Shown: positions 1 through 64,000 of the stretch, one piece after another | Layout: each line of letters opens with the position of its first letter | How positions within the stretch are numbered: position 1 is the stretch's first letter | Notes under the pieces: generated by a model | What the model saw: the letters and a program-made list of their open reading frames with translations, nothing else | The model's database searches: none | Told to the model about the DNA's origin: nothing | Assembly (NCBI GenBank): GCA_050084985.1 | Contig: JBITNC010000001.1 | Coordinates: 139,252,001 to 139,316,000, forward strand | Length of the DNA: 64,000 nucleotides | Source of the DNA: Nageia nagi | Lineage: Eukaryota > Plantae > Pinophyta | Direction: 5' to 3' | Program-made: the position numbers and the translations under genes

Positions 1-699
1 TCTAACTATGACATCAATTTTACAAACTAGGGTATGGAGGGCATTCCTACAAGTGACCTTAACTATACCAACCAATGTGGGTATGCTAACTCCTAACTTC
101 ATCAACCTATTACTTCTCATAATTATAACCCAAAGGAAGGAAATGAAACATAATTTATTGCTATTATAAAAATTAGTGGTACATGAATACCTTTTTAGAG
201 TTATCGCATGTTGGTTCCCAAAATCATAATGTACTAAGGAAGCTTGATTTGTTTCTTTGATCATGCTATCATCCCTAGTATGGTTATAATGAATGCTCTT
301 CAATACCATTGTATGAAGTGGTCTTTTAACTTGGTATTTCATTGGTTCATATTCCATTCCTAATGTATTGCAACATGAGCTAATTGAACTCAATATACTG
401 CTATAAAAATTAGAGATGCTATAGTACCTTTAATGAGTGGTAATATGGCTAAATATTTCCCTTTATGATAAGTGTACTATTGCAAAAATAATAAGTGTTG
501 TAGTACCTTTTATGAGTCATAATTTGGTTGGTACATGAATTTAAAAAGTACAAATATGAATCCATAGGTGGTGCATCCCTTTGAAATCCCTTTAAATTCT
601 TCTTAAGAATGGGTCAACCATGCTGATGCTATGATACTCTTTCTTTAGTGTCAAATTCTAGACTTGGTACATCTTCTTCACTTGTCATAGTTCCCATAT

Positions 700-2685
700 A
701 AGGCTTGTGAATCAAGTCATCTTCTTATGATAAGATATCATCCTTTATTTTATCATATTCTTTCTTCAAGGGTGTGTTAATGATCTCAATCATGTCATCA
801 ATTCCAATAACCATAAAAATCTCATTAGGTTGGTCTATTAGAGATGTTATTTTGATTTTTTCCTCATGCTCAACATTATCAAGAGTAGTTGTATGCATAT
901 CCATAAAATCATTTTGGAATTTCATTATACATACCTCATGAGATAGGGTGTTTTCTTCATGTGATTTGAGTTATTCTTCTTCTTTAATGTCCCCATTATT
1001 TTTCTCAAAAATCTCATAGATATTTTGGCTAAAGTATTTGAAAGTGATGATGTCTTCAAGGCCCAAAGTGGTAAAGCTACTATACCACCATTCATGTGTA
1101 ATACCTTCAAGGTGGAGTGAAGCATACTGAATTTCATCCTTCTCATTCATTGGATGGAGGGTGAAGCATTTTCTCATCTTTTATAGCCATAATTTGATGA
1201 TTATATAGCTTCCATTAAACATGGGCACTTGTAATTACTTATGGTACTTTATTCCTTTGTTAATAGTCTTCCCAAAAAACTTTAAATATAGCTCAAATTA
1301 AATTGATTTTCTAATTTCATCACCTTTTGCTTAGTATTATGTGAAATGGTCATCCATCTCATTGTCCTATATTTTGTTGCTTTGTTGCTTTGAAATATTA
1401 AAGGTGATATGTGGATGACATTCTCTAATCCATCCATGGATGATTCTATCATTCCTTGATAGGGATAAGAGAGCCCATCAACTTTATTGACTAATTGAGC
1501 TAGCAAATCAACCATAGACTTCAACTATTCTTAAGGAATTTCAATCTTTTGAATCCTTCATAGGTTGGTAGGATTTAGAGCTCTAATACCATTGTAATAT
1601 ACCTTTCTAGAATTTATACAATTTAGCATTCAATTCCATACTTATCCATGAATTAGGGAATCAATGAACATGATCAATAACCATCCAAAATATGTGCTCA
1701 AACTAGAATATAATAGTGGTATCTAAAGCTCATATAATATGCAATTATGACCAAAACTAGGGCACAAATTAGATCTATAACATAATAAAAATATAGCTTT
1801 AAAAGTACTCAATTTACATACATACCCATGCATAAAGAAGATAGATGCATAACAAAAATATATAACAACATTCATTCACATTCAATATGTAATACATGAG
1901 AGCCAATATCATCATTAACAAACCAAGAATAAGTATAGGGTTGTAATAAACCTGTAACAAGTTTCAAGGAAAATCTCAAGACTCCAAAATGCTCAAACTA
2001 GACTTCTCAAGGTTGGCACATATCCCAAGGAGGTTCCTAAGCTAGGTGCAAGTATTAAGATGTCTCCCAATGATTGGTGCAAGTGCTCAAGTGGGAAAGA
2101 TGATAGACACAAGCTCTCCAAGTGATCTAGAAGTGTAGATGAAACACTTCTAGCCTAAGGAGCAACCCTAATCCCTAGAAGGTAGAAAAGGGAAGCATCC
2201 CTAAGATCCAAATAATCCAATATCAAATGCATAAGATGATATCTTCAAATGAGATGTTCATTTCCATTTTATGGAATTCTAATTCTAATTTGTGGTTGGT
2301 TGACCCAACCTAGAAATATAAATAACTCTTAATTAACAAATGACTCCTCCTAAGCTAAACATTGGGCAATTAAGGAATAATATATTTTCTTATTACAAAA
2401 CATGGCCTACTTTTATTATAAAATAATAAAGATTACTAATCTAAATATAATTAACTCCTGATACCCTTGATAGGGCTAGATCATTAATTATGAGTATTAC
2501 AAATGACACTAAATACAATATTAATAAAATGGGCCCCACATGCACAAAAATAGAAAATAGGTCGTATAACCTATCAAAAAAATTTCATGTGACACCCTAT
2601 CCATTTTAGAAGACAAATCGATGATTCAAGGATTATGGAAAAAGTTATGCCTTCAATAAGATTTCTCAAAATTTATGACATTACA
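700..2685 (-). mobile_element. 5' part of a degenerate Ty3/gypsy-like LTR retrotransposon (5' LTR, PBS, gag remnants)
   Basis: LTR 1593-2685 is bounded by TGTAAT...ATTACA. An iMet-type PBS lies immediately inside it (1580-1591; minus strand TGGTATTAGAGC). ORF 971-1177 reads 'IQYASLHLEGITHEWW', like the retrotransposon gag A-x-L-x-L-x-G-x-A-x-x-W-W motif. The left boundary is approximate. Confidence 0.75.
1580..1591 (-). promoter_or_regulatory. Primer-binding site, tRNA-iMet type (1 mismatch)
   Basis: Plus strand gctctaatacca = minus TGGTATTAGAGC versus canonical TGGTATCAGAGC. It is 1 nt from the LTR end. Confidence 0.8.
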
Positions 2686-3460
2686 ATTTGACACCACCAT
2701 AGAAGACCTCTTAGGGGACCTGGGAGCTCACAATAGGGGCATCCAAAAAGTCTCATCCAAAAGGCATCCAAAACACATAAATTATTTCACTAGCCTTTGA
2801 CAAAAAAGGTTTTGAATTTTTTTTAAAGAAAACCCCCCTTAAAAACATTACTTGTAATAAAAATTTTCTTCATTTTTTTTTAATATTGAAAAGATTCAAA
2901 AAATCAATCCCCTCCTTTTTTATTTTAACAAATAGCCTATTTTTTATAATAAAAAATTACAACCTTTTTTTTTTTGTATACAAACCTTTTGATATACACA
3001 AAAAATTCTCCAAAATAAAGGTATACAAAATTAAAAAAAAAATATTATAGCAATATATTAAGCAACTTTTGTAAAAAATATTGCAACTAACAGAAAAAAA
3101 GTTAGTATGAACAAACATTGCATAACAATATATTACTACTTTTTAAGCAAATGTTGCTAAAAAAATGAACTAACACTTAACACGAAATATGTTAGTATCA
3201 AGTAATAATTCAAAAAAAATGAAGGATAGAGAGGTTATATCTTGAATGGTTTTACATAAAAAAAAATGAAGATGAACCTCAAACAAGGAGTAGGAATGAC
3301 CTCTAAGATGTGAAGAGGAGCCTCCAAGAATGGCTCTAGACACCAATTGAGAGAAACAAGTCTAAGTAACTAAATTCTTAGTCTACCAAAATCACATGAA
3401 ATCTCTCTCTTAATTCCTTAAGCATTAAGAACACACACTCAAAGTATCATTCACACAAGA

Positions 3461-3893
3461 TGATACCAATATAAACTGGTTCCTCCAATAGTAGGAGTAC
3501 TTCCATTATTAATTTAATATCTTATTCTCAAAGAGAAATCTCTTACAAAAACTCTTTCTCACTTCTCCTACAACCTAAACAAGAGTATAACTTTGTTACA
3601 AACTTAAGTGAGTAATCTCAAGGAGAGGGCTTTCTATTTATAGGCTAAAATCTTCCCTTGGATCACTCTTTTAACCATAGTACAATGTCATGAAATGCAT
3701 CACCCTTTTACCTAAGGGGCATGCCCATGACATGGAGTGTAGGACAAGTTACATTATCATATTTATAAATACTTAAAAGGTATATAGGGATACTTTTAAG
3801 TATTGGTGAATTTAAATTATCATATTCACTAAATACTTAAGGTATATAGGGATGACCTTAAGTATTAAGTGAATTACATCAAGACACCTTACA
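3461..3893 (-). mobile_element. Short LTR (~424 bp) with adjacent PBS remnant
   Basis: tgatacca (3461-3468, PBS core) is followed by t[a]taaac...ccttaca (3470-3893). It contains 'tctatttatagg', a minus-strand TATA box typical of plant LTRs. Confidence 0.55.
3753..3874. repeat. Two tandem ~62-bp units, each forming a 12-bp-stem hairpin
   Basis: aatacttaaaag/cttttaagtatt (3768-3804) and aatacttaaggt/accttaagtatt (3832-3866) are perfect inverted repeats. The second extends via ttcact/agtgaa. Confidence 0.85.
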
Positions 3894-4324
3894 ATAATGC
3901 ATTATACATTCCAATATTACAATAGTTATATTTTATGAAATTATTTATCTATTGCATATATTTTCAAATAAAATACTCACCTTTTTAATGCTATCAAAAT
4001 TTTAATACATGTCTACTAGGGTTGTTATCACAATTTCATGTGATTTAGAAACTGATATCTAATTATTTATCAATGAATGTCCATATTCCATTTGAAAGAT
4101 ACAAAAGTTGCACCTATAGGAAGAATAATTATATAGGGTATTGAATATGGTTTAAAACTAACCAATTACATTTTTAAAAATACTTGACAGCCTCTAAACC
4201 ATACATATTTTATGTAATGTTATAATATATAAGATGGTATTTCTTATGCATTTTATCAAAGAGTATATGGTATTCCTCATGAAAAACATTATGTACATAC
4301 CTTGTGTGTGTGTATAAGTAGTAA

Positions 4325-4513
4325 TAGAAGGGTATTTTAAAACTACCCTCTTTTATTTTATCTAGGAGGTTTATTCTCAACTACCTTGATAGATCCTATG
4401 AGGGTAGTTGTTAACTGCCCTCTTATGTTGTCAAAATTTTAGTACAATAAAAACCCTTAAAGTTATTTAAGGGTAATTAAAAAGGACCCTAAAAGTTCCC
4501 TTTTGGTGTAGCG
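4325..4513. mobile_element. Possible 3' end of a CACTA element
   Basis: Ends in ...ttttggtgtagcg, one mismatch from the TAGTG terminus. It is preceded by direct and inverted subterminal copies of aactaccctc/gagggtagtt. No matching left TIR or TSD was found. Confidence 0.35.
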
Positions 4514-6361
4514 TTTCCATGACCATTCACAATAAACAAATAAGTTCTTATAATAATTTTCATGTTGCATATTTCAAATATTTTTCTCTGAGCTTCATGG
4601 TTTAGGATAGATCTTCAAAAGTTTTCGAAAGAAAAAGGGGGTAATGAATAAAATTTACTTCTCTTGAAAATAATGTCCTTATCTAAGATTTTCCATATCC
4701 TTTTTTAACATTTGGGTTAAGGATAGGTCTCAAATTATATTTCAATAGGTTTGACAAATTCATATTTTTTGAAAGTTTCTTTCTAATTTTTATAGCATAT
4801 GTTTGTAGGATGATCTTAGGAGAAAGAGTGTAAAACTTCATCATCATCATCATCATATATATATATATACAATGGCATATCATTTTGATTTTTTTCACTT
4901 AAGCATATCCCCAAAAAAGATAAATTTTTTATCCACATTAGTCTAAGTAAGATTAGCTAGATGAGATCAAACTAAAAGTTATGAATCCTTTATAAACAAA
5001 TCCAAAATGTATATTTTAGATATTAAAGAATCATAAGTAATCATCATCATGATTATCATGAGAAGAAAATAATAATGCAAGATCTTCTTCCATCACCATG
5101 GTGATATCATCACAGTCATCCAAGGGATCAAAAAAAGAAAATATGAAAAGGTTGTGGGTTGTGTAAGCATTGGAATAAGATAATAAAGATGGACATTAAA
5201 ATTGATAAAAAATAAAAGAGAAGTCAAAAACTAGAAATCTATGGGATCCTTATGGTTATTAACATTCCCATTTATTTAATAGAGGCGATAATTGAGGTTT
5301 ACATAGAGTTTGTTATAAGTTAATAGGTTTGAAAAAAGCATATTTTATATGAGTCTAGGTACACTTGAAGTTAGATATGATGATGATTTCTTTTGATATC
5401 TTTTAAATTTAATGGTTTGTAGGATCTATCAAAAGTTATCCAAAGATAAATATATATCTACTTAAATTCATGATCTACCATATCTCAAATTTTAATATTT
5501 CTTTAATAAGCGAAATTAAAGAAATAACAAAATCTATTTTACTATTTGTGTTTTTATAAAATTGATCATTTATGTATTTAAATGATTATTTATAACAAAA
5601 TTAATATTTATAATAAATTATTTTAAAAAACTTAATATTGTTTTAAATAAAAATATGAACAAGAAAAGTAAGAATAATAAAAATATTTAATAAATAAATA
5701 AATTTATGAAATAATATTTATGTGTCAATCTCAATGATTTAAAATCATAATGACATATACTTGTAAATAAAAGAATTTGTATAATTTTAATATATTTTAT
5801 GTTATAAATAAATTAAAATAAACATGAAATAAAGATCTTTATCTAAGCCAATGCAATCGATTGAAAATTCATTGAAATAAGAATGGTGAATTTAAAATAT
5901 GTATTGATGAATTCCATAATTGTATTTGTAAATTTATGCTCAATATATAGTATTTGAAATATAAAACACTGTAGTAATATATTATGAAATGTTTCCCTAC
6001 ATATATTGAAAATATAATTTTACTAAATATAAAATCAATACAAATATTTTAACATTCCATACAAGGACCTAAATCTTAGGTGTGGGAATATAACGTGAGT
6101 GCCTTTATATTAGTTGATGAGCATGACCTGCAAGCTATCATTATTATATGCAAGAAGAGATGCATGATTTGACCACTTGCTTCGCAGCTAGGTGTCACAA
6201 GCTTTGCATAACACACTTAGATGATAAGATAGATCTCACGCTATATGTCAGGCTACCTGTCCCATTTGAGGTCGATCTGTGAAGGACCATATCAATTCTA
6301 TGGTAGATTTTGAAGCCACTGTGATCTATCTGTCTGTTGCTGTTCCAAGAAGACAGGAAAC

Positions 6362-6880
6362 ATGCCCATAGACGTTGGACAATCCTGTGCATCTGGTTAG
6401 TTTAGTTTACTTAGGAGATAGTTATGAAAGGATATTTCCTTTTCAGATGTTCTTATTTGGTCAATGTTATTCGAATATGCAGATGAACGGAGATTTTCAA
6501 AGGTAATGAAGAAATCTGCAGTGACCAATTCATTTTTACTAGTACGTATGCAGTTTTGTCCCAAGGATTTATATTTAGATTTGAAAGAAAAATATTGCGC
6601 TTAACATGGCCTTGATTGATTTGGTTTTGTTGGCAACAGTATATCCCAATGCACTTTGTGAAAAGGTGGTGACGACAAACATCTGTAAGAGTTTTGTTGC
6701 TGTAGAAGAGGAGGAAATGGTGGCTGAAATTTTCAGGTAACAGCAAAGGACCCACGTTTGAACAAAACTGGAAGTATTTGTTCTTCGAAATAGGCTCAAG
6801 GTGGGGGACACTTGTGTCCTTGAGTTGATAGACACCCAGAGTTATGTGTTTAAAATTAAAATTTCTAGAGCTAAGCCCTA
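6362..6880 (+). pseudogene. B3 DNA-binding domain gene, REM/VRN1-like subfamily, pseudogenised
   Basis: Exon 6447-6541 gives '..EYADERRFSKVMKKSAVTNSFLL'. A phase-0 GT..AG intron spans 6542-6639. Exon 6640-6880 gives 'YIPMHFVKRW*RQTSVRVLLL*KRRKWWLKFSGNSKGPTFEQNWKY/FVLRNRLKVGDTCVLELIDTQSYVFKIKISRAKP*'. B3 hallmarks are F-x-K-x-M-x-x-S-x-V, L-x-I-P-x-x-F and W-x-x-F-V-x-x-N-x-L-x-x-G-D-x-C-x-x-E-L. There are two stops and one 1-nt frameshift. A possible upstream exon at 6362-6395 would need a short 51-nt intron. Confidence 0.88.
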
Positions 6881-8049
6881 AAGGGCACATATGTCTGTGC
6901 TTGTGTTTTATATAGGCTTTATCTCTTGAATATAATGTAATATCAGCAAACTTGACATATGTTATGTAGATAGTGCCACAAGTTTTGATGTTGAACAATA
7001 TTAGAATGTATCTCTGACTATAATGGACTTATAACATCCAAGTCTACTATTCATGGATAAAGCATGACATGACGTTTTGTTCTTCCAAAGTTTAAATTCC
7101 TTGAATGAATGAATATGATCTGTTAAAAAGTGTTTTTATTTAATCCATTGTTAATCTGTTGATTCAATAAGCTACAACAACGAGTGTTAATGCTTTTTTT
7201 TTTTGACTCTTTAGAGAGACAATCCTCCTTCCCTACTAAGTATGAGGATCAAGAACTGAAAATTATATTCAAGTTTACAATGTTTGAAGAACTCCTTGTA
7301 GTGATATGTTTTACTTGCATTAATCCAATTTTGTTTTTGTATCCTGGTGGTATGGAGGAATAGTGAGAAATATCCAGATTACCACAGGCACATCTTCGCA
7401 ATTGGTGACAGTGCCATGTGTGACCTTAAGGTAATTAACACCTGATCGCATGATCCTTCTCCAACTCTGCCTAACTAAACAAAAAATCTTATTATTTAGC
7501 TTATCTGCTAATCATTAGAGAGAGTGTAAAGCAATAAACTGTATCTACTGGGATTGCTTGATTCTCCCTTGCATGAATACACATAGAAAAGCCACAAACA
7601 TGTCAAAAAAATGACTGTAAAAGTCCACATGGCTGCCTGAACAAAAGCGCCAGTTGGGATAAGAATAAAGTAGAACCCTAAATATGACTCTTGAGTTTAT
7701 ATAGTAGGGTTGTTTCCAATATTGTCCACACTTATGTCAACATATACTTATGTTCCCACAAAAAATTATTAATAGACTCGAATTATGTAGTAAATTTCTT
7801 TGTATTTAAATATTTGTAGGCGAAGTAGTTTTGTCACTTACTAAAAAAGTTCAACTAGCATACATAGCCAAATTATTAATTCATATATATGCATTATTTC
7901 TATAAATTTTAGCATCCTATATGTAATATTAGTTTTTTTTTCAATATGATATTCTATGGTTTTTTATTTAGTGAGTTTTTAATTTTGTTCAATATGAAAC
8001 GTTTTAGCTTTTTATGTTGTTTCAATTATTTAGAACTTAGGATGAGAAA

Positions 8050-10750
8050 ATCTTGAGCTTGTTAAGGTTTCTTCTTTATTATTAGTTATCTCTTCATATT
8101 TGTGTCTACAAGCCATAATGCTTTGATCATTGTCATCTCTACTATAACCCCACTCTCTACTTCATCCAATCTTCTTGTGAAGCTTGAAAATAATTCACAC
8201 CCCATTCCTTTATTTTTTCTCATTTATACTTTTTGGCTATATTTTTCCCATGTGTATAATGGAGATTAAGTTATTTAAAAAGAGGAATTTCTTATCAAGA
8301 TGTGCATCCTATTTATCCTAGGTATGAACAATCCCTAATGGTCTTCTTATCTTTGCTAATGATTCCCTAAATCTCATAGTCGTTGCGTTTAATGATTCTA
8401 CAATTTCTTTCTAGTCAAATAGTCTAACTAATTACGTGTAGTGCTAGTATTGAAATTAGTTGGATTTTGACAACTTGGAAGGATAAGTCTAATATTTTAA
8501 AACCTTCTTCAAAAACTTTTTGAATGAACCCCCAAAAATCTCATAGTCATTGCCTTTAAAGATTTTACACTTTCTCTCTTGTCAAATAGTCTAACATATT
8601 ACCTATAGTTCTAATCTTCAAATTAATTGGACTATTGAGAATTTGGAAGGATGGGTATAGCCTTTTATAACTTTATCCAAATTATCTACCACGAATGACT
8701 TAATACCATCTTTTTCAAGAGTTGATTCCAAGTTTGCCAAATTATAGGATAAAGAAAGATTACATGGAAAATATTTTCTTCATTGTTCTTTCAAAGGTAA
8801 TATATTGATCATCCTCCCCATCTCCTTGGTATTTAACAATCATATTTCATGATCTTATTCTTCATAATAAATTACAACCAAGTATTAATCTTGAGGAGCC
8901 CTTAGTTAATTAAAATTCTCTTAGATAGTTAGCTTTTTTAATGAATAATTTTTAATCCAAACAAATACATTGTCATCATCCTATTAAAGTAATCCCATTA
9001 GCCTTTATGATTTTTCTTAGGGATGGAGGTATATTTTCCCCATCCATTTGCATTTTTCACTACCTTTGTGTCCTTCAAGGTTCTCTTAACTACCATTAGA
9101 CTACATTTGTTGACATAAAAAAATGTTGGGTTATCTAACTATATTATAATTTAAGAATGTCTTTAGGATAATCTAAATATAATTAGCTAAAATACTTAGC
9201 TTCCATATTCACTACCACATCATTTAACCATTAATAAAAAAAAATATTGTTTCTACATAGAAGATCATTTGTAGCAATTGTTGATCTTAAAAATATTACC
9301 ATCTTGAGTGTATCTTACATATTTTTTTTAGATAATCTTTCACAAAATTTTCTTTTATTCATAACATATACAAAATTATTCAGGACTAAAGAATACATTC
9401 ATCCTTATGATATTCCTGTGACTTACTTTCATCTCTCCTTACTAATATAAGCTTTATCTCGAGCCATCAAGTGTACCTTATTTTTCATCATCATTACCTT
9501 TCCATGATAATCTTTTCTAAATTTGATTAAGTAGTTAGAGAAGTTTTAAAAAATTTGTAATAGCTATTAAAAATAAAAATCATAAGAGAGTTTGAATTCT
9601 CAATATTAGTAATTGAATTTTTCCTCCTCAAGATAACCATATAACCTTTCAAGAGGCTAGTTTGAATTTGAATCTATCAATTAGTCTCCTACAAGAACTA
9701 TTTAATTAGAGCTTTAAATATAGAAATGATCAATTAGGATTTCAATGAAATTCTCAAATAAACCTAGGCCATTAATTTTATCCTTAATTTAATATTTGAA
9801 ATTTATAAAAAAATCTAGATTCATCCTTGCTTAATTCTTTACCTGGTAACCATCTCATAGTCTTCTAATTTTTTTTTATAAATTCTTATCTCTTGAATAT
9901 AAGATTAACCCTAATTAAAGAAAACATAACATCTATAGATTGATTATAGGATTAATGGAATATTCTTTTAGTGATCATGTTTATTAAACATTTATCTTTG
10001 TATTTTTCTATTTGAAAAGTTGTACCAAAAGTCTCAACCATGAAAAAATAATGATAAGGGATATTATTGATTTAAACAATTAAAGAAGAAGAATAATACA
10101 TTTTAAATTCCATTTATTAGGATATAAAACATAATCTCCTAAAATAAATTCCCAACCTAATCAAACAACATCCTTGAAGTAATATTTTTTGAAACCTTTA
10201 AAATAAATCTCTAATCAATTTTATCATGAAAATTTTGGACTTATGATTTCATAAACATACCTACCACTTTATGAGAGTAGAAAAGAGTGATCCATTTCTT
10301 AATAAATTAAGATTGTATATAAAATTTTCTTACTTTTTATGAAACCACTATATTCATTAGGTACACGTTTGTTAATAAATACTTGAAGTCTATAAGATGG
10401 GATATTTATCACTAGAATCTTCATTCATTCATTACATTGTAAAGGATAAGGGTATATATCAATCAAAGTACAAATATTTTTCTCTCTTAGGAATTAAGTC
10501 TAGAAAATTTACTTCTATGATTTCTCTATTTTCTTTAATTCCTATATTCTTTGATACTTCCTACCATAATATTTTTATAAATATTCTCTTTTGTTTTAGA
10601 ATTATTTTATGGGAGTTTCATCAGCCTCATAGTTTTATTTCATTCTATTTTGATTAAGACTTATTTACTTTGTTTCTTTTTTATTTCCTTCATAAGTATA
10701 CCAATGCCTCCATTTGAATTTTCTACAAGTATGGTTAATGTTATTACAAT
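8050..10750 (-). mobile_element. Degenerate L1-clade LINE ORF2 (reverse transcriptase and downstream region)
   Basis: Minus-strand remnants occur in the expected order: HDKID*RFILKV (~10220, cf. AYDRVDWxFL), Q*YPLSLFF (~10060, cf. QGDPLSP.LF), SYNQSIDVMF (~9940, cf. HxQFADD), AS*KVIWLS*GGKIQLL (~9640, cf. WKxKxLSxGGR) and HLMARDKAYISKE (~9460, cf. HLVAWxxVCxPK). Boundaries are approximate. Confidence 0.8.
8371..8690. repeat. Diverged ~166-bp tandem duplication within the LINE 3' region
   Basis: aatctcatagtc..tg..tttaa.gatt.taca..ttct...t.gtcaaatagtctaac...ttggaaggat occurs at ~8371 and ~8537. Confidence 0.7.
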
Positions 10751-10834
10751 TCTAATGATTAATCAAACTATTATTTTGACTTAAATTTTTATTTAATCTT
10801 CATAAAATATTGTGATATATAATCTATGTGAATT

Positions 10835-12740
10835 TATATATTCACTTTCTATGATACTTAGAATTTCTAATCCTAAATTACATAATTAATAAATACTTGC
10901 ACACTCACAAATCTAATATTATTAATAATTAAAAATCACCTTAACCCCTAAGGATTAGGTTTCCAACATTCCCTCCTTTAATCTGAAAGAGATTAAGAAA
11001 GAAATGAGAATACGAAGATGCCTCAAGGTGTGTAGTACAATTTCAAAAAAAAGAAATCCATCTCAAGTATTAAGTCCAAATTCCCCCTCTTAATTTGAAG
11101 GGATGATTTGCACAAAGAAACACATACTATGCATCCATAAGATGTGATTACCACACTCATACCATGAGATCCATATTCATGTACAAGTCTTCAAAAGACT
11201 AAATAATATCATATGTGCGAACCATCTCTCCCACCTCGCATGTGAAGATCACCATGTTCACCATTCCTCTTAATATTTTTCAATTTCATAGTACACCATG
11301 TTGGAGTTAGGAAAGCAACACGCATGCTATCACAGCCTCCATGTAACACAAAAAACATCTATCACATGTAAATAAGCAATTATTTTATCATTTACCTCCA
11401 CATTTTGCACCAAGTTGGTTGGTATTAGGTTGAGGCTGCCTCATAATCAAGGAGTCACCAAATCCATAGGCCACATCATGTAACATTCCCATTGAGATCT
11501 GATCATTTTTCCATGCCATGTAAGGAGTACTGCAATGGCACATCAGATGCCTCCTCATCTACAAGATCTAATAAAAAAATGCACACTATTTCCTGAAGTA
11601 GAATGCCTTTATTCATGCAGGATGTTTTCAAAAAAAGGCAAATGATCACACAACATTATATGCCAAAATATTTGCATCCTTCATTTCATGAATGAAATCC
11701 TCTTTAGATCACATTCACTCCATGCAATCGAAATCATATATTAACATAAACATAAATAGATTAACAAAGGTAGAAATGGTGTCCTTTCACCATACGTGGC
11801 CTCCTCATAGCACTTCACAGTACCAATAATGTCTATAAAGAATAATATCTGTATTTGAAATGATGTAATTTGTTCACATCCCTCATAGTAATATCCCTTG
11901 CAACAATCTTCACTTCATACTTCATACCTCATGCATTACAAGCCTCTATAATACCACAAAATCTTTCTCACAATAAAGTGGCCAATGGGATTCCTCTCCC
12001 CTCCACTCTTCCAATCACAACAATTATTCAACTGCAACAATTCTCCTAAAAAATTAGTTGTGTTATGCCTTTTCCAAGGGGCACACTTTCTTCACTTTAG
12101 CCTCCATAAGGCATTCTTGTGCATGTTCTCTTTGTGCACTTTGGGGGTTAAATCAATTGAGGATCCATACAAGGAGGTGATGTCACAAAAATACATCCCT
12201 ATCTCTGCATGAGCTCTTCTCATGATCCCTCTAGCCAATATTCTTAATGTCTTGTCTCCTTTGGCCATTGCAAACTAAAGTCATCTCTAGGGTAGTTCTT
12301 ATAGATTGTTGATTCTCTCACAAACCACCTAGATCTTTGGATTCAAACCCTCATAAAACATAATTGAAACTTCAAACCTTTAGCCATGAAAAATAATGAA
12401 GGAATACACAAAAAAATGGAGGATGGGAAATGGAATTTTGCATATCTTCTTAACAAGGCTCTGATACCATTAAAGGAGTAACTCCAAAAGGCCAAATATT
12501 ATATTAATTTGATCAGTTACAAATACATATGAATATACCTTTTCATTTCACCTTTTAAGGTGATTTTTTGGACTTTCTATATTCACTGACACTAGGACTT
12601 TCTAATCCTAAATTACATAATTAATAAATACTTACACACTCACACACCTAATTATGTTGTTCAATAATTATATTAATTATGTTGTTCAATACCTTTTAAT
12701 ATATTAGGTTTTAATCACCTTAATTATGTTGTTCAATAAA
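10835..12740 (-). mobile_element. Small non-autonomous LTR retroelement (TRIM/LARD-like), ~1.5-kb internal region
   Basis: Perfect iMet PBS gctctgatacca at 12458-12469. PPT ttccctccttt (10969-10979) abuts the LTR end ..tttccaaca at 10968. The block 'ttctaatcctaaattacataattaataaatactt.cacactcaca' is shared at ~10865 and ~12600. No pol motifs were seen. The left LTR looks truncated. Confidence 0.7.
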
Positions 12741-13131
12741 CTCAATATATCCAAATTCCCCCTTCAATTTTCCACCGACACTACTTCCCAATAATTATTT
12801 TAGTATATTTATACCATTCTTATTTGGATATAATCTTTATATGCTTACCTAACAACCATTAAACTCTCTCATTCAACTATTTTATCATTGACTTTTAGTT
12901 TTATTAATTGTCTACCTCTAGTACCAAACATTGTAGAGGGGAGGAACCAATACTTGAGCACATTCCAATGGTTGTGAGGATTATTATCATATATTTTTCT
13001 ATTTGTATAACATACCTAGTCTAGTAGTTGTGAAATTAATTATCAATTATTGTGCATTAAATTATCAACTTTTATAAATTTTTGTGTTAATAAGTAAATT
13101 ACAAGTAATCATTTTAAATATATCATTGATA

Positions 13132-13575
13132 GGGGAAAGAATCCAGTAGTGTTGCACCCTAACTTTACACCTTTTAAACTATTAATTAATAAAGTTGAAT
13201 CATTGTAAATTTTTTATAGCTTTGTATTCACCTAGTTTTCTATTTATAATTAAGGTTTCAAGTCATCATCATCAAATTTGATAGTCTAATTAAATATTTG
13301 ACTTGATTCTTAACTATTGGTGTAAGTGTAATTGACTATGGGGGGTTGTAACTCACACCAATGGGTATAACATTATAAACATATTTATTTTTGGATAGTT
13401 TCTATGAAAACACATAATTAACCTATCAAATTTGGTGATGACTACTCGAAACCTTAGTTATAAGCAAAAAACTAAGCAAGGAAGAAGTGGTAAAACATTT
13501 AGAGTGATTCGATTTTATTAAATCAAGTTTTAAGAGGTATGTAATCAGGGTGCACAACTACTGGGTCCTCTCCCC
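13132..13575. mobile_element. 444-bp foldback MITE with ~150-bp imperfect TIRs, flanked by TA on both sides
   Basis: Left end ggggaaagaatccagtagtgttgcaccct versus reverse complement of the right end ggggagaggacccagtagttgtgcaccct. Complementarity continues inward to catcaaatttgatag/ctatcaaatttggtg. TA lies at 13130-31 and 13576-77. Confidence 0.9.
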
Positions 13576-16500
13576 TAATACACTTAACTTTTATATTTAA
13601 AACTTATCTTCTTTGAATTTCCTATATTCTAAAGTTCTTGAACAATAACTTAATATTCGTTCCCTTGAATCTACACAAGTCAATATTAATGATATATTAA
13701 AAAATAATTAGCTTTCTCCTTAGTAAAATACAATTAATGAGATTGTTGAATTAAATAAAATGATAAAAATACATAATGATGAGAAGAAAATGATTGAGAA
13801 AACAACAAACTAATTTTAGAGTCAATAGATAACTAGTTGAAAATAATATCTTGATAAAAAGCCCCTTAATTTACAATATTTTGAACCATTCCTTCATTAG
13901 CATATTCATTTTTCTTTTTTAAATTTATAATATAGTTAAAGGGAAGGAAGAGCCTTTCAACAAGATAAAACATTGCAAATAAAGTCAGATTTAAACTATT
14001 TTTAAAATATATCTTTTCAAATTATTTCCAATAAGAGATTCCTAAGTTTACCTAATAATTCTATTCACAATTTTAAAATCTTGGAAATTAAATTTTTGAA
14101 TGTAAACATAACATAACTAACTACTTTCACTACACTATTTAGTGTCAAATAAAGCAATAATAAGAAATTATGTTAATTTTTTTTTAATAAAATATAATTA
14201 AAATGATTTTTTAACATGATTAAAAGGAAAGTTATAAAGTTATTTTCAATATTAATATTTCCTACTTAAAAAACAGTACATAAAACCAATAATGTATTCC
14301 TTCTTCAATTTTATATAAAAAAATATTTTGATAGAAACTAGTGAGGTTAAATAAAATGGAGGTGAATTAATTAAGTACAATAATAAATTTGAGGTCACAA
14401 GGACAAGAAAACAATCAAGGCCATGCATAAAAGAAATAAATGAATATAGTTAATGCATGCACAATAATATTAATCATCCTAACTTTAGGACCAACTCAAT
14501 AAATAGATAATAATGTTTGCAAAAAAAAAAAAAAGTAGAAAAATAACTTATGTTTAAGATATTAAAAATAAATTTAATAAGTTATCTATAATATAAATTA
14601 GTTGATACAAAGTTTTAGTATAAAGCACATGAACATTGGAGTTTCTTACGTAAAATTGATATGATAAAATAAAAGTATGTGTAACTAAAAATGAGAATAT
14701 AAAGATAGATATAACAAATGATATTTTGGGTAAGGAATAATTTTATTGCATCTATTTTGAAAAATTAATACACAAGAATTATTTTTGAAAAATATAGAAG
14801 GAATTCTTTTTAAAAAAATTAATGAAGTACAAAATAAAGATAAAATATATTTTTTAATTTACATGATTGAGAAAATTCTATAAAACAAAGATACAATAGT
14901 TCCAAAATAAATGATAAGATTTCATCATGATAAGATATTAGGAAATGATTAATAAATCAAATTCATGTTAGAGATCGAACTCCAAACTTATCTTATTTAT
15001 TAAGATAGATAACAACCCAACATACAAGGTTTATCTAAACAAGAACATGTACAAAAATTGACAACCCTTCCAATCCAACTTATTTTGGAAGGAAGTTAGG
15101 AAAATGCCTAAACCCATAATAAATGAATATGATGTTTCTAAAAATATATAATGTGTGAATGAAAAGACTACATATGATTTGGAAAAGGGTGTAGTACTAA
15201 AGTATTGTCAACTATTTTATCTTATAAGTAATTAAACTACTATTCCTTCTTCTTGCAATGATCTTTCATTTCGATGCATCGCTTTCATTAGTGGTAATTA
15301 AATTTAGACACTATGATTAATACAATATATTTACAATAGAATAATGACATAATAGTATTATTGATGAAAGTGAAGATACAATTACAATAGAGTGCTAAAA
15401 AACTCTCACCATGATTATAGAAATAGACTTAGTTATCCTATGAGGAGCACCACCACTTTCCTAACTCAATAATTAATTTGACATAATTATTATCACAACC
15501 TCACCAAGAGATATTTCTTACAATAAAACACTAACCTTATCTTTACTTGAATAATCATGAATTTAATGTAACACTTGATACACTTATGATACTTAACTTT
15601 TGACTCTATGACTCAAGACCTAATACACACATATAAAATCCTTCAAAACTTCTTAACTCACAAATTTTTAACTTCTTTCCAATTTGACTTACATGCTAGA
15701 TAGGCTAGATTAGATATCTAGAATTTTTTTATCATTTGAATTTTAAAACACATTATATTTTAACCTCTTGAAATATCCAAATCACTTGTATAAATATCCA
15801 TGATATGCCACATGGATCTTTTGCCACATAACCCTTTTCTTGAATGCCCTTTTAAATATCAACAAATACTTGCACATCATCACATATCCTTATGCCACAT
15901 AACCTTATGGATAATTTTAGAATAGATTAAAACAATTATCTATCAACTAGACTTGTTCAATATATTATTCATCTTTGATAAGGCATAAATTTTTGTAGAG
16001 ACATCCAATTGAGATGATTCCTTTTGTATTGAATATTCCTCAATGATACATTTTCAACATGTATACGCATACCTACCTTTTCTGAAATTTTGATCATCAT
16101 CTTGTGTGTTTTCTAACAAACTATCCAATCTATGTGTTTCATACCAACAACAATCACATTTTAAAATAGAGCATGCATGCCTAAATTTAGCATGTGTGGG
16201 TTATTTTTTTCTCCCAACTAAGATTTAGGAGTTGTTATTTTGAGTTTCTATTTCACCTAGTTGATGTATAGCATGTTAGGTTAATTTTAGGACTTCTAGA
16301 TTTATGATTTTTCAAGATTGGATTATAAAAAGTTGAGTTTATCCAACTTGAGTCTATTTTTAGTTGAATCTATATTTAGGATTGTCCAAATCCTATATAT
16401 GTATTTAAAGATTTTTTTTTTAATCAATGAAAGTAATATTATACTTCTCATTATGGTATTAGATCTTTGTTGAAAGATATATTGGGTTAGAAGAGAGCTT

Positions 16501-18429
16501 ATGGGTGTTTGAAAGAATTTAGAGAAACTCTTGCAAGTGTGTGAAGAGAGGCCCAAAGTTGTGTTGTATTATTGAGAATGTAATGGCTATCAATAACAAC
16601 ACTATACCCAACATATTAAATTCTTAGTTGTAAGAACATTGCTTAGGGAAAGCTATTGAGTTTGAGTTTTTGTGGGTACATTGTGAAGAATCTATTGAAT
16701 TCGTGCATAGGGCATGATCCCATATTTTTTGTGTTGAGCATTGTAAGAATGAGTAGAAAGAACAAATTCTCTACCCATTAAAGAGATGAGTGTGAAGATT
16801 TATTAAATATTTACACAAAGAAACTACTTGTTGGCATAATGGCCACCATGTATGAAAAATTAGAGGTGCCCAAATTTAATGGTGATGATTATGCTTACTA
16901 GATGATAAGGATGAAGACTTGTTGATGGCCAAAGAACTTTGGAGCATTATATAAGATGGATATTAGGAACCACCAAATTAGAGCATGCTTGGAGAAAAAA
17001 AAAAGTTGAAGAAAAGAGAGCAATATGAAAATTGGTTGTCTCTCATGGAATTAAGGAGAAGTATAAAAGATAATATTTTTCCTCTCATTTCTAGGTGTAT
17101 GATAGTTGCACATGCATGGAAAATACTGCAAGAAGTTAATAGAAACTCTTGTGAGCTAGTGTGTGACAATATCCAAGGTTGTCCGAGGAGGCAGTTGGAG
17201 CCTTGTTCCATTTAAGATTTATTTAGATATCCCTATAGGGACTCTTTTGGAGACCCTTTTGAGCCTTGTATGGTTATTATTATGGGAGATATGTCTTATA
17301 AGGAAGGGATATATAATGATAATGATGGATTCTTCTTTGAAGTAGAATACATGCATAAAGAAGAGCCTTGTGTTGAGGTTTGTAAAACTCTCATGAAAGA
17401 GAGTAGTGTTAATGAATTTCTTCTTCACGAAAAGAGAAAAAAAGATGTGAGTGTGGCATGCTTAAAAAAATGCATAAAGAAAAATGGATGGAGGATCATT
17501 TTATGAGAATGATGACTCTAATCGTAAAGACCAATCTAAAGTGGAGGCATATGATTCTCTCATGGAGGAGACACTATCTTGGAATTTTATGGATTCATAT
17601 CATGAAACACAAATCCCTCTCATAGAGGAGAATATTGGAGATAAGGAGCATTGTTGGCTCAATTATGATGAATACCATTCACTTAGAATTGGTGTGTGCT
17701 CTCTTTAAAGAGGAAATAAAGATTTTATACAAATGGAAGACAAAGATGTTAGAGTTCCTCTAAAGGGGGAGAAAACTAAAAGAGAAGGAGAAATAATTAT
17801 GATGCACTCACAACACCTAATGAGACTTTCCTTATAAGTCAAGGGTAAAGTACCAACTTCCTTGGATCATAACTTTTGATCCAGGTCTCTATTCGAGCTT
17901 CCTTCTTTTTAAACATCCAAAATTGAATTAATATCACCATTGTGATACAAAGACAACAACACTATCACTATTAGAGCATTTTCAATACTCTTTAGGGTCC
18001 TGAATCATCATTGATTGGCAAAAAATGGGCTTTCAATGAAATATTCTATTATTTTTTAACAATTTTTGATATTTAATTTCTTCTTTTTTACATGAGTCAG
18101 TTTGAAGAGATATTTTTAGGGAAGTCTTAATTTTTGAATAGTAGTTTTTTTGGGTCCATACAAGTGAAACTTTAGAATTACTAAAAATAATGATTCTTGA
18201 TACTTACTAAAAAAAAATTAGCATTTGGAGAGGGTTTTTGGATATTATGTAGGAAGTTAAACCATTATAAAGGAAGTGTAGATTCAAAAGAATAAAGAAT
18301 TATTATTTTGAATTTTATTCTTTCTTTGGTTTGCTTGTTTGTGTAAATCAATATTTGGAGTACTAATTTATTCTCTTGTACGAATCTACATCATTTGATA
18401 TAATAGAAGGTGTCATCTTATTAGGGAAG

Positions 18430-21400
18430 AGAAAATGTCACCCAAAAGAGCACCTAAAGAACTATACAAAGGTGCTTATGCTTAAATGAATAGGAATATC
18501 AAGGATCTACATGTAAAAATAGCATGGCTAACCGATGTAATTAATTGCATGGGGGAGAGGCATCCCCATACTCAAGAAGGTCAAGTATATAACATTGAAA
18601 GTTTAACTGAGGAAGGTGGACCTGAGGTCCATATGGGAGTAGAACTAGAAGGCTAGAGGGATAAGTGCAATATTTTGAATATCAACTAATATAAGTTTTA
18701 TAAGGGATTAAGGGAAACTGAGATGGAATCAAACTCAAGGTTCTCGAGTATGCTAGTGGATTAAAACCATAGGATTCGATTGATTAGATCAATAACCTAG
18801 AGAGATATTTTAAATGGAGTAACCTTGTTGAGGATAAGAAGGTAAAGCTTGCATGCATGAAGTTAAAGAGATATGCATTGATTTGGTGAGGTCATCTACA
18901 GATTGGAAGATTGAGGAAAGGAAAAGAAAAGATCAATACTTGGGCCAAGATGAAGAAGAAGATGCAAGAACAATTTATACCGGTAAATTACTCCTTAATT
19001 CTATTTTATAGATTTTAGAATCTTCAATAGAAGGACCAAAGCATAAAGGGATACACTAATGATTTCTACAAGCTATCCATTTGAGTGGAGCATAATATGA
19101 TAGATGAGAAAAGGTATGCAAGGTATGTAAATAGCCTAAGTTTTATTATTCAATATGAGATTAACATGCATTGTACTCTTACTGTAAAGGATGTATATCA
19201 AATATCCCTTAAATCCAAAGAGAATATGAAAAGGGTTAATAGAGGAGGTAAGAAGGGGTTTACACCCTCTTCAAATCGAGGGTGAGGTAGACCAAATTTA
19301 TTGAAAGGAGAATCTTCAATGCCCACTAGATAAGAAGAGGCTAGTCAAAATCAAAGAGGAAGTGGATATCCTAGAGGAAGGGGAAATGGAGGTGGTTAGA
19401 CTAGAATCAAGGTATAGAATCCATTAAAATATTATAGATGTGGAGAGGAAGGTCATAAGGCATATGATTTCCCTTGGTATGATGTTGAAGAGAGGGGATT
19501 AGCTAGATTTTCTCTAGTTGAGGATGAAGAGGAAGCTGAGATAGAAATTGGTGTAAACATGGGTGAAACCCCCATGATAAGGAGAAAAATCATTTTTTTG
19601 AAGAAGAAAAACATGCAAGAAGACTATGGTGGAAGTTATTGGTTGTGTACTAATATCTTTTGTACAAGATGCACATCAGGAGGAAAGGTATATAATGTAG
19701 TCATTGATGGTGGTAGTTATGAAAATATGGATTACATTATAATGGTTGATAAAATGAATTTCAAATATGAGAAACACCCATATCCTTATCATGTCTCATG
19801 GATCAGAAAGGCAAGTGAGGTTACTATTGATAAGAGTTGTCTAGTGAAATTTTAAGTGGAGATACTTATAAGGATGCAATATGATGTGATGTGATCCTAA
19901 TAGATTCTTGTCATATATTATTGGGGAGGCCATGGTAATTTGATAGAAACACCTTTCATGATAGAGTCATAAGTACCTAAACATTCTAGAAGGATGGTGT
20001 AAAGGTGGTACTTTTACCTCTTAAAGAAGAAGGACAAGGACATAGTTTGCTGACTGCAAAGGAATTTTCATAGAGGCATGAGAAGTTAGCTGGTGTTATG
20101 CATATACCAAAAAGAAAGTAAAGATAAAACAAGTACCTATCCCACATATAATGATGAAGTTGTTGAAAGAGTATGCATATGTTATACTAGAGGAGTTACC
20201 ATAGGAGTATCCAACATCATATTGACTTAATTCCTAGGTTGGCTCTTCCAAATTAGGTAGCCTATCGATTAATACTAAAATAGAATATTGAGTTAATAAA
20301 TAAAGTGATAAAATTGATGTAAGAAGGATTGGTTAAGGAGAGTAATATAACCATTAGGTAGAGATTCTCAATGCTTAGAATTCATGATATGATGGATCCT
20401 TTAGTTAGAGAAAATTATTTTAGTAAGATCAACCTAAAGAGTGGTAAGTACCAAATTCAAATTAAGAAGGGTGATGAATGAAAGAAAACCTTTAAAACCC
20501 AATATGGATTATATGAATGCATAATGATACCATTTGGGTTGTCTAATGCACCAAGTACCTTTATGTAGTTGATGAATAGAGTGCTACATGAATAGGGTAG
20601 TATATTTCTAGTTGTTTACTTTGATGATACTTTAATTTTAAGTAAGACTAAAGAGGAACACATGTACCATTTGAGGTTGGTATTGGAGTTGTTAAGAAAT
20701 GAAAAATTATATGCTAATTTGAAGAAATATAGTTTCCTTTAAGAAAGTTTAGTATTTCTGGGGTTTGTAGTTTCAAAGGATGGCATCAAAATGGATGAAG
20801 AAAAGGTGAAGACAATTATTGAATTGACTATCAAAATAAATTTAACTGAAGTAAGGAGTTTCCATGGTTTGGTAACTTTTTATAGTAAATTTATTAGCAT
20901 TGTTTCCCCCATCATATAATGCATGAATGGAAGGGTATTCATATGGACAAAGGATTCTATGGAGAGTTTTTATATTTTGAAAAGAAAGGTAATGAAAACA
21001 CCTATTTTAGTATTAATTGATTTTAAAAAATTATTTAAGATAAACTATTATGCCTCACATGTTGGAATTGGAGTTGTGCTAAGCCAAAGAGGATGACCAA
21101 TAACATTTTTCAATGAGAAGTTGAATGAGGTACAAAAGTATTAATCCACCTATGATTTTGAATTCTACACTATTATGCAAGCATTAAGATATTGATGATA
21201 TTATCTTTTATCCAAGGAGTTTGTGATCTTCATTGACCATGAAGAATTGAGGTATGTAAATTCTTAGAAGAAACTAAATAGTAGACATGCAAAATGGGTG
21301 TCTTTTTTGTAAGGGTACAAAATTACCTTGAAGAATAGATCAAGAAAAATAAGGTTGTTGATTCATTGAGTCAAAGGGTGTATGATGCCAATTTTGGGCA

Positions 21401-22800
21401 AGTGGTGAAATAATATAATAACCTAATAATAGGTGAGATTAGTCATATTTTTGAAGAATATATTATGTAGGATGGTTATATGTTTAGGGGTAAACAATTT
21501 TGCATCCCTATTGGTTCTATAAGGGACAACATACTAAGAGAGATGCATAGTGGGGATTTAGTCGAATACTTTACGATGGAGAAAATCATTACTCTCATTA
21601 AAAATAAATATTATTCGTTAAAGGTGAGGAGAGATATAACTAGGTTTTTTTTCTAGATGCAAAGTGTGCCAGATGGATAAAGGCCATGCCTAAAAGAATT
21701 AGTTATATATGCCCTTTCCAGTTCTTATAGGGCCATGGATTGACCTCAAAATGGACTTTATGTTAGGACTACTATGTACCCAATGAGGTAAGGATTCCAT
21801 ATTTATTGTTGGTGAAAGGTTTTCTAAGATGGAATATTTCATTACATGCAAGAAATCAAAGATGACATAGGAGTTGCATTCCTATTCTTTTATAAGATCA
21901 AGAGATTGCAAAGTATTTCAAAATCTATCACCTCGGATTAGGATGTCAAGTTTTTGAGCCATTTTTGAAGGATATTATGGAAGAAGTTGGATACAAAAAT
22001 CCAATTCATAAGTATGTATCATCTATAAAACTGATGGAAAGACAAAGGTTGTAAATTGAATTTTAAAAAATCTTTTGAGATGCATAGTGGGTACAAAGAT
22101 AAGATAATGGGATTAAGCTTTACCACAATATGAGTTTGCCTACAACATCTTAGTTAATCACTTGAAAAGGAAGTTCCCATTTCATAGTATTTATGGAAAA
22201 AATCCCAAGGGTATGACCAATTTAGTGGAATTACCTATCATAGAAAAGGTTAGTGATGATATAGAGGCTTTTACAAAACATCTAAAATAGTTGCAAGAGG
22301 ATGTTTGAGAATAATTGCAAGAGAGTAATATCAAGTACAAAGTAGTAATAGATTCATATAGATAAGTGAAAATATTTTTGGAAGGTGACTTAGTGATGGT
22401 CCATATTCATAAAGAACAATTTCCACAAGGAACCTATATTAAACTGAAGATGAATAAGATTGTTCCTTATCAAACTCTATAGAAGAGGAATTATAATTCC
22501 TGTAAAGTTGAACAACCAAAAGACCTAGATATCTCACCCATATTCAATGTTTCTAATTTATATACCTTTTATGGATATATTGGGGATGTAAAAATGGAAG
22601 ATAAAAACATTTAGAAGTAACAATTACCCAGGAAAAAGAAGGAATGCATTGCACATATCCTAGATATGAAGGTGATTACCACATGACATGGCAACTACAA
22701 TAGGTATCTAATTGAGTGGGAATGATTATCCTCAATAGAGAGCATGTGCAATTATAAAGGAGAGTTGAGTAAGGTTCACAATGACAAGCTTTAGGAGTTT
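18430..22800 (+). pseudogene. Degenerate gag-pol polyprotein (gag, CCHC, protease, RT, RNase H, integrase)
   Basis: Zinc-knuckle remnant 'YYRCGEEGHKAYD' at ~19430. Protease 'VVIDGGSYENM' in ORF 19559-19855. RT 'IPFGLSNAPSTFM' at ~20530 and 'VVYFDDTLIL' at ~20610; DGGS and YFDD are typical of the CRM clade. RNase H 'ASHVGIGVVLSQ' at ~21055. Integrase 'PWIDLKMDFMLGL' at ~21735. Many stops and frameshifts. Confidence 0.9.
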
Positions 22801-23286
22801 CATCAATAGAACTTGTAGAAGTTGAGTTCCTTTCAACCAAAGGATAATGATGTATTCGCAACACCTAGTGAGACTTTCATTATGGAGCATGGGGAAATTA
22901 CAAACTTCCCAGGATCATAAATTTTAATTCAAATGTTTGTTTGAGCCCTTTTTTCAAATAAAAATTGAGTTGTTATCTATGAAGATAGCTATGTTATCAT
23001 TTTCATAGCATTCTTGATACTTTTTGGAGTCCTAAATCATCATTGGTTGGCTAGAAATGGGCTTTGAACAAATTATTTTAATTTTTTTTTAACAAGTTTT
23101 GGTATTTAATTCTTTTGTTGAATGAGTCAATTTGGGGAGATTCTATAAAAGTATTAATTTTTAAATAATGGATGCATAATTCTTGTTTTGGATCCATTCG
23201 AGGGGTAGTTTAGAATTACTAAAAATAGTAAGTCCAAATACTTACTAAAAATAGAAATAGAGCATTTAAGGAAGGATTTTGGATAT

Positions 23287-23980
23287 GGAAGAGCCTACCC
23301 TTTGGCCAAATTTGCATATATATTATGGTATATATCAAAAATAACATTGGACATATATCAGCTCCACCACCACCACCTTCATCTAATTACACTGCTTCAC
23401 TTCTGATATATTATGGGCATATATCAAAGTTTGCCACTTGTATGCCTTCTGATGGCATCATTATGCCCAAATATATCATGGGAGTATAGTGAAGCTACAT
23501 AATGGGTGTATATCGAAAGCCACATGAAAACATCCACTGGTCCAATGAGATATATGATGGGCATATATCGAACCTATATCATGGACGTATAGCAAGAAAT
23601 TAAAAAAATTTGGATTTTGTTGAACAGATATATCATGGGCATATATCAAATATATCATGGACATATAGCAAGAAACATGAAACACCTCAAAATATTGAAA
23701 CTAGACATATGATGGGCATATATCACTTAACATAATGTGGGCGTATAGAGTCAATTAAGAATGAAATTTTTTAAAATTTTTGAATGAGATATATTATAGG
23801 AGTATAGTGGTTATATGAGGGGCGTATATTAAGAACTAAGAATGGAAATTTTTTATATTTTTGAATGAGATATACTATGGGTGTATAATGAGTCTATAAT
23901 TATATTTTTGGTTATATTATGGGTGTATAGTAGACATATCATGGGTGTATATTGTATACATTATGGGTGTATAGCATAAA
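23287..23980 (+). repeat. Left MULE TIR with arrays of ATGGG(C/T)(A/G)TATA motif
   Basis: Many copies of atatatcatgggcatata and variants. The region is inverted relative to 48060-48932. Confidence 0.9.
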
Positions 23981-25669
23981 AAAATTTAAAACTCACCAAC
24001 CTATTCTACGTATCTAGTCATATTGTTTGATTTTTTGCATGTAAATTGAAATGATCAGTCCACCGTAGTTGTAAAACCCCAAAAATCCATGTATGGACTT
24101 TTTTGCCAATGCATGTTTATCAAATGAGGTCTAGGCTTGTGTTTCTCTTCCAATTTATGCTTGCATATTGATTTGTGGGTTGCATTTATGTAATTATTTC
24201 TACATGAATAAATTTTCATCTTATTGTAGTCTTAGCAATGAAATATTCATACCCATTGAAATTTTCATATCATATTTGCATGAATAATGACAATAATGCA
24301 AGCTAGAAAAACCCTTAGAAGAATGCAGCACCAAAACCATATAGGAAAATAAAATTATATCTACTAATGAAGACGCGAATGTAGTATGGCATGGCATACA
24401 AATAAGATTTTAATAAAAAACCCTACATTCTTAAGGTTTTAATTGGAGTAATTGCAAAGCATGAACAATGTTAGTTCATATCAAGCATTGGTTGATGTAG
24501 AACATGTGTGTATATGCTAAATAATGCAATTAATACAAATGGGGTTGACTAATGCACTATCACTCTACTTTGTAAATATTGATGCATATATCAAAAATAT
24601 GGCAATAACATGTAACAAGAATGCAATATTGTTTACTTAGATTCTATATTCATTTTATTAATCAAAAAATGCACAAAGGATAGAGGATACATTCATAAAC
24701 AAGTACATCATTGGTGCCCTAGAATTGGCATGCCACTAGTGCCATAGGATGAGTGAAATTACAAACATGAACAAGAATGTAGTGATGAGTGAATAATCAA
24801 ATGATGAATATACATGCAAATTTATAGAATAATAGATGCACAATATAAATAGACAAAGCAAGTTGTAATCCTTCAAATGATCTTCAATTAATAATCCTTA
24901 TATGAGATTGAAATCATTATTTGTCCATGATTTATAGGTCGTCAAATGATGTCTTTATATATAATACAAGTTTACATGACTTTGATATTTTGACCCCTTG
25001 TACATTCCACAAGGGTCAAATACATGGCCTACACCTCTTCTATACATTTTTAATCTCTTTTTAAATAATACATTATTAAGGGATTAAAATGATTTATTAA
25101 ATACATAAAGTTTCATTTTGAGGCATATACATTTGCCCCTCTTTGGATGTGTTATTGAAGCAATGAAATTACATGTCCTTAGAAGAAGTGTATAGAAGAA
25201 ATTGTTTTGATCCTTTTGCTGATGATGATGATGAGGGTCCCTTGCTACCCCTTTTTGACTTGGATGCCCTAGGAAAGGTCCCTAAATGGTGCAACCAAGG
25301 AAAAATATGATGAAGAATATCTCTTCAGGAATGATGCTATGTAGATGATGGAAATGATTATGCTATTAGGTAGTTATATGGTCCCATATCCAATTTTGGA
25401 GATGGAAGATGTATTTTTTCCCCTTGTACTACTTCAACCATGAATCTGGCCATTATGTCATTTTTGATACCTAGGAACCATTTGCACTTACATCCATTCC
25501 TTGAAATAGAGAGGATTTGCTTTAAATGAGATGAAATAATGATGAAATGAACATCATTGGTGGCATAGGGAATAGTGTGTACATCGCTGATGGTGTGGAA
25601 TTCTATTATTTTTCTTTTACTCTTCAGGATGTAGATACTTGCAATCAATTTTTAGAAAAAAATAGGGTG

Positions 25670-26220
25670 TATGCATAGTGAGTTACATTGCCCATTGATA
25701 ATGATTCAATGTCAACAATGTACTTATGGTTGCATTGCTGATTTATCTTTTAAGTGAGTGAACTCTCACTAACAATGTTGTTGGCCATCGATGATCATAC
25801 ACTTTATGTATATGATCTAAAGACATTATGCTTTGTATTGAATCAAAGCAAAAATCATGCGAATACATAGTAAGTTGGATTATTCATTGAAGATGATCCA
25901 ATGTTAACATCTTGCTCATGGCTACATCACCAGTTTACTTTTAAGTGAGTGAACTCTCACTAGCTGTGTCATTGGCCATTGATGATCATACATTTGTATG
26001 TCTATGATCTAAAGATAGTATGCTTTATATGGGTTCAAAGCAAAAACCATGTAGATACATACCAAGTTGTATCATCCATTGGAGATGATCAAATGTCAAT
26101 ATCTAGCTCATAGCTGCATCATTGGTTTACTTTTAAGCAAGTGAACTCTGACTAGCTGTGTCATTAGCCATTGGTGATCATACATTTTATGTATATAATG
26201 TAAAGGTATTATGTTATCCT
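25670..26220. repeat. Three tandem ~190-bp units in the retroelement 3' internal region
   Basis: cttttaag..agtgaactct.acta.c.....ttggccat.gatgatcatac occurs at ~25747, ~25938 and ~26130. Confidence 0.8.
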
Positions 26221-29200
26221 TGTGAAAGATGAGTGATCAATGCCAATCATACCCACCTAGATAATACCTATAATACAAAAAAACATAAACCTGTATAGAT
26301 CACATCCATGAAAGAACAAGCAATGTAAATAGTAAGGATAAACTATAATATTTAGATGTTTGTACTATGGTCAATGCCAACCATAGTAATATAAAGTATG
26401 ATACATAAACTACTGTGATAGATAAGTCATAGCCTATGGATGATGTTTAGATGACTCACACTAGTGATGTCCTACAATCAATGCAATATTTGCTCGTGGG
26501 GGACCATGGCTTTGGAATAATTATCAGTATACCAATAAATCATCAATGTACCATATATTCAATTAATCATTAGCCTTTCATTTCAATATATTAATTTGTA
26601 TGAATTTTCAATATAAATCCACATCGTTGGTGGTGTGGTATGCCTATAATTTTATGATCATATTTCCAACAATTTTGATCCTTATCAATAAAATATTGCA
26701 TATGCATGAAAGAATCATAGAAATGAGTAGACATTGAATGAAATTTCAATATGCCCTATTTACAAAATTATTTGTAGGAACTACACATCGCTAGTGGAAT
26801 GAGATTTTCCATATCAAGTATAAAATTTTGAAATATAATAATCCATATCACTCTTTATTGCTTCTAAATGAAATAATATTACCAATTGCCATAAAATTTT
26901 CAAGATAAAGCATGAACTAGCAATATGTGATCATATATTCAATTTGTCTATACAATGATGATATCATTCAAGAGGAAGAATCCATTCAATTTGCATTGAA
27001 AATAGTTCAATTTAGATATTCAATACAATGCAATATTTTATAGATAATACCATAATTCTATAATATACCATATTTTAAAGGATACAATGGCCTTAAATTT
27101 AATTAGTAGAACAAGCATTTTGTTTGAAATAGAAATCATAAGAATAACATATACAATGTTTACTTTTCATACTACATAGTCAAAGAAAATTAGTGTTCTT
27201 AATTCATTAATGACAATTTTGCAATGAAGAGCATAAAACATGTGAGATAAGATACCTTACCTTTACTTACCTTTATGCCCCATGGATGGGAAATTTTTTC
27301 ACTTTACAATTTTGAATTTTGAATTTTGGCCTTCTAATTTTCAATATTTGATTTCCATCATGCCCTAGCTGAAATTGAAATTGTCCATAGCTGAAGTTAT
27401 ATCCTCTTTTTCTTAATTTCTTATGTGTATTTTTATTTTTGTTGTTATTATTGTTATTTTTGTTATGAAATGTGACTCATATGGGGTGTAATGACTAGAC
27501 CCATGATATGCAACCTACATGAAATGCACCTTATATGATATGCATCCTATATGATATGCAAAATTTAGAAACCATAGTACATTAGGGGGTGGTGGAACCC
27601 CCATTAGTTTAGCACATTTTGCTAAGAAAAATGGATTTTCTTTGCTTATATTATCCTTTGTATTGTGTATACCTTGGGCTACTACTCTCTTAAGAAGATC
27701 AATAAATTTGATTCATAACTCTAGAGGTAATGTATTATGTTGTTGCAAATGACTATTAAGGAGTAAAATCTTGAATAGATACTTATCAAAAGGACAATCT
27801 TTTTGTTTTCTATATTCTTGTAACCTAATCTCAACTAGATCTAACCGAACTAAATTTTTTCTTGTGTTTGCTTGACTAGCTAGATGTTTAGAATAAGAAC
27901 CATTATTTTCATTACTATTTTCACATCGTTAGTGTCCTACATGTAGTATGGCATGTCGTTGGTGATGTGCTTCCTCATCACAATTATCTTGAAATTTCAT
28001 AATTTTGTTTTCAATCCCTAAATTTGAATAATTTTGAGGGAGTTGATATTTACCTTTTGCAATCATGTCTAAAATTATAAGTTTCAAATCATGAAAAGAA
28101 TCTATAGCATGATCCTTCCATTGATGATAAGTGCAATAAACATCCTCATTTCCCATTGGAGTATCACTATCTTATGTTCTTCTTTTTAATAGCATCAATA
28201 AACCTATTTTCATTAGATCCCTCATAATTAGCATTGGTTGATGTCCACTAAGTATCTCAAAGTTGGGGACCTCTTGATTGGGTGGTGGGGAACAATTGTG
28301 GCTATCCTATTTGGATTGTTCTACGATATGAGCATCTTGTATTTTCAAAGTTTCTTGAGATGTTATTCTTTGCCAACTTTGTTTTAGTTTTGGTTGAATT
28401 TGGGGTTTAAGTTATGGTTTTTGTTGAGGTGTTATTTGAGCTTTTGGTTGAGGTGTTATTTGAGCTTTTGGTTGAGAAGATATTTTATTTTGTTGCTTTT
28501 GCATAATTTCCTTCTCAAATTTTTACATACAATATTACCTAGCATATGGATGTTCTAACAATTTATCTAATTCTTTTCTTATAAATGCATGATATTTTTC
28601 TTTCAATTCAAGATCATTATAAATTCCAAACATCCAAGAGGAATTGACTAACATATGTGCTTTAATTTTATGAAATTGATCTTGAAGTGTAAATTTTTTA
28701 AATGCAATATCATTCATTTCAAACTTATCCATAGTGTCCAAATTTAAATATGCATCACAATCAAATTCAGCCATATAATCATCAAAAATAATATTATCAT
28801 GCACTTGATTTTCTATAATACTTGGCATATCATCATTCATGGAAGTCAAGCATGAATTTGATAAACTTAATTCATTAAAATATTTTCTATTATGCATAAC
28901 ATACATTTATTTTTTAGAAAGTGGTGCAAATAAATCACTTATAACATTCAAACATTCAAACAAACCATTTTTAAATGCCTTATCCATGAGAGAATGCAAG
29001 AAGATGGAAAAACATTTTTTATATGAAAACCTCTAGAAATCTTGATAGAAATGCATGCAAAGGGCTAAACTTAATCTCAAAAGTTCCTACTATGATGACC
29101 TATGGGTTTGGCAAGTTTTAAGCATAAAATAAATCACCAAATAGTTGGAAAATGCCTTCAAAATGTATGATTTTCAAGGTAACATTTTCTACAAAAATAT

Positions 29201-29519
29201 TTTCAAAAATCACTCGAAATATACAAATCAAGACCTAGAAAAATTAGAAAAACTTCCCAATTATATGTATATATAGTTTGGAAAATTTTTTCTAATGCTA
29301 GATCTCACCAAATTGAAGAAAATGACCTTCAAAAACTAGGGTTTTCTAGAGAGACATTTTTCAAGAAAATAATTTTATTTGAAGCAATAAAAGTTTCCAA
29401 ATTAGAGAAAAGTTAATTTAACAAAAAAGGAAAATAAAACCAAGAGTTTATAATGCAATAATCCTCATAAAAAGTGATTCCCTAAAATGAAAAATTCTAG
29501 GGTTTATAAGAACAATTGA

Positions 29520-29528
29520 GGTTCACCA
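29520..29528 (-). promoter_or_regulatory. Primer-binding site complementary to the 3' end of plant cytosolic tRNA-Trp
   Basis: Plus-strand ggttcacca matches the recalled tRNA-Trp 3' end (...GGGUUCACCA). It is 3 nt from the LTR. Confidence 0.65.
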
Positions 29529-30319
29529 AAGTGTAAATGGTAAATAATGCAATTAATACAAATGGGGTTGATTAATGCACTATCACTCTACTTTGTAAAT
29601 ATTGACACATGTAATGTAATATAAATGCAATATTGTTTACTTAGATTCTATATTCATTCCATTAATAATAAAATGCACAAAGGATAGTGCATACATTCAT
29701 GAACAAGTATGCCACTAGCACTTTAGAATTGGCACGCCATTGATGCCGTAGGATGAGAAAAATTACAAATGTAAATGAGAATGTAGCGATGAGAAAATTA
29801 GAAAATAATCAAATGATGAACATACATGCAAACTTATAGAATAATAGATGCGCAATATAGATAGACAAAGCAAGTTACAATCCTTCAAATGATCTTCAAT
29901 TGATAATCCTTGTATTAGCTTAAAATGATTATTTTCTCATGATTCACTCATGATATATAGGTCATCAAATGATATATTTACATATGATATAAGTTTACAT
30001 GACTTTGATATTTTGACCCCTTATACATTCCAGAAGTGTCAAATACATGACCTACACCTCTTTTATGCATTTTAATCCCTTTTTAAATAATACATTGTTA
30101 AGGGATTAAAATGATTTATTAAATACATAAAGGTTCATTTTGAGACATCTACAATTTGAGAATAAAATAAAAATAGATAAATAATAATAAAATTAATTAT
30201 AATTACAAGCTTGTTAGTATGATTTTGAGGTGACTTGATAGATGCCATGCATTAGTTGAAACCAAAATTACACCAATTAGCATATGCTTAGGGAAGGAGT
30301 GAACACATACTCAAATGAT

Positions 30320-31680
30320 TATGTGAGGAATTTAAGATCTATAAATAACCCATAGTTTAGTCTGATAGCTTTAGAAATGGGTAGAGACTTGGTAAGAAGG
30401 GATCCCAGTTCAACAGAGGAGAGTAGAAAAAATATAAAAGTATAACATCTTCTTTGTGAGGGAGTTTTAGATAGCTTTATGAATGCATGTAGTGGTGAGG
30501 ATGAACAAATCTCACTATAAGTTGCAAAATCATGGAATGAAGATATTTTTAGTGTCAATGGTTTAGAGCTGGTATTCTCAACAAAGATAATTGCCCAAGC
30601 TACCCACCTACAAAATATTAGAATAGAAGTAATAAGGAAAGGCAAGGTGAATAAGCTTGCAACCATAGATAAGTTTTTCCAAACCTACGTGAAAGGGATT
30701 AGTTTGGATAAGTTTCAAATGGGGTATTACAAAATTGCATTCTAGAGCCTTGGAAGGAGATATCCAAGGCCTTGATGAGATATATAATACTTGAAGGAAG
30801 GTACAAAAAGCTCTATTCCCATAATTTTAGTCTTATCAACCACTTTGATTTTCCTAAAATAGATAGGGTGAATTTTACCTTCTTTATTTTTAATTCAATG
30901 AGCGATTCTATAAGAAAATTTAAGGTAAATTTAACACAAAGGCCAATTCATGGTGGAGTGATAAAACTTATGTATGAAATGGCCTTGAAAAATAGACCTA
31001 GGATGGTGCCAAGTGTAAGAATCTTAATTGGACACTAGGTATTCAACACAAGGGAGAATAAGAAACTTGGGGTTAAAATTTCTAACAAAGAGAACACCTT
31101 TGTAGCTAGTGTATTGAAATCAAAGAAGGGGGAATAAAGCTAATGAAGAGAAAGGAGAATCAAGAAAGGAGCATGCTGCAAGGGAGATAAGGTCTAGGAA
31201 AGGTAAAGCAAAAATTACATTTGGGTCTAATAACATTCATGGGGAGGAGATTGCATCATCACAGGGTAAAGAAATGGAGGACATGTCGAAGATAACAAAA
31301 TAAGATACAATTGTAACTAAGACCCTTATGCAAGCTAATAAGGTAGCTCTCAGCAATATGGTCACAACAAATATAGACCCCTTTTTCATTTACATAGCTA
31401 AAATTGGTAGATATGTTATAGAAATAACACATGAAATTACAATAAAGTAGGGGAAGGGGAAAAAAATAAGAATGGAGGATGTAGTGGAGTACAATCCAAT
31501 CTCAAAGAGAATAAGGAGCAACACCAAATGAAGGAGCAAGGAGGAAAAAGGAAAGGATAAAGGATCATTTAAAGGTGTGCAATATATTATTTTAGAGGAA
31601 TGAACACCTCCAACAAAATTCCAAATCAGAGGCATTCTAAAGATTTTTGGGGAAGTAGAAAAATAGGAGTGAAGCTGAAA
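30320..31680 (+). pseudogene. Degenerate ORF of a TE-associated family of unknown function inside the MULE
   Basis: Near-continuous reading 'LVRRDPSS..EGVLDSFMNACSGEDEQISL*VAKSWNEDIFSVNGLELVFSTKIIAQAT..EPWKEISKALMRYIILEGRYKKLYSHNFSLINHF..NFTFFIFNSM..PIHGGVIKLMYE', followed by a charged low-complexity tail. It resembles the extra ORFs that accompany plant Tat/Athila-type elements (recall only). Confidence 0.5.
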
Positions 31681-32149
31681 AGTAGGAGTGTTTTTGTGTT
31701 TTTTGTATGTTTTTTGGGCACTTAGTGTATTATTATTAGTTAGTGTATTGTTAGTATTTGTTGGGGCACTCAATATTTTTGGGAACCCTATTAAGGAATT
31801 CTATACACTTTTCTGTATGTTTTTTGGGAACTCCTATGTTTATATTTATTTGAGGTGTAAAGTTTTGTGCATACCCTTCCAAACTTCACATATTTTGAAG
31901 ATTAATACAAAAATAGCATCTAAATTGTATGTAAATAATGTGTTTTTGGTTATTCTTTACTAATATTTTTATTGCATTGCATCAAATTGTGTTTGCCTCA
32001 TGCATCTTGTTAAAACACTCGAGTGCTTTAAGATTATAATTCACATTTTAAATCTAATGGAAGTTTGAAAGCAATGAATGCCTTATACTAAGCTATAATG
32101 CACCTTATATGTTTAATTTTATGTATTTAACTGACACATAATTACATTG

Positions 32150-34330
32150 AAATAGCATAGAATTTTTAATCTACCTACCCAAGATATTAAAGAAAAATAG
32201 CTATTTTGTCAAAATAATTTAACTCGGACAAGAATACCATGCATAAAAGGAAAGATAGATTCTATTACCACAATACCTTTATTCAGGTTAATTAATTTCA
32301 AAAAGGGTGAAGAATCTAATCCTGATGCACAATGCATGTTTTTATGTGAGAAAAAGGAAAAAATGTCTAAAAGGCAATTACAAATCAAAGGCCATCATAA
32401 GTTAAATGTAAGAAAATATTATTTTTCCAATTTCAGTGTTGCATGATCTTATCTTTGCAAGTAATATTATTCTAAATTTGTTATTTTTTATGTAGTTATT
32501 GGTGTGCTTATGGCTATAAAAGCACAAGAGATATGACCCACCTCCTCTAAAATGTAAGAAAAATCTTACAAAGAAAAGGGGTTGTCAATGTCATTTTATT
32601 GTTAAGGTATTTGAAAGTTTAATTGATGTTGAATTTATTACATACAATAAATTTGAACATGTTGCACTTGATGGACAACCCTACCATGGAGCCATGATAC
32701 AAGTGAAATAAAAAATGGAGGGGCCAATTTCACTCCACATATGTCAAAAGAGACTAGTTCTTTGATTGAATCATTGCTAATAGATGGTATTATAGTTGAT
32801 ACAACATGTAATTTCCAATTTATGTAAGAGTACTTTGAAAATGTACCTACAATTCGAGATCACTACATTTTAAGTAGGGATGTTCAAAACATATACAATA
32901 GATTGATGATGGGGAAGGTGTAGAAGGCTAAAGATGAAGCCATTAGTATGAACCAATGGTATCGAGCCAACAAGGAAAGGTTTTTTATATATAAGAACCC
33001 TAACCATGAAATTGGAAAATTTGTTATTAGTATTCATACAAAATGGATGTTGGATAAGATGGTGGAATTATCCTGCAACAACATAATTTCAATAGATTCA
33101 ACCTTCAGTACAAATTTGTACAGTGTAAGTATTGCTGACTTTTTGTATAGTTATTATTTTTGCATTGTTGATGTTGTTCATATATTATTTTTTGTGTATT
33201 GCTAATTTTTTTGTATTACTAAACTTTGATACATTATAGTACCAATTTTACACATTGCTTGCATTTGATTCACAACAAAGTTGTCTACCTATGGATTGGG
33301 TTATCACATACAAAATGGTGTTGATGACATAGCTAAATGGCTTGAAATATTGAAATAATGTTGTCTAAAATGCCAACCAAGTTGGCATGTGAATGTTTTT
33401 CTTACTAATGATGTTGTTGTAGAAATCTAGGCCATCAGGTTTGTGAACTGTATTTTGTTTCAAAAAATATGCAAAACAAGTGTATTGTTTCAAAATATAT
33501 AGTTTTTTTCTCTTGTTCATTTGGTAAATTTATTTATGTTATTGTATGCATGTCCAAAAAAGTGTTTAGTTAGAGGCATTTATTATGTGTCTGGCATGTG
33601 AAACTAGCTTGGTTAAACAATTTCTACAACAAGGCATCAAGTAAAGAGATTGGAAGAAAAATATTTGCAAGGCTAGATGAAATAGTGTCCAAATGAATGG
33701 ATGATACATCTATGAAATTAGTTGTATTTAAGTTTTACATTGATTTCCATAACGAGAAGGATTTAATAGATTACTTGATTGGTAATTGGTTTGATGTTGA
33801 TAGGATTCGTAAGTACAATCATAACAAATCGAATATTTTTGGTTATTATTTTTCCCCTTTTCAAGCATTTGTGAGTTTTATTCTACATTTTATATTGTAG
33901 GTATGTGGGCAAAATGCTATTAAAAAAATTTCCATTCCAACCAAGATATAAATTCAGCCATAAAGGTAACACATGCAAGCATGTATACAAAATCATGAAC
34001 ATGTCAGTTGAAACTATTAATTTTCCTAACTATACAATGAAACCTACCCCTAATACACCTCATTATCCTACCAACATATCCTCACCTCACGGTAACATCT
34101 CTCAAGGTTAGGAACATTAGGTTGATCATTCATCTCCCAAGATATTAGATGTAGATGATGGAAAGGTATTATTAAAATTATTGTTAGAGCAATCTTATGA
34201 TAATCCTAGAAGTAAGAGGTAGTTTGCAAGTTTGGTTATGGATATGCAAGCTAGGTACTACCAATTTTGATTCCCATAATATTTTGATGTAGCTGAAAGG
34301 TTAAAAAGAAGAATAAAGTGTTAGATGAAT
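32150..34330 (+). pseudogene. Spliced MULE (MuDRA-like) DDE transposase with SWIM finger, degenerate
   Basis: 'KRGCQCHFIVK' WRKY/GCM1-like DNA-binding motif at ~32575. First catalytic Asp in 'IISIDSTFSTN' (GAT 33095-97). 'NVFLTNDV' at ~33395. CxxH 'LLCVWHVKLAW' at 33586-97. 'NQDINSAI[K]' is the E-motif position at ~33950. SWIM 'GNTCKHV' at 33965-33985. GT..AG introns at ~32408-32495, ~33125-33239 and ~33809-33900. Confidence 0.88.
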
Positions 34331-34839
34331 CCTTCAAGTAAAAACAAAAGTGGGACTTGAGAGATGAAATCATGTGACTTAATTATTGATGCCCAACAAA
34401 CTCTTACTTATGTCTTTCCAAGATTAAAAAAGTTTGGTCAACCTAAGATAACACAATTTCAAGGTAAACACTTTATGATTTAATTTAACTTCATTCATAG
34501 AAATTATTTTTCAAAAAATCTAATTTGAATGCTACTTTTACTCTTTCTCATAGATTATCATGCCAAATTTGAATCAAAATATAGTCCTTTGTCATTCTCG
34601 ACCATAGCTGAATAATCTAATGTAGGGGAAAATCATAATTAGAATATTGGGCATAGGAGTCAAGATAAATGTTAAACTTTACAATAAATACATTAATGTT
34701 TTCTATACTTTTGACAATTGGGATTGCATATTATTTGTAAAACAATGGTGAAGGCATACCTTAGCTACCAACTAAGTTGTTTATATCCTCTTTATGGATA
34801 TGAGATATTATATCTTTGAAAGTAAGAAATAGTAGTGAT

Positions 34840-35030
34840 GTTCTCTATATACACCAACCATATATTTGATATATGCCTAGCATATATCTTGCTCTACACC
34901 CACCATATATCTTGATATCTTTAAAATGATGTTTGCTATATACTCCCACCATATATTTGATATATGACCAACATATATTTTTCTATACGCCCATCATATA
35001 TTCATATATATGCCCATGATATATCTACAC
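34840..35030. repeat. Internal cluster of the TIR motif (ATATA(T/C)(G/A)CCCA(T/C)CATATAT)
   Basis: About 7 diverged copies, e.g. ctatacgcccatcatatat and atatatgcccatgatatat. This is the same motif and orientation as in the right TIR. Confidence 0.7.
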
Positions 35031-35034
35031 AATG

Positions 35035-35420
35035 TTAAGTTGTTTATGAAATGATTTTGGCTTGGATTTCAATATTTATCTTATGTTATTTATCATATGA
35101 TTTGTATTGAATTATGTATATTTTGGGCCCAAATTTCTATATTACTCTTTAGTTGTTTATCATATGATTTGTATTGAATTATGTATGATTTGGAGCCAGA
35201 TTTCTACATTAATCTTAAGTTGTTTATCATATGATTTCTATTGCATTTTGTTGGTTATGAATTCAATAGAACCATTGCATGTATGATTTGTATTGAATTA
35301 TGTATGACTTGTAATGCATTATTCATGGTTAAGAATGTAGCATAACCATTGTAATTTATACATTAAACAATATTACAAATTCTAAATTTAGCATAAGCAT
35401 TGCATGTATGATTTGTATAT
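35035..35420. repeat. Tandem ~68-bp AT-rich repeat between the convergent MULE genes
   Basis: gtt.tttatcatatgattt.tattg.att recurs at ~35085, ~35152 and ~35219, with partial copies at ~35282 and ~35407. Confidence 0.75.
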
Positions 35421-36789
35421 AGTTAATTATATATGTACAAAAAAGGGCTTTCATAAGTACGATCAATTATATAGGCATATACATAGTCAGATATTCACCA
35501 TTAACTATACATAGTCAAATATAAATTGTATCCCAAATATTATGGTCATAAGCACTTTGATGGCCAAAATATAGAAATTCAAATATATAATAACAATTAC
35601 AATTACAATGTCTTATTTAGGATTATACATGGATAATGGGATGGGAATGAAGCATATTTTTTTATTTTGTGAGAAGAATACCACAATTGGTTCATACATG
35701 AATGGATCTTTTTCATCTACAGTCTCTTTAACATCAAAATCCATATTGTTGTGGATGTGCTTATAAAATGTTTTATATATGTTCCTCCATGATTTCCATT
35801 ACTCCTTATTATTCCCATGTAGTGGGATGGTTTCAAATATAAATGAGTGTTGTCCCTGATAATTATCTACCTCCATAAGCATTTTGTTGTGTAGAGACTT
35901 GTATTGGAGCATTTTGATGGATTTATAATTAATTCTCTTCATTTTGATCGATTCCTTAATGTCTCCACTATCCATTCCTAGGGCCACCTACCATAAAATA
36001 CAAAATCTATAAGTTACCACATCAAAAGTAAAATAAAGTACATTGAACGATAAATTAAAGTACCCAACATTGTACAAATTTGCATATTAGGAATATTCAA
36101 AAAAACAAAACTAAACAAAAATACATTACTCAATCTTACTATACATTTTTCATTTACATCAACAAAGACTTGTTGATTTATGTTGAAATCTATTATCCTA
36201 GTATATGTAGAAATGTTTTGATGTACAAAAAATGTCGTATGTTTGATTTTACACATAACATTTTGAAATGGCTTGGTCCTTTTTTGTTTTCCTTATTTTC
36301 TAGCAAGGTATAAGTCCTAAGTGGTGTTTTCCTTCCAAGAGAAACCTTGGAATTATACCAAGCATCTCTTTTGCCTTCATCACTTTTCACAATAGGAATT
36401 ATCTCAATGGTTGATCTAGATCTAGATCTAACAACTAGTGTCTTTCTGAATGATCCTTTATTATCTTTTGGTATGTTTTCTTCATCAATTCCTTACATGG
36501 GAGAAGGAATAAAATAATGTTGTTAGGTTGAGGTTACTAAATGACTAAGATAAGAGTAAAAAATAATTAAAATATTAATGCTAATACCCACCTATTTTCA
36601 TCACCCTCCACTTTTGTGAGAGTGAAGTCCACCGTCAAATTCTTTGTTAGGTTGATGTTATTTAATGCACCATATTTGAAGTCAATAACCTAGTCATGCA
36701 CACATTTTTTGTTAAAAATATAGAAAAGTAATATTTACAGCAATCCTTACTCTATTTTACTAGAGTGTACTCATCCTCCCTTTTTTCCC

Positions 36790-37400
36790 TTTTTCATTCT
36801 TCCATACTTCTGTATGTTCATCAAACTTCATAACATATCCTTCTTTATAGTTCTCTTCCAATCTATGACCAAGAGTATAAAAGATGTAACATGTATGTTT
36901 CTCAACCTTAAAAAATAAAAAATGATCATCCCATGCACCAATGTAAATTCTAGGAGTTTCTAAAATGGAATTCAACATTTTTTCAATATTTTTATCCTTT
37001 AGTATTTTGAACTTTGACATCAAACCCTTTGGCTTAAGTAAGCCCATGTTAGAATACATAAAGTTAGTAGTCATGGAATATAAATTATCCTCAATAATGT
37101 AATCCAAATAAAAATGCCCATCTAGATAGTTATATATTTTAAGGATGGAATCTATTTTAGCCTGTTCCATTCTTCACATCCATCTTGTATCAGTGCATTG
37201 AGTTGTTTTTGACTAGGAAAAACACTAGGGTGTGCATGTTACCAACCTATGAGTAGTACACAATAAACTAAATAAGCAACCAACCCTCCACCAACTTGCT
37301 GGTATATCAAAGAAAAATAAATTTTAGATTTTAAAATAAGTTTCTCATTCAACTTCTCTAAACAAAAATCCTACCATGTGGCCATAACATCGTCACTACA
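36790..37400 (-). pseudogene. Domain homologous to the C-terminal region of the plant NT-C2 family (AT3G11760/AT5G04860-like); putative papain-fold protease/deubiquitinase
   Basis: Translation across two stops and a frameshift: 'SDDVMATW*DFCLEKLNEKLILKSKIYFSLIYQQVGGGLVAYLVYCVLLIGW*HAHPSVFPSQKQLNALIQDGCEEWNRLK../NYLDGHFYLDYII..IYIGAWDDHFLFFKVEKHTCYIFYTLGHRLEENYKEGYVMKFDEHT'. This is colinear with the recalled family consensus 'FFASIDQR..AGESACTALVAVIADW..MP..SQFDSLIREGS.EW..FPDKHFDLETV..VYIVSWNDHFFVLKVE..AYYIIDTLGERLYEGC.QAYILKFD'. Confidence 0.75.
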
Positions 37401-37959
37401 TTGACCATGTTCTTCCTCTGCATGTAATTCCTCATTGTCCTATTTTTATGCATGAAAAATCATATTAGGATGCCCTTAAACTCAAATAAACCTATTGACT
37501 AAAATATGTATAATATTCTATTCATGTAGCAATTCAAGGCTATGTATAGGCTACCCTAATGAGCACATAATTAAGAATCAATAGCCTATAGTTCTATGGG
37601 AATCAAGTTTTTTGGTACATGGGGAAAGTATGATTTTTGACATGGATTTGAAGCACATGTGGAAGTATTATTTAAATTTGGTGACATCATGAATAATGCA
37701 ACATAATATTCCATGGTTTCAGTCCAACCTTGTTTAGGTTCAGTGTATGGGTTTTTCAAAAGAAGGCCCTAAATACTTGTAGGCAACCTTGTCAACATTC
37801 TTCAGGCATGTGCTAACAAATATAGGGGTTGTAGGAAAAGCTATGGAATTCATCAAAGAGTACTTTGATTGTAGGATATGCACATGGGTTTTCAAAAAAG
37901 GACCTATAGTATTGTATATGTATGCAAAAAATATGTACAAACATGAAAAATATTCCCTA

Positions 37960-38440
37960 CAAATAGCATAAAGAATACATGCACTATGTCATTTTTGGCA
38001 TCCTATGTTGCCTATGTAATGGCCTGGGTCCACTTTGCATTATCTATGACATGCTTTTTTGGTAACCCTACCTCTTCATGACCTTCTCCTTCATTTATAT
38101 CCTAATTCTTGTCCATTCCTTTATTTGCATCCTCATTTTGCTCCATTCCTTTATGCATGTTATCGTGTATCATAAAGAAAATTATGTATTAATGAACATT
38201 AATTTTGAAATTTTTTCTTCAAATTTGATTAAATTGTGCTATCTATGGAATGAAGAATACCTATTGTGTGCCATTCATGGCATCTTATGTGGAATGTGTA
38301 ACGTTTTGGGTCCACGTTGTAGCATCTTCAATAGGTTATTCTTGGAATCCTGGCTCTTCATGACCTTCTCCTTCATTTACATCCTCCTTCTACTTCATTA
38401 CTTTATGCATGTTATCCTATATCATAAATAAAATTATGAA
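37960..38440. repeat. ~282-bp tandem duplication (small acidic exon plus intron)
   Basis: ctcttcatgaccttctccttcattta.atcct occurs at ~38072 and ~38354. Both copies are followed by ctttatgcatgttatc...tatcataaa.aaaattatg. Confidence 0.8.
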
Positions 38441-38549
38441 ATGAAAACTTAATTAAAAAATATACTTGTTATGAAATGAACAGTAAACATTTGATATAAA
38501 ATTAGGAATGATTATACATGTTGGGGTTATAATAAGAGGTTGGCAATCA

Positions 38550-39225
38550 AGTTACGGTGATTTAGTTTCCAATAACATAAAGCCACGAATTCCAAAGTAG
38601 TAGCATCCACATTGGATATGGGTAGCATGTAATCACTAAAATTACATGATATCACCTCTATCAAAATATGCCCCTATCCGATAGTGCTACCATGGCATGT
38701 TTCAGTAGGATCATCATTGTGCACATTGCCAGACCCCACTATATTCCCAAGAGGGTCAAGGAGATGCACCTTTTGACTCTTTCTAATAGAAAATAATCCA
38801 TAATTTATGCATTATTGTGGTTGTGGACTAGCATTTTCTTGCATGGGACATGAAGTCAACAATTAATTAAAAAATATAATTATTATGAAATACAAATATC
38901 ATTAATTACATAAATGTTTGATATAAATTTAGGAATGATTATATCTATTAGGTTATAATAGATTGTTGGCACTGAGGTTGCACCAAGTTAATATCCCATA
39001 ACACAAAGCCCCAAAGAGATTATCCCAATGTCGTAGCATCCCTCTTGGGTATGGGTAGCTTGTAACCTATGAAATTAATTGTTGTCACCTCTACTAAAAT
39101 ATGTCCTTCACAAATAGTGCTACCATGGCATGTGCCTACAGGATCATCATTATGCATATTTCTAGACCCCACTATATTACTAAGAGGTTTGAGGAGATGC
39201 ACCTTTTGATCCTTTTTGGTAGCAA
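38550..39225 (-). pseudogene. Two tandem Tnp1/En-Spm-like (Transposase_23/DUF8039-type) domains from a ~430-bp exon+intron duplication
   Basis: Copy 1: 'QKVHLLKPLSNIVGSRNMHNDDPVGTCHGSTICEGHILVEVTTINFIGYKLPIPKRDATTLG'. Copy 2: 'QKVHLLDPLGNIVGSGNVHNDDPTETCHGSTIG*G/HILIEVISCNFSDYMLPISNVDATTLE'. Both fit the V.L...IV..G....DP....HG..+G.....V.V......LP.P....TLG pattern. Confidence 0.65.
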
Positions 39226-39590
39226 ATGGATGAATATTGCCATGTCCTACCTTCTTGTCAAATAATGATGATTTGTAGGCCTTCAACTGAATACAAAAAT
39301 ATAGAATTTAGTTAAAATTAAATTAGAAGAAAATGGAGTTACCTAAACATTCACCTCATGATCAAAATTAACCTCATCATGTACATTTAACTCATCATCA
39401 AAATTCACCTCATCATCAACACCTTGATCATTTTTTGTAGATTAAAAATCAATTACACATGAAGAATTTTCATAATTTGATGAATCCTTTTAATAATTTT
39501 TGTGATGTCAACAATGAACAATATTGTATATTTGTACAAATATATAATAGCATATTTTTTTGATTTTTTTTAAAATTCTTATTGAAATGT

Positions 39591-42500
39591 TGATCCATAA
39601 TCCTTAAGAATTAAAATTTCAGTGGATTCACCTTCATTTTTCTTATTTTGTTATTCTTGGAAGTATTGAAATTGGAGTGACATATTTTGGAACATTGAAG
39701 TGAGATCAACAAGTTGCTTTTCTAAGTTAGAACCCCCTTCATTAGTCATGGTACTCTCTCTTTTCTTCCTTAGCAAAATACTTGAACCAATCTCATGATC
39801 TCCTTCTACAATTTCCTCTCCTCCTTTTTTACTTTGCAACATGGTATTCATGCAAAACAATTTCCAAACACCTAACAACAAAACTCACAAAATATAGGTT
39901 AATCCTAATTTAATCTCTTGCTCTAATACCTATCATGATCCATAATCCTTAAGAATTAAAATTTCACTTTAGCTCTCAACTTGGACTAGTCCGCACTTAA
40001 ATTTATTCAAGTGTTTGTAAGGAAAATTAGAGAGAATATTTGCAAAACCAAAGAAGAAATAGAACTCCAAGCACACAAAAGATAAGCAAAATTTACCTTG
40101 GTTCACCTAGTGTGGACTACTCCAACAATCTTAGCTCTCTTTTCAAAAAATGAGTTGAATTCAAATACAAAAAGGACCTCCATAATCTTCTAGCCTCTTC
40201 TCACATTCACACATAATATTTAGCTCTCAAATTCATCTCCACAATTGAACTAATCTCTCTAAAAAAATCCTCGTTTATAATAAATCCAAATTGTCCCTTT
40301 TTTATACAAAATTTGGGCTCAATTTTGGAGTATTTTACAACTAGGAAGAATTAGAAAAAAAATAATTCTAAGTACCCGTTTGGCTCCTCTATCTTCAGTT
40401 CAAATTTGGGCTCAAATGGTTGAGCCATATCTAAATAGGAGCCTCTAAAGATAAAAAATAATGCTCTTTGGTTTTATAGGTTTAAAAATAATAATAAACC
40501 CAATAATAGGATTTTAAACCAATTAAAAATAACATCACATCTTTAAAACATCCAAATACATACAAAAAATCACTTTAATAGGCAAATCCAATAATATGGT
40601 GCCACTTGGTAGCTTGCAATCTAGCCTCCAAAATGCCCCCATGCAATTTGGTCTCCAAACACCCCCATTTCATTAAAAACATTGCATACTTCAAAATGCA
40701 ATTTCTTATGGTGCCACTTGGTAGCTTGTAATTTGGCCTCTAAAATGCCCCCATGCAATTTGGTCTCCAAACACCCTCCATTTCATTAAAAACATTGGAC
40801 ACTTCAATTTTGGAGTATTTTACAACTAAGAAGAAAAATAAAAACACTATTTCTAGGTACCCATTTGGCTCCTCTATCTTCAATTCAAATTTGGTCTCAA
40901 ATGGTTGAGCCAATCTCTAAATAGGAGCCTTTGAAGACAAAAAATAACACTCTCTAGTTGTACAGGTTTAAAAATAATACTTAGCCCAATAATAGGATTT
41001 TAAACCAATTAAAAATAACATCACAACTTTAAAAAATCCAAATACATACAAAAAATCACTTTAATAGGCGGATACAATAATATGGTGCCACTTGGTAGCT
41101 TGCAATTTGGCCTTTAAAATGCCCCCATGCAATTTGGCCTCCAAACACCCCCCATTTCATTAAAAACATTGCATACTTCAAAATGCAATAACTTTTAATC
41201 ATGAAGTCAATTTCATGAACCATAAAAAGTGCTAGAAAGAGAAAAATGAGATCTACAACATGATGTAATAAAACAAATATGAATAGGACTTGAAAAATTA
41301 CTTTTTCCTTTTTTTGTGCCTCTTATAGTTTTTAATAAAAAAATACCCAAAATTAGAATCACATATCTCCCTCAAACTAAATCGGATTTTTGATTCAAAA
41401 GAAGTTTTGAAAAGCTAATGAAGAATAGAACATACTAAACATACTAAAAATGAAATTTATAAATATTAAAGAGATCCAAATTTTGGATCATTACTACCCA
41501 TTGAGAGAGATCTTTTGACCCCAAAAGTACTTAGGATGGTGGAATAAGGTGAGGGTAGAGTTCCCTCACTCGATCAACTGCATGCCACTTGGCCTTGTGT
41601 GGGTGTTGACCCTTTATATAATATGCCATACCTCATGTTCACCACTACAATATGACCTCTTCTTCTTTTCCAACATAGCATCCTTAGCTAAAACACTTAT
41701 GTATTTAGGGGCTGAATCCTCCATAGATGGAAACATGACATCTATATCTTTTGCAACTAAGGTTGGTTCATAAAATTTCAAATTATCCATATTAACAACA
41801 TAATAAATCTACATATAAGGTGGCAAGTCTAACCAAAATTCATTTTCACCAACTTGATCAATGATATTAAAAGGCCCATACCTTATTGGCTTCAACTTTT
41901 TCCCCTTACCATGTTGTCTTTCCTTGCTAAGATGAAGCCATACTTGATCCTCAACCTAAAATTTATGATCCACTCTATGATGATTACTCCTCTCCTTGTA
42001 GTTTTCTTGACTCTTCTCCAACTATTCTTTTACCTTCTTATGTATCACCTTGATCCTCTCAATGAAGTTCTTTGCTTGCTCCTCCTCACTATGAAGAACA
42101 CTATTTCCATTGCTAGATTAAACTAAAGCCAAATCAAAAGGTGACTATAGAAAATAACCAAAACATGTATCAAAAGGTGATTTGTAAGTAGAAGTGTATA
42201 GCTTGATTATATGCATGTTGTATATAGCTAAAATGTTCATCCCAAGTATTAGGATGCTTACCATAATAACCTCGTAAAAGGTATACCACTATCCTATTTA
42301 CTACTTTTATTTGACCATCTATATGTGGATGAAATGTTGTACTCCTCTTTAACTTAGTGTCCATCCTTTCCCACAAAGAAGTCCAAAATCTACTAAGAAA
42401 CTTGGAATCCCTATCAAAAATGATATAAGTAGGAAGATCAAAATGTACCCACACATAAGTAAAGAAAAGATTAGCAGCCTCTTGACCTGTCAATCTTTTT

Positions 42501-45500
42501 ACATGGAATTAGTTTGCACATTTTACTGAATCTATCCACAACCATATACAAATAATCATTTCCTATCTTAGAAATAGGTAAACCACTAACAAAATCCATA
42601 TAAATACTCTCCCATGATCTTGTAGGAAAAGACAATGGTATATAGAGACCCAACTTCTTATTTCTAGGTTTGCTAACACTAGATAACATACAACCTCTAA
42701 TATACTTGAATACATTTTCTTGCATTTTAGGAAAATAACAATACCTTCACAAATTAGCAAGAAATTTATCAATACCAAATGAAAAACTAATCCATCATGT
42801 ATTTGAAAATCAATATTTCCATTTTTCTTTGGATTTATAATAATAAGAGAACCACATGGTGATGTGTGTAGTCTAATGACTCCTTAATCTAGCAATTCCT
42901 TAATTAGTTTCTTAATTTTTTCATTTTCCATAAAAGAATATATATAAAAACCAATATTAGGAATTGTGACATTAAGATGTAAGTGAATCTCATGTTGTAT
43001 ATCTCTTTTAGGTGGAATCTCTTTAGGTATTTGAAATAAAACCTCAAATTCATAAATTACCTCTTTAACTTCATCTTTGTATTGTGGTTCACATTCATCA
43101 AGTGCCTTAATGATTTCCACTTCATTTGAGAAATCAACATTGCAAGTGCAAACATTTTTCCTATATTAATATGTCTCTTTGATTTTCCTATAGTAATTAG
43201 AGAAATATTCTTTTCCTTATTTTGATGAGAACTAACGATATATTCAATTCTATCCTTAATGAGTCTATATTTATTTTCCTTTCTATAAAACAAAACATGC
43301 AAGCATAATCCCATAAATATTCAAAGGTACAACATCAAGTCAAATCTCATCAATGTTATTCCTGTTAATTCCAAATGTCAATTTGCATTGTCTAGTTACC
43401 TCTAACTTGGACTTTTTATGAACCCATCCTAATGGATAGGGGAGTTGATGTGGTTGAGTAGTGAGTGTAAGTGATCTGACATATTCCTTAGAAATTAAGT
43501 TAACTTATGAACCAAGATTGAACAATGTATCAATCCTTGTTTTCTTAGCTTGTACCTTAATGTGAAAAAGATCAATTTTCTTCGTTTCTTCATCTTTAAT
43601 AGATGAATTATGCAAGACATACATGCCATTTTCTCATCTACATCAGAACCATTGTCTACTTCTTTTTCAATAGTATTTGATTGTTTTTTTTGCTCTTTAA
43701 ATTTAGGGTATAATTTAGGATGCAATTTCTAACATTTAGCCTCTAAATGACCTTGTTGTTTACAATGAGTACATACATCTTTAGACTTTTCTTTTTGTGT
43801 AGTAGATGTGGTTTTCACTTTTCCCTTATTCTTTCCAAAATTATTAGGATTAGAAGCATTTTTCTTTTTATTTTCTTTAATAAATTTTCCTCTTTCTTCT
43901 AAATGTGTGGCTTGTACACAAACTTTATCCAAATTAGTTGGATCAAACATCAACAAAGTATATTATAAATAGTTTTTTAAACCACCAATATACTTTAGAA
44001 GAGTATCTTGGGAATTAAGAGAAATACGTAACATAGTAGCCCTTTTTTTGAAACTTGGTTATGTATTCTTGCGCACTTTACCCTTTACCTTGATGGAATC
44101 TTTTCCATTCCATTACTTCTTTTTGATGGTATCCCAATGGATAAAATTGATCTCTAATCAATTGTACAAAATGAGTCCAAGAGGCAATACAATCATTAAG
44201 TGTTTCACTCTCACTTTTCATACAATTTTGCATACAACTTTCCCCCCAAATAAATGCATTCCCACTCATCTTAATGGTAGCTAATTGGATTTTATCCTCA
44301 TGTTTTACAATCTTTTGTATTCTACAATACACTTCAATTTGCTTAATCCAATGATATAATTTTTCAACATTCACTTCTCCATCAAAAGTAGGAAAATCAA
44401 AATTTACTTCAAGCTTCAAAGGAGAACTTTCAAAATAACTATTTGCATTTTCATCACCTAATCTTTTACCTTCACTAGATTCACCTTCATTTTTCTTATT
44501 TTGTTATTCTTGGAAGTATTGAAATTAGAGTGACATATTTTGGAACATTGAAGTGAGATCAGCAATTTGCTTTTCCAAGTTGGAACCTCCTTCATTAGGC
44601 ATGGTACTCTCTCTTTTCTTCCTTAGCCAAATCCTTGAACCAATCTCATGATCTCCTTATACAATTTCCTCTCCTCCTTTTTTACTTTGCAACATGGTAT
44701 TCATGCAAAATAATTTCCAAACTCCCAACAACAAAACTCATAAAATATAGGTTAATCCTAATTTAATCTCTTGCTCTGATACCTATCATGATCCATAATC
44801 CTTAAGAATTAAAATTTCACTTTAGCTCTCAACTTGGACCAGTCCACACTTAAATTTATTCAAGTGCTTGTAAGGAAAATTAGAGAGAATATTTGCAAAA
44901 CCAAAGAAGAAATAGAACTCCAAGGACACAAAAGATAAGCAAAATTTACCTTGGTTCACCCAGTGTGGGCTACTCCAATAATCTTAGCTCTCTCTTTAAA
45001 GTGAGTGGAATTCAAGTACAAAAAGGACCTCCATAATCCTCTAGCCTCTTCTCACATTCACACATAATATTTAGCTCTAAAATTCACCTCCAAAATTGAA
45101 CTAAACTCTCCAAAAAAATCCTCCTTTTCAACACATCCAAATTGTCCCTTTTTTATACAAAATTTGGGCTCAATTTTGGAGTATTTTACAACTAGGAAGA
45201 ATTAGAAAAACACTAATTCTAGGTACCCATTTGGCTCCTCTATCTTTAGTTCAAATTTGGGCTTAAATGGTTGAGCCAATCTCCAAATAGGAGCCTTTGA
45301 AGATAAAAAATAACACTCTTTGGCTATACATGTTTAAAAATAATACTCAACCTAATAATAGGACTTTAAACCAATTAAAAATAACATCATAGCCTTTAAA
45401 AATCCAAATACATGCAAAAAATCACTTTAATAGGTGGATCCAATAATATGGTGCCACTTGGTAGCATGCAATTTGGCCTTCAAAATGACCCCTTGCAATC

Positions 45501-45919
45501 TGGCCTCCAAAATGCCCCCATGCAATCTAGCCTCCAAAATGCCCCCATGCAATCTGGTCTCCCAATGCCCCCCATTCCATTAAAAAAATTGCATACTTCA
45601 AAATGCAATAACTTTTGATCACGAAGTTGATTTCATGAACCGTAAAATATGCTAGAAAGAGAAAAATGATCTCTAAAACATGATGTAATAAAATAAATAT
45701 GAATAGGAACTTGAAAAATTACTTTGTTTTTTCTTTTCTTCTTTGTGCCTCTTGTATTTTTAATAAAAAAATACCCAAATTTAGAAATCACATATCTCCC
45801 TCAAATTGAATCATATTTTTGATCTGAAAGAAGTTTTAGAAATTTGATGATTAATAGAACACACTAAATATACTAAATATGACATTTCTAAATATTCAAG
45901 AGATCCAAATTTTAGATCA
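39591..45919 (-). mobile_element. Ty3/gypsy LTR retrotransposon lacking RT/RNase H, with a tandem (three-LTR) remnant
   Basis: Perfect TSD AATGT (39586-90 / 45920-24). 5' LTR 44789-45919, second LTR 39936-41490, and a 31-bp LTR end at 39591-39621. PBS gctctgatacc at 44773-44783. Gag ORF 44078-44419, CCHC 'CTHCKQQGHLEAKC', protease remnant 'IDTLFNLGS*VNLIS', and integrase ORFs 42471-42725 and 42170-42493 ('SWESIYMDFVSGLP', 'IIFDRDSKFLSRFW'). Confidence 0.92.
40320..41190. repeat. Internal duplications that lengthen one LTR (1555 bp versus 1131 bp)
   Basis: caattttggagtattttacaacta restarts at ~40320 and ~40805. tatggtgccacttggtagcttg occurs at ~40595, ~40707 and ~41081. Confidence 0.85.
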
Positions 45920-48059
45920 AATGTTGTTTTATTACCTTCTATTGTACGATAAATTTCACATACCCCTTTCTAAATTCATGTTTATAACCAATCAATTTTC
46001 TCTTTTTCTTTATATCCTCAAAATTATACTCTTCCTATTTATTTGCATTTTAGCAACAACTAGTTCTGGTAATATTTTTCTATCTTTAACATCATAATGA
46101 AAATAAAGATTACCTAATAATCTATAATGCTTACTATTAAATTGTCTCATCATCACCTTATTTATATCCTACCTATATGCTATATATTTGTTTTGGTTAT
46201 AGGATGATGGTTTTTTAATGCCATAGGATGGCCTCCTACCTCTTGGAAGAGGAGGAATTGGTGGTGCACCTTCATGATATCATCTCCTATGTTGGTATAA
46301 CCTTTTCCTATCATCCTTTTGAACACCATTGATCAAACCACAATTCCTAATAAGGAAAAAATATTAAATTCTATCACCCTTCCTAGTGGCTATCCATTCT
46401 CCCACAACAAAATCTACAAATACATCTCTATAATCAGGTACCCCATGCAAGCTCCTAAACTCCTCCTGATAAATTTGTACCATGTGTTCTTGAAAAAAAT
46501 AAATAGAAGATCAATATGTACTTGTACTACCCACTCAAAAAAATAAAAATCAAGTGTGTATTATTTAGCACATACCATTGATTAGCATGGAAATTTCCAC
46601 AACACACTTCTAAATTATGAGTGCAACTTCCTTGCAATTAAAAAAAAAAAGAAACATCTTCAAAGTATGAACTTGCAATAGGGTTTATCAATACATCAAA
46701 GACTAAGTAAAAAGTATTTTTTTGTCACATGTTGTGGTTTACAGTACTACCTAGTAGACATGATTCAAACATAGTTTCATGGAATGCATTGATTTAAGGA
46801 TATTCAATTCAAGGATACATACATCAAGGATGCCCTTAAACTATTTCATCTGATGAAGCACTTGAGTAAGCTATCAAATTTATTGCCAAGATGAAATGTA
46901 GGTTTGTCCTAGGTACTTTTACATTACATAAGAATGTAGGAATTGGGGTATTTCTGGAAGCATTCTTTAATTTGGTGGAGACTAAATGTGCTCCATCTTA
47001 TGTTGTTATTTCAATTTTTTTATGCAAAAGTGGGAAACTATGATGATGATGAATGAGTATGGACATTGATGAAAGATTGAGGAATTAAAAAATACATGGA
47101 TGTAGTTGGATAGAAGTTAAATTAAGGGTAAGTGGAGTAAGATTAAGGAATCAAAAAGACAACTAGATGTAGTTGGATTTAAGCTCCTAAGATTGTAAAT
47201 GGAGTAAGGAAATTAATGAGAGATTGAGGAATCAGAAAGAAACTTGGTTTTAGTCGGATTGAACTTAACTATAGAAGAATAACATTATTAATTTTGCTTT
47301 CCCAAAATTTTCAATATAATGCCTAAAAGTGGAAAATTTGTAATAGGGTGTATAAATACATCAAATATTGATTAAAATAGTATTTCCTTTGCATATATTT
47401 TTTATTCTTGTAAGAAAGATAGTTCTAACTAGAAAAAACACCCTAATTATGAATTTGTATAGTTATCGAACCCTAAATCATAAACCCTTTACATTATTGA
47501 ATAATTCCCCATATTAGAAAATTTAAAATAGGATTTCTTATTAAATCAATGGTTTTAACTAGAAAAAAAATCCTAACTATGAATCTATATAGTTATCAAA
47601 CCTTAAACCCTACACATTATCGAACAATACCAAAAATTGGGAAATTTGAAATAGGGTTTATTTTTAAATCAATTTATCTTTACAAGTGTATTTCTTTCAC
47701 TATGTATAGAATCGATGAGAAAAAAACCTAACCAAACAAATTTAACAGGAATGCATACTAGGATAATCATCATGCCCCTTTTGGTAGAAAGCTCTATGCA
47801 ATGGTATCATACAGAATGCTCTACAATTTCATAGGATCTGGTTAGGGTTTTTAGCTAATGAATTAAAAAAAAATGATAAATTCATTTGAAGAAGAAATAA
47901 ATTAGACAAGGATATGATCATATGAGTACCAATATGAGGGCTTGTCTTGGAAGCATCGTATAGGATGGTCTACAAATATTTTAGGGTGAGATCATCTTCT
48001 TTTGTTTTGAATTATAGAGAAAATAAGAGTGGTGGATATATGCTCAAAAGTTAAACTTT

Positions 48060-48932
48060 ATATTTATAGATCTTGTTATACACCCATGATAGGTGCACTA
48101 TACACCTATTCTATAACTAAAATTATTGCTATATGCCCATAATATAAGTTCTATACACTCATTATATATCTCATTTAAAAATTTAAAGTTTTTTAGTTCT
48201 CACTATACACCCATATTATAACTGCTATACGCTTGTACTATATCTACATTCAAAAATTTAAAAATTTTCTATTCTTAGTTATCTCTATATGCCCCTCTTA
48301 TAACTACTATATGCCCATAGTATATCTCATTAAAAAATGTAAAAAATTTCCATTCTTAGTTCTCATGATATGTCCCTTGTACAACTGCTATATGCCCATA
48401 ATATATCTCATTCAAAAATTAAAAAAATTCATTCTTAATTATCTCTATACGCCCACATTATGTTAAGCAATATATGCCCATCATATATCTAGTTTTAACA
48501 TTTTGAGGTATTTCATGTTTCTTGCTATATGCCCATGATATATTTGATATATGCTCATGATATATCTATTCAACAAAATCTAATTTTTTTCAATTTCTCA
48601 CTATAAATCCATGATATAGGTCCGATATATGCCTATCATATATCTTGTCACACCAATGGATTTTTTTCAGCAGCTGTTGATATATGCCCATTATATAGCT
48701 TCACTATATGCCTATGATATATCTAGATGGATCAACATCGTAGGAAGGTAATAGAGTGGTAGAATTTGATATAAATCCATCATATTAGTTTTGATATATA
48801 CCCATAATATATCAGAAATGAAGTGATGCAATCGAGCAGAGGTGGTGGTGGTGGAACTGATATACACCCATTGTTATTTTTGATATACATTCATAATATA
48901 TGTGCAAATTTGGTTAGAGGATAGGCTCTTCC
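48060..48932 (-). repeat. Right MULE TIR with motif arrays and ~4 tandem ~80-bp units
   Basis: Reverse complement of the left TIR. The unit ctatatgcccata.tatatctcatt.aaaaa.tt.aaaa..tt..attcttagtt is repeated over 48130-48450. Confidence 0.9.
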
Positions 48933-50865
48933 TTTTGTATATTATATCATGTAGGAAGTTAAAATATTGTAAAAGGAAGTTTAGATTCAAAAGAATAAAG
49001 AATTCTTTTTTGAATTTTATTCTTCCTATGGTTTAATTGTATGTGTAAATCAATATTTGAAGTACTATTTTAGTCTCCTACATGAATCTACATTTATAAT
49101 AGAGTGCTGAGGACCATTCTTGGGTAGTGGATGATCAAGTTATATGGTATGATAATAAATATGAAAAGATTGATGAAGAGGATATGAAGACTATAAGCTT
49201 CATGCTCAATTGTGAAGATCACTCATCAAGATTGAAGGATATTTTATGTAAAGAAAAGAGCAAAAAGAACTATCTCATTTGTGGGATGGAAACTAAAATA
49301 GCAAATAAGATAGAGAATGAAGATGAAACCAAGTTTGATGAAATTTAATTTTTCATGAATATGGAGGAATCAATTTTTAAAGGTGAAAATCACTCCCTTG
49401 GAGTGAAAACAAAGAAGAATGGGAGTTATCTTCAAAAGGCAACATTATGTGAAGAAACATTAATGAATAAAAAAGGCAATGCTTGATTCAACAATAAGGA
49501 TATCAAATTTACATTAGCATAGTACCTTGGAAAGAATAATATAAGATACAAGGGAGTTTATTACTATGATTGAAGTAATATTTGCTTCAAAAGCAACATG
49601 GGGTTATACTCACCAAAGCATATTGGAGATGATGATTTTCTATTTTTTGATTTATTAACTAATGATACTAATTATTGTTTATTAATTAGATGTTTGAAGG
49701 ATAGATCTTAGACTATTATTAATGAAGAATATGGTGTATATATTATCAAGGCATAAATTGAATATTATTTCATGGAGATAACATTGCTAAATAGTCTTCC
49801 TTGGAAGAAGACAATGGTGAAGAGCTTGGGTCACTTAGACTCAAATGATGGAAACTAAGAGTGGTTTAAAACTACTTGTAATAAGGAATGTATTGATATT
49901 TGTGTAAATATATCCATTAAATGATTGTACATTATGTAAAATTCAGTAATTTATGTGTGAGGTTGCCAATGTAGTAGGTCATTTCATGGCCATATTTGTG
50001 TTGATTTATTGTGTAGAAATTTATGATATAGTAGTATGGTTTAATAATATTTCTAATATGATTAATAATTATAAATAATATTCTTGTAGAGAAAGAGAAT
50101 TAGTTGAAATATGCTTTAAAAATCATGCTAAAATTGTAGAGCAACAGTTCTAAGATCATAAAGAGAAGTGGTTATTGAAAATAAAATTTGAGAAGAATTT
50201 TAATGAAGGGGGAGTTTCTCATCAAAAGGAGGAAATCAATTGCCTATAATAAGGAGCAACATTAGAGATGAAGGATATCCCACACCAAATGTGGAAGAGT
50301 TCCTATGTGAATTTTTTGTGTTCTTTGATTTCTTGTTGAAAGATTAGAGGAAACAAAAAAAAAAAATTAGTTTCTTAAAAGTTTGTGATGCTTTTGGAAT
50401 CCTATAAGATTCCTTTTAGCATCAACAGGAAGAATGTTAGAACTTGAGCTCAATTGAATACCATTCAAAGTTTAAGATCAAACTAATTCTCTATCAATTA
50501 GACTTTCTCAATAGATTACACATCCAATTGAGCTGATTATTTTTGCATTGGATAGTCCTTGATGATTCCTTTCCAATAAAGTATATGCATGCCTTTGTAG
50601 ATTGTATATGCATAACTAAATTTATCATCTATATATTGTATATGCATGACTAAATTTATCATGTGTAGGTTATTTCCATTGAGTATATGCATGACTAAAT
50701 TTAGCATGTATATTATTTTTACTCCTAGTTTAGATTTAGAAGTTTTTATTTTGAGTGTTTGTTTCACCCAATTGATGTTTATCATGTTAGGTTAGTTTTA
50801 GGACTTCTATATTTATGCTTTTCCAAGAATGGGTTGTAACAAGTTGAGTTTATCCAACTTGAGTG

Positions 50866-51150
50866 AAGTGATTTCCTTGATTTTATATTATGCAATGTAT
50901 ATTCAAATCTTATCATAATTACCTCATACAAAAGTCTTGCTACATCTTTCGTTGATGCTTCCTTCAATGGTCTCACTTCCACCCACTTAGTAAAATAATT
51001 TGTAGCTGTAACAATATATCTATTTTACCTTGGTATAGGAGAAAGTTATCTTATAATATCAATTTTCTATTTATTAAATAGTCATAAAGATGGCATAATT
51101 GTTAAATAATGAATTATAATTAAGAAATACATTATTGATCTATTAGATAG
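50866..51150 (-). mobile_element. Ty3/gypsy (Tat/Ogre-type) integrase fragment
   Basis: 'YIVTATNYFTKWVEVRPLKEASTKDVARLLYEVIMIRFE' matches the rve start (DYFTKWVEA..) of Tat/Athila-type integrases. Confidence 0.75.
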
Positions 51151-51699
51151 CAATTACATTACTATGGATATAGTTCAAGTAATTTATGAATACCCTTACA
51201 AACTAAATGAGATATATTCTTATGGTATGTAATATGTATCACCTTCACATGAGTCACCTTCCATATCTGGATCTCTTAAGGTAGAAGAGATATGGTGTGT
51301 ACATCATAGTTGCATTTCTCCTACTTCACACACATCACCCATCTTGAGATAAATACAAATAAACTTAAGTGGTATTATGTTAAGATAAAGAGTAGATAAT
51401 AGATCCTAAGATAGGTGGTTTCAAGGGACAATGTTGTTATTTGGAATGTAGATCAATCTTTAGTTGACCTATCGAGATTCTTTGAGGATTATATTTTATC
51501 TCATCCAATAGGGAATCTTTTACCTATATTCTTCTTTTGGTAGTTAAATGTCTTTGATACTTCTACTTATTGAGATATACATGAAACACATAACTTATGG
51601 TAATTTTTTTAATATTGATACCAATTAGATTGTTTATGATGCTTTTATTTATATTTATAATGTTTTTTACAATATATCTCTTTTGTTACCTAAAATATG

Positions 51700-52180
51700 A
51701 TTATATATTAAATTGAAATCATATTTAGGTGGCTACATTTTTCCCCTCTTTGTACGTGTAATTAAAAGAAATGGAATTACATATCCAAATAATTGGAGAT
51801 AGAAAGTTTTGGAAAGAGTGAGCTTTATATCTTGAACCTTGAGATAAAGCTCCTTTCTATCTCTTTTTTTATTGGGTTTCCCCTAGTGATTTTAGTAGGG
51901 GAAATCAAAATAAAAATTTGAAAATTTGGCATCTTATTTATAATTGTTGCTACAAGATTTGTATGGTATGGATGTGATTAGATTAATGATTTTATTTATT
52001 AAGAAAAACCTACCAGGAATATGGTTTTTAGGTATTACTTGCTTATTTTCTCCAAAAACATGGTTTTCATAAATATATATTTTTTATCAAGCAAAATTAG
52101 CCATAAATCTAGTTTTTAGGCATTACTTATCTATTTGCAGTAGCAAGTTGGTTCCCACAAATAAGTTTTTTTAAGGTGGA
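51700..52180 (-). mobile_element. LTR end, PPT and 3' internal fragment related to the Trp-PBS family
   Basis: ..ggctaca|tttttcccctctttg..gaaatggaattacatatccaaataat parallels 25131-25180 and 62641-62700. Confidence 0.55.
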
Positions 52181-52822
52181 AGGGTGTTGGTACTATGATT
52201 GTGGAGAAGAAAGGGAGCAAACATTGTTATATGACTAAAAATAGAACTGAAATAAAAATCAAATAGAGCTATTTGGGTACCACATTAAGATACATTATGA
52301 ATAAACTAAGTATAGATGTTATCATTTTTGCATAAAAAACATCTAAAATGTTTTGAATTGAAGGTCTTTTTTTCCTCTTTTCTATCCATGGTGAAAAGTA
52401 TATAGGAAATTGTTCTTATTTTATATATAAAAATATATGGACTAGGAAATTTTGCTAAACCTTGCCCTTAACTTTGTCATTGGCTATTATTTTGTTGATG
52501 TTTTCTTGAAGTCACAAATCACTCATTTGAAAGTTATTAGGTTTTGCATTTTTCTCATATGACCTTTTAAGTTTGGCATGGTAGACCTTATTATGTTCTA
52601 TTGCATGGATTTGCTTCTTGTTTATGGTTTCCAACTATTGTAGTATATCTTTCCTTGTTGATTCATCCATAACTTCTCCATGTATAGCAATCCTAAGTGA
52701 GGAGATTTCTGTATCCAATTATACAACTACCTCATCACCATATACTAAGGAGAAAGGTGTTTCCCATGTATTTTTCCTTATGTTGATTTTGTATTACTAA
52801 TCTTAACAATGTAATCCATAAT

Positions 52823-55800
52823 TGTTTTGGGGGAGGATACCAAATTTGTTCATGATTATAGACCAAATTTCTTTAGATGAATCAATAGTCATTTGATTGA
52901 TCCTCTAGTATTTTATGTCTAGGATGGTGCTTGGAGAGCCTTTTAGCAATTGAGTGATCATAGTTCATATATAAAACAATAACCTAGTAACTAACAAAAA
53001 CTCCAATAACATTAGAGATAAATATTCTTAGAAAATTCAATCATTCATGAATGGCTCTTGATTTAGAAATATAAGATCCCAAAGATCAGTATCTCTAGAA
53101 TAGATACATAACCCTCTTAAGGCATTTCCCATATATAGATAAATGACTAGGATATGAAATTCCTAATGATCCAATTTTATCCAAGATAGGCATACGTAGG
53201 TATTTAACCAATAATATTATATGTTATTCTTACTGAATGTCTAATCCAAATGGAATTTTCATCTCATTGATAAGATAATCATACCCATTATTTAAATCTC
53301 TTGGAACTATGAATCATGAGGTCTACTTCCCATAGATAGAGATGTACATCTGTTAAAAGGAAGGAGAAAATTTGATCCTCAATTCTTATAACTAGTTTTA
53401 TGAGGATGGATCCTTATCCATCATATAGAATGGAAGGAAAATTATATTTAAAATAAAAGTAAGGTTAAGAGTATAAGAAATATAGGGAAATGGTAGTTCT
53501 TAGGGCCAACCCTAGCTTCTGATAATTTGCTAAAATCATGAGGAAGGAATCTTGGCTCACAATAATCTCTTCACATTACTATCCATTCATTGATGTTTAA
53601 AGAGCTAATACTACAATCATAGATATTTCACTCAATGTTCTTAAGAAAATAGGAAACATATGAATGATGCAACCATTTAAGCCATACAAAAATTTCATGA
53701 AGAAAAAAAAGGAAAAATATCATCATACTCAATTTGGTTTGGAAGAATAAATACTCAATTGCTAAGGGGCAAATGCTGAGAGATCCAACCTTTTATATAC
53801 ATTGATCTAAGCCATATATAGCTTCAGATTAAAACATATCTACTTAATTGAAATAATAGAAATATCTAAGTTACAGATTGTATCCATTAACTAAAATAAT
53901 ATAACTATGAAGATATATAAAAATATGTAAGTGACAATCTATACTGATAGTTGTAATCTCCTTAATTTTTGCTAATAACAACAATAATTTATCTTTTATG
54001 CCCATGAGTAGCTAGGGAATCTTGTTATATGAAAATTGAGAAATGTTGGGAGTTTAACTAAGTTTTACAACATTTATACAAATCAATTGGAATTTAGGCA
54101 ATAAAATTGAGACTATTGACATTTAGACCAATGATAAGTACTTTTGTTGATTCTAATAGATCCTATAGAATATCACTAAGATTTGGGAAAGTTCATTCAT
54201 GATATGGAATGGCTAGGCTCTAGGAAGGTATAACATGATTTAATAGATCATCAAATTATAGTCCTCTTCAAGAAAATACTTGGTAACAATTTAATTGTAT
54301 TATGGGAGGTAATAAATGGGATGAAGTCTATTGAATTCTAGAAACATTATTAAATTATAAGTTTACCCTACAATTCGAGAAAATTTTTCTAACTTGAGCA
54401 TTTTCGTACTTTAGGAAAATGCACTAGTGAAGGAAACCATTGGGCTTGGGGAAATGTCTTTAGAAAATGGAAGTATCAAGATTTGGGAAAATTCTTTAGC
54501 AAATGAAACTGTTGAGCTTCAAGAAAGTTCACCTTCATCATCATGCTAACACCTCTAAAATAATTCAAACTTGTCTTAATCTTAGGTATTCAAATATAAC
54601 TTCTCTACTTAATGCAAGTTGTAATTTCTATAATATTTTTCCCCCTTTGTTGGCTATTTTGAAGATTCAGAATAATCAACCAATAAAGAGTAGAAATTAA
54701 GCATACAAAAAGCATTTAACAAGGTTCATATCAAATACAAAATTCAAAATAAATCCATTACCCAAGTATAAAAGTATTCAAATATCAATCATCTAGAGAA
54801 CTCTTATCAAACATTTTGAATCAAAAAGAACATTTTGATATAACTTTGATTATAACATTGAAATAAATCTACTACTTTACCATACTTTTCTATTTTTACT
54901 AGTTTAATCTTCATCCATGAGTCTTTCATTAATAACCTTTCTAATATGTTATGTGATGCTTGTAAAACAAATTTAGGTGGGCATGCAAAATAGGGAAGAA
55001 GTAGGGAAGGAGGGAGGGGATAAGAATGTAGAGAAGGTAATGGGAAAATGATAAGGAGAGTAGTGAAGGTAAATATGAATAATTATAGTGGAGGGTGAGA
55101 GAAGTGGGAAAGGGAACATATGGAGATTTATGATGGACAGGATGGGTCATTGACAATGGCAGATCACAATGGGTGGAGTGATATGAATAACAAAACTTAT
55201 TTATAGGACCATTAAAAATATATCCTACAAGATTCACACAACATATTTACTCCATATATGCATTCCTATTCTTTATCTCTTGATGTCTCATATCTATAAT
55301 TCTTTGATTATTTATAGGAAAATCACACAATTATTTATGAATTTTTGAAGAAAAATCCCAATCAATATAATTCAAATTTTGATTTCATTCCTTATTGATT
55401 TAGGTTTCTTCAAACTTCCTTCTTTTGACTCATACCTTTCCATCTCATCACTTTGAATCTACTTCTTTTAGTAATCTTTCTTTGATATTTATGTCTTATG
55501 AGGATGTTTAGAAAGGAGAATGATCAATCAACAGTTAAAAATACCCATCAAATTTGGCTTTGAACTAGGAATTTTATTAAAAACTCACTTGTGAAAATCT
55601 CATTATGAATAACATAATAGTCTAAAAATAAAATCCCTAGAATAACTCATATGATAAAGAATATAATAGTCAGGGTACTTGTAAATAAGATATGATAATG
55701 ATTAGGAAAGTACAATAGATTGAGCCTTAGGGTGCTTTGGTTTGAATAAATGTTAACTAGTTTTTATAAGTATAAAACTCAATGGTATGGTATTATAAGT

Positions 55801-58516
55801 TCCTAAAAGGATAATAATATTTAAAACATTCCCCCTATTACTATGAAAATAAAGTCTATCTTATCATTCAAAGTAAAACCAATTACTAGCCTCAAGCCTT
55901 TTTAGAAAATTTAAATGACAATTATTAGCTCTAGAAGATAATTTTGACAAGGATTTGTCCAAAGGTAAAAGCAAGGGACATAATATTATCTTAAGGAACC
56001 AGAGTGTCAACTTCTTAACTTTAGGTGAGAGTTGGATGGGTGTACCCTTTTTTAGGAACATCCATTTTGTATGATATTATTAATCAAATTCAAACATGTT
56101 AATCAAATAATATAAGTTCAAATCTTACCTCCTAATCTGGTAAATCTTAAGTACAGGTTCATGGTTGGTAGAACCAAATAAGATGAGACCAAATACAAGA
56201 ACCTTATGATACTAATATAGCATTATTGTAATTTTATTATTCTTCCAAAGATAGTAATGAATTTTCATAAAAGAAAATTTAGCTGACCCCCAATACTGTT
56301 CAGGTCCAAAACTTCATTAAGAATATTCTAATTTAAGTTAAACCCCAAATAATATAGGTCTAAATATGATTCTCTTAATAACCTTCCAATTACTCTATTT
56401 GTATGCTTGTATTCTATGTCATCTTTACTAAATATTGAACTATCAAACTCAAGTGATTAAACAAACTCTCCTTATTTGTTTAGATCTAGAATCTTGGATT
56501 AACTGAACCACCATTCTATTTCATAAAAATATATAAAATAAATTTCACCAATATATGCACCTATGTCATCATATTTATCATGATGAATATGGAACACATC
56601 TTAATAGTTATGCTAAAGATCAAGCTAACATGATGCTTATGTAAAATGGTCCCATCAACATGCTAGAAATGAACTATTGATCCAAAAAATGCAATCTAAC
56701 ATTGTTGTGGGGAATGTCAAATTTGTTCATGATTATAAACCAACTATGCTCAAATGAATCAGTATTCAATTGCTTCAACCTCTAGTATTTTATGTCTAGG
56801 ATAGTGCCTAATGAGCCTTTTAAAAATTGAGTGATCATAGTTAATAAATAAAATAATGACCTAGTGACCAATGAAAACTTTGGGAACATCAAAGAAAAAT
56901 ATTATTAGAAAATTTAATTATTCATGAATGGCTCTTGATTTGGAAATCTAATATCCTAAAGATTAGTATCTCTATAATAGATACATAAGCTTCTTAAGAT
57001 ATTTCTCACAAATAGAGAAGTGACTAGGATACAAAATTCTTGATGATCTAGTTTTAACTAGGATGGGCCTCTTCAGGTCTTTAAATAATAAGATTGTACA
57101 TTATTATTACTGAATGTCCAATCCAAATAGGATTTTCATCTCATTAATAAGATAATATTAGCCATTATTTAAATCTCTTGGAATTGTGAATCATGAGGTA
57201 TACTTCCCATAGATAGAGATGTACACCCATTAAAAGACTCCTCATAGACAAGCGAGAAAGTCTGATCCTTAATTCCTATATCTACTTTTATTAGGATGGA
57301 GCCTTATCCATCATAGAATGGAAGGAAAACTATGTTTAAAATAAAATAAAAAAAAGGTTAAGAGTACATGAAATAGGGGAAATGGTGTTGCTCAGGGCCA
57401 ACCTAGGCTTTTGATAGAAGGACCTCTAGCTCATAACCACCCCTTCATGTTACTATCCATTTATCAGTGGCAAGAGAGCTAAGACTGTAGTCATGGATAT
57501 TTCACCCAATGTTCTTAGAAAACTAGGAAACATATTGATTATGCAACCATTTAATCCATTTAAATATCACAAGAAGAAATAAAAGGATAAATGCCATCAT
57601 ACTCAATTTGGTTTGGAAAAATAAACATTCCATTACTAAGGGGTAAATGCTGAGAGATCCAAGCTCTTATGTACATTGATATGAGGCATATATATGGCTT
57701 TAGATTAGAAATTATCTACTTAAATAAGATAATAAAAATATATAAGTTGTAGCTTCTATCCATTGACTAAAAAGCTAAAACTATGAAGATCAATGAAAAT
57801 ATCTAAGTGTAGCTTGTACCGATAGCTATAATCTCCTTAATTTTTGCTAATGATAACTGTAGTTTATCTTTTATACCTACGCATAGCTAGGGAATCTTAT
57901 TATACAAGAATTGAGAAATACCTAGAGTTTAACTAAGTTTTACAATATTTGTACAACTTAGCTAGACTTTAGGCAATAAAACTAAGAACATCGATATGTA
58001 GACTAATGATAAGTGTTCTTGTTGATTCCAATAGATCCTAAAGAATATCACTAGGCTCTAGGAAAGTTCATCATTATATGGAATAGTTGGGCTTTAGTAA
58101 AGTATAAAGTGAATTAATAGATCATCAAATTATAGTCCTGTTTAATAAAATACCTTGGTAGTAATTTGGTCGTATTCTAAGAGATCGCAAAGGGGATGAA
58201 GTCTATCAAGTTTCAAAAAAATTGTGAAATTACAAGTTTAATGCACTTCAAGAAAATTCATTTGACTTAAGGTTTATTGCACTTCAAGAAAATGCACCAA
58301 TGAAAGAAACCTCTATGCTTCAAGAAAATTCTTTAGCATATTAAACTGTCAAGCTCCAAGAAAATTCTTTAGCAAATGAAACTATTAGGCTTGGGGAAAG
58401 TTTACCTTCATCATATTGCTACCATCAAGAACACCACTAAAATGATTCAAATTTTTAGAACCTTAGGTATTAAAAAATAACTTCTCTTCTTAATGAAAGT
58501 TGTAATTTCTATAATA
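52823..58516 (-). mobile_element. Old LTR element with two ~1.81-kb LTRs and a 2-kb degenerate internal region (possibly copia/SIRE-like)
   Basis: Colinear direct repeats 52823-54635 and 56703-58516. PPT AAAGGGGGAAAAA on the minus strand abuts 54635. Weak copia-RT-like remnant 'MKSKFELY*LG' at ~55370. No clean PBS or TSD. Confidence 0.7.
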
Positions 58517-59069
58517 TGTATTCCCAAAGGGCATATTGTAATTATCCATACCAATCTTATTTATTCATACCAAAGTGCATATGGCAATAGTTTTACCCAA
58601 AAAAACATAGGGATGAAATTTTAAACTACCCCTCCATCTTAACAAAAATAATTAAATATAAAATATTCTCATGTAAGGAAATATTGAACACTTGAAAATA
58701 AGTTGGGAAATTTTGAGTTTGGCATTACAAGGGGGTAGATGACAGGGGAGAGGAATGAGAGATTAGGTACCTATTTTCAATTTTATGATAAGGGTAGAGA
58801 AGAGGAGAGGAAAGGAGAGGCTAGGTATTGGGTTTGTAATTTCATGGTGAGGGTAGAGAAGAGGAGAGAAGAGAAAAGGTAAGGAAAAGATAGGAGAGAG
58901 GAGAGGAAAGGAAAGGTGATGTATTTTATTTGTAATTTCATGGTGAGGGTACATAAGAGGAGAAGAAATAAGAGGCAAGGTATTGCATTTATAATTTTAT
59001 TTGCAAGGTTGATGCAAGCATGTATTCTTTCATATTTTTTATTTCATGTATTTTTTCCCCTTGTATTCT

Positions 59070-60215
59070 TCTGTATTTTGCATTTTTAGAAAATTCATTT
59101 TGTATTCCTAGGGTATTTTTCAAAAAATCCTATTTTGTGCATATCCTACAATCATTACATACCATGAAACTATGTTTTCATCATGCATCTTGTTAAACAA
59201 TTCCTAGGCCTTATCTATTCTTCCATATTTTGCATACATATCTTAGGGTATTTTTTAGAAAATCCATTTTATGCATATATTGTAACCATTACAAACCATG
59301 AAACTATATTTGTATCATGCATCTTGTCAAAAAATTCCCAATCCTTATGTATTATTCCACATTTTGCATACATATCTTAGGGTCTTTTTCTAAAAATTCC
59401 ATCTTGTGTGTATCCTATAACCATTGCAAACTATGAAATTGTATTTGTATCATGCATATTATTAATTAATTCTCAAGCTATGTGTATTCTTCCACATTTT
59501 GTATACATATATTAGGGCCTTTTTCATAAAACCCAATCATTGTAAACCATAAAATTTTGTTTGCATCATATGTCTTATCAAAAAAAATTTGGGCCTTGTG
59601 TATTCTTCCATATTTTTCATACATGTCATATGGAATATTTTAGAAAACCTATTTTATGTGTATTATGCAATCATTAAAGACCATGAAACTATGTTTGCAT
59701 CATGCATATTATTAAAAAATTCCCAATTCTTATGTATTCTTCCTCTTTTTAGATATATGTCTAAGGGCCTTTATTAAAAAAAAATCATTTTTTTTTATGT
59801 ATTGTAATCATTGGATACCATAAAATTATGTTTGCATCATGCATCTTGTCAAACAATTCTTGATCCTTATGTATTATTCCTTATTTTGGATACATATCTT
59901 TGGAAACTTTTTAGAAAACCCATTTTATGTGTATCCTGTAATCAATAAAATCCATGAAATTGTATTTACATCATCCATATCTTCAAATAATTCACAAGCC
60001 TTGTGTATTTTTCCATAATTTGCATACATATCTTACGACATTTTTTAAAAAACCTTATTTTGTGTGTATCCTACTATCATTGCAAACCATGAAATTATGT
60101 TTTACTTATGCATATTGATAAACATTTTCCATGCCTTATGTGTTATTCCACATTTTGCATACATGTCTTAGGGTATTTTTTAGAAAATTCATTTTATGTG
60201 TATCCTATAACCATT
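59070..60215. repeat. Tandem satellite-like array, ~135-bp monomer, ~8.5 copies
   Basis: The anchor accatgaaactatgtttgcatcatgcat and its variants occur at 59161, 59295, 59430, 59546, 59680, 59817, 59951 and 60086. Spacing is 134-137 bp, with one of 116 bp. Confidence 0.92.
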
Positions 60216-61099
60216 CATGTACATAGGACCCCAAGATAATTTAACAACTATAATTCTAAGGGAAGATAGATATTTATTCCAACAAAATAGAACAATATCT
60301 CCACTCTTGTAGTTTATTTTCAGGGATGTAATGGATCCTTCCAACACAAATAAAGTCTTTTAACTCTTATACTTTAAATACCTTAATAAATGAAATTAGT
60401 AATGAAAAGGCATTATTTTGATTTCCATGTAAGTTCATACTTTAGTGTAAGTTAGAAGCATGTGTGAAAATATGATAATATTTTATTATATTTTTATAAT
60501 ATAATATTATTTTTTATTACATTTTAATATTATAATATCAAAAACTTTAAATATTTAATAAAAAAATATTTATTGAGGATAACACTATATAAATAAAAAG
60601 TTATATATTTATTATATACGATGCATTTGCCAAGGTTTTAGCATCCAAAAGAAAGAGTCAAGTTTGGGTTATCGATAAGGGTGTATCATTGAATCATATG
60701 ATTACTAGTGATGGTTGTAAGTTGGAATTATGCCATATGTAAAATAAATTATAACATATAAAAGAAAATGCTTGAAGAGGAGATAAAGGTAGATATTATA
60801 AAAAATAGGGAAGAGAGTGAAAGAAAGATGCAAGATATGATGGTATGAATTTCATTGCTAGAGGCATGATTTCATATTTGAAATGATAACATGTTGCACC
60901 CCTAAATTTGTAATTATCCCTTTCATATGATTTTGTAATCCATAACAAAATAAATTACCCTTGCAAGCACAAACAACTCAATACTTGCTAACCTAGAGCA
61001 CCAAATATAGTATGACTATAATTTTAAATTTAAAATAATGAACTTAGTTTGTATTATATTCTACATAGTGAATTTATCTAGGTTGTTAATTTTCCATGT

Positions 61100-61355
61100 A
61101 GGGATAAAAATAGATACCAAAATCTATGTATGATAGAAGGAAATGCATATTGATGATGGATCATGTCGCATTTGTTAAAGGTATGGTGTTTACTAAAAAT
61201 CCTAATGATGAGGTACATAATGAACATTTGGGTGAAGGTTTCTATAAATTCAATATGTTTTTATCTCATAATAAGGATGTCAAGTTGTATAGATAGAATG
61301 ATGAATTAAGAAATAGAGGATGATATCAGCACCTTCATTTCTTGGCCTATTACAA
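61100..61355 (+). mobile_element. Isolated Tnp1/En-Spm-like (CACTA TnpA-type) exon fragment
   Basis: 'TKNPNDEVHNEHLGEGFYKFNMFLSHNKDVKLYR*NDE..TFISWP' fits the P...VH...LG...K......D..L.RP.....I.WP pattern. Confidence 0.55.
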
Positions 61356-62024
61356 AAATTTACTTTTTATAAATTATGACATGAAATTTTTATATAAATT
61401 ATGGCATGTTTTAGTTGTATTATAGAGTATATTTAAATCATTTAATCATAATTGTAGAGCATACTTGAATCTTATTGAATTAAATTATGTTTGCATCTTG
61501 AATCTTCCATATTTTATATACATATCTACTTGGGTCTTGCAAATAGAATGTTGTGGTGGTAGTATTGTAGAACATATTTGAATCATTTGAGCATGTAACT
61601 GAAAAATGTAGGGCATATTTAAAATTTCCATGTGGATGTGTATACATGGTGTTTAGAAATTGAATTTTATAATAGCAGTTTGAGCCTAATTGAAATTGTA
61701 GAGCATATTTGAATTATTTGAGCATAATTATGTTATTCTTGATCATAAAGGTATTCTTGAGCATAATTACAAAGCATGTTTGAATCTTATTATGCTTACC
61801 TTTATGTTAATGTTCCATATACATAGCATAATTTTCATATCCAAATATATGATCCAAAATATGATGTGACTATTATGATAAAACTATCAAAAAGTGATAA
61901 TTTTACTTTTTCATGCTTGTATAATTAGACCACCATTGATTTAAAGGAGGTTTCATGTTATATAGAAATAATGATGAGATGAAAATAATGGAACATGTTA
62001 TGGAATCCATCATTTCTTAGCACA

Positions 62025-64000
62025 TGTAAACTAAAAATAATGCATAAATAATAAATTGAAGCACTATTTTTCCACAATGTAATATTGAAGCATATATCAA
62101 AAATATGGTATCATTATGAACATGATAAATAATAAGCTTTCATCAAATCCACATCAATATGGAATAACAAAGATCATACATCAATCATAACAACATACCA
62201 TGAAAGATAAATGTCATTAATAGCCTAAGAGTAGCACATTGTTAATAGCCTAAAATATGTAGATCCATAAGCAAAAATTGAAATGTGAAATATAAGATGA
62301 ATGGTGTAGCAAATCTATGAATGGGTAGTGTTATGAAACACCTTTTTTGGTTAGATGAAATTATATAGCATGTTATAATCTTTTTCTTTGGATCCCTGCT
62401 CATCCTTTTTTTATGTTTACATTAATATTATTTTATAGCAACATTTTGATCCTCTTTCATTCTTGGGATCATTGTATATTACATTATTTGTAGTGTCTTT
62501 ATTGATATTTGACACCTCTTACCTTATATAATGGTCCATTACATTACCTTGGGTATATTTTGACCCTCTTTACAATAAATATTCTTTAATGTTATACAGT
62601 TAATTATTTAAGACAAGAAAATTCATTTTTAGGCATCTACATTTTTTCTCTCTTTGGAATGTGGATTTGAAGAAATGAGATTACATATCCAAATAATAAG
62701 TATAGAAGAAATTTTTGAAAACCTTGAACTCTGAATCTAACACTACTATTTGATGATGAGGGTCCTTTACTTCCCCCTTTTGACTTGGTTTCCCTAGGAA
62801 AGCTCCTTGAGTGGTGTAGCTAAGAAAAAACTTAAAGAACTATATCTTTTTTTACCTTGTGATATTTTTTGACATGGAAAGAACTTTTCTTCTTTTTCTT
62901 TACTACTAGGGAGTCTTATGGTCCCACATCCAATCTTTGAAATAAAAGAGGCTCTTTTTCCCCTTACATTGTTCAACCATGAATTTGACTATTCCTTTGT
63001 CTTTGATACTTAGGAATATGATGCTCTTACATTCATACCTTGAAACAACTCTCAATTATTTGATATGAATGTTGTTGATAGTATGTAAAAAGTGGAATGT
63101 TGTTAACAACATGAACTCTGCTTCATTTGCTCTCCTTCTTTTGATGTAAATACCTACATAAAGTGTTATACATACCCTACATAAAAATATTTTGGATACA
63201 CAATGAGTTGCATCATCCATTGATGATGAGTCAATATCAAAAATCTACTTACAGATACATCACCAATTTACTTTATAGTGAGTGAGCTCTCACTAGTTAT
63301 ATCAATGGTCATCGATGACTTAGCATTTTTATGTCTATGGTCTGTAGATATTATATTATCTTGATTTTTTTTGTGCTTTGTTTTTACATGTTGTTAACAA
63401 TGTGCATACAATCATGCATGCTATTGATAGAATTCTTCATCCACATGGTCATCTAGAAATCCTTCATGCATCACTATACTACCTCTTGAGGGAATTTTGC
63501 ACAAACTTGTAATTTCTTATCCTTTTACAAACTTTTATTTGACTACATTGATATCAAATATTTGTAGTAATATTACCCCCAATGAAAATAATGTAGCTAA
63601 TATGGAGAAACATATTTCTTTCCTAAAATCCATTTAAATGAAACTCTAACTATATCTTAAAAATCCATCCATCAGATAATTTTTCATACTAGCTATACTA
63701 TCTACCATCATATCAACATTTAGAAATGTACAATCAACTCTTATCCCTCTAATAGGTGTAGTAACTAGTAATCCATTAAAACATGAAATCACATTTGCTT
63801 CCTCATTTCCTTGAAACACTTCATTGACACTCATTTCTTGTCCAAAATTTTCATACTTACTAAGGATATAATTTGGCTTCATAATTTCATTTGACTTAGA
63901 CAATTTTGAATATGACCCCATGTATTCTAAGATATCATCATCATTAAATAAATTAAATTCAATTTGGTATAGTATCATCAATCCATAAATCCTCATTAAA
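62025..64000 (-). mobile_element. 3' part of a second Trp-PBS-family element: 3' LTR, PPT, 3' internal region and pol remnant
   Basis: LTR 62025-62641 (TGTAAA...CATCTACA, 617 bp) is followed by PPT ttttttctctctttg. 62750-63350 is homologous to 25225-25830. The minus-strand 'ILLQIFDINVVK*KFVKG*EIT' at ~63570-63510 resembles the Tat/Ogre RNase H end (LLLQEFD......VKG). Confidence 0.65.

Follow-up and report, generated by a model that had tools for sequence, protein, structure and literature searches.

Does the second gene of a long plant transposon encode a protease that could act in counter-defence against the host? The window, a stretch of 64,000 nucleotides from Nageia nagi, contains an element bounded by terminal inverted repeats (TIRs) at 23287-23899 and 48298-48932. 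The TIRs are about 620 bp long and identical in 509 of 642 alignment columns (79%), consistent with the length of more than 600 bp originally predicted. Together with their subterminal extensions they span 23287-23973 (left, + strand) and 48077-48932 (right, - strand); the inner part of the left TIR is also present in L001, an independent contig that carries a related copy. The element is flanked by a target-site duplication (TSD) at 23277-23286 and 48933-48942. Its predicted length of 10 bp is corroborated by an empty site, although the duplication is imperfect (9 of 10 bases): the insertion lies within a Ty3 element, in its 3' LTR, and in the sister 5' LTR the TSD sequence is single-copy. 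Long TIRs and a TSD of 9-11 bp, two criteria of the MULE superfamily, are thus both present; the locus holds a defunct copy of a plant transposon that is TIR-bounded, multi-copy and likely of the Mutator type.

Two insertions foreign to the MULE interrupt the element, both with LTRs and 5-bp TSDs, and the coordinates originally given for their excision are correct. The first (24509-30158, including its TSD copy) is an LTR element with LTRs 83% alike and a TSD matching at 4 of 5 bases; a six-frame Pfam search of it gave no match and detected no coding domains. The corresponding empty site is seen in L001. The second (39591-45924, - strand, including its TSD copy) is a Ty3 retrotransposon with LTRs at most 92% alike, a 5/5 TSD, and Pfam matches to gag, integrase zinc finger and SH3. 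With both removed, the element measures 13,662 bp, in line with the estimate of about 13.7 kb. We rejected 30159-32018 as a third copy-specific insertion, the stretch being also present in L001.

On the + strand, a decayed, spliced Mutator-type transposase gene extends from about 32156 to 34470. Its translations, in the window and in L001, contain what we take to be the D-D-CxxH-E and SWIM motifs. Pfam gives no match for the transposase of the window copy, because its domain is spread across decayed exons; we use the MULE/SWIM label because of these presumed motifs and the TIR/TSD anatomy. Of the spliced MULE/SWIM transposase that had been claimed, a transposase-like gene is therefore present, but the label itself is without a Pfam match. 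Decay is extensive: 17 stops occur in 580 compared codons, and a deletion of ~330 bp at 33964 removes the catalytic-Glu/SWIM stretch, which L001 and the loose ends of 6 and 28 contigs retain. The element had been described as a two-gene transposon, but an additional ORF without introns, the third (30377-~31650, + strand), is common to the window copy and L001 (79% DNA match, 67-68% protein identity). It has no Pfam or PDB match; presumably it resembles the extra, PMD/DUF1985-like ORFs of Ty3/Tat elements. The VANC proteins of VANDAL elements belong to the PMD/DUF1985 fold class. The third ORF, the PPR fragment and the 16-bp motif arrays described below were overlooked in the original prediction.

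The second gene runs on the - strand from 46630 to 35613 and converges on the transposase gene, as had been proposed. Its predicted 5' exons (46630-46576 and 46488-45925) are joined in frame and have no Pfam match; a single-sequence fold of this N-terminal region reached a pLDDT of 35.7, from decayed input whose last ~40 residues are probably out of frame. A predicted exon is split by the Ty3 insertion, its 3' part lying at 39344-39590. It is followed by a tandemly duplicated unit of ~80 residues (38548-39286, copies 59% identical to each other) that is multicopy in DNA runs, and by two short, duplicated acidic exons (38416-38261 and 38164-37979; direct repeat of 73%, phase 0-0 junctions). The ~80-residue unit presumably resembles Tnp1 (PF03017)/DUF8039, but Pfam, PDB-sequence, word-based protein and Atlas searches gave no match to it. 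The DNA-binding-like and Tnp1-like domains ascribed to this gene were thus not recovered in profile, structure-database or Atlas searches. The protease-like domain occupies one predicted exon (36592-37439), and the last two predicted exons (36508-36140 and 35987-35613), which have no Pfam match, follow through phase-compatible GT-AG junctions in both the window copy and L001; relatives of this C-terminal region are P0002 (71%) and P0006 (58%). With splice sites picked by eye, phase compatibility holds for six of the eight predicted junctions, the two beside the protease-like exon among them; two junctions stay ambiguous, and two acceptors are mutated in the window copy. The predicted junction to the Tnp1-like exons is seen in the window copy alone, as L001 is without the upstream exons, and word-based protein searches, which give weak negatives, revealed no annotated protein with this fusion. 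Beside the gene lies a decayed fragment of an E-class PPR host gene (46740-47300, + strand; E_motif E 2e-5, PPR_2 E 0.005, both below the curated cut-offs); over the MULE genes, Pfam gave nothing meaningful.

Along its whole length (~30% identity), the protease-like exon is homologous to the plant DUC deubiquitinases (DUBs), specifically to their catalytic domain. AtDUC1-3 and PpDUC were described in December 2025 as K63-selective enzymes (bioRxiv 10.64898/2025.12.04.692294). We found 105 relatives at E<=1e-3, with full-length matches down to E 1e-12; among the best 40 of these 105, NT-C2 is present in 19 and C48 in none. With AtDUC1 the agreement is one of residue spacing, between host relatives and its description in the preprint: among 84 host relatives, Arg occurs at Cys-28 in 78, Phe at His+1 in all 84, Asp at His+15 in 83 and Glu at His+23 in 81. 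A model of the host domain (pLDDT 83.8) matches VTD 8add (Z 16.2, rmsd 3.3, 179 residues aligned), M48 (Z 16.1) and AvrPphB (Z 10.3), the pattern of matches also given for the AtDUC1 crystal structure (bioRxiv 10.64898/2025.12.04.692294). The domains of the relatives, the order of Cys before His and the VTD/YopT fold rule out an Ulp1/C48 protease, as had been anticipated, and the homology upholds the proposal of a ubiquitin-directed protease in kind. Most likely, the domain is of host origin and represents an old capture. By tblastn, the NT-C2-bearing P0007 matches only its catalytic part in the window and L001, and Pfam found no NT-C2 in six frames of the window, where decay might mask a remnant. 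PDB sequence searches were empty, viral and prokaryote contigs contained no relatives, and word-based protein searches (weak negatives) returned nothing for the ORF alone and, with the transposon-type alignment as query, a single host DUC. In the Atlas, the DUC piece lies near clusters of herpes tegument DUBs at 0.89, which we regard as a lead only.

The window copy itself has two active-site residues replaced: Tyr is found at the Cys site (37274-37272) and at the Asp site (36879-36877), whereas His (36924-36922) and the adjacent Phe are kept. His-Phe and Asp are retained in L001 and P0003. At the Cys codon, the Cys allele accounts for 20 of 47 in depth in run X1, 9 of 12 in X3, 145 of 286 in X4 and 319 of 625 in X5, and Cys is present in five of the six listed loose-end consensuses across the codon (28 of 37 contigs by row). 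Tyr makes up about half of the depth and is also found in P0012; the rate of C>T change between copies in the context of this codon is 0.20, so Tyr is an easy decay product. Cys is the likely ancestral state. Across the copies, Cys, His and Asp were not seen together on one molecule. Since copies other than that in the window keep Cys, His-Phe and Asp, the ancestor was likely an active enzyme, and we think it quite probable that the ancestral domain was a DUB maintained in activity. Its specificity may have been altered. The equivalent of Arg290 (S1', K63 selectivity) is Leu in the window and in the loose-end consensuses, and Arg in 78 of 84 hosts; that of Arg308 is Gln or Leu in the transposon copies. 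Acidic residues occupy the Asp373, Glu375, Asp535 and Glu464 positions in at least one transposon copy, and several host-conserved positions are changed, those around Thr394 in the distal-ubiquitin site among them.

Gene 2 is not peculiar to this copy but a trait of the family, as proposed: the same gene pair occurs in L001. L001 is ~80% identical, with the same transposase and convergent gene, and is colinear from the left TIR through the transposase and motif array to the His-Asp half of the DUC domain and the C-terminal exons; it is rearranged at 37015 and is without the Cys half and all upstream exons. Another candidate copy, L002, proved unrelated (49% GC, no match). Diverged copies are present in contigs of four organisms. 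In runs X1, X4 and X5 all 30 bins of 30100-39700 are covered, with 3,499, 14,605 and 16,718 matching contigs, respectively, mostly less than 95% alike; a putative RNA run, X8, yielded nine matching contigs, all less than 95% alike. The depth in X4 and X5 is several-fold lower over the DUC region (134-1312) than over the transposase (1789-7270), and many relatives may therefore lack the domain. The stops and frameshifts of the window copy are open in other copies, with one stop common to L001 and open in P0003; together with the transposase deletion and the lost Cys and Asp, these lesions confirm the view of this copy as a decayed fossil. A dN/dS below 1 between copies had been named as support for the prediction. 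Between the window copy and L001 we obtained a dN/dS of 0.63 (0.32-1.33) in the DUC domain, 0.77 in the C-terminal exons and 0.82 in the transposase; against a control of non-coding DNA treated as codons (0.69-0.87), these values do not signal selection. Host-conserved columns show no deficit of changes between transposon copies either (4 of 4 pairs, p 0.52-0.80). In a tree from a quick search (78 rows, with near-duplicates and the 39-residue P0105 left out), the transposon copies, four rows in all, group in a single clade (SH-aLRT 100) whose stem measures some five changes per column, a length that composition may inflate, and along which the active site was kept; the tree singles out no donor.

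The element is a variant of the known protease-carrying transposons, KAONASHI/Ulp1 MULEs and Helitron VTDs, with a different enzyme family. The original prediction of an undescribed system holds in that the protease family differs from Ulp1, but protease-bearing MULEs and CACTAs and DUB-bearing Helitrons are known. Like the KAONASHI/C48-MULEs (KIU VANDALs), it is a MULE with a separate captured gene for a ubiquitin-family cysteine protease, often opposite the transposase, and TIRs occur in some of their clades as here; unlike them, it carries a DUC-type domain, whose host members act on ubiquitin rather than SUMO, and, unlike in KIU VANDALs, its gene 2 has no DUF1985/VANC match. The VTD and OTU domains of Helitrons/Helentrons are likewise transposon-borne DUBs, VTDs belonging to the same YopT/VTD/DUC fold group, but VTDs have an Asp-x-His motif and reportedly do not occur in plants (PMC9741609), whereas here Asp follows His by 15 residues and the carrier is a cut-and-paste element. 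Compared with DUCs proper, the full-length homology of the catalytic domain, the Cys-His-Asp order, the His+1 Phe gatekeeper and the His+15 Asp are shared; the differences are the transposon location, ~30% identity, extra C-terminal exons, loss of the Arg290 and Arg308 equivalents and no C2 detected. All embryophyte DUC members are said to have C2, and transposons are mentioned for VTDs only (bioRxiv 10.64898/2025.12.04.692294); the domain would be a natural C2-less DUC with a changed K63 determinant, against that statement. As in Spm (TnpA) and VANDAL (VANC) elements, the transposase is accompanied by accessory genes and the ends carry short motifs in dense clusters, but no TnpA HTH, Tnp1 or DUF1985 match was found here. 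TnpA-like proteins are reported as apparently confined to flowering-plant Spm, and the accessible parts of the descriptions of both systems mention no DUB.

We hypothesize that a MULE captured a host DUC domain long ago, and that the domain lost its C2 membrane anchor and its proximal-ubiquitin arginines, which would result in a non-membrane enzyme of relaxed rather than K63-only selectivity. In-frame splicing to the upstream transposon-type exons may fix it to the element, whether by direct contact with the motif arrays or by way of the transposase. Its preferred substrate would be the element-bound transposase complex, shielded from ubiquitin-driven removal; protection of transposition proteins has been proposed for Helitron VTDs (PMC9741609). 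Histone ubiquitin would be a second choice. A counter-defence role for the putative DUB is plausible, and we rate the whole chain, from capture to an enzyme whose activity was preserved because it removes ubiquitin from proteins or chromatin of the element, at slightly less than an even chance. The narrower version, in which a DNA-targeting module replaced the anchor and ubiquitin marks on chromatin or the transpososome are erased at the motif arrays, possibly with a VANC-like third gene, is doubtful. If true, this would be a counter-silencing system based on true ubiquitin, convergent with Ulp1-MULEs and Helitron VTDs. The element would in any case add one more independent instance of a DNA transposon recruiting a ubiquitin-family protease, after Ulp1 (MULEs, CACTAs) and OTU and VTD (Helitrons); such repeated recruitment would argue for a general role of ubiquitin signalling in restraining transposition. 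For DUCs, a crystal structure, probes and mapped specificity residues are available, so that a consensus domain makes the role directly testable.

Alternatively, the DUC fragment could be passive cargo, transduplicated into an autonomous MULE and amplified without ever being useful to it. The element resembles Pack-MULEs in holding host fragments within TIRs, and the decayed PPR piece indicates that it picks them up; the lack of measured purifying selection, Tyr in about half of the copies by depth and the lower depth of the domain in two runs agree with this explanation. Yet the element is of autonomous type, and the DUC piece is whole, old and in frame, not a recent high-identity fragment. 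Completeness at ~30% identity to every host DUC and behind a very long stem, with the frame open across copies and Cys, His-Phe and Asp kept, is hard to obtain by drift. The splice sites of the exon are phase-compatible on both sides in two copies, and the neutral dN/dS of the transposase makes the pair uninformative. We therefore consider passive cargo unlikely.

Our preferred reading of a tethered DUB also competes with an active but untethered one, which would work in trans on ubiquitin chains of DNA repair or trafficking (such as the K63-linked ones at excision breaks), with the arrays bound by the transposase or the third ORF. A MULE transposase can act on TIR motifs and activate copies of its element unaided, as that of AtMu1c does in binding its TIR motifs and demethylating its copies, so the arrays need no accessory protein; the searches of gene 2 revealed no DNA-binding domain, and the third ORF presumably resembles the fold class of VANC. 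K63 chains, for which host DUCs are selective, are a mark of DNA damage in the nucleus, but the residues for that selectivity are replaced here, and the PMD fold of the third ORF has no Pfam or PDB match. We assign this explanation a similarly low probability.

The 16-bp motif has 42 matches (2.4 expected), of which 41 lie within the element in three arrays, short-motif clusters in non-coding regions being a trait of VANDAL/VANC elements. The left and right ends hold 15 and 19 copies, and an internal array of seven (34848-35022, - strand), oriented like the right TIR, lies between the converging 3' ends; L001 has 20 copies, six of them at the internal position. That orientation, a fall in depth to 128 (X4) and 77 (X5) at 34915-35235, the Ulp1 domains of CACTAs, the common Tyr alleles and the inactive VTDs of insects would fit a composite in which the internal array marks a former right end and gene 2, taken over ready-made from another DNA transposon (CACTA TnpA-like), lies beyond it, with DUC kept mostly as a ubiquitin-binding module in a pseudo-enzyme. 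We find this least probable, as the array has no TIR tip, the longest internal inverted-repeat pair (37 nt at 73%) is unconvincing, Cys is likely ancestral, and the same junction is present in L001, while X4 and X5 each have a contig in which 35029-35300 is joined.

The element is bounded by inverted repeats at 23287-23899 and 48932-48298, identical at 509 of 642 columns in a comparison of the window with itself, and its flanking 10-mers match at 9 of 10 bases. It is inserted in a Ty3 retrotransposon, within the 3' LTR; the 5' LTR of this host retrotransposon contains the uninterrupted site, and its Pfam matches to RT, RNase H, gag and SH3 are found across 17700-23300. Two LTR elements are nested in turn, the first at 24509-30153 (TSD 4/5) and the second, a Ty3 element, at 39591-45919 (TSD 5/5). 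The first spans 5.6 kb, with 625-bp LTRs and a tandem unit of 192 bp, and lacks any coding domain matched by Pfam. Excising both (24509-30158 and 39591-45924) leaves 13,662 bp, in agreement with the original prediction of an element of about 13.7 kb. The identities of the repeat pairs rank by nesting, from the outermost host LTRs (75%) through the TIRs (79%) and the first insert (83%) to the second insert (at most 92%). CpG in the excised element is at 0.15 of expectation, by which we judge it to be an old, strongly deaminated plant element; CG and CHG decay are about equal (0.37 and 0.34). On this equality and on the best full-length protein match, from Cryptomeria japonica, the host may be a gymnosperm.

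A metagenome scan using one gene 2 exon as query yielded two loci from 543 pattern matches. One of them (L002) is unrelated to the element. The other, L001 (10,864 bp at 30% GC), is a second, independent copy of the element. Six colinear blocks match the window at 74-86% identity, running from the inner part of the left TIR through the first insert's empty site, the ORF at 30154-31651, the transposase and the internal array of motifs to 35450-37015 in gene 2. Past 37015 it is rearranged, its first 106 bases being an inverted match to 37793-37900. Contigs from the DNA runs X1, X4 and X5 cover 30 of 30 bins of 30100-39700, most of them less than 95% alike, and the exon encoding the protease domain (36592-37439) is also present in run X3; the runs with copies represent four organisms and three studies. 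X1 has even depth (52-266 from 30421 onward). Depth in X4 and X5 reaches 1789-7270 in the transposase, falls to 128 and 77, respectively, at 34915-35235, and is 134-1312 over 35236-37803 and 875-5107 over 37804-39700, which suggests, with summed depth not equal to copy number, that the protease half is absent or diverged in many relatives.

Motifs that we take for those of Mutator transposases (first Asp, second Asp, CxxH, catalytic Glu and SWIM) can be made out in the translated transposase; Pfam detected none of them across the decayed exons. The window copy of this gene has lost about 330 bp at 33964; L001 keeps them, as do loose ends (6 and 28 contigs). A further ~900 bp that in L001 (2414-3326) and loose ends separate the transposase from the internal motif array are missing from the window (34811-34960). 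L001 also carries a ~1-kb insert with CACTA-type ends (3936-4950) in the 3' part of its transposase gene.

Gene 2 has nine candidate exons on the minus strand, from 46630 to 35613. With splice sites chosen by eye, 6 of 8 junctions are phase-compatible, including both that flank the protease exon, one of which relies on an AG kept in L001 only; a spliced gene is thus a possible model. Within the element, no internal TIR tip and no convincing inverted pair was seen that would bound gene 2 as a separate insertion; an origin from separate insertions is what the original prediction named as refuting it. Two of the predicted domains were not recovered: the Tnp1-like one, a duplicated 80-aa unit presumed to resemble Tnp1/DUF8039, gave no match in six tool tests, and the DNA-binding-like one, the N-terminus presumed to resemble tandem helical repeats, gave none in two. 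The C-terminal ~250 aa past the protease exon (35613-36508, minus strand) are conserved between copies and have no family match. Upstream of gene 2, in its 5' region, lies a decayed E-class PPR fragment with a short internal duplication (46740-47300, plus strand).

A phmmer search with 36090-37200, translated through stops, matched 105 proteins at E≤1e-3. Among the best 40, NT-C2 occurs in 19 and C48, the Ulp1 SUMO protease class, in none; the best full-length match is from Cryptomeria japonica. In Foldseek, a structure model of one host domain (86 sequences, pLDDT 83.8) matched the VTD and herpes M48 deubiquitinases (DUBs), with 4 chains at E≤1e-3; VIA-align gave Z scores of 16.2 for 8add, 16.1 for 2j7q, 12.6 for 8adb and 10.3 for AvrPphB. 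The available text of a preprint on DUC, a plant DUB family, describes C2-plus-DUB proteins that are K63-selective and unreactive to SUMO probes, with the active-site residues Cys318, His441, Phe442 and Asp456 and the same structural neighbours (10.64898/2025.12.04.692294). Among the 84 host matches having both motifs, DUC spacing is kept for Arg290 in 78, Arg308 in 72, Glu315 in 70, Phe442 in 84, Asp456 in 83 and Glu464 in 81, and is off by one residue for Asp373/Glu375. Because the spacing is kept in most hosts, we assign the host family to DUC, by residue spacing rather than AtDUC alignment. The transposon domain is 21-31% identical to DUC over the entire domain, and no C2 remnant was found by Pfam or by tblastn against the window and L001. 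A Cryptomeria japonica protein relative, XP_057856916 (annotated 949 aa), has a coiled coil, a WRC domain and an intact DUC without C2, and is thus another C2-less DUC, possibly nuclear; it falls outside the transposon group in the tree. A further relative, P0033, combines NT-C2, DUC and a methyl-CpG-binding domain.

In the window, Tyr occupies the positions of the catalytic Cys (37274-37272) and Asp (36879-36877), and His-Phe is retained; L001 and the relative P0003 retain His-Phe and Asp. Over 37195-37350, Cys alleles make up 20/47, 9/12, 145/286 and 319/625 of the depth in X1, X3, X4 and X5 (5, 2, 18 and 29 contigs), and Cys is found in 5 of 6 codon-spanning consensuses among the loose ends listed (28 of 37 contigs by row). 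Cys-to-Tyr is a C>T change, in a context decaying at 0.20 between copies. These alleles, consensuses and the decay-prone context point to Cys as the likely ancestral state; a Tyr sublineage may have spread too, the relative P0012 being Tyr. The stop at 37240 is absent from nearly all read depth, and the host Asp-Gln motif at 37304 is restored. The gatekeeper and the acidic residues of the distal ubiquitin site persist. The Arg290 equivalent is Leu and that of Arg308 is Gln or Leu, and the domain is predicted to be a DUB whose K63 selectivity is weakened.

We consider it probable that the ancestral domain was an active, maintained DUB. The argument for maintenance is indirect: the domain is whole, open across copies and intact in its active site after about 5 changes per column on the transposon stem (SH-aLRT 100, in a quick tree with donor placement unsettled). 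Between the window and L001, dN/dS is 0.63 (0.32-1.33) in DUC and 0.77 in the C-terminal exons; the transposase has 0.82 and a third ORF 0.63 (0.46-0.90), against 0.69-0.87 in non-coding DNA. Host-conserved columns show no deficit of changes between transposon copies. These values fit two fossils decaying since insertion, an active lineage lying outside the reach of the test; they would also fit passive cargo, which we regard as unlikely given the intact domain.

A 16-bp motif occurs 42 times where 2.4 are expected (reached by 0 of 100 shuffles). The left end holds 15 of these copies and the right end 19; 7 lie between the genes and one falls outside the element. L001 has 20 copies. The reading we favour is that the gene 2 protein would carry DUB activity to the element and strip ubiquitin there, either off the transposase complex or off nearby chromatin; as a whole chain, this is tentative. 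A DUB acting untethered, with the transposase or the third ORF binding the arrays, is about as improbable as passive cargo, and such binding by a transposase is reported, in the text available, for AtMu1c. The third ORF (intronless, ~500 codons), at 30377 to ~31650 on the plus strand, follows the left TIR and precedes the transposase; it is common to L001 (9472-7900, minus strand), where it is ~330 bp longer at the 3' end. It presumably resembles Ty3/Tat extra ORFs of a PMD/DUF1985-like class, a resemblance that Pfam and PDB searches do not support. The PMD fold is reported, in what could be consulted, to be common to VANC's DUF1985; the ORF could be a VANC-like gene. Least probable is a pseudo-enzyme or a composite origin.

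In the literature consulted, MULEs, some of which have TIRs, and CACTAs are known to carry Ulp1 genes whose role is unexplained, and Helitrons are known to carry VTD and OTU DUBs. All are ubiquitin-family proteases on transposons, as here, but the enzyme in this element is a DUC rather than Ulp1, VTD or OTU. No transposon-borne DUC domain was found in the literature searched (mostly open-access, with repeat databases outside it) or in the 'transposon' passages of the DUC preprint, and within that coverage the predicted variant appears previously unreported.

Outside the element, direct repeats at 16001-16376 and 50520-50889 lie on either side of the whole nest. The window further contains a 1.84-kb direct-repeat pair (78%) in 52805-58525 and a tandem array (unit ~135 bp) at 59106-60215, and 24982-25829, in the first nested element, is similar to 62502-63354. 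The flanking pair and the other outer repeats suggest one further outer element.

Follow-up and report, generated by a model that had tools for sequence, protein, structure and literature searches.

A dead Mutator-like transposon copy in Nageia nagi carries a DUC-type catalytic domain, likely captured from a host gene

The 64,000-nt stretch of Nageia nagi DNA studied here (the window) contains a dead Mutator-like element that belongs to a multi-copy family. Its second gene holds a whole catalytic domain of the DUC type, i.e., that of the plant DUC deubiquitinases, without a C2 domain. We hold with moderate confidence that this domain was likely captured from a host gene and likely kept active before the element decayed. 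This reading is based on the anatomy of the element, its empty site, the colinearity with a second copy (L001), relatives in a DNA run (X1) and the clade formed by the element-type sequences. It further draws on a catalytic triad that is present as a mosaic, the Cys-Ser pair of one copy (P0150), the retention of shared residues in comparison to neutral simulations, and a reverse gene orientation like that of KI-MULEs. It is weakened by the lack of a complete triad in any one copy, by Tyr at the Cys position in two of three copies and by the dN/dS between copies, as well as by single-copy simulations that are mostly not significant and a stop shared with L001. All features are listed in Table 1.

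Table 1. Features of the element and of its insertion site (window positions)
Feature	Position	Strand	Basis or remark
Uninterrupted twin repeat (empty site)	17796..18391	+	10-mer occurs once; alignment to both flanks
Left target-site duplication, 10 bp, TTTTGGATAT	23277..23286	+	9/10 bases identical to right copy
Mutator-like DNA transposon, 25,646 bp with later insertions	23287..48932	.	TIRs, target-site duplication, empty site, copy L001
Left TIR with subterminal short repeats	23287..23951	+	23287-23899 vs 48932-48298: 79%, 642 columns
Insertion in window copy, missing from L001	24515..30188	.	L001 joins 30189 to 24514
Decayed multi-exon Mutator-type DDE transposase	32200..34500 (limits approximate)	+	ESM Atlas neighbours, motifs by eye
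Likely last exon of second gene, basic	36240..36491	-	open in window copy and L001
Exon with DUC-type catalytic domain	36590..37439	-	AG acceptor, GT donor; donor conserved in L001
DUC-type papain-fold domain	36613..37376	-	homology; broken by 5 stops and 3 frameshifts
Catalytic Asp position	36877..36879	-	TAT (Tyr) here; Asp in L001 and P0003
Catalytic His and aromatic gatekeeper Phe, intact	36919..36924	-	His CAT 36924-22; Phe TTT
Catalytic Cys position	37272..37274	-	TAT (Tyr) here; Tyr in P0011; Cys in P0150
Likely upstream exons of second gene	37600..39243	-	duplicated ~80-aa motif, two acidic exons, one further exon
Nested LTR retroelement insertion(s) in 5' part of second gene	39618..45919	-	repeats 39618-40668/44471-45521, 92%
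Right TIR	48077..48932	-	inverted-repeat match to left TIR
Right target-site duplication, TTTTGTATAT	48933..48942	+	partner of left copy

The element shows long terminal inverted repeats (TIRs) and a 10-bp target-site duplication with one mismatch, as is characteristic of Mutator-like transposons, whose duplications are about 9-11 bp long. A 9/10 match has a chance of about 1e-4 at a fixed position. For a grape MULE, the accessible text of PMC2528002 gives a duplication of 9 bp. The insertion is directly evidenced, since the flanks of the transposon match one continuous stretch that holds the 10-mer once, i.e., 17796-18245 matches 22844-23286 and 18242-18391 matches 48944-49093. This stretch likely represents the partner LTR in a Ty3/gypsy element that was hit by the transposon; zinc-knuckle and integrase-Zn fragments are found between the two LTR-like repeats. 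Among the later insertions, the nested retroelement region includes a gag at 44081-44503, while direct repeats (83%) go with the insertion at 24515-30188.

The window also holds repeats outside the element. A direct repeat of about 1.85 kb (52805-54643/56685-58525, 78%) probably represents the LTRs of another old retroelement, and an inverted repeat at 13130-13577 is MITE-like (170-bp arms, 74% complementary, 108 bp apart). A tandem array on the minus strand (59106-60215) consists of units of about 135 bp, each with a fragment of the PPR motif (Pfam PPR at E 0.0012, which does not reach the curated cut-off), and resembles a satellite or a decayed gene built of PPR sequence.

Two converging genes are found in the element. 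For the transposase, the segment 32924-33124 is nearest to ZSWIM1-3_RNaseH-like and MULE clusters of the ESM Atlas (0.95/0.93/0.92, recognition 2408). PF21056 is annotated for 13-38% of the members of these neighbour clusters and PF10551 for 12-20%; given that the families are found on just 12-38% of cluster members, we treat this placement as a lead only. By eye, the motifs SIDSTF, TND and CVWH can be identified, and in L001 also TNSAIESYH and a SWIM-like stretch, which we take to be the DDE, CxxH and SWIM-like signatures of such transposases. Pfam provides no match for the broken transposase pieces of the window or of L001.

The second gene has multiple exons and is encoded on the opposite strand. 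The two instances of its duplicated upstream motif (38981-39220 vs 38545-38784) are 61% identical. A CACTA TnpA-type accessory beta-barrel was considered for this motif but is not claimed, given that both Pfam and ESM Atlas are blank for the motif and exons at 37600-39243 and that the predicted structure reaches a pLDDT of 35. Among the 140 open stretches of the window, Pfam yields no match to Ulp1 (Peptidase C48).

Beside the two genes, short TIR-like repeats are found inside the element between the converging genes (window 34836-35030; L001 2242-2414). A decayed coding-like stretch for which Pfam is blank lies upstream of the transposase (window 30189-31663, plus strand; L001 8167-9673). PPR-like fragments are located at 46747-46938 (plus strand, PPR_2 E 0.00035) and at about 31950-32014 (minus strand), the latter also in L001. 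PPR fragments, the plant-specific protein family and the low CpG and CHG content together suggest that the host is likely a land plant and probably a gymnosperm, which fits the origin of the window.

The initial annotation had recognized a homologue of the C-terminal domain of a plant NT-C2 family, which is well supported by our searches. A phmmer search with a 130-aa open stretch (P0002) among 1.84 billion representatives results in 116 matches with E<=0.001, the best being P0003 (E 5e-20, 51%) and P0004 from Cryptomeria (E 3e-13). Most of the long matches carry NT-C2 (PF10358; 59 matches scanned) and come from plants that range from Chara to grasses, while the closest ones are the short Logan proteins P0003, P0011 and P0106. 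A near-length protein search provided four matches among 179 candidates, one of which (P0150) is new. When frames are read through with X at breaks, the window scores 134 bits against the host-domain profile and covers positions 2-244 of 246; the top score is 1.3 bits among the 145 listed of 200 shuffles. Pfam reports nothing on the DUC-type domain of the window. In total, six element-type sequences are available, i.e., the window copy, L001, P0003, P0011, P0106 and P0150. A full-length intact element-type protein was not found by word-based searches (165 candidates; 7,993 scored), which are weak searches.

With regard to the extent of the domain, the minus-strand pieces were assigned correctly, but the lower limit has to be moved. 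That is, the domain is longer than first described and ends at about 36613 including its last strand, where LTVDFT corresponds to LQIEFH of the hosts. In-frame stops are located at 37373, 37241, 37154, 36754 and 36692, and frameshifts near 37135, 36780 and 36705. The latter two are absent from L001 and thus reflect decay. That the window copy has no visible NT-C2 domain, as noted before, is in accordance with our search: a profile of 16 host N-termini gives best E-values of 0.89 for the window and 0.26 for L001, next to 5e-23 for the domain profile as positive control, where the 5' end of the second gene is interrupted and decayed and other exons lie upstream of the domain exon. Since no NT-C2 was found, we refer to a DUC-type domain rather than to a DUC.

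To judge the element beyond this locus, metagenome contigs were scanned with the element-type alignment, which resulted in one confirmed locus (L001) out of 265 pattern matches. L001 has the layout of the window and is colinear over the domain's C-terminal half as well as over the 3' region and the transposase, with 79-87% nucleotide identity from 37015 down to 30189 and then from 24514 to 23978. Its domain keeps His, Phe and Asp, runs in one frame to the last strand with two stops, and scores 93 bits; the Cys half was lost through rearrangement. One stop codon is common to both copies. Because L001 carries the domain in the same layout, the domain belongs to the element family and is no accident of the locus. 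A run search identified one DNA run (X1, share 0.07), whose contigs cover 30/30 bins of 35500-38500; RNA runs were not among its results, which bears neither way on expression. Of 238 aligned contigs, 198 are less than 95% alike (mostly 80-95%), and some repair breaks of the window, e.g., the stop at 37241. This spread fits many relatives or copies; X1 is a metagenome and hence provides no copy number.

The codons at the catalytic positions, namely TAT at 37274-72 (Cys), CAT at 36924-22 (His) and TAT at 36879-77 (Asp), are as read initially. It had also been proposed to look for a restored triad in other copies, and each residue is indeed present somewhere. Among the element-type copies that cover the respective position, Cys is kept in one of three (P0150), His in four of five (the window copy, L001, P0003 and P0106, with Tyr in P0150) and Asp in two of three; the gatekeeper Phe is found in all five covering sequences. 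All three catalytic residues together are not observed in any single copy, i.e., a complete triad emerges only when fragments are combined into a mosaic.

P0150 shows Cys-Ser as in the hosts, where the window copy and P0011 have Tyr-Leu, each change being a single transition in a genome depleted of CpG (o/e 0.11) and CHG (0.24). Two adjacent chance reversions in P0150 are unlikely, and the founding element therefore most likely carried the catalytic Cys. From these residues and the mosaic we infer an intact Cys-His-Asp triad in the founder. The Tyr common to the window copy and P0011 may mark a sub-lineage without Cys. This relates to an alternative that we consider unlikely, namely that the domain, after its capture and selection, lost the catalytic Cys in the lineage of the window copy before this lineage spread, leaving at most a ubiquitin-binding pseudo-enzyme. 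Such a history would account for the shared Tyr-Leu, all the more since the G-to-A change lies outside CG/CHG context, such that two independent changes would be less expected. It also has a precedent in inactive insect VTD domains related to Helitron VTDs, as described in the accessible text of PMC9741609. On the other hand, P0150 has Cys-Ser and belongs to the same clade, neither of our trees groups the window copy with P0011, and homoplasy is common, given that a conflicting Asp-to-Tyr change is common to the window copy and P0150.

Phylogenetic placement was assessed in two midpoint-rooted trees, in which the root on the long branch carries no direction of capture. The first one comprises 108 of 118 rows (quick search; short host rows and P0106 dropped) and places the window copy, P0011, P0150 and P0003 in one clade (SH-aLRT 100) with a stem of 2.49 changes per site. 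The same four sequences together with L001 again form one clade (stem 2.2) in the second tree of 45 rows with 40 hosts, from which eight long-branch hosts were left out. That is, in the comparison of element and host homologues suggested by the initial annotation, the element-type sequences are a clade of their own.

Several short and divergent DUC paralogues without apparent C2 are present in Cannabis sativa (P0008, P0076, P0151-P0154), of which P0008, P0151, P0152 and P0154 have an intact-looking Cys-His-Asp. They join the element clade in trees, probably via long-branch attraction. In P0004 (Cryptomeria japonica LOC131066220), a DUC domain with intact triad follows a region resembling a coiled coil and a WRC domain, which stand in place of NT-C2, an architecture not mentioned in the accessible text of the DUC preprint (bioRxiv 10.64898/2025.12.04.692294).

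The trees also bear on the earlier suggestion of a transposon origin of the host family, i.e., that DUC goes back to a VTD-like protease carried by a transposon or virus, with the ancestral state preserved in the element. The element clade indeed branches off outside most of the hosts with a long stem, and the host domain P0049 shows a VTD-like papain fold with the Helitron-encoded VTD as closest solved fold (a result for the host domain only). Still, we regard this origin as highly improbable. The hosts span algae to angiosperms, while the element-type sequences seen amount to a set of five close relatives, and the midpoint root gives no direction. Furthermore, the triad order differs from that of VTD, no shared sequence is detectable, and none of 35 pattern matches in IMG/VR was confirmed as a viral relative.

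Given the placement of the element-type clade, we compared substitution patterns. For the domain, dN/dS between the window copy and L001 is 1.19 (135 codons). The values of three transposase exons are 0.73, 1.48 and 1.94, where the alignment of the first exon slips frame near its end; since these exons scatter alike, dN/dS cannot tell cargo from core genes. The divergence between copies is neutral, as would be anticipated for dead elements, and identity among copies is not higher in conserved than in variable columns (5 pairs, p 0.5-0.88). Residues common to at least two copies, on the other hand, match the best host in 70% of 46 conserved but only 14% of 36 variable columns. Neutral simulations with matched conserved-column retention (44 out of 175 run) show a variable-column match of 38 +/- 12%, and 0/44 are as low as 14%; the test is crude and assumes that the donor's kin are sampled, failing otherwise. 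For single copies, the respective counts are 9/41, 7/42, 1/35 and 4/44, i.e., most copies are not significant. Changes of at least two bases are needed for 25/90 shared differences from the host consensus vs 8/63 private changes. Taken together, the shared residues suggest that the stem of the element family was under selection.

The neutral divergence between copies would equally be expected if the element had captured, as Pack-MULE cargo, an exon from a divergent host DUC paralogue that is missing from the sample, and had copied it without function. Passive cargo is picked up by the element, as the PPR fragments inside it indicate, Cannabis and Cryptomeria have divergent host paralogues that lack C2, and neutral change at conserved sites inflates the stem lengths of the trees. 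We nevertheless deem this scenario improbable, since the whole domain is colinear within a multi-exon gene with splice sites conserved in two copies. In addition, the shared residues concentrate at host-conserved columns beyond the neutral simulation, and multi-base changes are enriched among shared differences.

For an active captured protease, the loss of C2 would free the enzyme from the plasma membrane. It could then deubiquitinate the transposase, or else chromatin and repair proteins located at the element, and this activity might protect the transposition machinery or shape break repair. Similar roles are suggested for Helitron VTDs (PMC9741609) and Ulp1/OTU domains (PMC2836005) in the accessible texts, and have likewise been put forward for Ulp1 in KI-MULEs. 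Tentatively, we propose that a DUC domain was recruited by a family of autonomous plant Mutator elements, lost its membrane anchor and became fused to an accessory protein specific to the element. If true, this would be the first accessory protease of a plant DNA transposon described to cleave ubiquitin instead of SUMO. It would also independently repeat, within the same fold group, the recruitment of VTD by Helitrons, and the protease might have an altered linkage specificity and act in the nucleus against silencing or degradation.

As far as the literature was searched, the transposon context of the DUC-type domain is the new part. No paper on a transposon-borne DUC was found, in agreement with the novelty assumed in the initial annotation; subscription literature was mostly outside the scope of this search, and preprint supplements could list such homologues. 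The accessible texts of PMC5735166 and PMC13547354 added nothing on deubiquitinases. The function of the host DUC proteins is already known, and all element copies seen are dead.

The plant DUC deubiquitinases comprise AtDUC1 (At2g25460), AtDUC2 (At3g11760) and AtDUC3 (At5g04860), with structure, triad and assays published in December 2025 (bioRxiv 10.64898/2025.12.04.692294), which allows a direct comparison of the element version to its host counterpart. The accessible preprint text states a C2 domain for all embryophyte DUC members and reports no plant transposon-borne one. Homology extends along the whole catalytic domain with the same order Cys...His-Phe...Asp, and the element's His-Phe precedes Asp by 15 residues, which equals the spacing of His441 and Asp456. 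In contrast to DUC, the element version is without C2, transposon-borne, broken, about 30% identical to the best host, and shorter by two residues in the loop before Cys. According to the same text, R290 and R308 of AtDUC1 provide K63 preference. At the corresponding places, 28 and 10 residues before Cys (mapped by spacing only), other residues are found in the copies seen; a changed linkage specificity is thus a possibility, while decay could equally explain the lost Arg.

A likeness to herpesviral tegument deubiquitinases had been put forward as well. It holds for the papain fold of the host domain P0049, but not for triad order, gatekeeper and sequence similarity. VTDs (BPLF1/UL36/M48; zebrafish Helitron DrT1-VTD, PDB 8ADD) have a Cys-Asp-His triad on one strand and no aromatic gatekeeper according to the accessible text of PMC9741609, i.e., the triad order differs and the gatekeeper is found only in the element-type and DUC domains. 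Identity is 10-15%, the family profile has 0 PDB matches at E<=1, and Pfam is blank for the domain. VTDs are borne by animal Helitrons, the element-type domain by a Mutator element; the word 'plant' occurs 0 times in the main text of that paper.

The closest architectural parallel is, by analogy of gene layout, the Ulp1-bearing KI-MULE/VANC gene. According to the accessible texts on Ulp1-bearing MULEs (KAONASHI/KIU-VANC; grape, melon, rice; PMC13317346, PMC2528002), these are also Mutator elements with a second gene reversed relative to mudrA; this gene carries a captured cysteine protease for ubiquitin-like modifiers, the function of which is described there as unknown. Theirs is of Ulp1/C48 (SUMO) type, while the one found here is DUC-type, and KI-MULEs are without TIRs, which are long in the present element. 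Ginger1 and Helitron OTU/Ulp1 domains (PMC2836005, accessible text) likewise represent ubiquitin/SUMO proteases borne by DNA transposons, but they are fused to transposase or RepHel, stem from animals and belong to other protease families. DNA transposons thus repeatedly carry proteases for ubiquitin-like modifiers, i.e., Ulp1 in MULEs and Ginger as well as OTU and VTD in Helitrons, and the DUC-type domain in a plant Mutator element would represent a further independent recruitment.
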